In this document: positions 1 to 64,000 of the stretch, piece after piece
Layout of the letters: each line of letters starts with the position of its first letter
How positions within the stretch are numbered: position 1 is the first letter of the stretch
Origin: Chiloscyllium plagiosum
Lineage: Eukaryota
Assembly (NCBI RefSeq): GCF_004010195.1
Contig: NC_057718.1
Location: 55,420,422-55,484,421 of the forward strand
Length of the DNA stretch: 64,000 nt
Reading direction: 5' to 3'
Notes under the pieces: model-generated
Database searches by the model: none
The model's input: only the letters and a program-made list of their open reading frames with translations
What the model was told of the DNA's origin: nothing
Made by a program: the position numbers and the translations under genes

Positions 1-525
1 ACTTGCACATTCTCGCCCCCTCCCTCCTCGTGCACTCTTGCTTCCTCGTGCTCTCTTGTCCCCGCCCTCCTCGTCACCCCCTTTCTCCCTTGCTCGATCT
101 CACTCCGTCCCTCCTCGCAAGTTCTCGTCTCCGCCTTCCTTGAACGCTCTCGCTCACTTGCACACTCTCCCACACCCATGCGCACTTTTGCCCTCTCTGT
201 ACTAGCGAGCTTTCGCCTCCTCACATGCTCTCACCCCCTCCTTCCTCGTGCTCTTTCGCTTCCTCGCGCTCTCTTACCCTCTGTCCCCCACGTGCTCTCG
301 CCCCCTCTCCCTCCTGCTTCGTGCCACCCTCTCTCTCTCGCACTCTCACTTCCTCGAGCGCTCTAGTTTCCTTGTGCGCTGTCACTCCCTTGCATGTTCT
401 TGTCCCTCTCTCTCGAGCGCTCTTGCCACTCTCTCTCCCTCACACGCTTGCGCCACTTCTGGCCCTTGTGCTGTCTCTCACCCTGTCTCCCTCTCTCCCT
501 CATGCTCTGTCACCCTCCTCTCCCT
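1..525. repeat. Degenerate CT/CTCG-rich low-complexity polypyrimidine tract (intronic)
   Basis: Strongly pyrimidine-biased + strand with recurrent ctctc/ctcgt/gcactct units; the overlapping ORFs are L/S/P-rich artefacts. Confidence 0.85.
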
Positions 526-722
526 TATTTAATATTGTGCACACTGTTCTTAAATCGCATGGCACAACAGGATATTCACATTCTCAAGTACTTCAATTTT
601 GTAATCAAATGCAAAGAATTAACATTTTAAACCACTTAAGATAGCTTTCTTAAATTTCCACCATTACTTGGAAAATTGCAAAAACTGGTAAATATTGAAT
701 ATAATTTCAATTTCTCCTGTAG

Positions 723-986
723 GACGGCATGCAGCTAACTGCAGAGAAGCCAGAGACTGAGGTCGTTGTGAAGGAAAAGCTGACAGCCCTTCACCATTTG
801 TGGGAAGAACTAGAATCCACGACTCAGGCCAAAGCTCAGCGTCTGTTTGATGCCAACAAAGCAGAGCTTTTCACCCAGAGCTGTGCTGATTTAGACAAAT
901 GGCTACATAACCTGGAAGGACAGCTCCAGTCTGATGATTATGGCAAAGACCTTACCAGTGTCTCCATTCTACTCAAGAAACAACAG
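723..986 (+). CDS. SPTBN1: Beta-II spectrin coding exon (DGMQLTAEKPETE...LLKKQQ), spectrin repeats; gene continues upstream of window
   Basis: AG at 721-722, GT at 987; phase 0/0; translation matches recalled vertebrate SPTBN1 (QRLFDANKAELFTQSCADLDKW). Confidence 0.95.
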
Positions 987-2343
987 GTATTTACCCAATT
1001 TGTTCAGTTAGAAGGGAGCATGGGCCAGCTGAACCTTCAAATGTGCCTTTTGGTTTAATATTCCTCTGATCATCCATTTCAAAATGAATGATCCAGCACA
1101 ATTTTGTTGGGCATCTTGGTAATTAAGTGTATGTTGGAGCTTAGAGATTATTCTCATTACTTTAGTAACATCCTGTACTAAGTCAAATTATATATTCATT
1201 TGAAAATAGCAGCTATATAAATATGAAACCTCAGTGCAGAGAAAAGATTGAGATGGCAACTTTTGAAAATTAATTGCAGTATAATAAAGTTCCCAGCTAC
1301 AGCTTATTCTTTTCAAAATGATGTGAAATAATAGGAAGTTTACAACATCAGGAATTTTTTAAAATATCATTTTACATATCTTTGATTAATTTTTTTTGTT
1401 TAAACAGTGTTTCAGTGAAATTGTCATCAGGAAACTCCAAATACATACTATATTTCCAGAATCATCTTTTGGGTTAGGCAAAAGGGGTGGCTGCCTAAGG
1501 GCACATGCTTGGACCAAAGGCAACTGGGGGGAGGGATGAGGGTTGAGAGGGGGGCACGGGTTGACCTTCGGTTGCAGAATAGGTGGAACAGCTGGAAGCG
1601 CATGGTGGGGTCACAGAGTGCGAGTTGCCGTAGGTGTTGTATCCTGACTCTGTATGTTTCTGTATCCCATTTTACTTTTCATAAGAGTAAGCAGTAAAAA
1701 TATTGAGGAATAACATGTTTTCACTGGAAATCATAAGATTCAGACTGGGTAGTTGGGTGGCTTCTTTGGGGCACTTTGCTAATTTAGCTTTTTGTTGTGA
1801 ATCCACAGCAACTATAACTTATTAACTTAATTTAATGCCTTAAAATTAATGAACACTTCCAAGGTGCCTCACAGGAGTGTTCTCAAACAAAATGTGATGC
1901 CGTGCCACTTAAGGAAATAGCAGATAAAAGTAGTTTTTAAGGAGCATCTTAAAAGAGGAAAGAGAAGTGACAGGGGTTACGGAGATAGCTGGTGAACCTA
2001 CGGCCTTGAAACATATGGTTGCTAGTGGAGCAATTAAGATTGAGGATAAAAAGCCAGGTTTAACACAGCATAAAAGTCTTGGAGGATTCTAAGGCTGGAA
2101 GAGGATACAGAGACACGGAAAAATTCGACAAGGCAAGAATTTGAAAACAAGGTTAAGAAATTTAAAATTGATGTGACTTTCGTGTACTGATTTGCATTCT
2201 TCTGTTAACGGTCTAGTGATTTTGGATTAGTTCTGCTTTTGTTCCCACAATAACTGCAAAGCACAGGGAGGAATTCGGTATTTCAGCTCATTTGTCATTT
2301 GGTACAAGTTAGAAACCACTTTCTTACACCCCTCTCTCATTAG

Positions 2344-2568
2344 ATGTTAGAAAATCAGATTGAAGTGCGAAAGAAAGAAGTGGAGGAATTGAAGAGTCAG
2401 GCTCAGATTTTGAGCCAAGAAGGCAAAGATATTGATGAGGTGGATAGCAAGCGCACAGTTGTGGAAAAAAGATTTTTGCAGCTACTCGAACCCCTAAATG
2501 AAAGGAAACACTACTTGTTGGCATCTAAAGAAATACATCAATTCAACAGAGATCTGGAGGATGAAATT
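2344..2568 (+). CDS. SPTBN1: Beta-II spectrin exon (MLENQIEVRKKE...FNRDLEDEI)
   Basis: tag|ATG acceptor, ATT|gtaagt donor, 225 nt, phase 0/0. Confidence 0.95.
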
Positions 2569-3274
2569 GTAAGTAGAAATCTCAATGTGTGTTATTTAAA
2601 CAGAGCATGTCAACTTGAACCTTGTTTTGGTTTGAATAAAATCCATGCAGAAATTAGACACTATGTCTATATTGCTGTTGTTTTAGGTTCAATCTTTTTG
2701 TTAATTGCAACCTGTTAGATCAAAGATTACATTTCTTGACTGCAAAGTAACTGATACTTGCTTTAATGTGTTTCAAAAGTGCATATACAGTCTTGTAAAT
2801 AAACATCATTGAACCTTTAATAATGCTTGAAAGGCCATTTAATTGCTAGTAAGGATAGAATCGTCAACACTATCCCTAATGACTTATGTGAAGTACTTTT
2901 ATTTAATTTGTTCCCAATTAGAACAGGTAGAAAAATGGTAAAATTACAAATTGACACTCCAATCAGTTAATGTTCTGAATAAAAAGACACATTCTTATTG
3001 TTGTATGAAACTGAAGAATGGCTGTATAAGTGACAAGCATATAAACTTTCAAGTATCCTCTGTTCTAAGTTCTTTTTGTTCAAAAATACACTTTTAAAAT
3101 GTACAATAAACATTTATGGCAATAAATGTTTATGGCAATATGAAGCCAACTATAAAAGAAAAGTTTATTGCGTAAGATAAAATATATTTTATTAACAGAT
3201 GTACCACAAGTATTGATATGGGCAATAATAAAAAAAGAATAGCAAACATTGAGATTCATTTTTATCTTTTTTAG

Positions 3275-3364
3275 TTGTGGGCTGAAGAACGCATGCCTCT
3301 TGCAACATCCACTGACCATGGCCATAACCTCCAGACTGTACAGATGCTGATCAAGAAAAATCAG
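3275..3364 (+). CDS. SPTBN1: Beta-II spectrin exon ([30 protein letters not shown])
   Basis: Poly-T tract + tag acceptor, CAG|gtgaaa donor, 90 nt; not in the ORF track. Confidence 0.95.
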
Positions 3365-3429
3365 GTGAAAAATGGAAAATATAAATACAAATGTTTTAAA
3401 AATGAAGCATGATCATTCACTGGTAGTAG

Positions 3430-3760
3430 CTTAATAGCCCAAAATATCCATTGACTTGGACTATTGCTTTTCAGTTAGAGGTTTGTGGCTTCCAGCCTGT
3501 ATGTAGGATTTGCATAAGTAATTCACACTAATACTTCACTGCTTTACCAAAGAGGTGCTGCATTGATGTAAGTGCCTTCTTCTAAATGAGATGTTAAACC
3601 AAACTCTCATTCCTTTTACGGTTGGATCCTTTGACACCGTTTGAAGTGGATCGACTGTTATGCATTTTATTGATGCTTGTGATGACTTGCTATTTGTTAA
3701 AAAAAAAATAACAATGATGTTTCAAGAATAATTCTTGAATATTCAATACTTTGGATTATC
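3430..3760 (+). mobile_element. Old degenerate SINE (DeuSINE/SacSINE1-like)
   Basis: gaggtgctgcattg...gtgccttcttctaaatgagatgttaaacc resembles a recalled shark SINE core; highly diverged, boundaries approximate. Confidence 0.4.
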
Positions 3761-3778
3761 TTGATTATGAGAAAGTTG

Positions 3779-3912
3779 GAGAAAGTGAGAACTGCAGATG
3801 CTGGAGATCAGAGCTGAAAATTGTGTTGCTGGAAAAGCGCAGCTGGTCAGGCAGCAACCAAGGAGCAGGAGAATCGACGTTTCGGGCATAAGCCCTTCTT
3901 CAGGAATGCCAT
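3779..3912 (-). mobile_element. Short Penelope-derived element with hammerhead motif
   Basis: 14-bp TSD ttatgagaaagttg at 3765-3778 and 3913-3926; minus strand reads CTGAAGA a gggc-ttat-gccc GAAAC GTC. Confidence 0.8.
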
Positions 3913-5581
3913 TTATGAGAAAGTTGCCATTCAGTACAAGCTATTTTTTCTGTGATGTAGAAGAATGGAAAATGTAATCTAATCATGATTTGGTTTCAAA
4001 CTTACAATAATATCAGATAAATTAAACTGTGATTTTAACAGTATTGAAATATAGTGCCCATCACTTAAATGGCCACATTTTAAAATATTACACTCAATTA
4101 TAACAGTCAAAAAGACAATATACCTTTGTTACTCTGCAATATCATCAGTTTCAAAACCGCCAGTTCTGGTGACTTAAATGCTACATTTGTCTTGGACAGA
4201 AATTACTTTTTAAATACTCTGGTACATATCCTGTTGCACAGAAGAAATGTAAGTATGTAGTACATTGGCACAGTGCACTGCATGTACTAAAGGGCTTATT
4301 GAGACAAATTTCACTTTCCTTGGTCTGTATGCTTGCTTTATTGAGTGAGAGGCATCAGCCCAAATTTTGTGGCAGTAGTAATGGTGAGCATTGTCTTACT
4401 TGAAGGCTTAATTTGACAGCAGCTTATTAGTGTTCATATTTCTATTCAACGCAGCAACCCAGAAATTGCTGTTAAAAGCATCTAACTCCTCCAAGATTGC
4501 ACTGGACTCATAAATGCATGAATTAGGATAACGAGGGAGCCATACTTTTGGTTTGAATCAGGATCCTGAGAATGGGATCAAATGGCTGTTCTGAACTGGC
4601 ACTGTGTTAGGAACATTTATCCATTAGAGATTTTTCATGACTTGTCTAGTTAGAGCCCAGAGGACATGTTCACTGTCCACTTGAAGCTAACAGGCAATTA
4701 AGAGGCCTCCCAGTACACGAGATGCAGCAGCATGCCTCCTCAGATTAAGGAGGGAGTGAACACCTCCAACTTGAGGCATTGTTCAGCCACTTTACCAAAT
4801 TTTGAATATTAAAAGCAACCAGGCCAACCCTAAAGAGGAGGGAAGTTCTTACTGGAAGTTCTTAACTGGAAAATTCCAATTGACCTTTGATAAGTAGTTT
4901 TAATTAGTCTTATGCTTGGTCTTAATTGGCTTCTGTTTTGTGCAGACAAGACTGGAGGTTCTTATGGTGGTATCCCTATCTCTGAGCCAAGAAGCCTGGG
5001 TTTGGGTTCCACTTGCTCAAATATCTCTATTAACATCTCTAAATAGGTTGGTTAGAAATATCTACTTATGGGCAGGAATCTTATGTCATCTTCTATTTCT
5101 TCTCAGAAAATTAGTCCAGAAGCAAGGTGGTGCCAGTATGCTACCTGATGGCGTGACTTTATGGAAGCAAAAGTTCTTCCTTGCATATTATGCTAAAAGT
5201 TGTTGGTAACATTACAGCTAGGGCATATTAAAGAGAAAGTGAGTTTGTACCAGTGTAATACATGATGATTACAGCGAAACAGCACATCTGTGCCACAAGA
5301 AAATTATAAGTTATGAATTTTATTCTTTCTACCAATCTAAAAGAAAAGTTTGGGACAACCATGATTGTTTATAATTTTCTGTACAGTGAAGGGCAATTTT
5401 TTTTCCTTCCAGGACTCCTCTTGAGATTTTTTAGAGTGCTACTGTTTGATTTTTGAAGCTACTTTTTGACATGATGCAGTCATGCAGTAACATTTTCCTC
5501 TGTATTTGTGTTAACGTATTAGGTATATGAATGCAGAAACCAAATTAGAATTCATCAATATTCTCAATAATTGTCAACTAT

Positions 5582-5904
5582 GGGCGGCATGGTGGCACAG
5601 TGGTTAGCACTGCTGCCTCACAGCGTCAGAGACCCAGGTTCAGTTCCCGCCTCAGGCGACTGACTATGTGGAATTTGCACATTCTCCCCGTGTCTGCGTG
5701 GGTTTCCTCCGCGTGCTCCGGTTTCCTCCCACAGTCCAAAAATGTGCAGGTTAGGTGAGTTAGCCATGCTAAATTGCCCATTGTGTTAGGTGAAGGGGTA
5801 CATGTAGGGGAATGGGTCTGGGTGGGTTGCGCTTCGGCGGGTTGGTGTGGACTTGTTGGGCCGAAGGGCCTGTTTCCACGCTGTAAGTAATCTAATCTAA
5901 TCTA
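5582..5904 (+). mobile_element. tRNA-derived V-SINE (HE1-like), full length
   Basis: A box tggcacagtgg, B-box-like ggttcagttcc, V-domain-like core (ttctccccgtgtctgcgtgggtttcctcc), (TAATC)n tail; related copies at 22418 and 61081. Confidence 0.9.
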
Positions 5905-6778
5905 TTGATTAAATTTAAAGCCACAACGCACAAGGAAAGCGTTGATTTCCTACACATCACAATATTTAATTTGGTATAAGGCGATGATCATAGGTTAGCA
6001 ACAGGATTTTGGTTTTTAAGAAAATTGGCTCACAAAGTCATCATCCTAAACACAGCTTCCAGATTGATTGATGTCACAGCTAATGCATTCACATCATATA
6101 TTCACAAAGCTGGAATAATTTATTTGAGTCAGGTATTTGGAACATGAAGGGCAATGGTTTTATTGTAATTTATATTTCCTGTTTTTACTTGTTTGCAACC
6201 TGTGAAGATTTTTTTAGTCTGGTAGGAACCATCCTGCTGTTTTCCCTGATCACAAATATACTCTAGAGAGCACCATCATCGGTCACATACAGGATGCTGT
6301 ATGCTGACAAGTATTTGGCCAACCAAAAATAAGATGATCAGTGAAAGACATTCATTAACTGTTTTACATTTTGTCAGCAGTTGGTCTTTAATAATCTTGC
6401 ATATAACCTGTCACGCAGCTAAAATTACCAAACAGTATACAATGAGGCTGTCTCAGCAATAGTCCAGCAGTTGTGTCTTTCAAACCAGGCACCCCATCTA
6501 AACAGAAAGTTTATGATTAAAAATAGCAATATTTATATAGTCTTAAAATTAGATCGTGGTGAGATTGCAAACTCTTTTAAAAGAACAACTGCATTTGACA
6601 TAGTAACTCATCAGGCCAAATGGTCAAGGTGCTTCACATTCGATAAATTTGCAGTAGTTAATAGCTATCACCTATGGTAGGTAAATCATGTTCATTGGGT
6701 GCACTCATTATCACCAATGCAGATTGTATTGGTTCTCTATTATAGTGATAATGCTACATGTGTTTTTGTCCTGTCTAG

Positions 6779-7057
6779 ACTCTTCAAAAGGAAATTCAAG
6801 GCCATAAGCCACGTATTGATGATATATTCGAGAGAAGCCAAAGTACAGTAGCTGCAGATTCCCCAAGTGCTAAGGCTATTCAGCAGAGATTATCAGATCT
6901 ACGAGAACTTTGGAAATTATTGTCTGAAGAAACAGAGAAGCGGCACAATCGGCTGGTGGAGTCTCACAAAGCCCAACAGTACTATTTTGATGCTGCAGAG
7001 GCTGAAGCATGGATGAGTGAACAAGAATTGTACATGATGTCGGAAGAGAAAGCGAAG
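6779..7057 (+). CDS. SPTBN1: Beta-II spectrin exon (TLQKEIQGHKPRIDD...ELYMMSEEKAK)
   Basis: tag acceptor 6776-6778, AAG|gt donor 7058, 279 nt, phase 0/0. Confidence 0.95.
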
Positions 7058-7489
7058 GTTGAATATTGTGTATTTTATACTCTGATAGATGTGCTGAATA
7101 ACAAAAAAGCAAAGGAACTGTGTTAGTATTGGGGAAAAGAAACAGAACAATTGTTAAAGTAACATTCATTAGTAAAAGTGAATGACAGCTCTATGAAGTG
7201 AAGTTTGTGGACAAATTGTTTAATATCCATTGAGACTTTTTCCTAGAACTGCAGTTAATGATATCCCATTAAGTTATGTTTCTTTATTTTTATAGTATTT
7301 CCAAAGAAACTTACCTATAATACCCAACCCAGCCAAAGGTACTAACATATTGGTCAACATACTCAGAGCAAAATATGATTGCTGTTATTTCCCTTTTTTT
7401 TACAATTTGCACTTTTAAACATCTTTAAAAACCCTGTAACAGTGTTACTTAAATGATTAGTCACAGTGCTTGTGGTAATCTCTTTTATT

Positions 7490-8349
7490 CAAAGTTTGTG
7501 CGAAGATTTGTAGCTCGGGTGCTCGTTGTTGTGGTTCTGTTCGCCGAGCTGGAAGTTTTTGTTGCAAACGTTTCGTCCCCTGGCTAGGCAACATCATCAG
7601 TGCTTGGGAGCCTCCTGCAAAGCGCTTCTTTGATGTTTCCTCCGGAGTTTATAGTGNNNNNNNNNNNNNNNNNNNNNNNNNNNNNNNNNNNNNNNNNNNN
7701 NNNNNNNNNNNNNNNNNNNNNNNNNNNNNNNNNNNNNNNNNNNNNNNNNNNNNNNNNNNNNNNNNNNNNNNNNNNNNNNNNNNNNNNNNNNNNNNNNNNN
7801 NNNNNNNNNNNNNNNNNNNNNNNNNNNNNNNNNNNNNNNNNNNNNNNNNNNNNNNNNNNNNNNNNNNNNNNNNNNNNNNNNNNNNNNNNNNNNNNNNNNN
7901 NNNNNNNNNNNNNNNNNNNNNNNNNNNNNNNNNNNNNNNNNNNNNNNNNNNNNNNNNNNNNNNNNNNNNNNNNNNNNNNNNNNNNNNNNNNNNNNNNNNN
8001 NNNNNNNNNNNNNNNNNNNNNNNNNNNNNNNNNNNNNNNNNNNNNNNNNNNNNNNNNNNNNNNNNNNNNNNNNNNNNNNNNNNNNNNNNNNNNNNNAGCT
8101 CGTGTGCTCGTTGTTGTGGTTCTGTTCGCCGTGCTGGAAGTTTTTGTTGCAAACGTTTCGTCCCCTGGCTAGGTGACATCATCAGTGCTTGGGAGCCTCC
8201 TGCGAAGCGGCAGGGACAGACCACTATAAACACCGGAGGAAACATCAAAGAAGCGCTTCGCAGGAGGCTCCCAAGCACTGATGATGTCGCCTAGCCAGGG
8301 GACGAAACGTTTGCAACAAAACTTCCAGCTCGGCGAACAGAACCACAAC
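7490..8349 (-). mobile_element. Penelope-like element: two tandem pLTR copies on minus plus one inverted copy; centre lies in N gap
   Basis: Repeat 7510-7656 recurs at 8097-8210 and inverted at about 8222-8349; 13-bp TSD aatctcttttatt at 7477-7489 and 8350-8362. Confidence 0.8.
8275..8314 (+). ncRNA. Minimal type I hammerhead ribozyme motif
   Basis: gca CTGATGA t gtc-gcctagccagg-ggac GAAAC GTT tgc: stem I gca/tgc, stem II, palindromic ACGT stem III, GUU triplet. Confidence 0.75.
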
Positions 8350-8439
8350 AATCTCTTTTATTTAACATTTTTAAATAAAAATTTAAAAGCTTCTCAGGAA
8401 CCTGTTGAAAGAAACTTTTGATGATGTGTCACTTTGCAG

Positions 8440-8570
8440 GATGAGCCGAGTGCAGTGATGATGTTGAAAAAACATCAGATTTTGGAGCTGGCGGTGGAGG
8501 ATTATGCTGAGACTGTGCATCAGCTTTCAAAGACCAGCAGAGCTCTAGTGGCAGATGGACACCCAGAGAG
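8440..8570 (+). CDS. SPTBN1: Beta-II spectrin exon (DEPSAVMMLKKHQILE...ADGHPES)
   Basis: cag acceptor, AG|gttagt donor, 131 nt, phase 0/2. Confidence 0.95.
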
Positions 8571-8729
8571 GTTAGTTTAATCTTTGGCATTATTACATCT
8601 GTTGTATGTTATGATTGTGACAGGAGGAATACACTGGAAATAAAGTCCAAGTAAACCACCAATTGCATCATTTGTACAAATGTGTTGATTCAATCAGCTA
8701 ATGCTCTAATTGCTTTTTTCCTGTACTAC

Positions 8730-9345
8730 TATTTGGCATGCTTGCCTTCATTGGTCAGAGCATTGAGTATAGGAGTTTTGATGTCATGTTGCAGCTGTAC
8801 AGAACATTGAGGCCATTTTTATAATACTGTATGCAATTGTGATTGCCCAGCTATCAGAAGGATGATGTTAAACTTGAAAGGGTGCAGAAATGATTTAGAA
8901 GGATGTTGCCACAGTTGGAGGGTTTAAGCTATGGGGAAAAGCTGAATAGACTAGAGGTTATTTTCCTTGGAGCATCAGAAGCTGAGGGGTGACTTTAGAA
9001 AGGTTTATAAAATCATGAGGGGCTAGGATGGAGTGAATAGCCACGGTCTAGTTCCAAGGTTGGGAAGTCCAAAACTAGAAAATGTAGGTTTAAGGTGAGA
9101 GGGGAAGGATTTTAAAAGGACCTGAAGAATAACTTTTTCATATAGAGGACAGTGAGTGTATGAAACAAGCTGCCAGAGGTGTGTCCAGTTACAACGCTTA
9201 AAAGGTATTCGGATAGTTACATCAATTGGGGGGTTTAGGGGGCTGTGGGCCAAATGCTGGCATATGGGTCTAGGTTAGATTGGACTGTCTGATCGTTGTG
9301 GGCGAGTTGACTGAGCGGTCTGTTTCCGTGCTGTGTGACTCCATC
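8730..9345 (+). mobile_element. CR1/HER1-type LINE 3' fragment
   Basis: Degenerate RT C-terminus (KDDVKLERVQ...LNRL...LRGD) followed by a tail similar to the SINE 3' end. Confidence 0.8.
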
Positions 9346-10681
9346 CAAAATACAAGTGACCTTCATATGTCGTCTTTAATAACTCAAAATAATCTGTTTA
9401 TTGTAACAAAATATTATTTCTGAAAACAAATTGCAAACACTTTAATATCTAAGCTTTCATCTAGAATTACAACTGTTGGCTGAATTTTAATGATTTTAAC
9501 TAAGTGCAAGTTGTGTCAAGGTTTGGGAGAAATTCTTGCCACAAGGGCCAGCAAAATTTGTCACCACAACTTACCAAATCCACCCCGGTAGCTATGTACC
9601 CTAACCCAGTATTGTCCCTCACATTCGATTCTTTCACCATCTTACCCATGTTCCTGAACAACTCTCCGTTCATTGGATATCTACCTAAAGGCCAGCATCC
9701 CTTATGCCCATGCCATTCATAAAAGCCCATTATGCAGCTGGATAACCATTGCCTGTCCAGAGCTGTCCTGTCCTGTCCTGATATTTGTTGACATATAGAT
9801 GAGAAGAAATTATCACTGCTGCCAGATCAGGTCCTGGAGATCCTGCTGGATGGGTAAGTGCAAATGTAGAGCTTCCTCTTCCTCCTTCTCACCACCAGCC
9901 CCTCCCCAAAAAACCAGCAGTGGAAGCCACAACATCAGACCGTGTCAGCTTGGTTTGAGGTTGCCACCCTGCTTAAAATGCATGCAGCCATTGGGAGGAT
10001 TGCCTACCACTATAGGAAGATGGCAGCGTCCTTCTCCACTCTTCCAGCATATATGCTATCATCCTCTCTCTGATACCTCTCTCACTTTATCTTTGTTACT
10101 GTGTCAACATCCCACGAAGGCTAATGCTCTACAGCTCTCAATATTGCCTACAACATCTTCCTTCACATGTTGTCACTAACCTCAAACCCAATACCGCTAG
10201 CCCTCCATGTCATCTGTGTTGCCTAATCACTCACTTGAGACACCTCCCCATCTGCACTAAAGGAAAGCTGTGCCACCCATTTTCACTTTGAAGGGATGTC
10301 TTTCCTTGCAAGAGAGACTAGAACCGGAACTCACTAAGAATAAGCAATCTTGCTTTAAGATGTGAAGTTTTTTTCACTCGTCATTTGCTTGTGGAAATCT
10401 CTTCAGAAAACAGAAGAGACTGGATTATTGAATGTATTTAAGACTCTGTCAGATTTTCATAGATGAGAGAACCAAGAGTTATGAAAGGCAGACAGGAAAG
10501 AAGAGTTGAGACCACAACGAGATCAGCCATTATGTTATTGAATGGCAGAGTATGCTCAAAGAGCCAAATGGCCCATTTGTCATTCTGAATTCTATATCTT
10601 ATATTTGTAATGTTAAGACTAATTGCAGCATGAAACTAGGCAAACGTAGGTGAATGTCAAGTTAGAACCATGGTATCATAG

Positions 10682-10816
10682 GACATGCCATTCCTGAAGA
10701 AGGGCTTATGCCCGAAACGTCGATTCTCCTGCTCCTTAGATGCTGCCTGACCTGCTGCGCTTTTCCAGCAACACATTTTTCAGCTCTGATCTCCAGCATC
10801 TGCAGTCCTCACTTCT
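10682..10816 (+). mobile_element. Short Penelope-derived element with intact hammerhead core at 10694-10721
   Basis: 15-bp TSD accatggtatcatag at 10667-10681 and 10817-10831; CTGAAGA a gggc-ttat-gccc GAAAC GTC. Confidence 0.85.
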
Positions 10817-11012
10817 ACCATGGTATCATAGATTAGATAGCAAGTATGTGATTTCGATGTCTTTTCCCCATATCACTATGCAATTGCAGAAAACCATTCT
10901 CTTCTTGGGCTTATTTTGTTGGTTCTTCATTCCTTTGGGTATGGTGTGACTGACATTTACCTGTACAGGAAACCTTACTATCCATTAATTTTTAACAAAT
11001 TTTGTTTTTCAG

Positions 11013-11217
11013 TGAGCGTATCAGCATGCGCCAGTCCCAGGTGGACAAGCTTTATGCTGGCTTGAAAGATTTGGCTGAGGAGAGAAGAGGGAAACTGGAT
11101 GAGAGGTATCGCCTTTTTCAATTAAACAGGGAGGTGGATGATTTGGAGCAATGGATAGCTGAACGTGAGGTGGTCGCTGGATCGCATGAACTTGGGCAGG
11201 ATTATGAGCATGTTACG
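11013..11217 (+). CDS. SPTBN1: Beta-II spectrin exon ([18 protein letters not shown]...GQDYEHVT)
   Basis: cag acceptor, ACG|gtaaat donor, 205 nt, phase 2/0. Confidence 0.95.
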
Positions 11218-11424
11218 GTAAATATTCACCTCAAATGTATATGTAAAATATGTATTCATGCTACTTTATCTCTGGAAAATATTTCAGTCTACTACTAATT
11301 TCTTTTCATACCTCATGAAAAATATGATTGACTGAAATTTATTTAGCTGGACAGTTGGTCAAGCATTTATTATTGTAAAAATCCAGGTATTTCCATTTTG
11401 ATTCTCTAGAAGGTACATGCAGGA

Positions 11425-12035
11425 ATGACCGGAGGGTCCCAGAGAACTGGAAAATGGTTAAGGTAACACCTCTGTTCAAGAAGGGAGGGAGGCAGAAGAC
11501 AGAAAATGAAAGGCCAGTTCCCCTGACCTCAGTCGTTGGTTCGATTTTAGAGTCCATTATTAAGGATGAGACTCCGGCGTACTTGAAAGTGCGTAATAAA
11601 ATAGGGATGAGTCAGCATGGCTTCATCAAGCGGAGGACGTGCCTGACATCTGTTAGAATTCTTTGAACAGGTAACGAGCAAGTTTGCCAAAAGAGAACCA
11701 GTGGAAGTGATCTGTTTGGATTTTCAGTAGGCCTTTGGCAAGGTGCCACATCAGATAAATAAGATGAGAGCCCATGGTGTTAGGGGCAAGATATGGTTAG
11801 AGGATTGGCTGTCTGGCAGAAGGCAGGGAATAGGGAAAAGGGGATCTTTTTCAGGATGGCAGCTGGTGATTACAGGAGTTTCACTGGAGTTGGTGTTGGG
11901 ACCCACAGCTATTCACATTATACATTAATGATCTCGATGGAGAAACTGAGGGCATTGTTACTAATTTTCTGATGACACAATGATAGATGACGTGACAGGT
12001 AGCAATGAGGAAACAAGGCGACTGCAGAAGGTCTG
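11425..12035 (+). mobile_element. CR1 LINE reverse-transcriptase fragment, decayed
   Basis: VTPLFKKGGRQK..ERPVPLTSVVGSILESIIK, SQHGF motifs; stops and frameshifts. Confidence 0.85.
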
Positions 12036-14459
12036 AGCTATAATGATATTTGAGTGGATAGTTTTGACATAAATTACGACAGAAGCTGAGCCACCTCCGT
12101 TCAGTGCTGCATAATAGTTGGATCCATAAGTGTATTATTGACTTGGCAATGTTGGAAATGCTGAATGAGCTCTTGGCAAAGTACTGTGCCAAATTGGCAT
12201 TGGACTCCTTACTCCCTGATGTAGATCACAGACTTTCTAGAAGACTGTTGTTGAGTCTATTGGGCACCAGTTCCTCTTTTGAGAAGAAACTATCCTTATG
12301 GACTTCTCACAATTAATTCTTAACTAACCTATTTATTTCAAAGGTTCAAGTTTGGTTCTCTAATTTCTTGATTATATACTGAGATAGCATAATAAGCTAT
12401 TAGAACTGTTAATATCAAACTTTGAACAACAACTAAATATAAGGCCAGCATCTTCAACCAAAAGGTCTGACTGACATTATAAACCAGATCATAGGGACTC
12501 TTGTGGTGCAGTGGTAGTGTGCCTAAATTTAAATTGATTTGTCCCCTTAAACTTCAATTAAATTTCCTGTTGTGTTCCTGTACTATCAACTTGTATCAGT
12601 CCTAGTTTCAGAATTTCAAAGCTAATTATGTCCAGGCTTGGTGGTTTTAAACGGTATTTGTATATTGGATTCACAAGTAATTGCCATCAGTTCAGGGATC
12701 CCCATTCTCAAAGCACTTTGTTTCAGCATTTTGGTTCTGTTTGGGTTGAAGAAGCCCAAAGTGTTATAACACCCAAATGTGTGTGTAAATTCAGAAATCC
12801 AAAGCCTAGTCCTGTCCAAAATCTCTTATCTGCTGACACAAACGTGCAGAAAGATTTAAAAGCTATCAGCAGAAAAGTTAATTCTCTGCTAGTTTGAGAA
12901 GGGGCAAAGTCCAAGTCACCAGGTGATATCATGTCATATCTGTTTTAGGTGTTTTCTCACTCTTATGTTTTGTGGGTTTTTTCTTCCTAGAAACTAGAAT
13001 AAATACTTGAATGATTGCCAAATTTCCACTTAACAGTACATTTTTAGAACACACTTTTCACTGCACAGATTTTTTAAAAAATTAAAATTGAAGAGTAAAG
13101 TTAACACTACTTTTAAACATTTGTCTCAACTTTTGGATTCTTTCTGAAATAAATTTTGAGTTGGTGGTGCTTGTGGACTCTTTCCCCCGTTGTAGTCCTG
13201 ATTTTCATTGAATTATAAAATATTCTCTCATTGTAACAGTCATGAGAATTCCGTGTGAATCTAATCCAATTTTCACTTTAGCCTTGGCTGGGGAAAGGGA
13301 CTTTTGGAGAGTCTTAAATCTCTTGCTTAACTGTCCCTAAGGGTCCTTCACCCACCTATTCCTGCTCCTGAGTGATGTTATACACCAGGTCTGTACACAC
13401 CTCACTGCACAGAGACAAGTTGTTTTGTGAGGTAGCAAGTGCAGTCTGTTCACAGATTTCTGCTTGACATGTTTTGGTTTTAGTTAAATCAAAGGAAAAG
13501 TCAGTTTCATTATTAGTTTCAAAGTCGATTGCAGTTGTAATGCTGGATCTAACTGCAGTGTTTTTTCTCATGTCATACATTGGCGACATAGCATTTCTGT
13601 GAACAATCAATTTTACTGCACAGCATGTTTTACCAATTTCCACAACTTTTTATTTTCCTCATCCAACTTTAAAGCCCATAATGGTGCTCCATCGGTTAAC
13701 TCATTCCGGACTGTTTCTAGGAGACACTGGTAAATACTGTTGTATATTTCTAAATTCTCCAGTACAGCTTCCACTACTGATGATTCTACCTATCCCATTA
13801 AACTGGTAGTCACATTTTAAGTTACTCCAGTATCATAGTGATTTCCTGTTTTAATTTAAGAACTGCTCAGCATGTGTTTAACTGCATCTAAAACTTCCTA
13901 GCTTCTCAAACTTAAAGACAATTAAATTTTGACTTCTGTGACATCCAACTTCTGGCACCACTGTTGATTTTAGGGATTTATGAAATAGTCACGTAATAAT
14001 AAGCAGTCAACAATTTACGGGAATTTTCTGATAGTTTGTTAAGTTTAGAAATGATAAATTTTTTAATTAGGTAATGAATACAACCATGACAATTGAGGAA
14101 GGTTCACTGATAGCAGAGGATAAACAGGTTGTTGGTGTGGAATGTGTTGGTCTTGTTACATTGTGTTAACATTGTATACTCTTTAGCCATGGTTTTAGGG
14201 AGCTTTTCCCCATGTCATCATCTTATGTCCTTCTACCATCTGGAGAAGTCAGCTCTCTGAGGACTATCCATGAGGACTGCTACCTACAAGGACTGCCTGA
14301 TGAGGACTGTCCTCTGCCCCTGAGCACATAATGATACATTCCATTTCTAGCAGGCTGATAGTTTATATTGTGTCAATCTGAATAGTTTTGGCCAGTGACC
14401 ATGGACAGCTACTCATGATGTTGGAAGGGCATTGTCCCCTTTCCCGCCTCCATTTGAAT

Positions 14460-16245
14460 GTAAGAACGAAGAGCAGGAGTCGGCCATCCGGCTCTTAGAG
14501 CCTGCTCCACCACTCAATAAGATCATGGCTAAATTTTTCATGGACTCAACTCCACTTGCCTGTATTTTCATCATATCCTTTAATTCCTTTATTTTTCAAA
14601 GAAGTATCTACCTTAGCTTTAAAAGCGATTATGGAAGTAGCATCAATTACGTCCCTGGGCAAGGAATTCCATAGACTAACAACCCTCCAGGTGAAGAATT
14701 TCCTTCTCAGTTCATGTCTAAACCTGCTCCCTCTAATCTTGAGGCCATGTCCTCTTGTCCTAGTTTCACCTGCCAGTGGAAGCATCTTATCTATTTCTAT
14801 TTTATTGATTCCCTTCATAATTTTATGTTTCTATAAGATCCCCCTCATTCTTCTGAATTCCAATGAATATAATCCCAATCTACTCAGTCTCTCCTCATTA
14901 GCCAACTCCCTCAACTCCGGAACAAACCAAGTGAACCTCCTCTGCACCCCCTCCAGCACCAGTACATCCTTTCTTAAGTAAGGATACCAAATATGTGAAC
15001 ACTACTCCAGGTGCAGCACTTTGTACAGTTGTAACATTACCTCTCTGCTTTTAAACTCAACCCCTTTAGTAATGAAGGACAAAATTCCATTTGCCTTCCT
15101 AATTATTTGTTGTATTTGCACACCAACCTTCTGTGATTCATGCACCAGGACACCCAGGTCCCTCTGCAAATCAGTATGAATGAAACTTTTTACCATTCCA
15201 GTAATAATCTATTTTGCTGTTACTCATACCAAAATGTATGACTTCACATTTATCAACATTGTATTCCATCTGCTAGACCTTTGCCCATTCACTCATTGTA
15301 TCTATGTTCCTCTGCAAATTCCTCTGCATGCTTTGCACTGCCACTCATCTATGTCATTGACAAACTTTGGCACTGTACACATGGTCCCCAACTCCAAATC
15401 ATCTATATAAATTGTAAATAATTGTAGTCCCAACACCACTCCCTGAGGCACACCACTAGTCACTGATTGCTAGCCAGAATAGCACTCATTTATTCCCACT
15501 CTTTGCTTCCTATCAGTCACCCAATCCTCTATCCACGCTAATACTCTATCCCTAATACAATGCATCTTATGCAGCAGCCTCATGTGCAGCATTTTGTCAA
15601 AGGCCTTTTGGAAATCTAGGTATACCACATCCACTGGGTCCCCGTTGTTCACCTTGCTTGAAATACCTTCATAGAATTCCAAAAGATTGGTGAAGCATGA
15701 CCTGCCCTTAATGAACCCATGCTGCGTTTGTACAATGGGGCAATTTCTTTCGAGATGCCCTGCTATTTCTTCCTTGATAATAGACTCCAGCATCTTCCCC
15801 ACTACAGAGATTAAGCTCTCTGGTCTATAATTGCCCATCTTTTGCCTACTTCCCTTTTAAACAGTGGCATCATATTTGCTACTTTCCAATCTGCTGGGAC
15901 TGCCCCAGAGTCCAGCGAAGTTTGGGAAATTACCGCCAATCCACCTGCTATTTCTCCCACCATCTCTTTTAGTACTTTGGGATGTATTCCATCAGGGCTA
16001 GGAGACTTGTCTATCCTTAGCTCCATTAGCTTACCCAACACTAGCTCTTCCGTAATAATAATTGTTTCCAGGTCCTCACCTACCTTCATCTCTTTGTCAC
16101 TTACTGGCATGTTATTAGTATTCTCCTTGTGAAGAACGATGCAAAGTACCTGTTCAACACCTCAGCCATTTCATCATATCCCATAACTAACTGCTCCTTC
16201 TCATCCTCTAAAGTACCAACATTTACTTTAGCCTCTCTTCTTCAT
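14460..16245 (-). mobile_element. CR1 LINE, 5'-truncated and decayed
   Basis: KSPSPDGIHPKVLKE, NYRPESLISVVGKMLESIIK, VYLDFQKAFDK, RTRGHGLK on minus strand; 3' tail near 14460. Confidence 0.9.
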
Positions 16246-16309
16246 TGAAGATTAGCTTTCAACGGCAAAACTGTGTGAGAGGTGAATTATGAGGTGGATG
16301 AAGAGATGT

Positions 16310-17100
16310 TTGATTGTGATTTGGATAAATTGAATGAGTAGCCATTTGTTTGGCAGATGAAGTATAAGGTGCATAAATGTGATATAATCCAGTTTAGTAA
16401 CAAAAACAAGAAGGAGGATTATTATCTGAATGGCAAATGTATCAGTTACTGAAAGTAAGCATGCAGGTGCAGCAGGTGATGAGGAAAGTAGAAGTTACGC
16501 TGGTCTTCATCGCCAGAGGATTTTAGTGCAGGAGCAGGGATATCTTGCAGCAATTGTACAAGGCTTTGATGAGACTACCCCTGGTGTATTGTATTCAGTT
16601 TTGGCCTCGTTATCTGAGGAAGGATGTTCCGGCTTTTGAGGGAGTGCATCGAATGCACCAGTCTGATTCCTGGGATGTCAGGACTGACCTATGAAGAGAG
16701 ATTAGACTATTAGGACTATATTCACTGGAGTTTAGAAGATTGAGGAGGAGATTCTTATAAAATCTGAACAGGACTAGACAGGGTAAACACAGGAAGGATT
16801 TTCCTAATGACTGAGGAGTCCAGAACCGGGGTCACAGTCTAAGGGTAAGGACTAGGCCATGTAGGACTGAGGTGAGGAGAAATTTCTTCATCCAGAGAGT
16901 GAATTCTTTGCCACAGAGAGCAGATGAGGCCAAATCATTGAATGTTTTCAAGAAGGAGTTAGATATGTTTTTTTAGGACTAAAGAAATCAAATGATCTGA
17001 AGCAAAAGCAGGAACAGGATACTGAGTAGGATGATCAACCATGATATTGTTTTGTGGAACACACTTGAATGGCCGAATGACCTACTCCTGTTCCTTTTTT
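16310..17100 (+). mobile_element. CR1 LINE 3' fragment
   Basis: WQMKYK..KC, LGLYSLEFRRLR, SRTGVTV motifs; tail ggccgaatgacctactcctgttcct. Confidence 0.85.
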
Positions 17101-18104
17101 TTTGTATATCTATCCTTTTTCAGAACAAAATCTTACTTTTGAAAATATTGCACTCATAATAAATGTGGTGCCTGATAAATCTTTCGTTTATCCTTGTGGA
17201 AGGCTAATTACTATTGTATCACAGTTAAGTGAGATCATATGCTACACAGGAAATACTGAATATGAAATACAGAAAGCGTATTATTTTGAAGGACACCCTA
17301 TTTCCAACACCTTCTAAAACACAGTGCATTTTTTTCTATATCCCATTAACCATTTTCTGTAATCTGCCACATTGAAATGCTGCCTGAGGGTTTTGCAAGA
17401 GAATCTAATTGCAATCACTCCCTCCTGTGAGCTGACACCTATAATACTTTTGTCCTCTGTCCTGGCTGCACTCATGATCAGTATCTCACCATATCCACTT
17501 CTGAACTGTGCTCTTAAATTATGCACAGCATTTGTTATCTGAGCTGGCAGCTTGGATGTCAGATTGGGTGACAGTACCAATGAAAAAACACTATCTTGAT
17601 GTTGCAAACACTGCCTGGCCAGATTGAAGTTCTTTTGGGAGTAAGAAGAAAAGGGACAAGAGTTGTGTTGAGATGTGAGAGGGGAAGAGTAACAAGAGGT
17701 GCATGCTCACCATTTGGAAGAGGGAAAGTGAGATGTGACAAGGAGTTTTATATTGTTGCCATCTATTGTTTCAGCCCTGCAGTGGCTGCTCCCATGATTT
17801 GGCAAGCACTATCTCCTACATGAACATAAGGATGTTGAGCCACATTTATTCCTCACCTGTTCGTGCTTGCTGCCTCAGGTTGTGTAATTCCTTGACTCTA
17901 AACAGCGAAAATGTGTTAGTGTGGTGCAATGCACCTTAGTGATGTGACTGTTATAGCCAATAATAACTGTACAGATAGTTCTCCTGTAATGCTTGTTTAT
18001 TCAACATGGTTTGTCTGTAACGCAATTTGTGAATTGCCGATGTTTTTAAAGCAAACTCCCATTCGCTGTTACGCAATTCTCATCCCCGGCACTAGGTGTT
18101 TATG

Positions 18105-18208
18105 ATTAGATTAGATTAGATTACTTACAGTGTGGAAACAGGCCCTTTGGCCCAACAAGTCCACACCGACCCTCTGAAGAGAAACCCACCCAGACCCATT
18201 CCCCTACA
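18105..18208 (-). mobile_element. 3' fragment of HE1-like SINE
   Basis: Reverse complement of the SINE tail with (GATTA)n. Confidence 0.8.
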
Positions 18209-19597
18209 GTGTGGTGGTACACTGAGGACTGGACTCTGTGTCAGCATCACATGATCAGTAGGCATGTGTGCTTTCTCTTGAAAAGCTTGGTAAAAGATAT
18301 TATGAAATGTTTGTGTAAGTGGACTTGGAAAAGCATCGTGAAAATGTCTGTACAACCTGAAGACATGAAGCTAGGAGCAGTCTGTTAATTTAAAGAATTG
18401 AGATAAGAGTGAAATTTCACTGGAATTGACTAACAGTTAAAGGGCTGTTGAGGAGCAGTTTGAAACTTGGCTTTGTTGTTTATATTAAGAGCTTTTTTCC
18501 TCTCTTTTTAGATGTTAAAGAATATCTGCAGACTTGTGTGAATTTGTTTCAGTGACTAATTGCTCTGGCAACCAACTACAAAAAAACTAGTACAGGGTCT
18601 TAGACATGGTCAGTCAGGTGCTCAGGGTGGTCAGAGTCAGGAAACTCTGCACATAGTGGGTGAGGGAGAGAAAAATAGGTGACATACTGTTACTTTTGGT
18701 GCATGTGTGCAAATGTCCTGAGGGATTGGGTAGGCCATGCAGAAGAAATTCAGGGTCAGTCAGAGTCAGATGTTAAAGAGGATGAGAGTGAGGGGGAAGA
18801 TGTTGCAGGAAATCGTGACTATAGTAGCAGAGATAGAGAGAGTGAGTATGAGGTACCATTGAGAAGATGATGGCACTTTCACTGGCAGAGTGGAGAAGGT
18901 TAGTGATCATCCTCCTACATTCTGTGCATTCCCTTACATAGTTGAATCTGCATTGTCTGGATGATAACCCTGGTCCAGGTTGGCGTGGTTCCAGTAGAAT
19001 GAAGTCCTCTGGCCTAGGAGAAAAGGACATCCTGCCTCTGCATCACCCCATCCCCATCAGCAGCATCTCCATGTTCCTGCCCACAAAAAGAGACACCAAT
19101 TTTCCATTGACTGCTATGTCCAGGGCTAATGTCAGGGACCATGCAGGGCAGCTCTGGCCTGACAGGTCTTATCTGGGTGCACAATATCTTTTTTTAAAAT
19201 GGTGCTGCACCACGGATGTTGGTCAATTCTGGGATATCCAGGAGGTGGTGAGTTGTTTTGGAAATGGCACACGGTATGATGGTGCTAAACGATGTAAGAG
19301 GGGTGCCAAAGGGTGGGGTAGATAATAAATCAGGCAGGTTTTGTAAAATAAGGTGATGGACGTCCCCAAACGTCACAGTGTGAAACTCTCCAAAAAAAAT
19401 AACAAAACTGACACTTAGAAAAAGAAATTTAAGGTTCGGTCCTTGATCTAAGGCAGGTTTCATTCTGGGATCTGACTTGTGCAGTGTTACCATTGGATGG
19501 AATCAGAAGACTGGCTAGAATGTAGTGCAGCCAGCAGATGTAGATGTCAATCAAGAGAAATCAGTTGAAGATTCTGATGAATTGCACCATACAGTAC

Positions 19598-19822
19598 TAG
19601 GCAAAAGTGAGGACTGCAGATACTGGAAATCAGAGTCTAGATTAGAATGGTGCTGGAAAAGCACAGCAGGTCAGGCAGCATCCAAGGGGCAGGAAAATCA
19701 ACGTTTCGGGCAAAAGCCCTTCATCAGGAAGGGCTGATGAAGGGTTTTTGCCCAAAGCGTAAATTTTCCTGCTCCTCTGATGCTGCCTGACCTGCTGTGC
19801 TTTTCTAGGACCATTCTAAACT
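19598..19822. mobile_element. Palindromic short Penelope-derived element (two inverted hammerhead units)
   Basis: Inverted arms around about 19730; TSD atacagtac at 19589-19597 and 19823-19831. Confidence 0.8.
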
Positions 19823-20489
19823 ATACAGTACCATACAACAGGTCAGCTACAACAGATCAAAATTTGCTTAGAGGCTACATTTTATCATTATTTTATCTTT
19901 TTTCCATGTCATTGTGAATTCTATAATGACTTCTAGCACAACCTCCAGCCACAATACACCCTTTTAAGTATAAGCCTTTAAGTACTGCAGTCTATAAGTG
20001 GTGGTAGCCTTTTTCATGTTGTGCTCCCTGTTAAAGCATACAGGCACTCAGCAGCAAACTTGGTGCTGGCTGCACAATGCCACTGTTTAATAAAGCAGGC
20101 AACATTAAGTTTGCTTCTTGCCTATCTCGAGCAGTGGATGTAAGTTAATCACACACCACAAGTCCCATGCCAATTTTCAAAGCTAAATGTTTTTAAATAG
20201 ATGGTTGGACCAGGCACTGCAGTAGGTATCAGCTTCTTGTTCACAGGGCCTAATGTTTCATTTTAAAAATTAATTCCTAGAATGTGTGCTAAGTTTCCGT
20301 GTATTTTGTATTTTCCTTTTTCTTTCACATTACCCAGCTTTTATAACACATCAGGATGAGCCCTTCAAATACCAGGGGATAGGTGGCTATAGACCCAAGT
20401 GCAGATAAATGGGATTTGTGTAGTTTGGAGTTTATTGGTCAGCAATGATATGGTGGGCCAGAGACCCTTTTCTATGTTGTATTTCTCTC

Positions 20490-20582
20490 TGTCAGGCAAG
20501 CAGGAGGCTGGAAGAACACAGCAAGTCAGGCAGCATCAGGAGGTGGAGAAATCAATGTTTCTGGTGTAACCCTTCTTCAGGT
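20490..20582 (-). mobile_element. Penelope pLTR fragment with degenerate hammerhead
   Basis: Minus strand CTGAAGAagggttacaccaGAAACATT. Confidence 0.65.
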
Positions 20583-20589
20583 GGTGAAG

Positions 20590-22375
20590 CAGATCTGGCA
20601 GCATCTGTGGAGAGCAATCAGAGTTAATGTTTCAGGTTCAGTGACTCTTCCTCAGAACTGATGTTAGTTAGGAGAAAGTTGTTTTCTTATGCAGAAGGTT
20701 GGGTGGTGGGGAGGGGTTAAGGAGTAACCGATAGGTAGAAATAGAGCCCAAAGAGAAGGAAGAACAGTTGGACAGACAAAGGAGTCGATAACGATCAGCC
20801 TGTAAGAATGAATATCTAGTAGTGGACAATTAGATGGGTGGTGTGTAATAGCAGACAGTGTAATAACAAGGCCTGATTAATGGGGGTGGGCTAAGGACAT
20901 GGGAGAAGGTGTCTCAAGCCTTAAAATTGTTGAAGTCAGTATCGAGTCCAAAGTCTGTAGAGTTCCTAAGCAGAAAATGAGGTGCTGTTCTTCTAGCTGG
21001 TGCTGAGTTTCGCTGCTGTACTCTAGCAAGCCTGAGACAGAGATGCTGGCCAGGGAACAAGGTGGTTTGTTGAAATGGCAGGCAACTGGAAGCTCAGGGT
21101 CCTTTGTGCAGACAGAATGTAGGTGTTCTGCGAAGTGGTGACCCAGTCTACACTTTGTTTCACCAATGTGGCGAAGACTACATTGTGAACTGCGAATGCA
21201 GTAGACTAAATTGAGTGAAGTGCAGGTAAAGCGCTGCATCACCTGGAAGGTGTATATGGATCCTTGGATACTGCAGAGGGAGGAATTGAACGGCAGGTGT
21301 TACACTTCCTGTGGTTGCAAGGCAAGATGCCTTGGGGTTATGACAGGATGTTCAGAGTGAAGGAGGAGTGAATCAAGGAACGGTCCTTGCGGAAGGCTAA
21401 CAGGGAAGGGGAATATATGTCTGGAGGCGGCATCTGACTGGAAGTGGCAGCTAAAGATCCTCTGGTGGGATGGTAGGTGAGGTCAAGGGAATCCTATCAC
21501 TGTTATGGGAGGAAAGAGAGAGTTTGAGAGCTGAGGTGTGGGAGATGGGTCAGATCCAGGTGAGGACCCTATCACCTATGGCACTGGGGAATCCTTGGTT
21601 TCAGGAAGAAGTTGAAAGGCCCCCTTGTCAAAGTTAGAATAATTAGAACAGATGCAATGGAGACTGAGGAACTGGAAGGATGGAATAGAGTCTTTACAGG
21701 AGCAGGATGTATTGTCAATTTACTGGGAGTTGGTTTATAGTGCGTATTAGTGGCAAGCTTATCCTCAGAAATGGAAGTAGAGATGTCAAAGATCATCTCT
21801 GACTCTTCCCTTCCCTTCCTTGACACATCTGCCACTTCAACATACCGCCATGTTCCCTGGCCAACATCTCTGTTTCAGGCTTGCTGCAGCTCAGTACAAG
21901 CTGGAAGAACAGCACTTCATTTTCAGCTTTGGAACTCTGTAGTCTTCTGAGCTCAATATTGAATTCAACAGTTTTTGGATTTGAGGCACCTTCTCCCATG
22001 TCTTTACCCCAACGCCCACATACAAGGCTTTGTTATCACACTTTCTGCTTTTACATGCCACCCATCATTAGCCATTAATTGTCCTCTGACAGCTACTCAT
22101 TCTCCCAGGTTGATCATTATTGATTCCTTTGTCTGTTCATCTTTTTTTCTCTCTCTTTTGGTTCTCTCTCCACCTATCATTTACTCCTTCCCCCTACCCT
22201 GTTTTCTGCATAAAAGCCAACTTTTTCCTAGCTAACATCAGTTCTGAGGAAGGGTCACTGAACCTGAAACGTCAACTGATTTCTCTCCACAGATGCTGTC
22301 AGACCTCCTCAGCCTCTGCAGCAATTTCTGATTTTGTTTTTGATTTCCAGCATCCACAGTTCTTTCAGGTTTTTG
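20590..22375 (-). mobile_element. Penelope-like retroelement (RT C-terminus + GIY-YIG endonuclease) with inverted 3' copy
   Basis: Minus ORFs FDISTSISEDKLATNTHYKPT and FTCTSLNLVYCIRSSQCSLRHIGETKCRLGHHFAEH; about 21830-22330 is an inverted copy of about 20590-21085. Confidence 0.9.
22237..22280 (+). ncRNA. Minimal type I hammerhead ribozyme motif
   Basis: atcagtt CTGAGGA agggtc-actg-aacct GAAAC GTC aactgat: perfect 7-bp stem I, intact core, GUC triplet; stem II has one mismatch. Confidence 0.8.
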
Positions 22376-22417
22376 TATTAGGGAAACGTGATTTCAGAGC
22401 TACAGTCCCATATCCAG

Positions 22418-22735
22418 GGGCAGCACGGTGGCACAGTGGTTAGCACTGTTGCCTCACAGCACCAGAGACCGGGTTCAATTCCCACCTCAGGCAACGGTCT
22501 GTGGGAGTTTGCACATTCTCCCTGTGTCTGCATGGATTTTCTCCGGACGCTCTGGTTTCCTCCCACAGTCCAAAAATGTGGAGGTTAGATGAATTGGCCA
22601 TGCTAAATTGCCCGTAGTGTTAGGTGAAGGGGTAAATGTAGGGGAATGGGTCTGGGTGGGTTGCTCTTTGGATGATCGGTGTGGACATGTTGGGCCGAAG
22701 GGCCTGTTTCCACACTGTAAGTAATCTAATCTAAT
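22418..22735 (+). mobile_element. HE1-like V-SINE, full length
   Basis: Same structure as 5582-5904. Confidence 0.9.
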
Positions 22736-23189
22736 AATGTTCTATCGATTATATGTAATGGGTGCATAGATGGGTATGACAAGGTGATTAAAGAAAGGTG
22801 GTCCTTTTAATTCCAACTCACTTCAACAGCAGTTTCTGCATCTGGTCCTTGGGATAAGGGATTCAGAGTCAATCAAGTGTCAGCATACTTTAGCTGTGAT
22901 CAATGTTGAGGGTCTCGATGTCTCAAAGTTTGATCAGGCTGTATTCATCCACTGCTTCCATTATCCCCGTGCTCATGTTGCCCACCAGATTTTAGTATAT
23001 CTGAGTGTTAGACTCTAGGTAGAAGAGGTATATGACAGCAGTGTTGATGTGACAAGCCTGTGCTTCTGGTGCTACAGGTCAAACTCAGGAATGATGATGA
23101 TGGTGTCTGAGATGTTGTCATACTCATGGAATTATACCTTACTATGTCAGGTTGTTGCTTCACAGATCTGTGAGACAGTTGTCCCAATT

Positions 23190-26100
23190 AGAACATAAGA
23201 ACTAGGAGCAGCAGTAGGCTATCTGTCCTGCTCCGCCATTTAATGAGACCATGGCTGATCTTTTTGTGGCCTCAAGTCCACTTACTCACGCTCTCGCCAT
23301 AACCTGTAATTCCATTATTGTTCAAAGAATTATCTATCTTAGCTTTAAAAACATTTACAGGGGAACCTCGATTATCCGAACGTGATAGGCGGGCACTATT
23401 TCATTCGGATAATCGATTATTTGGTTAATCGATTAAATCCCTTTCCTCTGGGGTTTAGAGTTAAAGTCTTCTCATTCAGGAGACTGCAGCAGCACACAGC
23501 GCATGAGGCCTGGCCCCCCACCCTGTGCAACTCTGACCCTGCCCCCAGCCCTGTCCCCGTGCAACACCACCCCCAACCCTGTCTAACACTGTCCCCCCAC
23601 CCCCAACTCCATCCAGCACCGATCACTGCCCACAACACCACCCGCCAACCCCGTCCAAAACCACTCTCCGCCTGCCCCCCCCAACCCCGTACACACCTGC
23701 CCCCTCTCCGGGACAACTGGACTGGACACCAACAAGACTACTGCAGTTGCCTTTGTGGAGTAAGTCTCCAAATAGCGCGCGTGCGTGCGCACACGCACAC
23801 TTTTTTCCTGCAACTTTTTGACAGGTTCCACCTTTGTCCTGTACAGGACAATTTTGGAGAAGGGGGGGGGGTGTGGGGTTCAGGGTACATCCCTTTCAGA
23901 ACTCCAGGGAAAGTGTGGGGGGAGAGAGAGAGGGCGGGAGGTTAGTCATTTGGAGACTGTGCCTGTTTAATCACTGTAAACAAAAGACGCGATCTCTGTT
24001 GGAAACAAGTCTTTGATGTAATGTTTCCATCGGGACCTCGAGATCTTTTTCGGATAATTGGTATTCAGATAATCGAGGTTCCTCTGTATTGAGGAAGCCT
24101 CAACCTCTTCACTGGACAGAAATTTCCATAGGTTCATAATCCATCTCAATTCAGTCCAAAATCTGTTCCCCCTAATTTTGAGGCTGTGCTCTCTTGTTCT
24201 AGTTTCATCCGCCAGTAGAAATATTCTTTCTTATCTATTCCCTCCATAATTTTATATGTTTCTATAAGATGCCCCCTCATTCTTCTAAATTTCAGTGAAT
24301 ATAATCCTAGTTTACTCAGTCTCTCCTCATAAGCCAACCCCCTCAACTCCAGAATCAATCTAGTGAATCTCCTCTGTACCTCTTCTAATGCCAGTACATC
24401 CTTTCTCAAGTAAGGAGACCAAAACTGCATGCAGTACTCCAGGTGCGGCCTCACCCGCACCTTGTACAGCTGCAACATTACCTCTCTGCTTTTAAACTCG
24501 ATCCTTTTAGCAATGAAGAGCAAAATTCCATTTGCATTCTTATTTACCTGTTGTATATATATATTTATAGAATCTTTTGCTATCTGTCTTTATATTCTGA
24601 GCTAGTTTTTTATTCTCATAACATGTCTTACATTTTTTATAGCTCTTTTTGTGGCTTTCTGTTGACCTCTAAAGCATTCCCAATCTTTTAGTTTCCTGCT
24701 GATCTTGGCCATTTTGTATACCTTCTCTTTCAATTTGATAGCCTCCCTTATTTCCTTAGACATCCATGGCAGATTACCCCTCTTCCTACAGCTCTTCTTT
24801 TTCATTGGTATATACTTTTGCTGAGCATTTTGAAACATTGCTTTGAAATTCTTCTACTGTTCACCATCTGTCTTTGCTTCCAGTCTACTTCAGCCAAATC
24901 CTCCCTCATCCTACTATAGTTCCCTTGTTTAAACACAGGGCCCTGGTATTGGATTTTATCTTCGCACTTTCCATCTGTATTCTGAATTCAACCATACTGT
25001 GATCGCTCATTCCAAGAGGATCATCTCTAACCATCGCCTTGATGTCGTTCTTAAATATCAGAGCTATACCACCTCCCTGTCTGTCCTTCCGAATAGTCCG
25101 ATACCTTGCATATTTAACTCCCAGTCATGACTATCCTGCAAACATGTCTCCATAATGGCTACTAAATCACATTCATTCACGATGATTTGTCATTAACTCA
25201 TCTAACTTGTTACGAATGCTCTGAGCATTCAGGTAAAATACCCTTATGCTAGTTTTTATACCCTGTTTATGAATTCCAACATCTCCAATAACATATCTCC
25301 TTTCTTTCTACTTTCATAGTCTTGCCATGTAGTTCAACACTCCTGCATACAAGTTAACCTGCTACTTTCCTTTTATTTGCCACCATACTCCCTGTTGTTT
25401 TCTCCTTCCCTTTCCTGCGACTCACTAGTTTAAAGCCCTAGTGACTACCTTCTTTATCCTTTTCATTAGAACACTGGTTCCAGATTAGTTCAGGTGGAAA
25501 TCGTCCTATTTCCCCCTACCCCGGTTCCAAAACTGATGCCACTGCCCCATGAAATGGGAACCCTCTTTCCCACACCACTCCCTTAGCCACATGTTTACTT
25601 CCCTAATCTTCTTATCCCTAAGCCAATTTTCACATGGTTCAGGTAGTAATCGGTGATCATAACCCTTGAGGACCCGTTCCTTAATTTTGTTCCTAGTGCT
25701 TGATATTCCCCACATAGCCAAGCCTAGGAAGGAAGATCTATGTTGTTTGTCCTAATGAGAACCACAACAACTGGATCATTGCCCTCCTGTTCCAATATCC
25801 TTTCAAGCCGGTCAGAGGTGTCCTGTACCCTGGTACCGGACAGGTAACGTATCATATGGGACTCACGATCCTACTAACAATGGATACTGTCTATCCCCCT
25901 AATTATAGAATCCCCTACAACTACCACTTGTCTTTTTGCTCTTGAATGGCCTTCTGTGTTGCCATGGGCAGCTGGCTTATCCTCCCTGCAATCCTTTTCC
26001 TCATCCACAAAGGGAGCAAGTACCTCATACCTGTTGGATAAGGTCAAGAGCTGAGGCTCCTCCGTTCCTGAATTCAAGATTCCCCAACTGCCTCAGTTGC

Positions 26101-26575
26101 AATCACACTCTGCTATGCATGATGACTGATTGATTGATTGAATTTGAAGTACTTTTCCCCCTCCCAGATGTGCTGCAGTGTTTGAAGCTAAGATTCCAGA
26201 TGATCAGTTTTAAGCCTGAGTTCATCCAGCAACCAACACTTGCTGCAGATATGTTTACTGCAGCTCACAATGTGATTAGCCAGCTCCCACATCATACATC
26301 TGTAGTACATCACCTGCCCTATCATCTCTACTTAGTTACTTAATTAACTCATAAGTTTATATAAATTAATACATTTCTTAATACTTCTCTGCTGTGCTCT
26401 TTTTCAAACTTCATGCAGGTTTCCTTCCAGCCAACCACGTCACAGCTTCCTTGTGATTTCACTGCAGTTTTTTTTTGCAGCTACAGTGTGCCCCGAGTTT
26501 TATACTCCCTCTATGCAGCGGCTGCTGCTGCTCCTTCTGACTGCTCCCTGCAGACCAAGTTGCACTCCTGAGCTT
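23190..26575 (-). mobile_element. CR1 LINE with both ends present and an internal deletion
   Basis: ORF1 esterase motif RQVVVVGDSIIRGIDS, endonuclease/linker pieces, RT C-terminus RPHLEYCMQFWSPYLRKD; aatt duplication at 23186-23189 and 26576-26579. Confidence 0.85.
23358..24086. mobile_element. Non-autonomous Tc1/mariner-pogo (Tigger-like) DNA transposon
   Basis: 23-bp TIRs CAG(G/A)GGAACCTCGATTATC(C/T)GAA, TA duplication at 23356-23357 and 24087-24088; interrupts the CR1. Confidence 0.9.
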
Positions 26576-27078
26576 AATTTCATCTCAAACCTCCACATGT
26601 TAATTAGGGATATTTTGCAGAGTTGACAGGGCTGTTAATGTTGCTGTTTGCCCAATGCGAAGGTCAATGCTAAGTCTTCCACATTTTGTTGCTTGCTTTG
26701 TGGCAGTTTTGTTACAGCTGAGTGTCTTGCATGGCCATTTCAGAAGGCAATTAAGAGTCAACCACATTGCTATAGATCTGGATTGCGTATAGGTCAGACT
26801 AGGTGAGGATGGCAGATTTCCTTCCCTGAAAGATGTTGTGATAGGTTATTATGACAATCAGCTATGTTTGCATGGTCATTCAGCCAGCTTTTTAATTCCA
26901 GATTTTATTGAATTCAAATATCACCATCTACTGTAGCGGGATTTGAAACCATGCTTCTAAAGCATTAGACTGAGGCTCTGAAATAGTGACATTAGCAATG
27001 CGCCAAGATAGAGATTCAGCTAAGTAACAATCAAAACATAGGCTGTTCTTCTTTTTTATAAATTATATTTCTTTTCAG

Positions 27079-27453
27079 ATGTTGCAAGAGAGGTTCCGTG
27101 AATTTGCTCGTGATACTGGTAACATTGGCCAGGAGCGAGTTGACAGTGTGAATCGTATGGCTGATGAGCTGATTAATTCTGGACATTCTGATGCTGCCAC
27201 AGTTGCTGAATGGAAAGATGGACTCAATGAGGCTTGGGCTGATCTCCTTGAGCTTATTGACACCAGAACACAGATTCTAGCAGCTTCTTATGAGTTGCAC
27301 AAGTTTTACCATGATGCCAAGGAGATCTTTGGACGAATTCAAGACAAGCACAAGAAGCTTCCAGAGGAGCTAGGACGAGATCAGAACACTGTGGAAGCGT
27401 TGCAGAGAATGCATACAACATTTGAACATGACATTCAAGCTCTTGGTACTCAG
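27079..27453 (+). CDS. SPTBN1: Beta-II spectrin exon (MLQERFREFARDTG...HDIQALGTQ), ankyrin-binding repeat region
   Basis: cag acceptor, CAG|gtaaaa donor, 375 nt, phase 0/0. Confidence 0.97.
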
Positions 27454-28087
27454 GTAAAACATCTAACATTCTCAATATGATGATTAGAGTGCAAGTCTGA
27501 TACAACACATAAGGATATACTGTGAATTTATTTATAGCTTGAGGGTCCCATTACTCCAAATAAAGAAAATCACAAATGGAAAACTCATTTTTATTTATCT
27601 TACTTGAACATGTAGAAATGTATGTTTCTTCATTTGAAATAATTGGCCCATGTTATAAATGGATATATAAGTGGATTCTCCTGATTGCCCAATAAACTTT
27701 GACAGAAAATCTATAGAACCCCAGATAATCGCAATCATTAATCATTTTTCCTGCTGAAAGGAAATTATTTTCTCCTTTTAAAATTTAACTTCAACCCCAC
27801 ATAGCTACTTAATTTTATAAAGCACACACTGAATTAATATACAGGTGCAAAGCTTCCTTGCTATTTTTAACTTCAGCATCTGTTTTCTGGATGCTATTTT
27901 ATGGTTCCTATACTTGAAAATTTCACTTCCATCTTGAGATACAAAGAAAGCTGAAAGGGGCTGATCTCAGGAGATTTTTTGACACTTCTATTATTTTGTG
28001 TTGATTTTGGCATCCTATGCATGTGTATGGTAATAAATAATAGAACCAAACCTTTGCTGAGATCATCAGTTAATAATTTTAATTGTC

Positions 28088-28175
28088 GAGAGTATGGTGC
28101 TGGAAAAGCGCAATAGGTCAGGCAGCATCCGAGGAGCAGGAGAATCAACATTTCGGGCATAAGCCCTTCATCAGG
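28088..28175 (-). mobile_element. Short Penelope-derived hammerhead element (degenerate core)
   Basis: About 16-bp TSD aataattttaa(t/c)tgtc at 28072-28087 and 28176-28191; CTGATGA...GAAATGTT on minus. Confidence 0.75.
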
Positions 28176-29861
28176 AATAATTTTAACTGTCCAGCTTTAG
28201 ATCAGTACAGCTATAACATATACTCACCTCTTGGACACCAACATCCACATTATACTGAATTTCCTCTGTACTAATAAGACAACAGCCATAGATTGGACAT
28301 GCAAACCTTTTTAATGGAATATTCCATAGTAACAATACGTTTGTAAATTATCTTACACTTAAGTAGGGCTTCTAAGTTAAAATGGTATCACTGTGAGTTT
28401 TTGATGATCACTGCACAATGTGAGTACAAGATGCTGAAATGGTGTTGTTAAGACTGTAACCACCTGTCCAACATTCAAGAATGCAGCTCACCACCCACCA
28501 CTGTCTCAGCTGGTAAAGAACAATAGAGGCTGGCCTAGTCAGTCACACCCATTTCCCCATTGGCAATATTTTTGTAATTTTTAAAAAATGTATATTTTTC
28601 TAATAAAATTGCTTATGCTGAGGAGTGAGCTGAAGAGACCATTCACTTAAATCTTGCAGATGACACATACCAGGTGACCTTTTGTATGAATTGGTATATT
28701 TCCATTAAAGCTGCTTGATAACTGAGGATAAACATGATGCTTTTTAAATTAAAAATGACATTTCTTTTATTGGTCTGCATCTCCAGCAAAACAGAGTTGG
28801 TAACCTTGTACAGGACTCTCACAGTGTCATATTGAAATTGAAATCAAGAAACTGTACGTGTTTGACAGACCTTTCATTTGTCTCCATCTTTTGTGAGAAA
28901 GCAGCGGGTTTTCTCAATGTCTTGTCATGACTATGTGGCAGACTTGTGGCCTCACTGCAGGCATTGATAACTACAAACAACCACCTTGTGGTACACTGCA
29001 GATCAAATCACTTTAATACCCTTTATTGTCAACATTGTTCTGTAGTCGCACATACAATGAAGATCAAGCTGTCTTGCATTATATTAAAGCATACAGTGTT
29101 AATAAATATAGCAGAAAATTAATTTCATATTCTCAAAGAAGAATTTTGCAGTTGCCTTAAAGTATTCTCCTTAATTATTCACAATTATTGTATATCCTTT
29201 ACTGCAAATTAAAGATTGAAGTCAGAGGTTATTTGTTTTTCTCAACTTTACAATAGCTTCTATCTTAAGTATAATTTGAAGCATAATTGCATCTTTTATT
29301 AAAAAAATCCAAGGAAATATTTCAGAAGATCCTGAATATAAATTCAGAGGTTTAGAAAAAAACTTCTGTTGAGGGGGAGCGTTTACAATAATAGCCTTTA
29401 TAAATGATTTAATCATTTGATTTATGTAAAGTTATCTATTGTACTGATTTTTGACCATAGAAATACATGGAGTTATGAGATAAGAAATTGAGTGAAATAA
29501 ATTATGGAGATGTTAAATCACTAATACTTTTCTGTTTCTTGCTTCTAAGTGGAAAATGTGTAATTATTATGTGTGAATGTATACAAAGTATGTGCTTTGC
29601 AAACATTTTAATAATTTAAGTCTTTTAAAAGTGTGATTTTAGCATAAGTATTAGAACAAGATCAGCCATATAACTTTGAAAATACTGTTGTTATATGCTA
29701 CTTGTTTCAAAAAACACGTAGACCCGAGCTATCATGAAGTTACTGTTTTAATTTCTAATTGTTAGTTTTTACTTTGTTGTTGCATTTGTGATATGTGAAC
29801 CATGTGCTGTTTGTGATAAGAATAAAAGATTGCAGTACATTGCTGACATTTTTTATTACAG

Positions 29862-30106
29862 GTAAGACAGCTGCAGGAGGATGCTGCTCGACTTCAGGCT
29901 GCTTATGCTGGTGACAAGGCTGATGACATTCAAAAACGCGAAGCAGAAGTATTGGAAGCGTGGAAGACACTTCTTGATGCATGTGAAGCTCGGAGGGCAA
30001 AACTTTTTGATACTGGTGATAAGTTCCGTTTCTTTAGCATGGTGCGTGATCTGATGCTATGGATGGAAGATGTTATTCGGCAAATTGAAACCCAAGAGAA
30101 ACCAAG
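29862..30106 (+). CDS. SPTBN1: Beta-II spectrin exon ([24 protein letters not shown]...ETQEKPR)
   Basis: cag acceptor, AG|gtaaaa donor, 245 nt, phase 0/2; not in the ORF track. Confidence 0.95.
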
Positions 30107-30282
30107 GTAAAATGAATGTGCTAAGTTAAAGGCAGGGAGATAATAATTAGTAATTATTAGCTAGTATTTTGAACATTTTTGTTATCTAGGCTATCATTTC
30201 ATCCGGTATTTGATTTGTGCTTCAAATATTTTGTACAGTCATGATGCAGTAATTAGAGTATATATATTTTATCTTGTTTCAG

Positions 30283-30421
30283 AGATGTTTCATCAGTGGA
30301 ATTGCTAATGAACAATCACCAAGGCATCAAAGCTGAGATTGATGCCCGTAATGACAGTTTCACTACGTGCATTGAACTTGGCAAATCTCTCCTGGCAAGA
30401 AAACATTATGCATCTGAAGAG
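30283..30421 (+). CDS. SPTBN1: Beta-II spectrin exon ([24 protein letters not shown]...HYASEE)
   Basis: cag acceptor, GAG|gtagca donor, 139 nt, phase 2/0. Confidence 0.95.
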
Positions 30422-30949
30422 GTAGCACACCCCTTATCAGAACAATGTACTTAGTTCTGATGTTAAGATTGCTGATCACAATTTTGTCAGTTCTCATTGT
30501 AATTCAGTTACCTGGTCATTAAATATTAACTATAAAAATACAGCTAGTTTTACTGGTTTATTAGAACACAGGAGAATTTTAGTTATGCTGTAATGGTGTT
30601 TGAGTGAATTATTTACTTATGAAGTTCTAAGAAAGATGAGTACTGGGGAATAGAATACTCACTACTTTGAACACCATTAAAACACTCTCAAGCCAGATGG
30701 AACATTAACAGCACCAGGTGTTATTAGATGCTAGTTGTAGAAATGACTCTCAGTTTATATCGATATTTAAGGAGTTGACAACTTTTATTAAGTTCATTCT
30801 TTGCATAGATGTTTGTCTCAATTTCTGAATGAATGCTTCATTATTGTATTTCCTTGTAATATGAGAAAAGGAAGGCATTATGAAATGAATAGTAATACCA
30901 GTAAGGTTTATCCTACCACTACTTGAATTAATTCTCTTTTCACATATAG

Positions 30950-31034
30950 ATTAAAGAGAAATTGCTGCAACTAACGGATAAGAGGAAAGAAATGATTGAC
31001 AAATGGGAGGACAGGTGGGAGTGGCTCAGACTAG
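30950..31034 (+). CDS. SPTBN1: Beta-II spectrin exon (IKEKLLQLTDKRKEMIDKWEDRWEWLRL)
   Basis: tag acceptor, G|gtaaat donor, 85 nt, phase 0/1. Confidence 0.95.
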
Positions 31035-31300
31035 GTAAATACCAGCTATCATTCTTTCACAGCAGAAATCGTGATTAAGATTTTTTTGAATGTGTGCATT
31101 GTTCTACAATTGAATTCTTTGTAAGAATTTTTGGTCAATCTTTCTGACTATGTTGCAATGGAGAGCTTTTTATCAGAATATTTTGTCTTACAGTTGCATC
31201 TGATGTTGATTGCAAATCTGTGAACATTATTGCTTTGCAATTGCATTCTATCTTTAATTTGTGAATCCTCCTTTCAAGTTTCATTTTGCTTTTTGCTTAG

Positions 31301-31497
31301 TTTTGGAAGTGCATCAGTTTGCTAGAGATGCAGGTGTGGCAGAAGCCTGGCTTTTAGGCCAAGAACCATATCTATCCAGTCGAGAATTGGGTCAGAGTGT
31401 GGATGAAGTAGAGAAATTGATTAAGAGACATGAGGCATTTGAGAAATCAGCAGCTACATGGGATGAAAGATTTTCAGCATTGGAGAGACTGACGACA
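31301..31497 (+). CDS. SPTBN1: Beta-II spectrin exon ([17 protein letters not shown]...ALERLTT), partial repeat 17 / tetramerisation site
   Basis: tag acceptor, ACA|gtgagt donor, 197 nt, phase 1/0. Confidence 0.95.
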
Positions 31498-32324
31498 GTG
31501 AGTATATTTTATAAATAATCCCTTTTCAATACCCCATAAAAACATGTCATCAGTACAGATCTAGTGCTTCAATCATTTCTTAAAAATAACTAGTCAGCTT
31601 GACTTAGTTGGATTTTATTTTGGATTCTGGGCTAGAATGTTATTTGAGTCAAATGCCTTAATTTTAACTGATTTTCCAATTCTATACAGAGGTGATTTTC
31701 TCAAGTGCATGCTGAAATTCATTTGACATTTAATTGAAATAAAGCAGCACATTTTTCTGTAAAGCAATTAATTGTTCAATTAATCAAAAAGAGAGATTTC
31801 AGTGACATGATAGTGATGTGATATAGTTCTAATTATCTTCATAAATGCAAATTCAAATAGTATAGTCATAAAATCAGTTTTATGTTTTTAATAACTGAAC
31901 ATTAGCTTGTCTCTAGAATTCCTTTTTATTTTTGGAGTAACTTACAAAAAGAGAAACATTATTATTTCTATATTATTATTTATTATTATTTCTGTGAGAC
32001 AGGCCAAGAAAATGGGCATCCAGCAAAAGGGAAAAGAGAAACTTAGAGAACTTTATAACGGAAGGGATTTTAGACTTTTGAATTTGGGGCGGAAGACCGT
32101 AAGGTCGAGTGTGAGAACTTCTGTAGAATAGAGGCAAGGGGAAGATGTGAAGTAGACTAATGTCAGAAGAATGAAACAGTCATAAGGGGCAAATATAGCT
32201 AATGGAAATCTTTTGAGTTTAGAATGGTGAATCTGTGGAAAGATTTCAAGGTGAAGATAAACATTTTGAAATCAATTTTCTAGAGGACTGTATAGGCTTG
32301 GAAGGCAAGGAAGGCTGTACAGGC

Positions 32325-32665
32325 AAGGTAGGCAGGCAGGAGGCTGAAAGAACACAGCAAGCCAGGCAGCATCAGGAGATGGAGAAGTCGATGTTTCAGG
32401 TGAAACCCTTCTTCAAGAATGGGAGTGGGTGTAGCGGGAGCTGCACATAAAGGGGGTGGCAGGGTAGGGTGGTGAAGTAAGGATAGGTGAAGACAGGTAG
32501 AGGGTACAACCTGGTTGGTCATTGGGAGGAATGAATCCACTTGATGGCAGGCAGGAGTGGAAGGGATGGGGAGGGGCTGGGAAGGGGGTCAGGAGATGGG
32601 AAGGGAGGCTATTTGAAATTGGTGACCTCAATTTTGAGTCCTCCAGGCTGTAGGCTTGAATTTGT
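32325..32665 (-). mobile_element. Penelope-like 3' fragment with degenerate hammerhead
   Basis: Minus strand TTGAAGAagggtttcacctGAAACATC and the same downstream tail (gatgctgcctggcttgctg) as the other copies. Confidence 0.7.
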
Positions 32666-33011
32666 AGGATCTTGTGCAAATAAATAGGATCATAAAGTTT
32701 TGAATAAATTGTTTATAGAAATGAGAAGAATATTACAAATATCAGTCTGAGGATAAAATAAGTGTTAGAATTGTGGCAACAATGGGGCTGAGGCAGACTT
32801 CTGATACAAAGAATTTAATTTCACAAGTTCTGATACTGAGATTGTACCATGATGAATCTTGACAATTTTCTAATCAATTTATACATTTGACGAAAAAAAT
32901 AGACACATTCTGAATTTCAAAAGATTAAAACAAACCGAGAATAATGACCCATAACAGGCTTTATTATTTGAAATCATACAAATGTGAACCTTACATTTCT
33001 TCTTCTTACAG

Positions 33012-33118
33012 CTGGAACTGCTTGAAGTGCGGAGGAGGCAAGAAGAGGAGGAAAGAAAGAGGCAGCCATCCCCACAGCCAACCTCACAGCCTTCTGACGA
33101 GTCTGAATCACCACAACA
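33012..33118 (+). CDS. SPTBN1: Beta-II spectrin exon (LELLEVRRRQEEEERKRQPSP...ESPQQ)
   Basis: cag acceptor, CA|gtaaga donor, 107 nt, phase 0/2. Confidence 0.93.
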
Positions 33119-33929
33119 GTAAGATATTATGAAAGATTTAAATACAACTTTTTAAAAAGCTTTAGCTCTTTGGAAAGTAATAGTCACATTAATGTACTAA
33201 CTAATCACCGTACTTAATAATATTCAGTAGAATTTGAACAATGCTCAGACATTAAACATTTTGTAAGAGCTTGTGAGTGGAAGGGAATATCATTGCTTTA
33301 GTTTATTTGATCAAAAACAGTTAAGTTTATTTTGTTCCTCAAGCAGAATACAATAATTTCTTGCTTAACATTGCAGTTGCTTTTCTGAAAAGTATAACTC
33401 TAAATGAAACAGTACAAAGATTCGATTTTCCCGTTACAAGCAACATAAAAATTTTATTTAGAATTATTTAGACATTCATATCGGAATAAAGTATTAAAAC
33501 AGTTCATAAATGCAGCTCACCACTGCCTTCTCATAGGCAACTAAGTGTGGGCAATAAAGGCTGGTCCAGCAAGCAATGCCCACATTTCATGAATTAATTT
33601 TTTAAAATGTAATCTAAGTAACATAAAACAGAGAAACTTAAAGCAAAGACTGACTGTAGTCACTAAAGTGACTGTAGTCATCTATCCTCAGCCTCGTGAA
33701 AATGGCCAAGTACAGTATGAAGGCGAGACTTCTGGCCACTCCACCCAGTACTGTCTCTGTTTGGTCCCAGTCGTAAATTCATATGCCAGCTAAACATACC
33801 TAGTTGTAGTTTAAATATAAAATGATAAAGAGATATCCGCTTTACAGACAGAAAATTGTGTTTGCCCATGGATGTTCAATCGCTTGCATCTTATCTCATG
33901 AAGGTTTTCTCCTGTTTTCTTTTCCCCAG

Positions 33930-33996
33930 GGAAGGAGCTAGAGAAGGAGAACACGTTTCTCAGAATGGATTACCATCAGACCAGGAGTCCCCACGG
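33930..33996 (+). CDS. SPTBN1: Beta-II spectrin exon (EGAREGEHVSQNGLPSDQESPR)
   Basis: Strong pyrimidine tract + cag, CGG|gttagt donor, 67 nt, phase 2/0. Confidence 0.93.
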
Positions 33997-34083
33997 GTTA
34001 GTTACCGCTCTCAAAACTACCAAACCTACAAAAACTTTCAGAACAGACGAGCTGGCAGTGAATGGGCCCGATCTGGACTGTGA
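33997..34083 (+). CDS. SPTBN1: Alternative short C-terminus of the betaII-sigma2-type isoform (VSYRSQNYQTYKNFQNRRAGSEWARSGL*)
   Basis: In-frame read-through of the 33997 donor; closely resembles the recalled mammalian short tail VSYRSQTYQNYKNFNSRRTASDQPWSGL. Confidence 0.88.
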   Translation, partial: VSYRSQNYQTYKNFQNRRAGSEWARSGL

Positions 34084-35389
34084 AATTCAAACCAATCAGA
34101 ATGCAGTATTTGTACATTTTGAGACTAACCCATACACACATTCATTTCTCTTTAACAGATGCTTTTTTCATCTGCTTTGTTTATCAAAATCAGTTTAGTT
34201 AATGAGTAATCCTGCGAAGAGTATCCATTCATCTCAAGCATTCATACTGCTTTTGGTTCTCTGCCATAAATAATAGCCAGCAATGTATTTGGCAGCCTTG
34301 TATGATAAGAACATAAGAAATTGAAAATTTGTTTGTGAACTTCAGAGCTTGTAAGGGGGCATGGCTACATGATTAACCAAATAACCTTCCTGATGCAAGC
34401 AGCTTTTATATTGTAATTCATGAGACACGATGACTCCTTGTATTATTGGAACAGGTGAAAATTTTGTTTTGATGGGCAGCCATCCAAGTTTGAACTGGAG
34501 AGATGTGGGAATGGTCAAATATTCTCATCTTTTGTTACAATAAGCAATTAGCAAGGATTTAGCCATAATCTTCCTTTAGAAGACTGAATGACTGGCATGG
34601 AGTTTGAAGTAAGACAAATTATACCTGGTCTATGTAAGGAATGATTTTTATTGTTCCTTGTTTTATGCTATATAATTCAGCTTCTGGGAGCAATTAGAGT
34701 GACTGAAAGTACTGAGAGTTGGAAAATGTTGTTTAGCAACAGGGTCATTAATCATCTGTCACAGCAAAACATCCTAATTAAGGGTTACAACAATCAATTC
34801 TGTGATTCTGTGGAAACATGAGCTCATTTGAAAAACAATGTTGTAGCTAACCTCACCAGATACAACACGATCAGCTCATTTTATAGCTTTATTAGTGCTC
34901 CTTGCAGAGCTGAAACCTTACACATACAGTCTATTGAAGTAAGCAGTGGCATCAGCAGTGCAATTGGAGTATGTGGTGAATAGAACTAATCCAAAACATA
35001 CAGCCTTGAAGGAACTGTACTATAAATACAAAGGGGTACAACCACAGAGATAAATTGCTGACAGCTTTGAAATGATTGCATCGGTTTTTTTATCTTTGCA
35101 CATGTAGTTATTATGAGATGGTGGTGTCAAATTGATTGGTGATGTTAGATGGTTAAGCTTAGTAACACAAAGACACAAAACAGGCAAATAAAAGAAACAA
35201 TGGCTGCATGAAGCATTAACAAGGACAATTATTCTGTGTTACTGTCAAGAACATCCTCCCCAGAAGGTGGCAGTGCATTATACCTAGCAGGAGGTGGTAA
35301 TAAACTGGACTGCCTACAACATCTGGAAATGGGGTGCATGAGAAGACAGTGATCTTTCGTCTTAAATGCATCATTCTTGTTCAATAGTT

Positions 35390-36120
35390 AGACTCATAGA
35401 GGTGTACAGCACGAAACAGACCCTTCAGTCCAACTCATCCATGTGGACCAGATATCCCAACCCAGTCTAGTCCCACCTGCCAGTACCTAGCCCATATCCC
35501 TCCAAACCCCTCCTATTCATATACCCATCCAGATGCCTTTTAAATGTTGCAATTGTACCAGCCTCCACCACTTCCTCTGGCAGCTCATTCCATACACATA
35601 CCATCCTCTATGTGAAAAAGTTGCCCATTAAGTATCTTTTTTATATCTTTTCCCTCTCACCCTAAACCTATGCCCTTTAGTTCCGGACTTCCCCATTCCA
35701 GGGAAAATATCTTGTCTATTTATCTTATAATGCCCCTCATGATTTTGTAAACCTCTATAAGGTCACCCCTCAGCATCTGACACTTTAGGGAAAACAGCGC
35801 TAGCCTATTTAATCTCTCCCTATTGCTCAAATCCTCCAAACCTGGCAACATCCTTGTAAATCCTTTCTGAACCCTTTCAAGTTTCACAACATCTTTCCAA
35901 TAGGAAGGAGACCAGAACATTCCAACAGTGGCCTAACCAAAGTCCTGTACAGCTGCAACATGACCTCCCAACTCCTATACTCAATAATCTGACCAATAAA
36001 GGAAAGCATACCAAGCGCCTTCTTCACTATCCTATCTACTGCAACTCCACTTTCACGGAGCTATGAACCAGCACTCCAAGGTCTCTTTGTTCAGCAACAC
36101 TCCCTAGGACCTTACCATTC
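35390..36120 (-). mobile_element. CR1/HER1-type LINE 3' fragment
   Basis: FWSPSYWKDVVKLERVQKGFTRMLPGL...LRGDLIEVYKIMRG on minus. Confidence 0.9.
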
Positions 36121-39100
36121 ATTCCACAGATTGGTGCCTGTTTTCTATTCTGCATTTACAGGCAAACCTGTCTGACTGTCAGAATCTTGATGCTTCTGTT
36201 TTATAACATGTTTACGTATTTCAGAATAGGTAGTCACTATGCATAAACAATTGAAAACCTAGCCCCACAATCATTGTCTTCATGTTGGACATGTGACAAT
36301 AATCTCTTCCACTTAAGAAAATGTTCCATGCAGTGACATACAGTAGACACATCAAGGTATGTGGTGTGAAGGAAATATTTGTAAAGTTCTGGCTTTGCTG
36401 AGCAAAACATCATTCACCAGGAATAAGCCACAAATATACCAATTGATAACTACAACGACTTTTGCGATGCTAGTAATGCCACAACTATGTTAAACATTTA
36501 CTGCAGGGTCAAATCCCTGTTCAGTTCACCTGTTGCTCAGTAAGGCACTCATCCGTACTGGAGGTTTTGTGTCGCATTCTACCTTCTGATCTCTTTTTCA
36601 TCTTCTACATATCAACTATTTAAAAAATTATTTGAAGTGTTTTAAAAGCAAGTTTTTGTGAAGGTATTTATTTTAAAAATGGTTCAGTGGTTTTCAAGAA
36701 GTAAGTACAGTTCTTAAATTTGAAACACATCTAACAAACCACTGCTTTCATTCCCATTCCAAATGGAATCCACAACAAAGGAAGGGCAGACTTGGTACAA
36801 ATATGTCCAAATTGTAGTAGGTGGCAGTTTAAATGTAATGTGAGTGAAATCTAGATACTGTATGTTTCATGCATGTAAAAAATGTAGGTACAAATATTTT
36901 GCTCCCTCAAAAATAGCAAGGAACTGAATTGCAGATCCAATAGAAATTAGAATCGTGTCTGCTCTCCTAATTCAGTACTCCCTTTGGAACAGTTGCCTAG
37001 CTGCTCTCCTGAATTACTGTGCAGCATTTTATCAGACTGAACAATCACGTATCTACATAACACAGTAACCTTGTTTATACTATTAATGGACAATAGGCCA
37101 TATTATTCCATTGACATAACGTCAAATGCTAAGGCTGTTAACTCTGGTTCTATTTGTGTGTTTCAGAGAAAATTACTTTATCCTCTATTGAGGTGTTTGC
37201 ATAATTAAAGTGGGTTAAAAAGGTTGATTGAAGGTTGCCTGCAAAGAGATGCCAGGTAGACGAATTACGTAAAGCTCATTATTATACCAATGTAATGCCA
37301 GGATTCTCTTATCTATAGCATAGGTTTTACTTAACATCAGCAAAAATAAAACAAACAACATTGTATTTGTAAGCTTTGATTTCTGATCTACGGTTTTTAC
37401 TGTGAATATTTCTCTTAATCAAATTGACAAATAATGCCTAACTAATAAAGTGGCTGCCCCAGATGTGATGGAGATTATTTCATAAAACTGATGAGTGTTG
37501 TTCAGTGTCTACACAGTAAGACCAGTCATACTCCAGATAATCTGAGTGATGCATTAAATATATCTATCACTATTTAATATGGTCCCCAGGAGGGAAATAC
37601 TTAAGATAATGGTTTTATGTTTTATTTCTGGCTGGTGCTGACATCAGGGGAAAGCAAAATTCAGCACATTCCAGTCACTTATAAATTATTTCTGAAAAGA
37701 GATTTGGTAACAACAAATTTTGGCAACGCCAAAGTGTCAGCAGACTTTTAAGCTTACTGTCAGCTTTTTAAGTTTTAACGGTTATTTTTAATTTGGTCTT
37801 TCAATTTTTCAAGCAAAAACTATTTTTGCTTAAAAGCAGATAAAATTCAACATATGAAAGAGAATATATACTGTTTAAGTGAACTTAGTGTCAGTGACAG
37901 TGGTTTTCTGCATTCTGATTGCAGCAATGATTTTCCTTACTGCAGGAAAATATGTCTTGAGTAGTTTACATGAAATTCGAGATATTGAGCACTAAGCTGA
38001 GAAGGATTTATTAATAAATTGCTAGCAAGTTTGAAAGCCACTCATACAAGCGATAGTCATCAAGGCTTTATCTTATATTCAAATAACATGAAGCACATTA
38101 ACATCACTAAACAGAATCCAGAGCTATTAGTGTATTTTTTTCCTGAATCAAATATTGCAAAGCAACAAAACTAGGTTTTAAAACTTCCTCCAAATATACA
38201 TTAAATAACAAATACTAAAATACTAAATTTTATTCATGTTTATTATATGAGTACGTGTAGCATTTTTGTACATACAGTGGAGTTATCATTTTGAATTATT
38301 TTCATATTCTCCATTGTAGCTAAATTACAATCAATTTATCACTTTACTATCAATTGATTCAAATGAATTAGTTACTTCTCTCCCTTGTATCATCTTCTCT
38401 GTACCTTGCACTTTGTTGTTGCAATATTAATATTTTGTGTTTTCTCTGTGATGATGATGAATTATGCACATCGATATAGGAGCTCTGTTTGGAGGAATGA
38501 TTCATAAAAGACTTCAATGGTGAACATCTTATATGTTGGCAATTTCATTGAATGAGTTGTGTTGAAACCTTAAAATTCTGGTAACAAAATTAACTTTTGA
38601 GTAGTACATCTTGATTCTGTTTAATAGCGGTTAAGTCAAAATTTGATGGAGTTCTAAGCAAATTGTTAATAATTTACTCTACATTTTTAAATATAAGAAT
38701 CAGTCAGTTCTCAAATATTCAAAGTTCCTTTTAAGTCTGGTTTTATTCTTCAGCAGCTGGAAGGATCAAAGCTTGTGTGATTTGCCAATCTATATCTCAT
38801 TTAAATAACATTTATTGAAATTTAATTTAGGCCCAATTTAAACTTTCTCTTTTGGGTGTTTGCCATTTAATTTTTTTCAAATGTAATCTGTCTTTGAACC
38901 ACTTTAATTGTTTTGTGCTCGCAAAGTTTGTTGATACGTTTTATTTTCGCCTTTAATCACAGGCTGTTCTTACTGCATGTTTGTTCATTTTGATTCAATT
39001 GTTAGTTATTGACTAATTGAACATTAAAGCATTGCTACTAACACACATGAATGGAACAATTCTGACATTAGTTTTGATTCTGTTGTAACTGTCACTTGAT

Positions 39101-42100
39101 TACTTAACTTGTGTCATTTTTGTTTTCAATGGTATTTATTTTTGCATGTGTTTAGCATGTTTAAACCTTAATTATTAAAGTTCACCTTATATTTAATGTT
39201 TGTTAACTTTGTGTTTGTGTTTCTGAAAGAGCATTGTCATAGTTTTGTACATATGTTTCTCTCTCAGAACAGTATGTCTTTAAAGTATTAATGTGAATAA
39301 CTTTAAACTTAAAAGGCCAGAGGTCATAATAACACAAATGCCTAGTATTCTGTTTTGTGTTCTCTCTGAATTTACAAACACAATTTTACTTTGTTAGTCC
39401 TATTCATTTAATTAGATTCTTTGAAGTATTTCCCATTAACTGCAATTTTTTTTTACAGTAGAGGGTGCCTTAGAGTTAACCTACAGTATTCAGTATAACT
39501 GATTCTCTACAGAGCTTTCAATTTTGACCAGGAAGCATCATGCATATATTTCCAGGTTTTTAGATGTTTTCTAATCAGTCTGTTAAAATATGTTACTGGA
39601 CAGCTCTCGAGCAGTTAGGACTTGAACCGAGGCCTCTTGGCACATAGGTAAGAACCAGTGCACCACAAGAGCCTCTTTACTGTCAGCTTTTTATTTTACC
39701 AAATTCTATGGGAAATCATTGAGAAAGATAATTGGCAATTTAAAGAAAGATGTCATCAAATGAGACTGGCAGAATTATCATATGTACCAAATATGTGGCA
39801 GAGAAGGCTATTTAATGCCATCTCAGCCCAAGAAATGGCTTCACTATGAGATTTGTGATATCAAATTAAAAAGTCAGACAAAAATCTTTATTTTGCTCCA
39901 CCCAATTTTCCTTTGTGCATCAGTCTCTTTTCAGCTATTAATGAATGATTTACCTAAAGAAAGTATGAGTGTTATTGTGCCAACGGGCAATTTGAGATAT
40001 GAAAGTGCTTAAACATATTTGTCATGTAAAAATTTTGGAAGGTGTCTGTTTCTGCAATGTCAGGTTTTTTTTTTAATCATGAGTTAATGTGCAAAGTATG
40101 AGGGAAATAAGGCAGCTAATTTTTGCTTTCCCTTTTCTAAAAAAGTTGTATATGTGAAGTCGTATTTGAACGTCTAAAGAGCTATCAGTATAGTCTGTAC
40201 AATATTGGAAAGCATAAAAGGGACAATCAATCAGATTTACAAGGCAATGCTATAGTCACCTGAATTAATTCATATTCGGTATCTGCTTCTAATGTAAGAA
40301 GAATTCAAGATGTTACCTCTTGGCCTGATATGAATTTGCAACTGTGCATATTTGACTCTCTATTAATTGAAACTAAAGCACTAGAAAATATTTTGCTTTA
40401 GCTAACTACATGATGTTTATAGTGTGACTAGATAACTGCAGCATGTACCTTACAAATATGATTCAGAAAAGTTAGAGAAAAGTATTGATAGCATGAAAAC
40501 CAAGAGTGATCTGCATTTCTGTGGCTAAATATAGTGGAATTATAATTCAAATAATTTGGATGACTGGATTCTGAAGATACCCACCCTACCCAGATAGAGG
40601 CTGCAGAGCTGCTGGAAGCTTGGCTGCTCTCTAGGTTGTCAGGATCACACTGCAGCAAGCGGCACGAACAACAAAGCAAGTGATGGACAAGACCTTAGGT
40701 CTGTCTGTTTTTGGGGGTAAATAACTGTGTTGGCTTTGAGTGACTTCTTTGGCTTTCTTAACAACATTTCAAATTCGTAATATAGTTTAAAATGTTATGA
40801 TTAGTCTGCTTAAAATGCTGTATGCATTGAAAGCTGTGTTCCTTCTTTTATCTTATTAAATTACAAATCACTAAATCTAGGTGGTGGAATTGGTCTGCAT
40901 GATGTGATTCATAAACATTAAAATCTCTGCATGCCTAAATGATGTCTTAATTGGAAAAATGTGAATGAGCATAAGCAAAGTCTCAGCTAAGAGAGAGCTC
41001 AATCTATATTGAAGGGGAACTAATTGGAATGTGATAGTACAAGGCTTTTGGTTACCTTGTCATTTTCTTTGTCTGGTTGGGTACACCCTCAAAATTTTCA
41101 CAGTCTTCCCATTAGCATCTGTATAAAGACCACTCTAGAATTAGTTTTTGTTTAGTAAAGTGCATCAGGTTGTCTTGGGGATAGCACATTTATATGCTGG
41201 CATTGATTGATGTAAAACTTTACATCGAGTTTTCCGTTCCATTTCAAAAATCCAGCTGCAGTGCTCTTTGTTCTTGATTCTACTGAAGCAATTTGATGCC
41301 ACATTTTCTCAGCAGTGTCACATCTGAATTACCTTAAGATTATATTCAGCAGACAACCCAAGTAGTAATGGGTTAATCTTAATTCTAGCTGAGAAAAATA
41401 TAAAAAAGGAAAAACGCTTAGAAAAAATCTTATAGTAAACACTTCATTTTTTAAAAAATAGTACTTTGATATAGACTTTGTTTATATTCATTTCATACTC
41501 ATAACAGTTTACCTTGGCGAGGTCACTGTTAAAGTAGCTGTGTGCTTAGCGTCACTGGTTGGAAGAAAAAATTGATATGCAAGAATGCTTTGAATCTGCT
41601 TCCTACTTAGAGGCTGCTGTTACATGTCAGTCATTTCTACTTCAGGGGTTACGGGAGCTTCCTGGTAATTGTCCAATAGGTTCCACTATGTTAATCTTAG
41701 GAATAAAGATTTTCACAAGGAGCAATACCCTTGTTTCTTTCATTAAAATTGGCAATACCAGCAGTTTACTCCGCTCCCCTTTTTCATGAGATTTGGAAAA
41801 TTCGGAAGCGAGCAACCTTTGTTCAAGTACACGTGCACCAGTAGCTTTCTGCTACCTATTCAAGTTATCACATAAAATTAGAAATCAAGTATTAGCACTA
41901 GCTTTATTAAGCATTCTGATCATTATCATTGGGCTTGCTCCTCCATATCCAGATACATTCAATTTGAGCTTGGATCAATGGCTGATCATTTGGAGTTAAA
42001 ATCCTGCTTTTTTTCCCCCCCCCCCCTGCTACTGTAAGAGTCCTATTGTCTCTTCAACTATTTCCTGTTATAACATGAATCCAAGTTAGGACGTTAGTTA

Positions 42101-42322
42101 CCCACATAATTAAATACACTGTGCTGCTGTCCAGACAACCTTTTCTCATCAATTCATAGACATCCATAAATACCTGAATGTACTGTAACTCGCATCCATT
42201 GTATTTATCAATACATAAAATTCATACACCAAAGTTAAAATTTTCAGTGCATGTAGAATGCAAAGCCTCTGGTGTGTGTTTGGTCTCAGTCTCTTTTTGG
42301 ACTGCATTAAAATAGTGATTAA

Positions 42323-42655
<333 letters not shown>

Positions 42656-43678
42656 TAATTTATTCAGATTGTGAACCCTTCTTTGTTTGGCTTGCACCTC
42701 TAGTAGTAAAGAGAGAAATTTGTTCTCGGGCCTTCTCAATTCTGCCCACAATTTCCTGCCTTAGGCCTTGATCTTTTGTTTCTTCTTGTATCTCTGTCTA
42801 TTTTTCTAGCTGCGTAATGTTTGAATGGACAGGCCCCTTAAATTATTTTGCGTGATCTGTATCTTTGAGGTAACTTACAGGCCAACTTGTGCAAACTTGC
42901 ATGGAATCTTTCAGGTCATGGCTGTAAAATCTATTCTGTCGTCTTCACCTGTAAGCAGGAGTGTTTAGCACTGGTTGTTGTATCGGCTGTACTGCATTGC
43001 AACACAGCAGTTATTTTGAGTCATCATTTAGTACTGTAGTAATTCAATAGGCATATTAAGGACTTCTACAGAATGCAAAAAACATTGAGATATGTTAAAG
43101 TTATTTTTATATAGTGTAAAAAGTGGCCCATGTAGAGATAATTTTTAAGAGTTCAAACTGGTTTTGGGAAGAGGATCTGATTTGTGCTATTTGGTAGGTA
43201 TACAGAGGGTTTTCAAAATAGGTGTTAACTAATCAATCTCAGTAAAATGTTCAACATGGAGAATTCCTTTGTGGTTTACTAAGTAAACACAAAGCTAGGA
43301 ACATTACTCAACCAGATGAAGTCCCGAGTTCAATACTCAAGCTATTCCAAGCCAATTGATATTCCTCAGATTAAATGGATCGAACAGTTGAAGTTACGAA
43401 GGGGACAGTCTGCCATGGAAACAGTGTGAAACCCTGGTATGGATGTTCCATAAATCTGAATTGTGTTTGGCTGTTGTATAATAGTTAATGTCAGTATTGA
43501 ATTCACAAGGAGAATTGACTGTTTGAATAAAACACTCATAGGCTTATCGAATCCAGGGAAAATAGTACTTAGAATCTGAGTTTGATCCTTAAGAGAAAAG
43601 TAGAACATCTTAAATTTAACATTATGGCATTGATTGTGTAAATGTTGATATCTTATATAACTGTAGGACTATTAATGA

Positions 43679-43873
<195 letters not shown>

Positions 43874-43954
43874 TAAGTACTTTTTTCTTTGTCCCTTTTT
43901 GTGCTATACTCAACACATGAAACGTGAAATGTATATCTTTCAAATCCATTCTAA

Positions 43955-45180
43955 AAGATCATAAGCTGTAGAAACAGAGTAACCCATTGAGTTTGCTCCA
44001 CACCTTGAGATCACAGCTGAACTAATAATTCTCAAATCCACTTTTCTGCCTTTCCTCCATGCCCTTGATTCCTTTACTCATTAAAAAAACTATATCTCAG
44101 CCTTGAATATACTTAATGACCTTTCCTCTACAGTCCTCGTTGGTAAAGAATTCCATAGATTCCATAACCTCCAATGGAAGAAATTCCTCCTCATCCATTT
44201 TTTAAATGGGAGACCCCTTATTCTGTGATTATGCACTCGGTATCACAAGGAGAGATGTTCTTTCCGTATCTATCCTGTCAGGTCTCCTAAGAATGTCATA
44301 TGTTTTAATAAGGTTGCCCTTCATTCTTCTAAACTCCAATGAGGACAGGCCCAAACAAATGAACCCTATTCTCATAAAACAGACTCTATATTGGGATCAG
44401 CTTTGTGAACTTTCTCTGGACTGCCTCACATGCTAATGTAAATTTCCTTAGAGATGGAGCCCAGAACTGTTCATGGTATTCCTATTGTGGTCTGATTAAT
44501 GCAATGTACAGTTTTAACAAGAAATCTCTATTTTTATCCTCTATTTCCTTTGGAATAAAGGCCAACATTCCATTTTCCTTCACTAGTAACTTTTGAACAT
44601 GGATGCTAGTTTCTTGTGATTGATGCATGAGGACTCCCAAATCTTGTGTACTGCAGCTACCTTAAGGCTTTCTTCATTTAAATAATATTCAGCACTTTTA
44701 TTCTTCTTGTCAAATGCATAACCTTGTTTACCCACATTATATTCCATTTTCCAAGTTTTAATCCACTTGCCTTCCCACCTTTTTATTTGTCATCGGTAAA
44801 TTGGGCTTTGGTACATTCACTTTTCTCACCCAGGTCATAGCTTTTCATGACTTACAGATTGCCATGCCTTATCCCAATTCTGTCTTCTGGTAGTTAGCTA
44901 ATCCTCCATCCATGCCATTATACTACCTCTAACACCATGAACTCTTACCTTATTAAATAGCCTAACATGTGGTATCTTATCAAACATCTTCAACGATTCA
45001 AAATATATTACAGCCACTGTCTCCCCTTTTATGTATCCTACTTCCTACAACCTCAAAAATTCTAATAAATTTTTCAAGCATGATTTCTACTATATGAAAC
45101 CATGCTGTTTGTATTATGTATTTCTAAATACTCTGCTATTACATCCTTTATAATAGACTTTAATATTTTCCCAATAACAT
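43955..45180 (-). mobile_element. Decayed CR1 LINE, RT and 3' end
   Basis: Similar along its length to the 14460-15830 CR1. Confidence 0.8.
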
Positions 45181-45189
45181 ACAGTTACA

Positions 45190-47200
45190 AGATTCTTGCA
45201 ACCTGTGCTGACAGAAGTGGATGCAATGAGGATGAACAAACTGACCACAGCTGTTCAAGTGGGCGGAGGAAATAGATGTGTTGTTGTAATGGTAATGGGC
45301 AGGAGTGCTAAGGAACAGTAAGAAGGATAAATATTGGGATTTGCAGCATGAGCGTAACTTCCGAAGACTGTGCCTGCCCCGTGCCAAGATTAAGGACATC
45401 TCCTTCCTGCTGGAGAAGAACTTGTAGTGGGAAGGTTGTGGTCCAGTAGTCATCATCAAGTTGGTACCAATAATGATGTTAAGACAAGGCAGGAGGTTTT
45501 GCTGAAAGATTTAAAATAGTTTGGAGCCAAACTCGAAAGTAGAACTTCAAAGTTAATAATCTGTGGATTACTACACAAACCATGGGTAAACTGGCAGATG
45601 GTTTAAAGATATGTCAAGAATCTAAATATGTGGTTCAGAGATCGGTGTGGGTGGGTGGAATGGTTTTCAGGCTATCAGGTACTAGCACCGGTACTGGGGT
45701 AGAAAGGAGCTGTTCATGAGATGGACTTCACTTGGGACCAGTGTTGTAGTGAGTCCACTAGCTAAGGCAATAGAGAGGGCTTTAAACTAATGAGGAAGGG
45801 ACTTGTTTGGGAGAAAGAAAGTGTAGCCTTACAAAGCCAGAAGATATGGCAGCATTACAGGGCATCTATTTGGATTGTGATACCCAGTGTGAGACAGGAA
45901 GGGATAGATTGAACAAACTTCAAAAAAACAGCAGTAAATTGGGTCAGGGAGAAAAATGCTAAGAAGATCAAATTAATTTTATCTCTTTACTTGAATTCTT
46001 GTAATATTTAGTACAAAATAAATGAAATAATGGTGCAGATCAAGGTTAATGGGTATGATTTTATTGAAGTTGTGGAGACATGGTTACACAGAGATCAATA
46101 TTGGAAAGTAAACACTCAGGGATATGTTAAATTTGGAAAGAGAAGCAGGTTAGCACCGGATGGGTTAAGTATGATAGCAAGAAATAATCTTAAATCAAAA
46201 AATATAGAATCCATATGGTTGGGGTTAAGAAATTAAAAAGGGTAAGACACTGGGAAGAGTTGTCTATGAGCCCTCCTAACAGTAGCTGTGCAGTATGATA
46301 GAGAAGGAAATAATGAGGATAAGTTAAAAATACATTATGCTAATCCTAGATGACTTTAATCTTCATGTAGATTGCAGTAGCCAGATTGGCAGAAATAGCC
46401 ACAAAGAAGAATTCAGTGTATATATTTGGGGCAGTTTCCTAGAACAATATTTGTGGACCCAACGAGGGATTAAGCTGTTTTGGATCTGGTGATGTGCAAT
46501 GAGATGGGTTTAATAAATGATGTCAGTGTAAAATATCCCTGGGAAACAGTGACAGTAGCAGAATTTTACATTCAGTTTGAGAGGGATCAACTTAGTTCAC
46601 AAACGACGATGCTCAGCTTAAATAAGGATAATTACAAAGAAATGAGGGCAAAACTGGCTGGAGTGAATTAGGAAATGAGTTCAGCAGTAAAGAAGATTGA
46701 GGAACAATACCAGGCATTTAAGCAAATAGTTCATGGCTCACATAAAAGATATGTCCCAACTGAGAAAGAAGGATTCTATGAAAGGGAGAAGCCGACTATG
46801 GTTCACAAGGGAAGCTAATGATAGCATCAAATTGAATGAACAAATATACAATGTGGTAAAGTTTAGTGGTAAGCTGAAGGACTGGGGAAGTTTTAAAACT
46901 GACAGAAGACAACCAGTAAAAAGAGGGAGAAGATAAACTGAGGGCAAACAGCAAGTAATATTAAGACTGACAGCACGATAAAAAGGGACAGGTGGAAGTG
47001 AGCACAGACCCATTACAGAATAAGGTGGGGAAATAATAATGGGGAACCAGGAGATGGCGGCAGAGTTGAATAAATGCTTTGCCTCACTCTTCACGTAGAA
47101 GACACGACGAGCATCCCAAAATTACTAAGTAATCAAGGGGCAAAAGGAGGAGTGAAAATAAATACAACAGCTATCATTAGAAAAGAAGTGTGAGGGAAAC
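45190..47200 (+). mobile_element. Decayed CR1 LINE, ORF1 esterase + endonuclease/linker
   Basis: YDFIEVVETWL, NIESIWLGLRN, DLVMCNEMGLIND motifs. Confidence 0.8.
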
Positions 47201-48389
47201 AACAGAATGTTCCTATTGGATAATTAACTCCTGAAAGAGAAAATAGGACAACATTTTGGGTGTTGCTTGAATATAATTTTCAAGTCATAGATAAAATAGT
47301 TAGAAGATGTAATACTAAGAAGTAGCAAAGCAAAGTTAGCCAATTTTTAATCATGTTGAATTGTATCCGAGCTGAATTAGCAATGGTAATGATTACAAAT
47401 GAAATGCAGCCAAATCAGGTTCCTATTGAACGTCACTATGAGACAAAGTTACTGTGTTTCCTTCACACAGATTTGCAAAAAATTGCTATCAGGAACTTGA
47501 ATTATTTGTATAAATTTCCATTCAAACTGATTCTTATTAGTCTTTCGATTTTTTTTTTAGAGATTCTAGGAACTCATTGCATCCGTCCATGATATTTACA
47601 ATACCTGGTTCATATAGATCAATTTGTAAACTACTAATTGGTCAGACATGTTTACCTGTTGTTTCAATAATATAGTCTCTTCATTGATTTGAGTGAAACA
47701 GTCCATTCAAGTAGTGCTTTGCAACAGTGTGATGCAAATAGAGTTTTTTTACTGTAATTTCCTCTCAAAGTTGAGTTTGTACCATGGTATCGAACTACAG
47801 ATGGCCGATACCCCTTAATACTTTGTGCCATTACTGCGAGAGCCTCAACAATGACGTCAGTTAACAAGCTACTGAGACCAAAAGGGTCAGCCGATCATTT
47901 TGCCTACTATCCAACCATAAATGCTTGCATTGAAGGCTAGATAATGACCTAAGTACCCTAACATTTTAATTGCCTTCCCTACCTTAACCCTAAGGCAGTT
48001 TCTACCTGTGCTGTGGTCAACAAGTTCGTTTCAGCTTGAGATTAAATCTATAATCTTTTTAGTAGGCAGGGCTGTTTATAATGGATAAGATGCTGGGCAG
48101 GTTCATCAATTACTGATATAGTGAAGATTGAAGAAAAGTGATTAGAAATTAGCATTTAGTACATGATTCTGCATTTCTGTTTCACCTATAGGGTCAATTG
48201 TGTGCAAAAATGACTAAACATTTCTAATGGATGCAATTTTAAAAAAAAAATTCAAGCATTAGCTACAAAAGATATATATAATGCAGTCTATTATCTATTC
48301 CACCTTACGTCCCAAAGATGATATTGGGTATGCTTGCTTGAATGGTGTTTGCTGGTTTCTCACCAGCAACTATTCTTTGTATGTACAGT

Positions 48390-48580
48390 TTCTGGATTAG
48401 TGGTGCTGGAAGAGCACAGCAGTTCAGGCAGCATCCGAGGAGCAGTAAAATCGACGTTTCAGGCTATTCATGATGAAGGGCTTTTGCCCGAAACGTCGGA
48501 TGCTGCCTGAACTGCTGTACTCTTCCAGCACCACTAATCCAGAATCTGGTTCCCAGCATCTGCAGTCATTGTTTTTACCC
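48390..48580. mobile_element. Palindromic short Penelope-derived hammerhead element
   Basis: 15-bp TSD ctttgtatgtacagt at 48375-48389 and 48581-48595; inverted arms; (A)TGATGA agggc-tttt-gccc GAAACGTC. Confidence 0.8.
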
Positions 48581-48780
48581 CTTTGTATGTACAGTGTCCA
48601 GTAGCTCACCAGTTGATTGTGGGAGCATCCTTCTCCCCTTTATCCTTTTCAAAACATCCACAAAAACTAAACAGTTTTTTCTGTTAGTAGTTAGTGGATG
48701 AAACCAGTAACTATGGTATGGTTAGTTTTATACTGTGACAGAACCAAATGCAAGTAATGTGTTTTTCTCGTTAAACACAG

Positions 48781-48823
48781 GCTGAGCGATGGCAATGAAT
48801 ATCTCTTCCAAGCTAAAGATGAT
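48781..48823 (+). CDS. SPTBN1: PH-domain exon (LSDGNEYLFQAKDD)
   Basis: cag acceptor, GAT|gtaagt donor, 43 nt, phase 2/0. Confidence 0.95.
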
Positions 48824-49075
48824 GTAAGTTTCTAAATTAGTCAAGGACAAATTTAAGCATTTATTATTTTGTTTGCATTTCATTATTCAGGTTATTTTTA
48901 TTTCCCCAATAATACATTCCTGAATCTTTGATGCGTGAATAAAGTTTTACAGTGTTTAATTGTGTACAAACTCTCTTGTTTCTTAATTGTAATTTTTGCT
49001 AAATGTTCAAGGTTCAGTGTAATCTACTTTGTCCAGTCATGGATCCTTTATTTGTTTATGCATGAAGCAAACTTT

Positions 49076-49850
49076 TGATGAAGGGTGCCGTTAAGACTGA
49101 ATCTTTTTTTTTCTGCATTTTGATTGTGGACCAAAATGGGAAAAGGACTTTTTTTTTAAATTATTGAACATGATAAATGCAACTTACTAAAATTCATTGT
49201 TAGTGTTGTTTATGCTACTGTTTGTTTGACCGGTCTGGTTACAGACAGGCTGGCACCAGGGGTAGATACAATCATTAGAAGCTGAAACCACATCTGCAGC
49301 TATAAGAGAGATTATTCTCTTCAAAGAAGGGTGTTTGTTAAGCTAGATATGCTTGCACAAACAGCAATAAGTATCTGCATCTTGCTTCTGCAGAAGTCAC
49401 AAGGCAGAATCATGAGGGTGTATACCAAGAAATAACTAACCGAAAAGGGAGGTGGTCAACTGGTAGAAACAGATGTATCGACATGACAGTTGCAATTGTC
49501 ACGCACATTGGGAGTTAATATGAACAAGATAACCAAATAAGACCCAGTGTTGCGTCAGCAAAGTAATAAGACTCAGCTATCAAGGCGGGGCGGGGGGGGT
49601 TGCACGCTAACAACAGTTAGATGTGGTAAGCCGATTAGATTAGCAGATGCACAGAACAATACAACTGTCACATATGAGGTAAAAGGGGAGGTACAGAGAG
49701 GCTCATAGAAAACTATATAAATGTGCAATAAAATTATTCAGAAGTGTCCCTACTTTGTGGTCACCCGGGCTTGCAAGAACGTATGAATAAAGACTGCTTC
49801 AGAATTAGACTCGGACTGAAATTATTGAACAGTGAGCTTCATTTCTCACA
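49076..49850 (+). mobile_element. Probable solo LTR
   Basis: TG...CA ends, ACTTT duplicated at 49071-49075 and 49851-49855, TATATAAA at 49714, AATAAA at 49727 and 49786; 5' boundary less certain. Confidence 0.55.
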
Positions 49851-51012
49851 ACTTTGAGGATCAAAGATTGGCATCAGTAATGACTGGTGATTACAAGCTG
49901 ATCCATAAAACCTTTTTCTTGTTAGTCTTAAATTTGAAAGGTTGGAAAATGTGTGTTTGAAGGGAAGGCAAGTAGACAAGGTAAGGATGTCATCCATAGA
50001 TGATAGCTACTCCCAGGATGACTTCTCAAATCAGAAAGTACTAGGGGTGGAGGAAAAAAATCAAAAGCCAAAGTTATTTTCTTTGTCACAAGGTGGGTCA
50101 CGTTTGTCAGAATGCCAGAAATTGCTAAGTTATCAGAACTTGTAAGAATGAGTCAAAAAAAGAAACTCAAAAGGAAAAGGCCACAGCTGAAACTGTAGCT
50201 GTAACTGCACTGAAGAGAGAGGAGGTAAACACTGCTGAGATTATATGGGTCAGATGACAGACTAGCACTGGGGGTGTGTACAAAATGAGTCCTGGCTGGC
50301 AACAAATAGCTAATTGTTTCGTGGAGATGTGATCAGTTGTAGATGACAAATTGTCTCTCTGCCAATAACTATGTGGTTGGTTCCTGGGTAGCTGGACAGC
50401 TTGAGGATGTGAACAATATTGCCAAAAGCCATTGGTTCCCCAGAAGGGGAATTAGTGTGTCTCTGCAATAAAAGTAAGTGAAGCTTGAAGAAAGCCAGTT
50501 ATTTTCTCCCATCAGTCGGTGTAAGCTGTTGGTTTTGATGAATAAGTCAGACACTTAACAATTTGTGGCATAGTTGCTCTCCAAACATGGCAAGGAAGTG
50601 AAAGTATCTGGAAAAGAGAGGTCGAAGAACATCAAGGCCATTAAAATGCCTTTGCAGATTTTCCTTCCACCCATAACACTTTTTTTCTGTCTGTGTTTGT
50701 CTATATGTTTGTCTAAGGAAGTGTTTTATAAGAGATTTAAAATTATAACTCCTACAGTTACATGTCAACAGTCCTAGTTGTTTATCTGCAGCTAGGGTTA
50801 AATTATATATAATAAATAGCTAATGTTGTTAAGACAGAAAGCTGGTTTTCCGTTTTCCTGGCTTTACAAAGTAAGATAATTTGCACACTTTGATAAAATC
50901 TTTAACTTTTGTGATGATGCCTGGAATAATGGACTTGATTTCCAGCATCCTACCCCAGTGAGACAGTACTATAAATATTTTAACTTGGTGACAACCTCAT
51001 TTTTTAAAACAG

Positions 51013-51228
51013 GAGGAAATGAACAGCTGGATTCAAGCTATCACCTCGACTGTGTCTACAGACAAGAGTGAGGCAACTCCAAGCAGTCAGAGTACCCCAG
51101 CAGCTAGTCGTGCACAGACCCTACCAGCCAGTGTTGTCTTGACTGGGGAATCCAGCCCTGGGAGACGAGAAAAAGACAAAGAGAAAGACAAAGAGAAGAG
51201 ATTCAGTCTGTTTGGCAAGAAGAAATAA
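51013..51228 (+). CDS. SPTBN1: Terminal coding exon of the long isoform (EEMNSWIQAI...KEKDKEKRFSLFGKKK*)
   Basis: cag acceptor; characteristic SPTBN1 C-terminus; TAA at 51226-51228. Confidence 0.97.
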   Translation, partial: EEMNSWIQAITSTVSTDKSEATPSSQSTPAASRAQTLPASVVLTGESSPGRREKDKEKDKEKRFSLFGKKK

Positions 51229-52890
51229 AGCAGCTCAACAGCCTTCGTTTCTTTATCAACAAAACTCCAGCATGAGCATTTAGAACCAGTGCATTATACT
51301 TTGTGCCTCATGTACCTCAAGCCAGTTAGTTTTAATTTATGGAGATCATCAAAGAGTTGCTTAATCTCTAGAATGTGAGGTGCATTTGGCAGTTTTCATT
51401 TACAATTAAAGGGCCAGTTGTTGATGATTTATATGTAGTTTAGGATCCAAATATCTAAATTTCTCCTCAATTTTGTGAGGCTGTCTTGGAAATAAAACAA
51501 CTTACATCCATGTGCTACTGGAATGCAAGGCAGCAATGCTTTTGAAATCTTTTATTGTGCACATGGAATATGGATTAAAAAGATCCAAAATACTTGTCCA
51601 ACTCCATTTATCAAAGTTGCTATTCCTGAGTCTTGGCTAGTAGAAACTTCCATTTTACATTTATTTAAAACGTATATTGTATCATCTTTGCTATGACAAA
51701 AGGCAAATGTGCATTAATTTGCATTTTAACTAAATAAAAATCATGTTAGCCTGGCAGCAGATATTAACAGAAACTATTGGGTTTTTGTGCAGCAAGCGTG
51801 AATAAAGAATGTTGGTATATAAGAATGAATTAGTATACTGATTCACTTTTAAATAATCTGTAATTTTAACTTCCTTTTTTGTTGCTCAGTTGCATTATAC
51901 TGTATGTTTCAAATAATTCTAGTACAAAGTATAAAACCTTAGATGTATATTAAAACCTTTCAAAGCATTGATGTTAAGTGTTGAAGTGGGGATTCATTAT
52001 CTGGAAAAGTAATGTTACTCAAATGGTTATTTGCTTGTTGGCTAAAGCACTGTGTCATAATTTTGCTATATTATCTTACTATTTGATACATAGTGTGTAT
52101 TTCTGTCATTGTAACTATTGTAATGAAAAATTCATCTTACTGCACAATCAGGATACATAATAGGAATGAATCCTTGCAAAAACTGGGCCTGTAGTCAAAT
52201 AGTACAACAGGCTTTCCGTTGTATGGGACTGCACCTGTAGAGTTTTACCCTATCTGTTAAAATGTGCGATGTCATTAAATGCTTTTAAAACTTATTGTGC
52301 CATGGGTATTCTTGTATAAGTTTCAATAAACCTTCCTGTTTTAGAGCTAAATGTGGTTTGTGTACACTGTAGAAACCTTTGCCTCAATATATATCGTTTC
52401 AGTGTTCAACTGCTGTATGTAATCACCAAATTCATTACTTCGGAAAGGTTCTTACCAACTTACACCCAGCATTGAACCACAGCAGTTTAAATGCAGGGCT
52501 GAAATGATTGGCAGCAATATGTATTAATCCAAACTGGCTAAGATTGTGTGCACAAAATTTTATTTTTCCATACCAGTTTTCCTTGCATTTCTGAGGGTGC
52601 CTAATATTGCCAAATTACAGGTGGATTTATCTTGTTGGCTGTACTAGTTTATAATCCAATCTAAACCAAATCCAAAATTTTACATGGCTACTTTAATTAG
52701 CTAGGTGTTAATATCCTATCCAAAGCTGTCTGTTGTAAATGCTTTTTGCCAGAAAAATCTTATTGCAAAACATGTAGTTGATGGATTGTAAGACTTGGTT
52801 AGAGTCTAATCCCTTTGTCATTTTAAAGTCCTCAATCATGTCCTCACAAATTATGCACTTTTCTCAATAAAAGTTCTGTAAACCTTCCTG
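51229..52890 (+). other. SPTBN1: Probable 3' UTR of the long isoform with several poly(A) signals
   Basis: Repeat-free AT-rich stretch; AATAAA at 51491, 51733, 51801, 52325, 52866; true end unknown. Confidence 0.6.
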
Positions 52891-53043
52891 ACATCTGTGG
52901 ATTTCAAAACTAATTATCGAGCTAGTTACCTGCATTTGAACATTTTTCAGAGCCTCTACATACACCACCTTGTGAAGGAACTTCAATTGGAGACAGTATT
53001 TGAAATAAAGCTGGACAAAAGCCTTTATACAAGATAAAGCAAA

Positions 53044-53242
53044 ATCCTGAGTTGTAGGTATTTTAAATCAAAGTATTCATTATGACACATGTCTGAAACA
53101 GGCAGGACAGGATCCCAGAACTACTGATCCAGAGGTAGGGACATAGCACTGGACAACAAGAAACCTATACTCCGTTCTGTTCTCTCCCTTTATATCTGCA
53201 GCCCTGCCAGTAGATTTCCTTTGTGTTTATCTAACTTCCAAG
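53044..53242 (+). repeat. 199-bp direct duplication, copy 1 (copy 2 at 55051-55249)
   Basis: Colinear by eye with about 10 substitutions. Confidence 0.9.
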
Positions 53243-53379
53243 AATTGTATTCTTGGAATGAACACAAGATATCAAGATAAAACGTTAATGTTCTGCATTT
53301 CTGCACCAACATGGCATTGGTAATGGACCTTCAATACTTGTAGAACCTTCTGCTCAGCTTCAGACTAATTCAGTGGTAG

Positions 53380-54520
53380 CAATCACTCACTAATGAGTAT
53401 GATTGTCCATCTAAGAAATTGGTCAAAAGTTCTGAGTGCTTGCATGGCTGATGAGCCCAATCCTAGAGACACACCTCTAACCATATGTTTCACAAGTGTT
53501 TCTGGGAAGAGGACTTGGTCCTTGGTCTCATCGAGGTCATTGGCATTCCTATCTCAGGTTCCTTTTCTGTAATTGCTCTTAAAGAAGTGTCAAAAATGTG
53601 TTGCTGGGAAAGTGCAGCAGGTGAGGCAGCATCCAAGGAACAGGAGAATCGACGTTTCGGGCATAAGCCCTTCTTCAGGATTCCTGAAGAAGGGCTTATG
53701 CCCGAAGCGTCGATTCTCCTGTTCCTTGGATGCTGCCTGACCTGCTGCGCTTTTCCAGCAACATATTTTCAGCTCTGATCTCCAGCATCTGCAGTCCTCA
53801 CTTTCTCCTTAAAGAAGTGTCCCTTTGTACAAAATGTTCTACCAGGTTGGTTCCTTCCGAATGAGAGCCTCCCAAACATTGACATCTATATTGCATTCCT
53901 TGAATTAAGCCTTCAGGAAATCTTTGAAACGCTTCCTAGGTCCGCCTTTCATTCAAGTGCCTTCACTGAATGGAACAAAGAAGATTTATTTGGGTAGTTC
54001 AAGCTCAGGCATCCTTAGCAGGTGAGTGCCCAACGGAGTTGGTTTGGGATGATCATGGCATCGATGCTGGTGCTATTAGCTGCTTCGAAGATACCATTGT
54101 TAATACATCTGTCCTCCCAGCTGACGTGGAGAATCTGTCTTAATCAATTGCTCCTACTCTGAATGTATTATTAATATGCCAGAACTTTTACCTCTTGTTT
54201 TTTTATAGATTACTTACAGCGTGGAAACAAGTCCTTCTCTGTCCTCCCAGCTGACGTGGAGAATCTGTCTTAATCAACATTGATGGTACCTCTCCAGGGC
54301 CATGAGGTAGAATCTGTATGAAATCCAAGTTCTAGAGCCATATAGAAGATTCAAGCTAATTAGAATAGTGTCTGAGCTCTGCATGTCATCAACAAACTTA
54401 TTGATGCTCTGCCAACGCCTTTGAACTGATCATTATTAAAGACGGTGATGAGCAATGGATGACAGTGCAATTCCAGGAGTGAGTAGCCACAAACAGAGCT
54501 GATCAGATTAATTACCGCCA
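53380..54520 (-). mobile_element. Decayed RTE-clade LINE 3' part
   Basis: Minus strand LLYGSRTW...LERYHQC*LRQILHVSWEDRCINN...SIDAMIIPNQLRW; boundaries approximate. Confidence 0.7.
53592..53807. mobile_element. Palindromic short Penelope-derived hammerhead element
   Basis: 14-bp TSD cttaaagaagtgtc at 53578-53591 and 53808-53821; near-perfect inverted arms centred on cagga-t-tcctg (about 53671). Confidence 0.85.
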
Positions 54521-55050
54521 CCTGCTTATGCATTGTAACCAGTTTGATATCCAACCTATAATTTTAACAAACATTCTATGGAATTTAAGTTTACTTAGAA
54601 GTCATTTTGAAAGTGTTTCGTCAATTTTTTTTAATGGACCCACTCAGCTTCAAGCAATCTCAAGTCAGATTTGATGTAGCAGAAGTGCAGGAAAAGAACC
54701 CTCACTCTGAACGGCAGTTGCCAATATTGAAAGAACACCCAGCTTAATGTGACCAAGTGACAATTTTCTTCTTTTGAATGTGTGTGCTAACTGCTGATTT
54801 AGGGACATTGAGGGCAGGTATTGGGCAGCATAAATGAAATCCAATTACCTTACTGAACATGTACATTAAGGAGCTACCTTGGTGACAAGCCTGCATCAGG
54901 AGGCCATACTAACACGGCTTCTACAATTTTGCCATGGCTGTCTCCTTTCCCACCATTTGTGGCCTAGTAAAACTCTGCCTGTAGAGTTATTAAAGCAGAA
55001 AAGAAAGCTATTTGGTCCATTAATCCCATGTCAGTCCTCTGTAGAGCAAC

Positions 55051-55249
55051 ATCCTGAGTTCTAGGTATTTTTAATCAAAGTATTCATTATGACACATGCC
55101 TGGAACAGGCAGGACAGGATCCCAGACCTACTGATCCAGAGGTAGGGACATACCACTGGACCACAAGAAACCTATACTCCATTCTGTTCTCTCCCTTTAT
55201 ATCTGCAGCCCTGCCAGTATATTTCCTTTGTGTTTATCTAACTTTCAAG
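55051..55249 (+). repeat. 199-bp direct duplication, copy 2
   Basis: See 53044-53242. Confidence 0.9.
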
Positions 55250-55285
55250 TCATGCCCATTCACCATGCAAGAAGTTTCATACTGC

Positions 55286-56812
55286 AAGGTTTGTGAAGGT
55301 TTGTAGCTCAGGTTGAGGTTTAGGGTGTAGGTTTGCTCGCTGAGCTGTAGGTTTGATATCCAGACGTTTCATTACCTGGCTAGGTAATATCATCGTGGTG
55401 ACCTCCAAGTGAAGCGAAGCTGTTGTCTCCTGCTTTCTATTTATATCTTTCTCCTGGATGGGGTTTGTGGTGATGTCATTTCCTGTTCATTTTCTGAGGT
55501 GTTGATAGATGGTATCTAGATCTTTGTGTTTGTTTATGGCGTTGTGGTTGGAGTGCCAGGCCTCTAGGAATTCTCTGGCATGTCTTTGCTTAGCCTGTCC
55601 CAGGATAGATGTGTTGTCCTAGTTGAAATGGTGGTTTTTTTCATCCNNNNNNNNNNNNNNNNNNNNNNNNNNNNNNNNNNNNNNNNNNNNNNNNNNNNNN
55701 NNNNNNNNNNNNNNNNNNNNNNNNNNNNNNNNNNNNNNNNNNNNNNNNNNNNNNNNNNNNNNNNNNNNNNNNNNNNNNNNNNNNNNNNNNNNNNNNNNNN
55801 NNNNNNNNNNNNNNNNNNNNNNNNNNNNNNNNNNNNNNNNNNNNNNNNNNNNNNNNNNNNNNNNNNNNNNNNNNNNNNNNNNNNNNNNNNNNNNNNNNNN
55901 NNNNNNNNNNNNNNNNNNNNNNNNNNNNNNNNNNNNNNNNNNNNNNNNNNNNNNNNNNNNNNNNNNNNNNNNNNNNNNNNNNNNNNNNNNNNNNNNNNNN
56001 NNNNNNNNNNNNNNNNNNNNNNNNNNNNNNNNNNNNNNNNNNNNNNNNNNNNNNNNNNNNNNNNNNNNNNNNNNNNNNNNNNNNNNNNNNNNNNNNNNNN
56101 NNNNNNNNNNNNNNNNNNNNNNNNNNNNNNNNNNNNNNNNNNNNNNNNNNNNNNNNNNNNNNNNNNNNNNNNNNNNNNNNNNNNNNNNNNNNNNNNNNNN
56201 NNNNNNTGAGGAATCTGCGCACTGTATTTTTTGAGTATCCGTTCTTCTTGAATACGTTGTATAAGTGGTTCTCCTCTGTTTTCTGAAGTTCGTCTGTGCT
56301 GCAGTCTGTGGTGGCTCGTTGGAATAGTGTTCTGATGCAGCTTTGTTTGTGTGTGTGTTGGGACGGTTGCTGGTGTAGTTAAGTATTTGGTCAGTGTTTG
56401 TCGGTTTTCTGTATACGCAGGTTTGTAGTTCTCCATTGTCCTTTCTTTCGACTGTGACATCCAGGAATGCGAGTTTGTTGTCGGTTTCTTCCTCCTTGGT
56501 GAACTTTATGCCTGTGAGGGTGTTTTTGATGATGTTAAATGTTTCTTCTATCTTGTTTCGTTTTGTGATGACAAAGGTGTCATCTACGTAGTGGACCCAG
56601 ATTCCTAGTAGCACACAAACCCACCAACACTCTCAAACAAAAACGAACAAACTTAAAAGACCCAGTACAACCCATGGACAAAACCAACGTCATCTACAAA
56701 ATTCCATGCAAGGACTGCCACAAACACTACGTAGGACAAACAGGAAGAAAGTTAGCCACCAGGATACACGAACACAAAAAGACACAACCCTCTCCCTCGT
56801 AGCCCTACACAG
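55286..56812 (-). mobile_element. Penelope-like retroelement (RT on minus, inverted GIY-YIG segment on plus), spanning N gap
   Basis: Minus: WVHYVDDTFV...FTKEEE..KLAFLDVTV...VYRKPTNT; plus about 56615-56775: NVIYKIPCKDCHKHYVGQTGRKLATRIHEH; hammerhead-like motif at 55360-55398 on minus. Confidence 0.9.
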
Positions 56813-57279
56813 GACAATGGCCTTTTATGGCACTAACTGCTGTGGGGCAAATGTGAGGGTATAGTCTTTGAATGTTATTGATTCATCCACTGATCTATTC
56901 ATTACGTTGGTAGGGTGAGTAGGTTGAGAAGATAAATTCGAAGTGGAAAAGGCCGTGGATGTGGAAATTTGTAGGTGAGTGGTTTGGTCAGGGGATAGTC
57001 AGGTAACCATGGGGGTACTTGGCTTGTGCAAGTAATTAAGTGGTTAGTAGAATAGCCAAAGGATCAGGGCTTGATTGAGTAAGCAGTTATGAAGTTACCC
57101 AGGTATTAACCTAGGCTTTAGTCTGCTTTAATATTTCCTAGGTAACTATTCAGGTAAGTAACGTGGAATTGTCTGAAGAATCCAACACCAGCTTTGAATC
57201 TGAAACATTGGCTAAGGGTCCTGAAACGAAGGGGAATTGTCTATAAGATATTTTAACTTCTCTGACAATTACCATATAG

Positions 57280-58400
57280 GTCCATGCATTTTGACTTCAA
57301 TAGGGTCCTGAAACATTTTTAGTCATAGATCCAGTATCCAATCATCCAGAGATCAGAAGATTTAGCCAAATAACTTTATTAAATCTTATTCCATATGCTT
57401 TGCTAACTACTTTTGAAGTGTCATTTTCAAAAGTCCGTGTACATGCTCTCCCTAACCCAATGTTCCTCCACCCATTAGCATTCATTCGAACAGTACCATT
57501 AAGCATTTGGTGTCTTTATATCCCTTTTGCCAGAATGAATCACTTTAATTACTGTGTTAAATTCTATCTGCTACTTGCTTGTCCATTTTGTCAGTCTATG
57601 TACTTTTGAAGTCAAATAGTATTTTTCTTACAATTTGCCACACCTCAAGTTTGATATCAAAACAAAGTTTGAAATTTTAACCTGTACTTAAATTTCAAAG
57701 TCATTTATTTATAATTTTAAAAATGGTGGGCCTCACACTGATTCTTTGGAATCACTACTGATGACTATCTCCCAGTCAGAAAAATAACCATTTGCCACAA
57801 CTCACCAGTTTCTTTCCTTGTCTTTTCTTTATCCAATCTAACACTGATCTGCCTATTCCAAGAACTTCAGTTTTGTTCACCTGCTATTTTTGTGTCATTT
57901 TGTCAAATGTTCTTAAAATGGAAAGCGACCTCAGAATTCCCTTTATCAACCTGCTATGTTACTTCATCGAAACATTCAATCAGATGAGTCAAGCACCAAC
58001 CGACTTTTACAAATTCATGTTGGTAATCCTTAGTTAGTTTGAACCTCTCCAAGTGTGTCACGTTTTTCCTTAATTATTGTTTCTAAACTTTACTCAACAT
58101 TGATATTAAATTGACCAACCTGTAGTGACAATTAATTCTCTCACTCTTGAATAGGAATTTACATTTGTTGCTTTCTAATCCACTGACCTCCCACCACATA
58201 CCTAGAGAAGGTTGAAAAGTTCTTCTGCTATATACATCCCAAATGCCCTTAGCTACCTGAGGTGCAAACCATTCAGACTAGTCAATTTAACCACTCTAAC
58301 CACAACCAGCCATTCCACTACATTTGCCTATCAATTTCACTCTGTCCATTAGTTCTAACAGCTCCACTTTCACGGATACTTTTGGTCAGTACCTTTTTTC
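57280..58400 (-). mobile_element. Very old CR1-like LINE remnant
   Basis: Patchy similarity to the other minus-strand CR1 RT copies. Confidence 0.55.
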
Positions 58401-58952
58401 TTCAGAAACATCTGTACAAAGGAGTTGTTGGGCTCTATTTTGTGGATGCAAAAGTGGAAAACTGCATCACAATTTGCAGCATGCAGTCATGCACCAAAAA
58501 CCCAAAGTTGTGACAATAGCTGAATCTTATCAGAAATTGGCCAAGTGTTACATTTGTTGAGTTCCATAAATGGCTTCTCTTTAGGAGGCCTAGTAGCTTT
58601 TCTCACATAATCATCCCAAAATCCCCTGATTAACCATCTACCATTCCCCTAAAGCTGATCCTATTTTCCTACTCACCAAAGGCTGACGTGTGTGCAACAG
58701 CCAGGAGCTCCAGGTTTACTGGACATTTCAAAACCTACGGTGCCCCCATTCCAAGTGCTGGCAATCTGCTTGATCCCTTTGAAAAGTCCTGGAGATGACA
58801 GATAAGGGTAAATTGGTGTCCACTTTGTGGACAGGGGTTTGGAGATCCTAGTGGTCAAGATGGCACAGAAATGTCCACATACCTCAAAATCAGCAGAGGA
58901 CGCCACAACATTAGAGTACCTGCCTTGTCTTAGGCTGTCAATCTGGTCAATG

Positions 58953-59136
58953 GGGGTCCAAAAGTGTGGTACTGGAAAAGCACAGCCAGTCAGGCAGCAT
59001 CCGAGGAACAGGAGAATCAATGTTTCGAGCATAAACTCTTCATCAGGAATTCCTCGGATGCTGCCTGACTTGCTGTGCTTTTCCATTGCCACACATTTTG
59101 ACTCTGATCTTGAGCATCTGCAGTCCTCACTTTTTC
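58953..59136. mobile_element. Palindromic short Penelope-derived element (degenerate hammerhead)
   Basis: 10-bp TSD ctggtcaatg at 58943-58952 and 59137-59146; inverted arms. Confidence 0.75.
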
Positions 59137-59229
59137 CTGGTCAATGAGATTCCATTCATTCTTAGGAATATCCAGTAGTGTAAGATGGAGGTCAATGAAC
59201 TTCTCTGCTCCTTCAGGGTGAGTGCTTGA

Positions 59230-60715
59230 GTTTGATTTATTGTTTTCACGTACCAAGACACCATGAAAAGTTTTGTTTTGCATGTTATGCAGGCATATCA
59301 TACCATACAATGTGCAACAGGGTAGCAGAACATGTGCAGAATACAGTGTTACAACCACAGAGAAGGTATAGAGAGAGATAGATCAGAACTAATGTTTGTG
59401 AGAGATCCGTTCAAAAGTCTGATAACATCAGGGAAGAAGCTGTTCTTGAATCTGTTTGTATAAATATTCAAACTTTTATATCTTTTGCCTGACTGAAGAG
59501 GATGAAAGAGTAAAACTGAGGTGTGAGAGGTCTTTAATTATATGGTTGCCTTCCTGAGGCAGTAGAAAGTATAAATGGAGTCAATGGAAGGAAGGCAGGT
59601 TTGCTTGATGGACTTGGCTGTGTTCATGACTCTAGTTCCTTCCTACCAGTTGCCATACCATGCCGTGATGCATGCAGATAGGATCCTTTCTGTGGTGCAC
59701 CTGTAACAATTGGTAAGAGTCCTTTTGGACATGTTGAGTTTCCTTAGCCTCCTGAAACATTGTTGTGCTGTGTTGACTGTCTTGTTGATAGGTGTAGAAC
59801 AGGACAGATTGTTGGTGATCGTCACTCCCAGAAACCTGACCCTCTCGACCAACTCCACCTCCGCACCATTGATGCAGTACAAGGAGGGTGCCCTCCACTC
59901 CACTTCCTGAAGTTAATGATGAGCTTCTCCGTTTTGCTGCTGTTGATGAGGAGATTGTTGTCATATGCCATGTCACTAAGCACTCAATCTCTTTCCTGTA
60001 TTCTGTCTCATCGTTGTCTGAGATCCACCCTACAACAGGGGTGTCATCGGAAAATTTGTAAATGGAGTTGTTGAGGAATTTGGCCACACAATCATGGGTG
60101 TACAAGGAGTACAGTAAAGGGTGTGTTCGCAGCCTTGCAGGGCAACAGTGTTCAGGATTATGGTGGAGGAGATATTGCTTATTCTTACTGATTGCAGTCT
60201 ATGGGTCAAGACGTCGAGGATCCAGTTACAGAGAGGAGAGTTTAGAGATTAGTTTGTTTGGAATTATGGTGTTGAAGGTGGAGCAGTCGTCAATAAGTAG
60301 GAACTTGACATAGGTATCCTTATTATCCAGATGTTCCAGGGATGATTATATGGCCAGGGAGATGCTATTTCCACGGATCCGTTGCGCCAGTAGGCGAATT
60401 ACAAAGGATCAAGGCAGTTTGGGAGGATGGAATTGATGTGAGCAATGACTAATTTCTCAAAGCTCTTCATAATTATGGAGGTCAGCGCCACTGGATGGCA
60501 ATTATTGAGATACACCGGGATGAGGGTGGTGGTCTTCTTGAAGTGGTTGGACACTTCAGATCGTAGTAAGGAGAGGTTAAAGATGTCTGTGAATACTCCC
60601 GCCAGCTGGTCCACACAGTATCTGAGTGCACAGCCGGAGCATCTAACCAGGCTAGCTACTTTCCATGGGTTCACTCTCAAGAAAACCAATCTAACATCCA
60701 CAGCATGACCATGTT
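59230..60715 (-). mobile_element. Rex1/Babar-clade LINE, decayed RT and 3' end
   Basis: [70 protein letters not shown]. Confidence 0.85.
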
Positions 60716-61080
60716 GCAAGTGCATCCAAAGGTGTTGAGATAGGTGACATTGTTTTCCTGATCTTCTGTTCAAAGTGAGCATAGAATGCATCGAGCTCAT
60801 TGGGTAGGAATGTACTGTGCTTCCATCTTCTTTCTGATATCAAACAGTTACAGTATATCTGCTACTGTACCTACCTCCCTGCAAGGCTCATGCTTCACTA
60901 TAGCATGTAACATCTTCCCTCACTCATTTCTACAAATCCCAACCAGTCCTATAGAGACACCAAAATATCCAAGTCCTGACAACCTAGTAAGAAGCATTGT
61001 CTGTTGCTGTGCTAATCTCCCATTGCTCCTACTCTGAATGTATTATTAATATGCCAGAACTTTTACCTCTTGTTTTTTTA

Positions 61081-61370
61081 TAGATTACTTACAGCGTGGA
61101 AACAAGTCCTTCAGCCCAACAAGTCCACACCGACCCTCCGAAGAGCAACTCGCCCAGACCCATTCCCCTACATTTACCCCTTCACCTAACACTACGAGCA
61201 ATTTAGCTTGGCCAATTCACCTAATCTGCACATCTTTGTGACTGTGGGAGGAAACCCCACGCAGACACTGGGAGAACGTGCAAGCTCCACACAGACAGTT
61301 GCCCGAGGTGGGAATTGAACCCAGGTCTCTAGCACTGTGAGGCAGCAGTGCTAACCACTGTGCCACCGTG
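61081..61370 (-). mobile_element. HE1-like V-SINE
   Basis: Reverse complement of the 5582 family with a small internal deletion. Confidence 0.9.
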
Positions 61371-63134
61371 GTTTGTAATGCATTTTATCTTTTGTCTGCT
61401 GCAGGCAAAAGTGGCATTGTCTCTGTTGCCAAGAGGGTGGCCCTACAAGAGAACCCCTTCCTCCACCACAGAGAAAGAGAGCACAGATGTCTTAGAGGAA
61501 GCACAAGTCGCCAGCATTCTGCAGCCTGCATCAACTCAGACAGACATCTCAGTAGATTAGAGTTGGACGTACTGCTGACTCAATGATTCACCCTTCCACA
61601 TTACTTCATTCTTTTCGATGCTATATCGACTCCCTCCTTATATATTGAGTTTACCCTTTATAATTATTATCCTCTCCATCCCAGCATTCTTTGTTCCCCA
61701 CATTCTCTCCACCAACAGTGACTCCTGATAATCTCTGCTTGAATTTTATTGGTCAGACCCCCAAGACTGACCTTGGCCCAACCCCTTTGACTGAAGTAGA
61801 TGAACAGCCCCGAATAATGAGTGAGCACACCGCAGAATTATATCAGTACGGTTCCCCAACTGACATTTTGAGACATCCCTTTCTGGATGTGCAGGACCCA
61901 AATGCTGATTTGGCCCACTCCATGCACTGTAGTAAAATGACCCCCTGACCATGAGAACCCTGGATGGTCAACCAAATGTGTCCAAGCCTCAGGACTGATA
62001 GGGGAAGCTGCCCTTAACTGATTATGCTGGGACCCAATGGCTTAACTGTGCCTCCCTTAATTTGACTGAGGACTACTCACTGTAGACTTTGAGATATGGC
62101 CTTTTGTTTACAGCACATGCAATGTATATGCCTCTACACTACAGACTATGGTGCGCGTGGGAGATTGATGTAGCACAGTGCCGTACAACAACATGTCCAG
62201 CCACACAACTGACCACTGAATAAGCTGCCTGGCTTTGTGTCTGCACTGAAAAACAATTCGTCAGAAGTACGATGAGCCTGTTCTGATTGGCTCAGGGGTC
62301 AAGATGCAAAAACGCAAGGCAGGGATTTTATGAGCATCCAAGCAGATGCAGAGTGAATGAGCACTATGAAAGCAAGGTGTATGAGGCAGCCTGGGAGAAT
62401 CTATGAGTTGGGTGAAAAGTGTTGCAGCAGCACTCCAATGAAAGGTGCCAGTCTGGTCCATTGTACAGCATTGAATTGCAGAACCTTATTTGTTGTGGGT
62501 AAAGCACCACAAACTACCTTTAATTTGGTTATGTATTAAGACAATCAAGTACTAAAACAATGATTTAGACTTCATTGCATGTAGCAACCAAAATACGATC
62601 ACTCAAGTAAACAAATCAAGCCTCACAATTCAACTTGGCTACTCCCCAATTAATGGTAGAATTTAACTATGATTCTAACCAACAGTGTCTATCTCTGAAG
62701 GTCTAGGATTTTGCCCATGTGTAGTGTTGATCTTCAAAGTTCTGCTACTGGGTTGTTCTGGTGTTGGATTCTTATACAGATTTTCAGTCTTTAGGTGTAT
62801 GATGTGGTTCTTTAGATTCTTTCATCCACAATACTACAGCTTGCTTTTTTATCAGAAGTAGCTTCTTTGTTCCTTGTAACATTTAACCTGAACTGTCTAT
62901 TTGAGCACACAGCTTTCCTGAGATTAACTTCTTAAATTCTTCTGCAGGATAACCAGTTGCCCTTATGACTTAATGCAGCCGGTTATTGAGCAGATGCCAA
63001 AACAGTTTTGTTCATGTATCAGTTTCATCTCCTTCTTTTCCTAGACATGGCTAATTGCTTTCAATTCCTATATAAGGTTGTCCTTATCTTTAATAGTTTA
63101 TTCCAGACAGAGTTATTACTGCTTCTTTCCATGT

Positions 63135-63295
63135 CTGATAGACAAGCAAGAGTCCGGCAGCAAGCCCAAGCAGTGTCAGGAAGTGGAGAAGTCAACATTT
63201 CGGATGTAACCCTTCAGGACTGGGGGTGGATGTAAGGGGAGCTGCAGATAAAGGGAGGATGGGGGAGGGTTTTGGATGAGGAAAGGAGTGGAGTG
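63135..63295 (-). mobile_element. Penelope pLTR fragment with degenerate hammerhead
   Basis: Minus strand agtc CTGAAG ggttacatcc GAAATGTT gact; resembles the 32325 copy. Confidence 0.6.
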
Positions 63296-64000
63296 GAATT
63301 GTCAATATCTACTGTCTACCCGATGAGTGGAAGGTAGGAAATTGCATTTTAATGAGGTTAAATGAAGGAATAATAAGATATTAATACATGCTAATGTATG
63401 CAAATAGGCCTCTTGCTGCTCACTAGTGAGAATCTCATTCAACACATTTTTGGGAAATAGGACTTTTTTTGCTCTCAACTTCATCCAATGTATCCGGAAG
63501 AATCACTGCTGATGATCCTGGCAAACTGCATTTTAAAGCAACAGGAACACATACTTCAAAATGTCAGTTGATTGAATACAAGCATCAACAGAATCTCACA
63601 TACATATTTTTAGAGCTGGTACTAGCAAGATCCACTATTCCAGAACAGCAGCATTTAAATTTTGAATTGTGTTTGTTAAATATAAACTTTAAGCACATCA
63701 AACCCCTTGTTTATCTGACTTATTGACAAGATTGAGTTACTAAGACTGATAAATTTGAAAAAAATTACAAGTTTTGTAATCCTGTTTACATGAATATGGG
63801 ATTGACTTCAAAATAATTGAGACTATTTTTCTAACATTCAGTGGCATAATCCCTGCCCCACCTCAGGAAAGTGGAGCAAGTTACATTCTGTTTTAGCAGC
63901 AATTCCTTGTTTCAAAATTTTTGAGGTAACTCTTGCTGAACAATGTAAAATTGAGATGCTTGGTACAATTGTCAAACATGCTGTGTTAATATCTATTTCC

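Follow-up and report, generated by a model that had tools for sequence, protein, structure and literature searches.

Minimal hammerhead motifs in terminal repeats of Neptune- and Poseidon-like Penelope elements in a shark genome, and the likely origin of their short copies

Eighteen minimal hammerhead motifs lie in the window, that is, the whole 64,000-nucleotide stretch of Chiloscyllium plagiosum DNA analysed here. We think it quite probable that they sit in the terminal repeats (pLTRs) of Neptune-like and Poseidon-like elements, and that the short copies are dead reverse transcription (RT) stubs reaching back to the likely start of the element RNA. The class itself is known: thousands of solo minimal hammerheads from Xena, Poseidon and Neptune elements have been described in fish, coelacanth and frog (PMC4209133), and the novelty implied by the original prediction is not supported. 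What is added is chiefly the occurrence of minimal hammerheads in Penelope families of a shark; shark terms are absent from two supplement files of that paper.

Census of the motifs

Motifs, intact or decayed, were found at all 18 predicted positions. A core scan (CUGA-N-GA, a stem of at least 3 bp, then GAAA-Y-R-U-H) gave 10 matches, where 200 dinucleotide shuffles averaged 0.055 (maximum 1), and the strict pattern with CGU-H gave 8, compared with 0.005. A Neptune-type covariance model produced 13 strong matches together with the decayed copy at 19734, and no further match at E <0.9 in the window; with four B-type copies these make up the full predicted list, none being missed. The Rfam hammerhead families had no match in the window at E values up to 5.

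The 18 motifs represent only 12 loci because many motif pairs are the two arms of one insertion, and those at 7565, 8150 and 8275 share one 13-bp TSD. This amounts to one locus per 5.3 kb and one motif per 3.5 kb, the prediction having been about one motif per 4 kb. The density is above what PMC4209133 reports for the coelacanth (4,000 motifs) and for Xenopus (9,000). Eight loci are in introns of a host gene and four lie downstream of it. The first eight are placed between exons of the 3′ part of this gene (723..51223, + strand; spectrin repeats, PH-domain-like exons, stop near 51223), which we take to be beta-spectrin; the name and the PH label are presumed from C-terminal motifs plus Pfam Spectrin matches. 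Family A alone occupies 1.8% of the window. The predicted high copy number is borne out, and is very high: 97,084 and 88,026 contig records from two DNA runs align to a 901-base stretch, where the depth is nearly all at the family A copy.

Two lineages and their coding remnants

By sequence comparison, the motifs appear to fall into two lineages with five subfamilies, Neptune-like (A, A2 and C) and Poseidon-like (B1 and B2), in place of the ‘at least three families’ first proposed. Nor are the stem II sequences unrelated, as had been claimed: those of A, A2 and C are homologous, and B1 and B2 are 72% identical. A and A2 share 75–81% identity over ∼80 nt, and A, A2 and C can be aligned together. 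The assignment to minimal type I hammerheads in Penelope-like pLTRs is upheld by the coding remnants that adjoin C, A2 and B2. At the C and B2 loci these are broken remnants of an RT followed by a C-terminal GIY-YIG domain, upstream of the repeat.

The Neptune-like lineage is tied to a GIY-YIG remnant with a CxxxxCxxC linker. The decayed element at 20490..21793 (− strand) comprises an RT thumb, this linker (CNHRKCNTC, at about 21331–21284), GIY-YIG at 21293–20955 and a 3′ UTR, followed by hammerheads of family C (C3 20655, decayed) and then A2 (C3 20580, decayed). The endonuclease at 20955–21293 matches proteins that combine an RT with a GIY-YIG domain at their C terminus. The linker occurs in 50 of 77 scorable homologues, whereas the zinc-finger linker is found in 0 of 18 for the Poseidon-like lineage; Nematis also carries a CX2-5CxxC linker, according to the part of PMC8557442 consulted. 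An inverted partial family C copy (21829..22360, +; 77% identical to 20588–21081) consists of the endonuclease end, the 3′ UTR, CATAAAAG at −31 from the initiator A, a hammerhead and the tail; its hammerhead is intact (C3 22244), with a 7-bp stem I and a predicted cut after 22273. The A2 copy at 32330..32660 (−) has a 3′ UTR and a decayed hammerhead (C3 position 32416), with candidate final Neptune-type endonuclease codons at 32656–32612 (a weak tblastn match, E about 1). The A2 copy at 63158..63290 (−; upstream boundary approximate) has a 3′ UTR remnant and a core with a 3-nt deletion (C3 63217).

The B1 insertion (7490..8349, −) is flanked by a 13-bp TSD (7477–7489 and 8350–8362). It comprises a 3′ pLTR plus tail (7490–7656, −; C3 7600−), an assembly gap (7657–8096), a 5′ pLTR (8097–8209, −; C3 8185−) and an inverted pLTR (about 8222–8349, +; C3 8278+), with TATAAA at −53 from C3. 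This is the layout of Pen2a as described in the accessible portions of PMC3846280 and PMC8557442: two direct pLTRs, an adjacent inverted pLTR, one tail and a TSD. The 5′-truncated B2 element (55285..56784, −) has an inverted GIY-YIG piece (56605–56784, +; E 0.0017, below the curated cut-off), an RT remnant (56602–56208), a gap (55647–56206), the endonuclease end (55645–55493), TATAAATA, a hammerhead at about 55396 with a damaged first box, and a tail to 55285. The RT fragment shares 95% identity with an RVT_1-containing protein of Chiloscyllium punctatum. In B1 as in B2, a Met falls at the first box and the reading frame stays open as far as the element end. These B features resemble PAc, the Poseidon element of Anolis carolinensis (PMC11167929, in part), where the ORF likewise begins at the hammerhead; the AC-rich region and tail, also shared, lie ∼70–105 nt into the ORF in B. 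They differ in that the B1 cut site is GUU, that A, A2 and C are Neptune-like, and that PAc was studied by in vitro assays whereas the shark copies are known from sequence.

Family A insertions and their ends

Three family A insertions are solo stubs: 3779..3908 (−; hammerhead plus tail, C3 3903, predicted cut after 3876, 14-bp TSD 3765–3778 and 3913–3926); 10689..10816 (+; C3 10694, predicted cut after 10721, 15-bp TSD 10667–10681 and 10817–10831), both junctions of which are also present in a related organism; and 28088..28178 (−; tail absent, C3 28174, ACGU decayed, 16-bp TSD with one mismatch). Four are head-to-head: 19598..19819 (C3 19727−, intact, GUU; C3 19734+, decayed; 12-bp TSD with one mismatch); 48390..48580 (main-arm core 48470+ with C3 changed to A, other arm lacking the first box; 15-bp TSD); 53592..53807 (C3 53678−, intact; C3 53684+, GAAA changed to GAAG; 14-bp TSD; a predicted perfect hairpin); and 58953..59136 (C3 59046−, ACGU decayed; other arm from +39; 10-bp TSD).

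Candidate TSDs of 10–16 bp thus flank all seven family A insertions and B1, with scores that exceed all 300 random pairs in six of the eight cases and lie within the random range in the other two (9 and 10). No TSD was found at the A2, C and B2 loci. In all four head-to-head insertions, and in B1, a tail of ∼35 nt is present on one arm and the other arm ends 35–50 nt short. TSDs, head-to-head arms and a one-sided tail are standard Penelope architecture: in the available parts of PMC3846280 and PMC8557442, insertions have direct and inverted pLTRs, a 30–40-bp tail at one end, a TSD, and a TATA box with an Inr-like motif in the pLTR. Family A, with its palindromic junctions and one-sided tail, conforms to this. 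Unlike those insertions, most copies here are a 90–125-nt repeat alone, and the Inr-like motif coincides with the 5′ strand of stem I.

The 5′ edge is sharp, lying at −5 to −3 from C3 (3–5 nt before CUGA) in all seven main arms. In the two DNA runs, the element gives way at 10690 to unrelated AT-rich sequence in 433 and 355 contigs, and most of the strand-change joints listed begin at 10689–10699. Counting against a start at this edge, many copies of family A continue upstream: 654 and 530 contigs have loose ends at 10689 and, close to the edge, a consensus in common.

These upstream sequences bear on whether family A is a separate 125-nt non-autonomous unit, SINE-like or retrozyme-like, that is transcribed by itself (possibly from tandem copies) and mobilised in trans by a Neptune protein. 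Such a unit would have the fixed length, the two sharp ends and the TSDs seen here. Neither an RT or GIY-YIG remnant linked to family A itself, nor any A-linked ORF or autonomous family A element, was found in the window, and the link to Neptune appears through homology to A2 and C. Head-to-tail joints from 10814 to 10689/10690 also exist (38 contigs in DNA run X1, 8 in X13), and tandem retrozymes are traced back to pLTRs in a preprint (10.64898/2026.07.22.740005, in part). However, copies with shared upstream sequence are common, the unit itself has no upstream TATA-like box, and ends do not pile up at the cut site; tandem units with complete hammerheads form no array in the window, and head-to-tail joints in the DNA runs are few. 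We regard this explanation as improbable. Non-LTR retrozymes, reported in one chondrichthyan, are similar in being short non-coding pLTR-derived units with a type I hammerhead, as far as the consulted portions of PMC7229834 and the preprint describe them; the window differs in having no tandem arrays and in cores that are minimal, not canonical.

Promoter-like signals at the repeat edge

At the edge of the family A stubs, stem I has a 5′ strand that looks like an initiator, and a TATA-like box lies ∼31 nt upstream; probably, therefore, the stubs arose as run-off copies from the RNA's 5′ end. Among nine sequences having native upstream DNA, YYANWYY with its A at −4 was present in eight and a TATA match (two mismatches or fewer) at −33 to −29 in seven; the joint background is 0.0017, for a short pattern spotted post hoc, whose last Y is fixed by C3, in non-independent sequences of about three lineages. 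The initiator pattern is absent in L001, and the TATA match has three mismatches in L002 and L003. In both B1 and B2, TATAAA lies 30 nt ahead of the same CG, and the B1 5′ repeat starts at −24. No counterpart to the 5′ edge and promoter overlap was found in the available part of PMC4209133.

Two observations on folding complicate this placement. In C and in L002, L003 and L005, stem I pairing reaches 2–3 bp upstream of the proposed start, which counts against a start at −4 because RNA from there could not use these pairs. For B, the predicted extended stem I has its 5′ end at the −24 edge too (n = 1), so that promoter and structure are confounded. The edge might be an RT stop or template-switch hot spot that arises where the ribozyme folds within a longer RNA: it coincides with the 5′ end of stem I in both lineages, head-to-head junctions fall at the same place, and longer copies exist. 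Yet family A has the weakest stem I and the sharpest edge, a stall would be expected on entering the helix from its 3′ side and not after copying through, and the TATA-like boxes at −30/−31 in both lineages are not predicted by a stop. We consider a fold-imposed stop unlikely, though it deserves more weight than the separate-unit explanation. RNA run X21 had no pile-up of starts or ends, which counts against the transcript-start reading, although a fragmented poly(A) single-cell library cannot display RNA ends.

Under the preferred run-off reading, the Neptune-type repeat would carry a pol II core promoter made up of an initiator, with its A as the opening base of the stem I 5′ strand, and a TATA-like box ∼31 nt upstream, and the Poseidon-type promoter would have TATAAA 30 nt upstream of position −23; if so, the RNA opens with the ribozyme domain. 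The element protein may then start copying this RNA at two internal sites, ∼90 and 125 nt in; internal RT start sites were shown in vitro for the anole element, and its uncleaved RNA is copied in vitro (PMC11167929, in part). A start in the 5′ repeat would give 90- or 125-nt stubs and a start in the 3′ repeat longer 5′-truncated copies, with head-to-head pairs arising through priming on both strands of the target or through fold-back of the cDNA. Inserted stubs, having neither TATA box nor partner, would decay neutrally.

We give even odds to a broader form for Neptune-type elements from the shark to unrelated animals: that the stem I 5′ strand is a pol II initiator 31 nt behind a TATA-like box, that the RNA opens with the ribozyme, that the pLTR resembles U3-R of a true LTR, that cleavage in the 5′ repeat removes the capped first 32 nt, and that the bulk of solo hammerheads in animal genomes are run-off cDNAs marking transcription starts to the base. 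If the transcript start is correctly read, it would join the bulk of solo hammerheads, internal RT start and the need for an upstream repeat, and the ribozyme would gain a role at the capped RNA end.

Ribozyme cores and their decay

An intact core with ACGU and minimal stems is present in 8 of the 18 copies; the other 10 are damaged. The CUGANGA and GAAA boxes are both perfect in 12. An extra base between positions 9 and 10.1 is found in 17 (A in A, A2 and C; U in B), the copy at 63217 having a deletion at this site. The palindromic ACGU (15.2–16.2), present without helix III, keeps its CG in 12 of 18 and reads TG or CA, the products of CpG decay, in the other six. At 10.1–11.1, G-C in Penelope-type minimal hammerheads, A and B1 pair G-C, whereas both C copies and the A2 copy at 32416 have G.U and B2 has A-U. 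Helix I, of 4–5 bp in that class, is 7 bp long in C 22244; C 20655 and A2 63217 have 4 bp, and B1 has 3 bp plus a distal helix; in native family A it has just 2 bp, a U.U mismatch and 1 bp (predicted pairing probabilities 0.6, 0.6 and 0.11). The proposed gggtc/aacct stem does pair, over 4 bp only and with one G.U. In the accessible text of PMC4209133, minimal hammerheads share this core, the extra base and the ACGU in place of helix III, and occur as several consensus families per genome, mostly as solo copies and with opposite-strand pairs; the 4-bp helix II and the U.U mismatch in helix I of family A are differences.

The suggested stem covariation is present: in an alignment of 12 sequences, stem I has pairs in which both bases differ (C-G 7, U-A 4; C-G 4, G-C 3), and in B 2 of 25 pairs have changed on both sides. 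Four of five metagenome matches have a paired stem I, although the search pattern left it free. For the 12 aligned sequences, pairs changed on both sides were matched in 107 of 500 shuffles and further pair types in 495 of 500, neither being above this control.

The conserved core and stems of the source elements, and the two same-strand tandem repeats of B1 (7600− and 8185−) that could dimerise, would suit a scheme in which self-cleavage defines the ends of the mobile RNA, which is cut, circularised and copied, as proposed in the consulted part of PMC4209133. In the window, 0 copies start or end at N17 and all span the cut site; the commonest loose ends also lie elsewhere, and in vitro insertion of the anole element is unaffected by ribozyme mutants (PMC11167929, in part). 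This scheme seems to us very unlikely. We favour insertion that would be independent of cleavage, with the ribozyme relevant in the source transcript only, where 5′ and 3′ repeats could dimerise via ACGU, probably aided by protein.

Genome-wide, CpG decay is as frequent at the catalytic G12 as at a stem position that tolerates change: C>T at 10713, where the pair is kept, reaches 9.4%, 14.1% and 16.0%, and G>A at 10714, which kills G12, reaches 9.6%, 14.2% and 17.9%. The decay is neutral. Since 10 of 18 copies are also damaged, those in place are, to judge from their sequences, mostly not working ribozymes, and at least four of the intact cores are predicted to be locked in hairpins. Neutral decay argues against an action on the host in which spectrin pre-mRNA is cut through pairing across copies or families via the shared ACGU palindrome. 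Three intact cores are host-sense (8278, 10694 and 22244), and of the four intronic loci with a single orientation three lie antisense, a pattern that selection might explain, although the numbers are far too small for a test. Pairing through ACGU yields −1.7 kcal/mol; the core at 8278 is predicted to be shut in a hairpin, and in its context stem I of 22244 is predicted to be almost unpaired. Such cutting is highly implausible. B1, whose two repeats stand in tandem and whose core is intact, would be a convenient candidate substrate for dimer cleavage.

Hammerhead motifs fall into two Penelope-like lineages

The original prediction placed hammerhead motifs at 18 positions, and a motif was present at all 18. 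A relaxed scan for the core gave 10 matches, against 0.055 expected from 200 shuffles, and a strict scan gave 8, against 0.005 in shuffles. The Infernal-type search that had been called for returned 13 strong matches in the window together with the decayed arm at 19734, using a covariance model trained on 12 Neptune-type sequences (eight from the window and four from metagenome loci), the training copies matching by construction; all further matches had E-values of at least 0.93. An Rfam search of the window at E-values up to 5 gave 10 matches and no hammerhead family, as expected for motifs that lack helix III. The miRNA-family matches in that search were palindromes far under the gathering scores and were rejected. 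The motif observation is real and well explained.

The stems had been described as unrelated, in at least three families. Self-comparison and alignments instead resolved two lineages, one comprising the Neptune-like subfamilies A, A2 and C and the other the Poseidon-like subfamilies B1 and B2, where the clade names are based on linker and open reading frame features rather than on a tree with named references. In the alignments, A, A2 and C were alike in their core, in a stem II of the GGG...CCC type and in a GATGCTGCC block further downstream. In the self-comparison B1 and B2 were 72% identical, and neither matched A, A2 or C.

Pfam gave no relevant match among the Penelope-derived pieces when run on 99 window proteins; it missed the broken reverse transcriptase (RT) and endonuclease pieces of the window, for which homologue searches were needed. 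The C locus retains an RT thumb, a CNHRKCNTC linker and a GIY-YIG remnant. This type of linker was found in 50 of 77 scorable homologues and is given as a mark of Neptune and Nematis in PMC8557442. The A2 copy at 32416 is preceded by a stretch that weakly matches the final codons of a linker-type endonuclease. B2 follows RT and endonuclease remnants, none of whose 18 scorable homologues has the linker. The RT fragment at 56237–56632 shares 95% identity with a protein of Chiloscyllium punctatum and 75–76% with Stegostoma proteins, which makes a bamboo shark the probable host. Both B1 and B2 have a methionine at the first box with a frame open to the element end, like the anole Poseidon as described in PMC11167929. 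That the elements belong to the Penelope-like hammerhead class is, in our judgement, very nearly certain. PMC4209133 already describes minimal hammerheads within the repeats of Poseidon and Neptune elements, with thousands of solo copies.

Two composite structures were also observed. The inverted piece that occupies the 5′ end of B2 (56605–56784, +) comes from the interior of the endonuclease and does not reach the repeat; it is not an inverted pseudo-LTR. At 20547–20662 (−), a family C hammerhead and an A2 hammerhead lying 75 nt downstream of it meet directly at the GATGCTGCC region common to both, forming a cross-subfamily tandem on one strand in which both motifs are decayed.

Structure of the insertions

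The 18 motifs reduce to 12 loci. Family A accounts for seven (three solo and four head-to-head), each bordered by a 10–16-bp duplication, and B1 (7490–8349) is one insertion with three motifs and a 13-bp duplication. The duplication scores of six of these eight insertions were above all 300 random pairs; the other two (9 and 10) were not. For the A2, C and B2 loci, searches for target-site duplications gave scores inside the random range, and the region 20490–22360 may be one insertion or several.

B1 and all four head-to-head A insertions carried a tail of ∼35 nt on one arm, the other arm being 35–50 nt shorter. This arrangement of one-sided tail and duplication is the Penelope layout published in PMC3846280 and PMC8557442. 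In B1 an assembly gap is flanked by two direct repeats, with an inverted repeat in addition, and the insertion may be a long element. A DNA run from a related organism, which a rough word-share estimate puts at ∼3% divergence, contains both junctions of the 10689 insertion, so that the insertion predates that split. Five of the six single-orientation loci were on the minus strand, which is not a significant bias (n = 6).

Both tailed solo A stubs (short solo copies) have extra bases, at 3909–3912 and 10682–10688, between the target-site duplication and the 5′ edge. Together with the edge these form a tiny ATG-x-CAT palindrome, possibly the minimal version of the fold-back from which head-to-head copies arise.

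The 5′ edge and a possible transcript start

The main arms of all seven family A insertions begin at −5 to −3 relative to C3, the C of the first box, rather than at the cut site 27 nt downstream. Exits from the element into unrelated sequence at 10690 (−4) were found in 433 and 355 contigs of two DNA runs, and the head-to-tail joints in DNA runs fall on 10689/10690. In 654 and 530 contigs the ends were loose at 10689 and had a consensus in common close to the edge, which indicates that longer copies are common too.

The motifs applied to the −4 site are what we take to be the initiator (YYANWYY) and TATA consensus. The A at −4 was the A of a YYANWYY match in 8/9 sequences with native upstream DNA (background 0.012), and 7/9 had a TATA match with two mismatches or fewer 29–33 nt upstream (background 0.154), the joint background being 0.0017. 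The test was post hoc, C3 dictates the last Y, and about three lineages plus the metagenome locus L001 make up the nine sequences. In B1 and B2, TATAAA lies 30 nt ahead of the same CG. The B1 5′ repeat begins at −24, the same position at which the extended stem I is predicted to start.

Element RNA would most likely start at the ribozyme's 5′ edge, a step to which we give somewhat better than even chances. Against this start, in C and in three metagenome loci (L002, L003 and L005) the pairing of stem I reaches past −4 by 2–3 bp on the upstream side, and no RNA start was seen in X21, a poly(A), single-cell RNA run whose library type cannot show starts. Nearly all of the 3,350 X21 reads derived from other copies; they ran in both orientations and their ends did not pile up, which this library also cannot show. 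TATA and Inr-like motifs in a pseudo-LTR (PMC3846280) and an internal promoter with an Inr (PMC2377424) have been noted. We found no paper joining Penelope-like elements, initiator, TATA and hammerhead in a literature search mostly confined to papers outside subscription.

From an RNA starting at the ribozyme's edge, the protein would start reverse transcription at two internal sites, such as those found in vitro for the anole element in PMC11167929. A start in the 5′ repeat would yield stubs of 90 or 125 nt and one in the 3′ repeat longer truncated copies, with head-to-head pairs arising by priming from both target strands or by fold-back. Ribozyme activity would be confined to the source RNA, in which the two repeats would form a dimer; the same paper describes the ribozyme as dispensable for insertion.

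Conservation and decay of the ribozyme fold

Comparison of the copies indicates that the source elements retained the hammerhead fold. The proposed covariation of the stems was borne out in part: stem I pairs in A4, our alignment of Neptune-type motifs, change on both sides, but two counting measures did not exceed the control. One stem I pair was C-G in 7 sequences, U-A in 4 and U.G in 1, and a second was C-G in 4, G-C in 3 and unpaired in 5. Both the percentage paired and the covariation score were higher than in any of the 500 shuffles or any slid control, the shuffle control being one that related sequences can beat without structure. Measures counting pairs or types were not above control (107 and 495 of 500 shuffles). 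For B, four sequences were compared, three of them from one insertion; in 2/25 predicted pairs, each located in stem II, both partners change.

The genomic copies are mostly disabled. Eight of the 18 are intact, and for those at 19727, 53678, 8185 and 8278 the insertions are predicted to fold into long hairpins; at 53678 the predicted hammerhead fold is 22.6 kcal/mol costlier than the hairpin. In native family A, stem I consists of 2 bp followed by a U.U mismatch and a further 1 bp. At 53678 (−) the head-to-head junction supplies a perfect 5–6-bp stem I, absent in native family A.

The CpG at 10713/10714 decays equally on both sides across copies: changes on the side where stem II is preserved and on the side where G12 is lost amount to 9.4 and 9.6% (DNA run X1), 14.1 and 14.2% (DNA run X13) and 16.0 and 17.9% (X21). 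Among the variants listed, non-CpG changes inside the ribozyme occurred only at N7 and in loop II.

Abundance and relatives

The predicted high copy number agrees with the placement of 97,084 and 88,026 contig records from two DNA runs on a 901-base stretch, with the depth nearly all over the family A copy; neither contig records nor summed depth are taken as copy number. Family A is very large. It makes up 1.8% of the window, and all Penelope-derived DNA ∼7.7%. Our counts cover the window and the contigs of the DNA runs. That Penelope-like elements have expanded in the introns of sharks is already reported in bioRxiv 10.1101/443036, and the supplements of a 2026 retrozyme preprint (10.64898/2026.07.22.740005) cover one chondrichthyan. 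A shark-specific report of such hammerheads was not found in a literature search mostly confined to papers outside subscription.

The exact family A pattern had no match in metagenome contigs, and a relaxed pattern matched five loci (L001–L005). The same core and GGG...CCC stem II recur there in unrelated contigs (L001 match at 2488–2536). Four of the five have a 4–7-bp stem I, which the pattern does not require; three of these four are one lineage. L001, with no stem I, initiator or Penelope protein match, was excluded from A4, and its hairpin after GAAAC is possibly another hammerhead topology. Only L005 had a Penelope RT match, a Neptune-like RT ∼1.5 kb upstream of the motif.

Host gene and other features

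On its plus strand the window carries the 3′ portion of a spectrin gene (Pfam Spectrin matches), presumably beta-spectrin from its C-terminal motifs, with a stop near 51223, and it runs ∼13 kb beyond the gene. At 10752–10775 (+) and at the homologous places in A and A2, CTGAC, a pyrimidine run and CCAG occur in sense orientation, which we take to resemble a branch point and 3′ splice site. Introns are known in Penelope elements; none of the X21 joints listed matched the 10752–10775 site.

A ∼340-bp repeat family, 83–93% identical and probably a SINE, occurs at 5582–5918, 18099–18208, 22418–22758, 54108–54277 and 61022–61370. LINE remnants of other kinds, presumably CR1-like and L2-like, lie at 14452–16748 (with an RVT_1 match at 15473–15856), 23187–24589 and 59632–60839. 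Self-comparison also showed two copies of a 600-bp repeat that are inverted relative to each other and share 72% identity (8733–9334 and 35406–36014). Downstream of the spectrin stop codon is a 208-bp direct repeat with 94% identity, its copies ∼2 kb apart (53035–53242 and 55042–55249).

What the first reader, a model, noticed from the sequence alone, without database searches (positions are those of the whole stretch)
10667..10831. Roughly 90-230 bp ribozyme-only insertions with their own 9-16 bp TSDs
Seen: seven short units (3779, 10682, 19598, 28088, 48390, 53592, 58953), each flanked by a different TSD, with no coding sequence. Most begin within a few nt of the hammerhead CTGA and share the tail ...cagcatctgcagtcctcactt. 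Inference: either a non-autonomous retrozyme/SINE-like unit mobilised by Penelope RT, or strongly non-random truncation at the ribozyme boundary.
Basis: partly seen in the sequence, partly recalled or inferred. Interest (0 to 1): 0.7.

Follow-up and report, generated by a model that had tools for sequence, protein, structure and literature searches.

The report
Penelope retroelement stubs starting at hammerhead
Seven 88-225-base insertions in this window are the hammerhead-bearing end pieces of a Penelope-like jumping gene, and nearly all begin at one point just upstream of the ribozyme motif rather than at its predicted cut site, likely because the element's reverse transcriptase runs off the start of its own RNA.

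Summary
The seven units and their 9-16 bp TSDs are real. They are not 'ribozyme-only': each is the last ~90 or ~130 bp (pLTR end, with or without 'tail') of a Penelope-like element; four are head-to-head palindromes with the tail on one arm, a published PLE signature. The 5' boundary is non-random: 9 of 11 arms start 0-5 nt before the hammerhead CUGA, about 30 nt upstream of the predicted cut. Contigs of two public runs show hundreds of junctions to unrelated flanks at the same three bases. RNA reads, however, often continue into shared upstream sequence, so the unit is part of a longer element; no separate small RNA, Pol III boxes or tandem array was seen in the window. Best reading (inferred): reverse transcription starts internally, as shown for an anole PLE, and runs off an mRNA start inside the pLTR; Inr- and TATA-like motifs sit at the fitting spacing. 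The start site itself is not shown. The scan noted this family repeatedly elsewhere in this genome. Known kind; the fixed 5' end was not found in print.

The parts
10667..10681 (+). left TSD copy (15 bp) of the reference unit
   Evidence: exact repeat at 10817-10831; occurs twice in the window
10682..10688 (+). 7 extra junction bases that include a 3-bp mini-inversion of the unit's first bases
   Evidence: sequence; a similar 4-bp mini-inversion at 3909-3912
10689..10816 (+). solo pLTR-end unit with tail (family A, reference copy)
10690..10725 (+). minimal type I hammerhead motif: weak helix I, CUGANGA at 10694, bulged A, 4-bp helix II, GAAAC-GUC core with palindromic ACGU; predicted cut between 10721 and 10722
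   Evidence: pattern, alignment and pair counts; cleavage not tested; no Rfam hit
10775..10816 (+). optional ~35-40 bp 'tail' between the two preferred 3' ends
   Evidence: loose ends at 10774/10775/10779 and 10814, depth drop after 10770; tail missing from inverted arms and from 28088
10817..10831 (+). right TSD copy (15 bp)
3779..3912 (-). solo unit with tail; 14-bp TSD at 3765-3778 and 3913-3926
   Evidence: 96% identical to 10682 over the core
19598..19822 (-). head-to-head pair, tail on the left (minus) arm; 9-bp TSD at 19589-19597 and 19823-19831
28088..28175 (-). solo tail-less unit; 16-bp TSD with 1 mismatch at 28072-28087 and 28176-28191
48390..48580 (+). head-to-head pair, left arm starts at +16, right arm at -4 with an internal deletion and a diverged tail; 15-bp TSD at 48375-48389 and 48581-48595
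53592..53807 (+). near-perfect head-to-head pair, tail on the right arm; 14-bp TSD at 53578-53591 and 53808-53821
58953..59136 (+). head-to-head pair; right arm lacks the hammerhead (starts at about +39, 5-bp microhomology with the centre); 10-bp TSD at 58943-58952 and 59137-59146
20582..22372 (.). related long PLE insertion (family C): two inverted arms, decayed RT-thumb, CxxC linker and GIY-YIG sequence upstream of a homologous hammerhead; context, not one of the seven units
20494..20581 (-). short unit of a sister family (B) that also starts at -1 from CUGA; no clear TSD
   Evidence: TSD score 6
32330..32656 (-). family B copy that continues about 200 bp upstream of the hammerhead into the last codons of a PLE-like ORF
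   Evidence: weak tblastn piece, E 0.99, 7 of 14 residues
63158..63290 (-). family B copy that continues at least 60 bp upstream of the hammerhead

Best explanation
The units are TSD-flanked end pieces (pLTR end, with or without tail) of a Penelope-like retrotransposon, and their shared 5' boundary likely marks the start of the element's RNA, reached by a reverse transcriptase that would begin only about 90 or 130 nt downstream. Steps: (1, shown) copies have two preferred 3' ends about 35-40 bp apart and one preferred 5' end at 10689-10691; (2, from the literature, anole PLE) the PLE protein nicks both DNA strands and starts reverse transcription at two internal RNA sites that bracket the tail; (3, inferred) a transcript that starts inside the pLTR, 4-5 nt before CUGA, carries these sites near its 5' end, so priming there yields a short run-off cDNA; (4, inferred) one primed strand gives a solo stub, both strands give a head-to-head pair with the tail on one arm, joined at the two run-off ends; (5, inferred) longer copies come from priming at the downstream pLTR of read-through RNA. 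Ribozyme cleavage would play no part in setting the main boundary.
For: In contigs of two runs the top loose-end rows at 10689-10699 (478, 379, 306 contigs in X5; 584, 471, 269 in X10) have agreement 0.31-0.36 and mostly A/T-rich consensus, against 0.32-0.33 simulated for unrelated flanks and 0.45-0.89 for smooth truncation. The boundary is about 30 nt upstream of the predicted cut, and on the far side of the fold from where a stalling enzyme would meet it. Two 3' ends match the tail signature of PMC11167929. An Inr-like YYANWYY with its A at C3-4 is present in 4 of 4 long B/C copies (1.3% of window positions match) with the best or tied-best TATA-like 8-mer at -30 to -31; family A's upstream consensus in RNA reads fits the same spacing. 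Promoter and start site lie in the pLTR in D. virilis Penelope (PMC2377424). All four palindrome centres differ, and copies are 81-96% alike, so the boundary recurs in several subfamilies.
Against: No RNA start was seen: table 6 is empty and 98% of 3341 laid reads run on into unlike sequence, on both strands (one poly(A) single-cell run, about 2 in 100 of it read; the second run laid 0 reads). The RNA loose ends at 10689 and 10699 (317 and 198 reads, agreement 0.59 and 0.65) show that about half or more continue upstream, and these two rows alone do not reject smooth truncation with two upstream variants (0.51-0.60 simulated). Contig counts under-count collapsed long copies, and only 18 of 610 loose-end rows were shown. 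No consistent cap-derived G: present in 3779, absent in 10682. The Inr-like motif overlaps helix I, and B and C copies are related, so the 4 of 4 is not four independent cases; TATA matches are weak (6 of 8 letters in three copies, 4% of positions). Both family C arms and 2 of 3 family B copies carry the motifs yet extend upstream. In D. virilis the start site (371) lies about 120 nt before the intron end (491) that marks helix I. No full-length family A element could be examined.
Confidence: 0.55

Rival explanations
1. The template is longer and the fixed 5' end is a truncation hot spot: the enzyme stops, or the cDNA is nicked or captured by end joining, at the ATT just before CUGA.
For: The anole PLE endonuclease prefers an ATT motif in its own pLTR (PMC11167929) and the boundary is at ATT; junctions show microhomology and short templated inserts; many RNA reads continue upstream; fold-back self-priming was proposed for PLE palindromes (PMC3846280).
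Against: A structure-induced stop is expected at the 3' foot of the fold (about 10725), not after it has been copied; the unit folds no better than shuffles (z -0.05); ATT is common and would not by itself give a 3-nt peak.
Confidence: 0.2
2. The stubs form a non-autonomous SINE-like family: short copies are themselves transcribed from an internal promoter and re-copied in trans by the PLE protein.
For: Very high abundance (about 80,000 contigs laid in each of two runs; 1.8% of the window); 0 matches to family A upstream sequence in the window; Penelope has an internal promoter; 5' truncated templates are used in vitro.
Against: No Pol III A or B box at <=1 mismatch in 3 of 3 units while 2 of 2 control SINEs have both; no discrete RNA ends; the same unit is joined to shared upstream sequence in RNA reads; junction extras and palindrome centres are all different, so none was inherited from a short master copy.
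Confidence: 0.15
3. The units are non-LTR retrozymes: hammerhead cleavage releases a monomer or circular RNA that is reverse transcribed.
For: Head-to-tail joints of 126 bp (10814 back to 10689) exist in 8 contigs of X5, 20 of X10 and 1 RNA read; a few joints use 10722, the base after the predicted cut (2 and 1 contigs); retrozymes derive from pLTRs (bioRxiv 10.64898/2026.07.22.740005).
Against: 0 of 7 units are tandem; main 5' ends are about 30 nt upstream of the cut and the units keep the whole core; the motif is the minimal PLE type with a mismatch in helix I (72% of cells paired); tandem joints are a few dozen among about 80,000 contigs.
Confidence: 0.06
4. Ordinary random 5' truncation; the apparent peak is an effect of detection or of using a short copy as the reference.
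For: A short reference forces loose ends at its edge; RNA rows are compatible with many copies continuing.
Against: TSDs fix the ends in 7 of 7 window copies without any reference; contig loose ends at 10690 and 10691 show background agreement (0.31-0.32).
Confidence: 0.04

Closest known systems
Insertion architecture of endonuclease-positive Penelope-like elements: pLTR, optional 30-40 bp tail, adjacent inverted copy (PMC3846280; PMC8557442; PMC11167929)
   Same: Head-to-head arms, tail on one arm only, 9-10 bp TSDs reported in the rotifer copies, palindromes at the inverted junction, two 3' ends.
   Different: Here the whole insertion is only 88-225 bp and the 5' ends pile up within about 3-6 nt; the texts read describe 5' truncation as frequent and variable and do not report such a peak.
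[quoted passage not shown]
   Same: Type I, no helix III, palindromic core, bulged base before helix II, thousands of solo copies 'probably related to truncated PLEs', pairs on opposite strands close together.
   Different: That paper does not map TSDs or ends; helix II is 4 bp here against 7-8 bp in the Schistosoma motifs; family A helix I has a mismatch.
Anole Poseidon element PAc (Frangieh et al. 2024, PMC11167929)
   Same: Two 3' ends bracketing a tail, about 110 nt downstream of an ATG in the hammerhead region; both target strands primed; ribozyme cleavage not needed.
   Different: The related long element in this window has the CxxC linker described for Neptune/Nematis rather than Poseidon; the paper does not address genomic 5' ends or the start site.
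Non-LTR retrozymes of animals (PMC7229834; bioRxiv 10.64898/2026.07.22.740005)
   Same: Short, non-coding, type I hammerhead, pLTR-derived, TSDs longer than 4 bp.
   Different: Defined as tandem repeats (mostly canonical hammerheads, 150-450 bp) giving circular RNA; the units here are solo or inverted, with rare tandem joints and no RNA evidence.
Twin-primed L1 inversions and retroviral minus-strand strong-stop DNA (recalled, not looked up)
   Same: Two priming events giving an inversion; a short cDNA that runs off the RNA 5' end.
   Different: L1 inversions use non-overlapping RNA parts whereas both arms here copy the same segment; strong-stop DNA is tRNA-primed and transferred, not inserted.

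Membership tests
EN+ Penelope-like element, truncated insertion | pLTR linked to an RT + C-terminal GIY-YIG ORF | tested here: inconclusive
   Met for family C in the window: its upstream frame matches 770-890 aa proteins with RVT_1 and GIY-YIG.
EN+ Penelope-like element, truncated insertion | optional 30-40 bp tail at one end | tested here: met
   two 3' ends, 10774-10779 and 10814; tail on one arm in 4 of 4 palindromes
EN+ Penelope-like element, truncated insertion | adjacent inverted (head-to-head) copy | tested here: met
   4 of 7 units
EN+ Penelope-like element, truncated insertion | variable-length TSD | tested here: met
   7 of 7, 9-16 bp
Minimal type I hammerhead of PLEs | CUGANGA / GAAA core, bulged base, helix II, palindromic 15.2-16.2, short helix I | tested here: met
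   10 copies aligned (9 distinct): 83% of cells paired, 3 of 8 pairs change on both sides, slid controls 8-50%; structure was drawn from these sequences, and related copies inflate the shuffle test
Minimal type I hammerhead of PLEs | self-cleavage (as dimer or protein-assisted) | not testable with these tools
   needs an assay; energy folding does not give the hammerhead fold
Non-LTR retrozyme | two or more head-to-tail units with complete hammerheads | tested here: not met
   0 of 7 units; rare 126-bp tandem joints elsewhere (8 and 20 contigs)
Non-LTR retrozyme | ends set by ribozyme cleavage | tested here: not met
   9 of 11 arms start about 30 nt upstream of the predicted cut; 0 of 11 at it
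Non-LTR retrozyme | abundant monomer or circular RNA | tested here: inconclusive
   no pile of ends in one poly(A) run, which would miss such RNA
SINE (Pol III) | A and B boxes, tRNA/7SL/5S-derived head | tested here: not met
   no box at <=1 mismatch in 3 of 3 units; present in 2 of 2 control SINEs (box patterns recalled); no Rfam or tRNA hit
Neptune clade of PLEs | Zn-finger-like CxxC linker between RT and EN; RT phylogeny | tested here: inconclusive
   linker seen in family C at 21331-21284 (feature from PMC8557442); no tree; family A ORF not seen

The most novel reading that the evidence does not exclude
Because PLE reverse transcription starts internally, the element copies the first 90-130 nt of its own mRNA as a strong-stop-like run-off product, and in this genome that abortive product (solo, twin-primed palindrome, or head-to-tail jump) is the commonest insertion. 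The genome would then hold a fossil map of the PLE start site and of both priming sites, and the 126-bp head-to-tail joints would be the template jump that builds pLTR tandems and seeds retrozymes.
Probability: 0.4. Interest if true: 0.6.

Novelty: new variant of a known kind. Interest (0 to 1): 0.33.

Why it matters
How PLEs make pLTRs, tandems and inverted ends is still open (PMC2377424 and PMC11167929 say so). A family with tens of thousands of junctions at fixed 5' and 3' ends gives a direct test: if the 5' end is the RNA start, internal priming alone explains solo minimal hammerheads, head-to-head stubs and the raw material for retrozymes, without ribozyme cleavage. It also means that hammerhead-headed short repeats in such genomes should be annotated as PLE ends, not as a SINE. 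As an element class it is not new.

Tried and rejected
No whole genome was held, so the genome-wide 5' end plot could not be made. Pattern scans for more copies: viral contigs 3 chance-level hits and 0, metagenome contigs 0, prokaryote genomes 0 and 0; protein-led metagenome scan 0 of 172 candidates confirmed. Rfam: 0 hits at gathering score in the window, 2 chance hits at 10600-10900. The 42-codon frame from 10708 (open to the unit's end in 2 of 3 young copies) found no homolog, so 'the unit holds the ORF start' stays unproven. No RNA holder was listed as RNA among indexed runs; run X22 laid 0 reads (no test). No empty site was seen: contigs of the second organism label carry both junctions of the 10682 insertion (table 8). 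Cap-G signature: inconsistent. Stable overall fold: not supported. DPE match: not claimed. Rejected: ribozyme cleavage as the source of the main 5' end; tRNA-SINE; chance TSDs. Lunse et al. (PMC5785218) was not held; figure S2 and the sequence file of PMC11167929 and the preprint's supplements could not be read and may bear on whether a 5' peak was already visible.

Full report
Setting. The window is animal DNA: exons of a beta-spectrin gene (Spectrin repeat, E 8e-26) with repeat-rich introns. The repeat content looks shark-like to me (recalled, not tested).

Observation. All seven units are present with TSDs of 14, 15, 9, 16 (one mismatch), 15, 14 and 10 bp. Each scores at least 10 in my TSD search, a score reached by 20 of 1945 random intervals. 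Three units are solo (3779 and 10682 with tail, 28088 without) and four are head-to-head inverted pairs with the tail on one arm (19598, 48390, 53592, 58953). The tail motif matches 5 of 7 units at up to 3 mismatches. A sensitive BLAST found no further family A copy beyond these 11 arms. The units cover 1.8% of the window and are 81-96% alike between insertions over the 80-nt core, with one arm down to 78%.

The ribozyme motif. Rfam finds nothing. By pattern the unit starts with a minimal type I hammerhead: short helix I, CUGANGA from 10694, a bulged A, 4-bp helix II, then GAAAC-GUC, which predicts a cut between 10721 and 10722. On 10 aligned copies of three families (9 distinct) helix II is 94% paired and helix I 72%, 3 of 8 pairs change on both sides, and slid controls give 8-50%; I drew the structure from these sequences, so this is support, not proof. 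It fits the description of PLE minimal hammerheads in PMC4209133 (text parts 1-2 of 4 read). Cleavage was not tested. The motif is about a quarter of the unit.

Parentage. A related element at 20582-22372 has two inverted arms ending in a homologous hammerhead; the frame upstream of it matches 1128 proteins at E<=0.001, and of 9 hits scanned all show GIY-YIG and 6 show RVT_1 at E<=0.01; tblastn places RT-thumb, CxxC linker and GIY-YIG remnants there. A sister family (B), 68-83% identical to family A over the core, has copies at 32330 and 63158 that run on upstream, the first into what looks like the last codons of such an ORF (weak). Family A's own ORF was not reached. Head-to-head arms, a tail on one arm and TSDs of this size are published PLE features (PMC3846280, passages and Discussion; PMC8557442, passages), and the tail lies between two internal reverse-transcription start sites in the anole element, which primes both target strands and does not need ribozyme cleavage (PMC11167929, parts 1-2 of 4, passages, supplements 1-2 as bare text only).

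The 5' boundary. Nine of 11 arms start 0-5 nt before C3; the exceptions start at +16 and about +39 (the latter can be a later deletion between 5-bp repeats); none starts at the cut. For a wider sample I laid four runs on 10590-10889: 81,454 contigs (X5) and 79,703 (X10, a second organism label) and 3341 of 12,955,460 RNA reads (X21) were laid; X22 laid none. The best-supported upstream loose ends lie at 10689, 10690, 10691 and 10699 (the last looks like a clip at a subfamily difference, and in X5 its consensus returns to the same boundary). In contigs these rows hold 269-584 records each with agreement 0.31-0.36; my simulation gives 0.32-0.33 for unrelated flanks, 0.33-0.39 for 10-20% continuing, and 0.45-0.89 for smooth truncation with 1-4 upstream variants. 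Against this: in RNA reads the rows at 10689 and 10699 have agreement 0.59 and 0.65 with a pyrimidine-rich shared sequence, so about half or more of these reads continue into the parent, and those two rows alone do not reject a smooth model; the row at 10690 (205 reads) has 0.39. Contigs under-count collapsed long copies, X5 was not fully counted, and 18 of 610 loose-end rows and 15 of 65 joints were shown. The fair statement is that the peak is real and holds somewhere between about half and nine tenths of junctions, and that the unit is also part of a longer element. Downstream loose ends fall at 10774-10779 and 10814, the two 3' ends. Head-to-tail joints from 10814 back to 10689 occur in 8 (X5) and 20 (X10) contigs and 1 read; joints using 10722 occur in 2 and 1 contigs, a possible minor class of cut templates. 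No pile of RNA starts or ends was found, and 98% of reads run on into unlike sequence on both strands, as expected for copies inside host transcripts; a poly(A) library would miss a small or circular RNA.

Mechanism. An enzyme copying 3' to 5' meets the hammerhead's 3' foot first, so a stop just beyond its 5' edge is better read as the end of the template than as a structural block (inference); the unit also folds no better than shuffles. The boundary sits on an Inr-like motif: 4 of 4 long B and C copies have YYANWYY with the A at C3-4 (1.3% of window positions match) and their best or tied-best TATA-like 8-mer at -30 to -31, scoring 7, 6, 6 and 6 of 8 (both patterns recalled); family A's upstream consensus fits the same spacing. 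A fourth family (D, 7512-8351) lacks the motif in 2 of 2 arms checked and is not cut there. In D. virilis the promoter and start site lie in the pLTR (PMC2377424, parts 2-3 of 4), though about 120 nt upstream of the hammerhead. Joining this to internal priming gives the run-off model: an RNA that starts in the pLTR has the priming sites 90 and 130 nt from its 5' end; one priming gives a solo stub, two give a head-to-head pair. The four centres all differ and the arms share 2-5 non-reference letters each, so both arms come from the same template type and each junction was made separately. Weak points: the start site is not shown, the Inr-like motif overlaps helix I, the related copies are not independent, family C and most family B copies here extend upstream, and the cap-G signature is inconsistent. 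I put the model at 0.55; identity as PLE end pieces and the non-random boundary each at over 0.9.

Rivals. A truncation hot spot at the ATT (0.2), a SINE-like family re-copied from short masters (0.15; no Pol III boxes in 3 of 3 units against 2 of 2 controls), a retrozyme (0.06; 0 of 7 tandem; definitions from PMC7229834, passages, and bioRxiv 10.64898/2026.07.22.740005, parts 1-3 of 5), and smooth truncation (0.04).

Novelty. The element type, the solo minimal hammerheads and the inverted, tailed architecture are in print (also PMC6765202, passages). Seven searches and the texts above showed no report of a sharp 5' peak at the hammerhead's upstream edge or of a run-off explanation; subscription papers, PMC5785218 and unread figures or supplements could hold one. 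Earlier notes of this scan describe the same family and the same boundary in other parts of this genome (156 notes fit the look-up, 8 shown); I had written my reading down before seeing them and do not count them as support. Verdict: a real, very abundant, known kind of insertion with one unreported regularity that makes a specific step of PLE transposition testable. Interest 0.33.

Noticed in passing
window 20494-20581 and 20582-22372: A short family B unit abuts the tail-less arm of the family C element; the pair may share a 7-bp flanking repeat (not above chance), which would make it a composite of two families.
   Followed up: partly
window 3909-3912 and 10682-10688: Both solo tailed units carry a 3-4 bp mini-inversion of the unit's first bases at the 5' junction, like a stunted second arm.
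   Followed up: partly
beyond 10814 in laid reads: The consensus past the tail is a pyrimidine run ending in TAG, resembling a 3' splice site at the tail end; the 19598 copy extends to it.
   Followed up: no
window 7479-8362: Family D insertion with a different hammerhead, three arms, an assembly gap and a 13-bp flanking repeat; its arms are not cut at the -5 boundary.
   Followed up: partly
window 55619-56784: Decayed PLE RT and GIY-YIG remnants on opposite strands next to an assembly gap.
   Followed up: partly
window 54108-54277 and 61022-61112: A 91-bp piece identical to the flank and end of the SINE at 61022 sits between two identical 40-bp repeats.
   Followed up: no
window 53035-53242 and 55042-55249: 208-bp direct repeat, 94% identical, 2007 bp apart, bracketing the 53592 unit.
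   Followed up: no
window 5582-5918, 22418-22758, 61081-61370, 18099-18208: Copies of a SINE with Pol III A and B boxes, used as control; CR1/L2-like LINE fragments also occur (for example 14452-16748, 23187-24556).
   Followed up: no
window 10601-10889 in run X10: The 10682 insertion is present at both junctions in contigs of a second organism label, so it is shared rather than private.
   Followed up: partly
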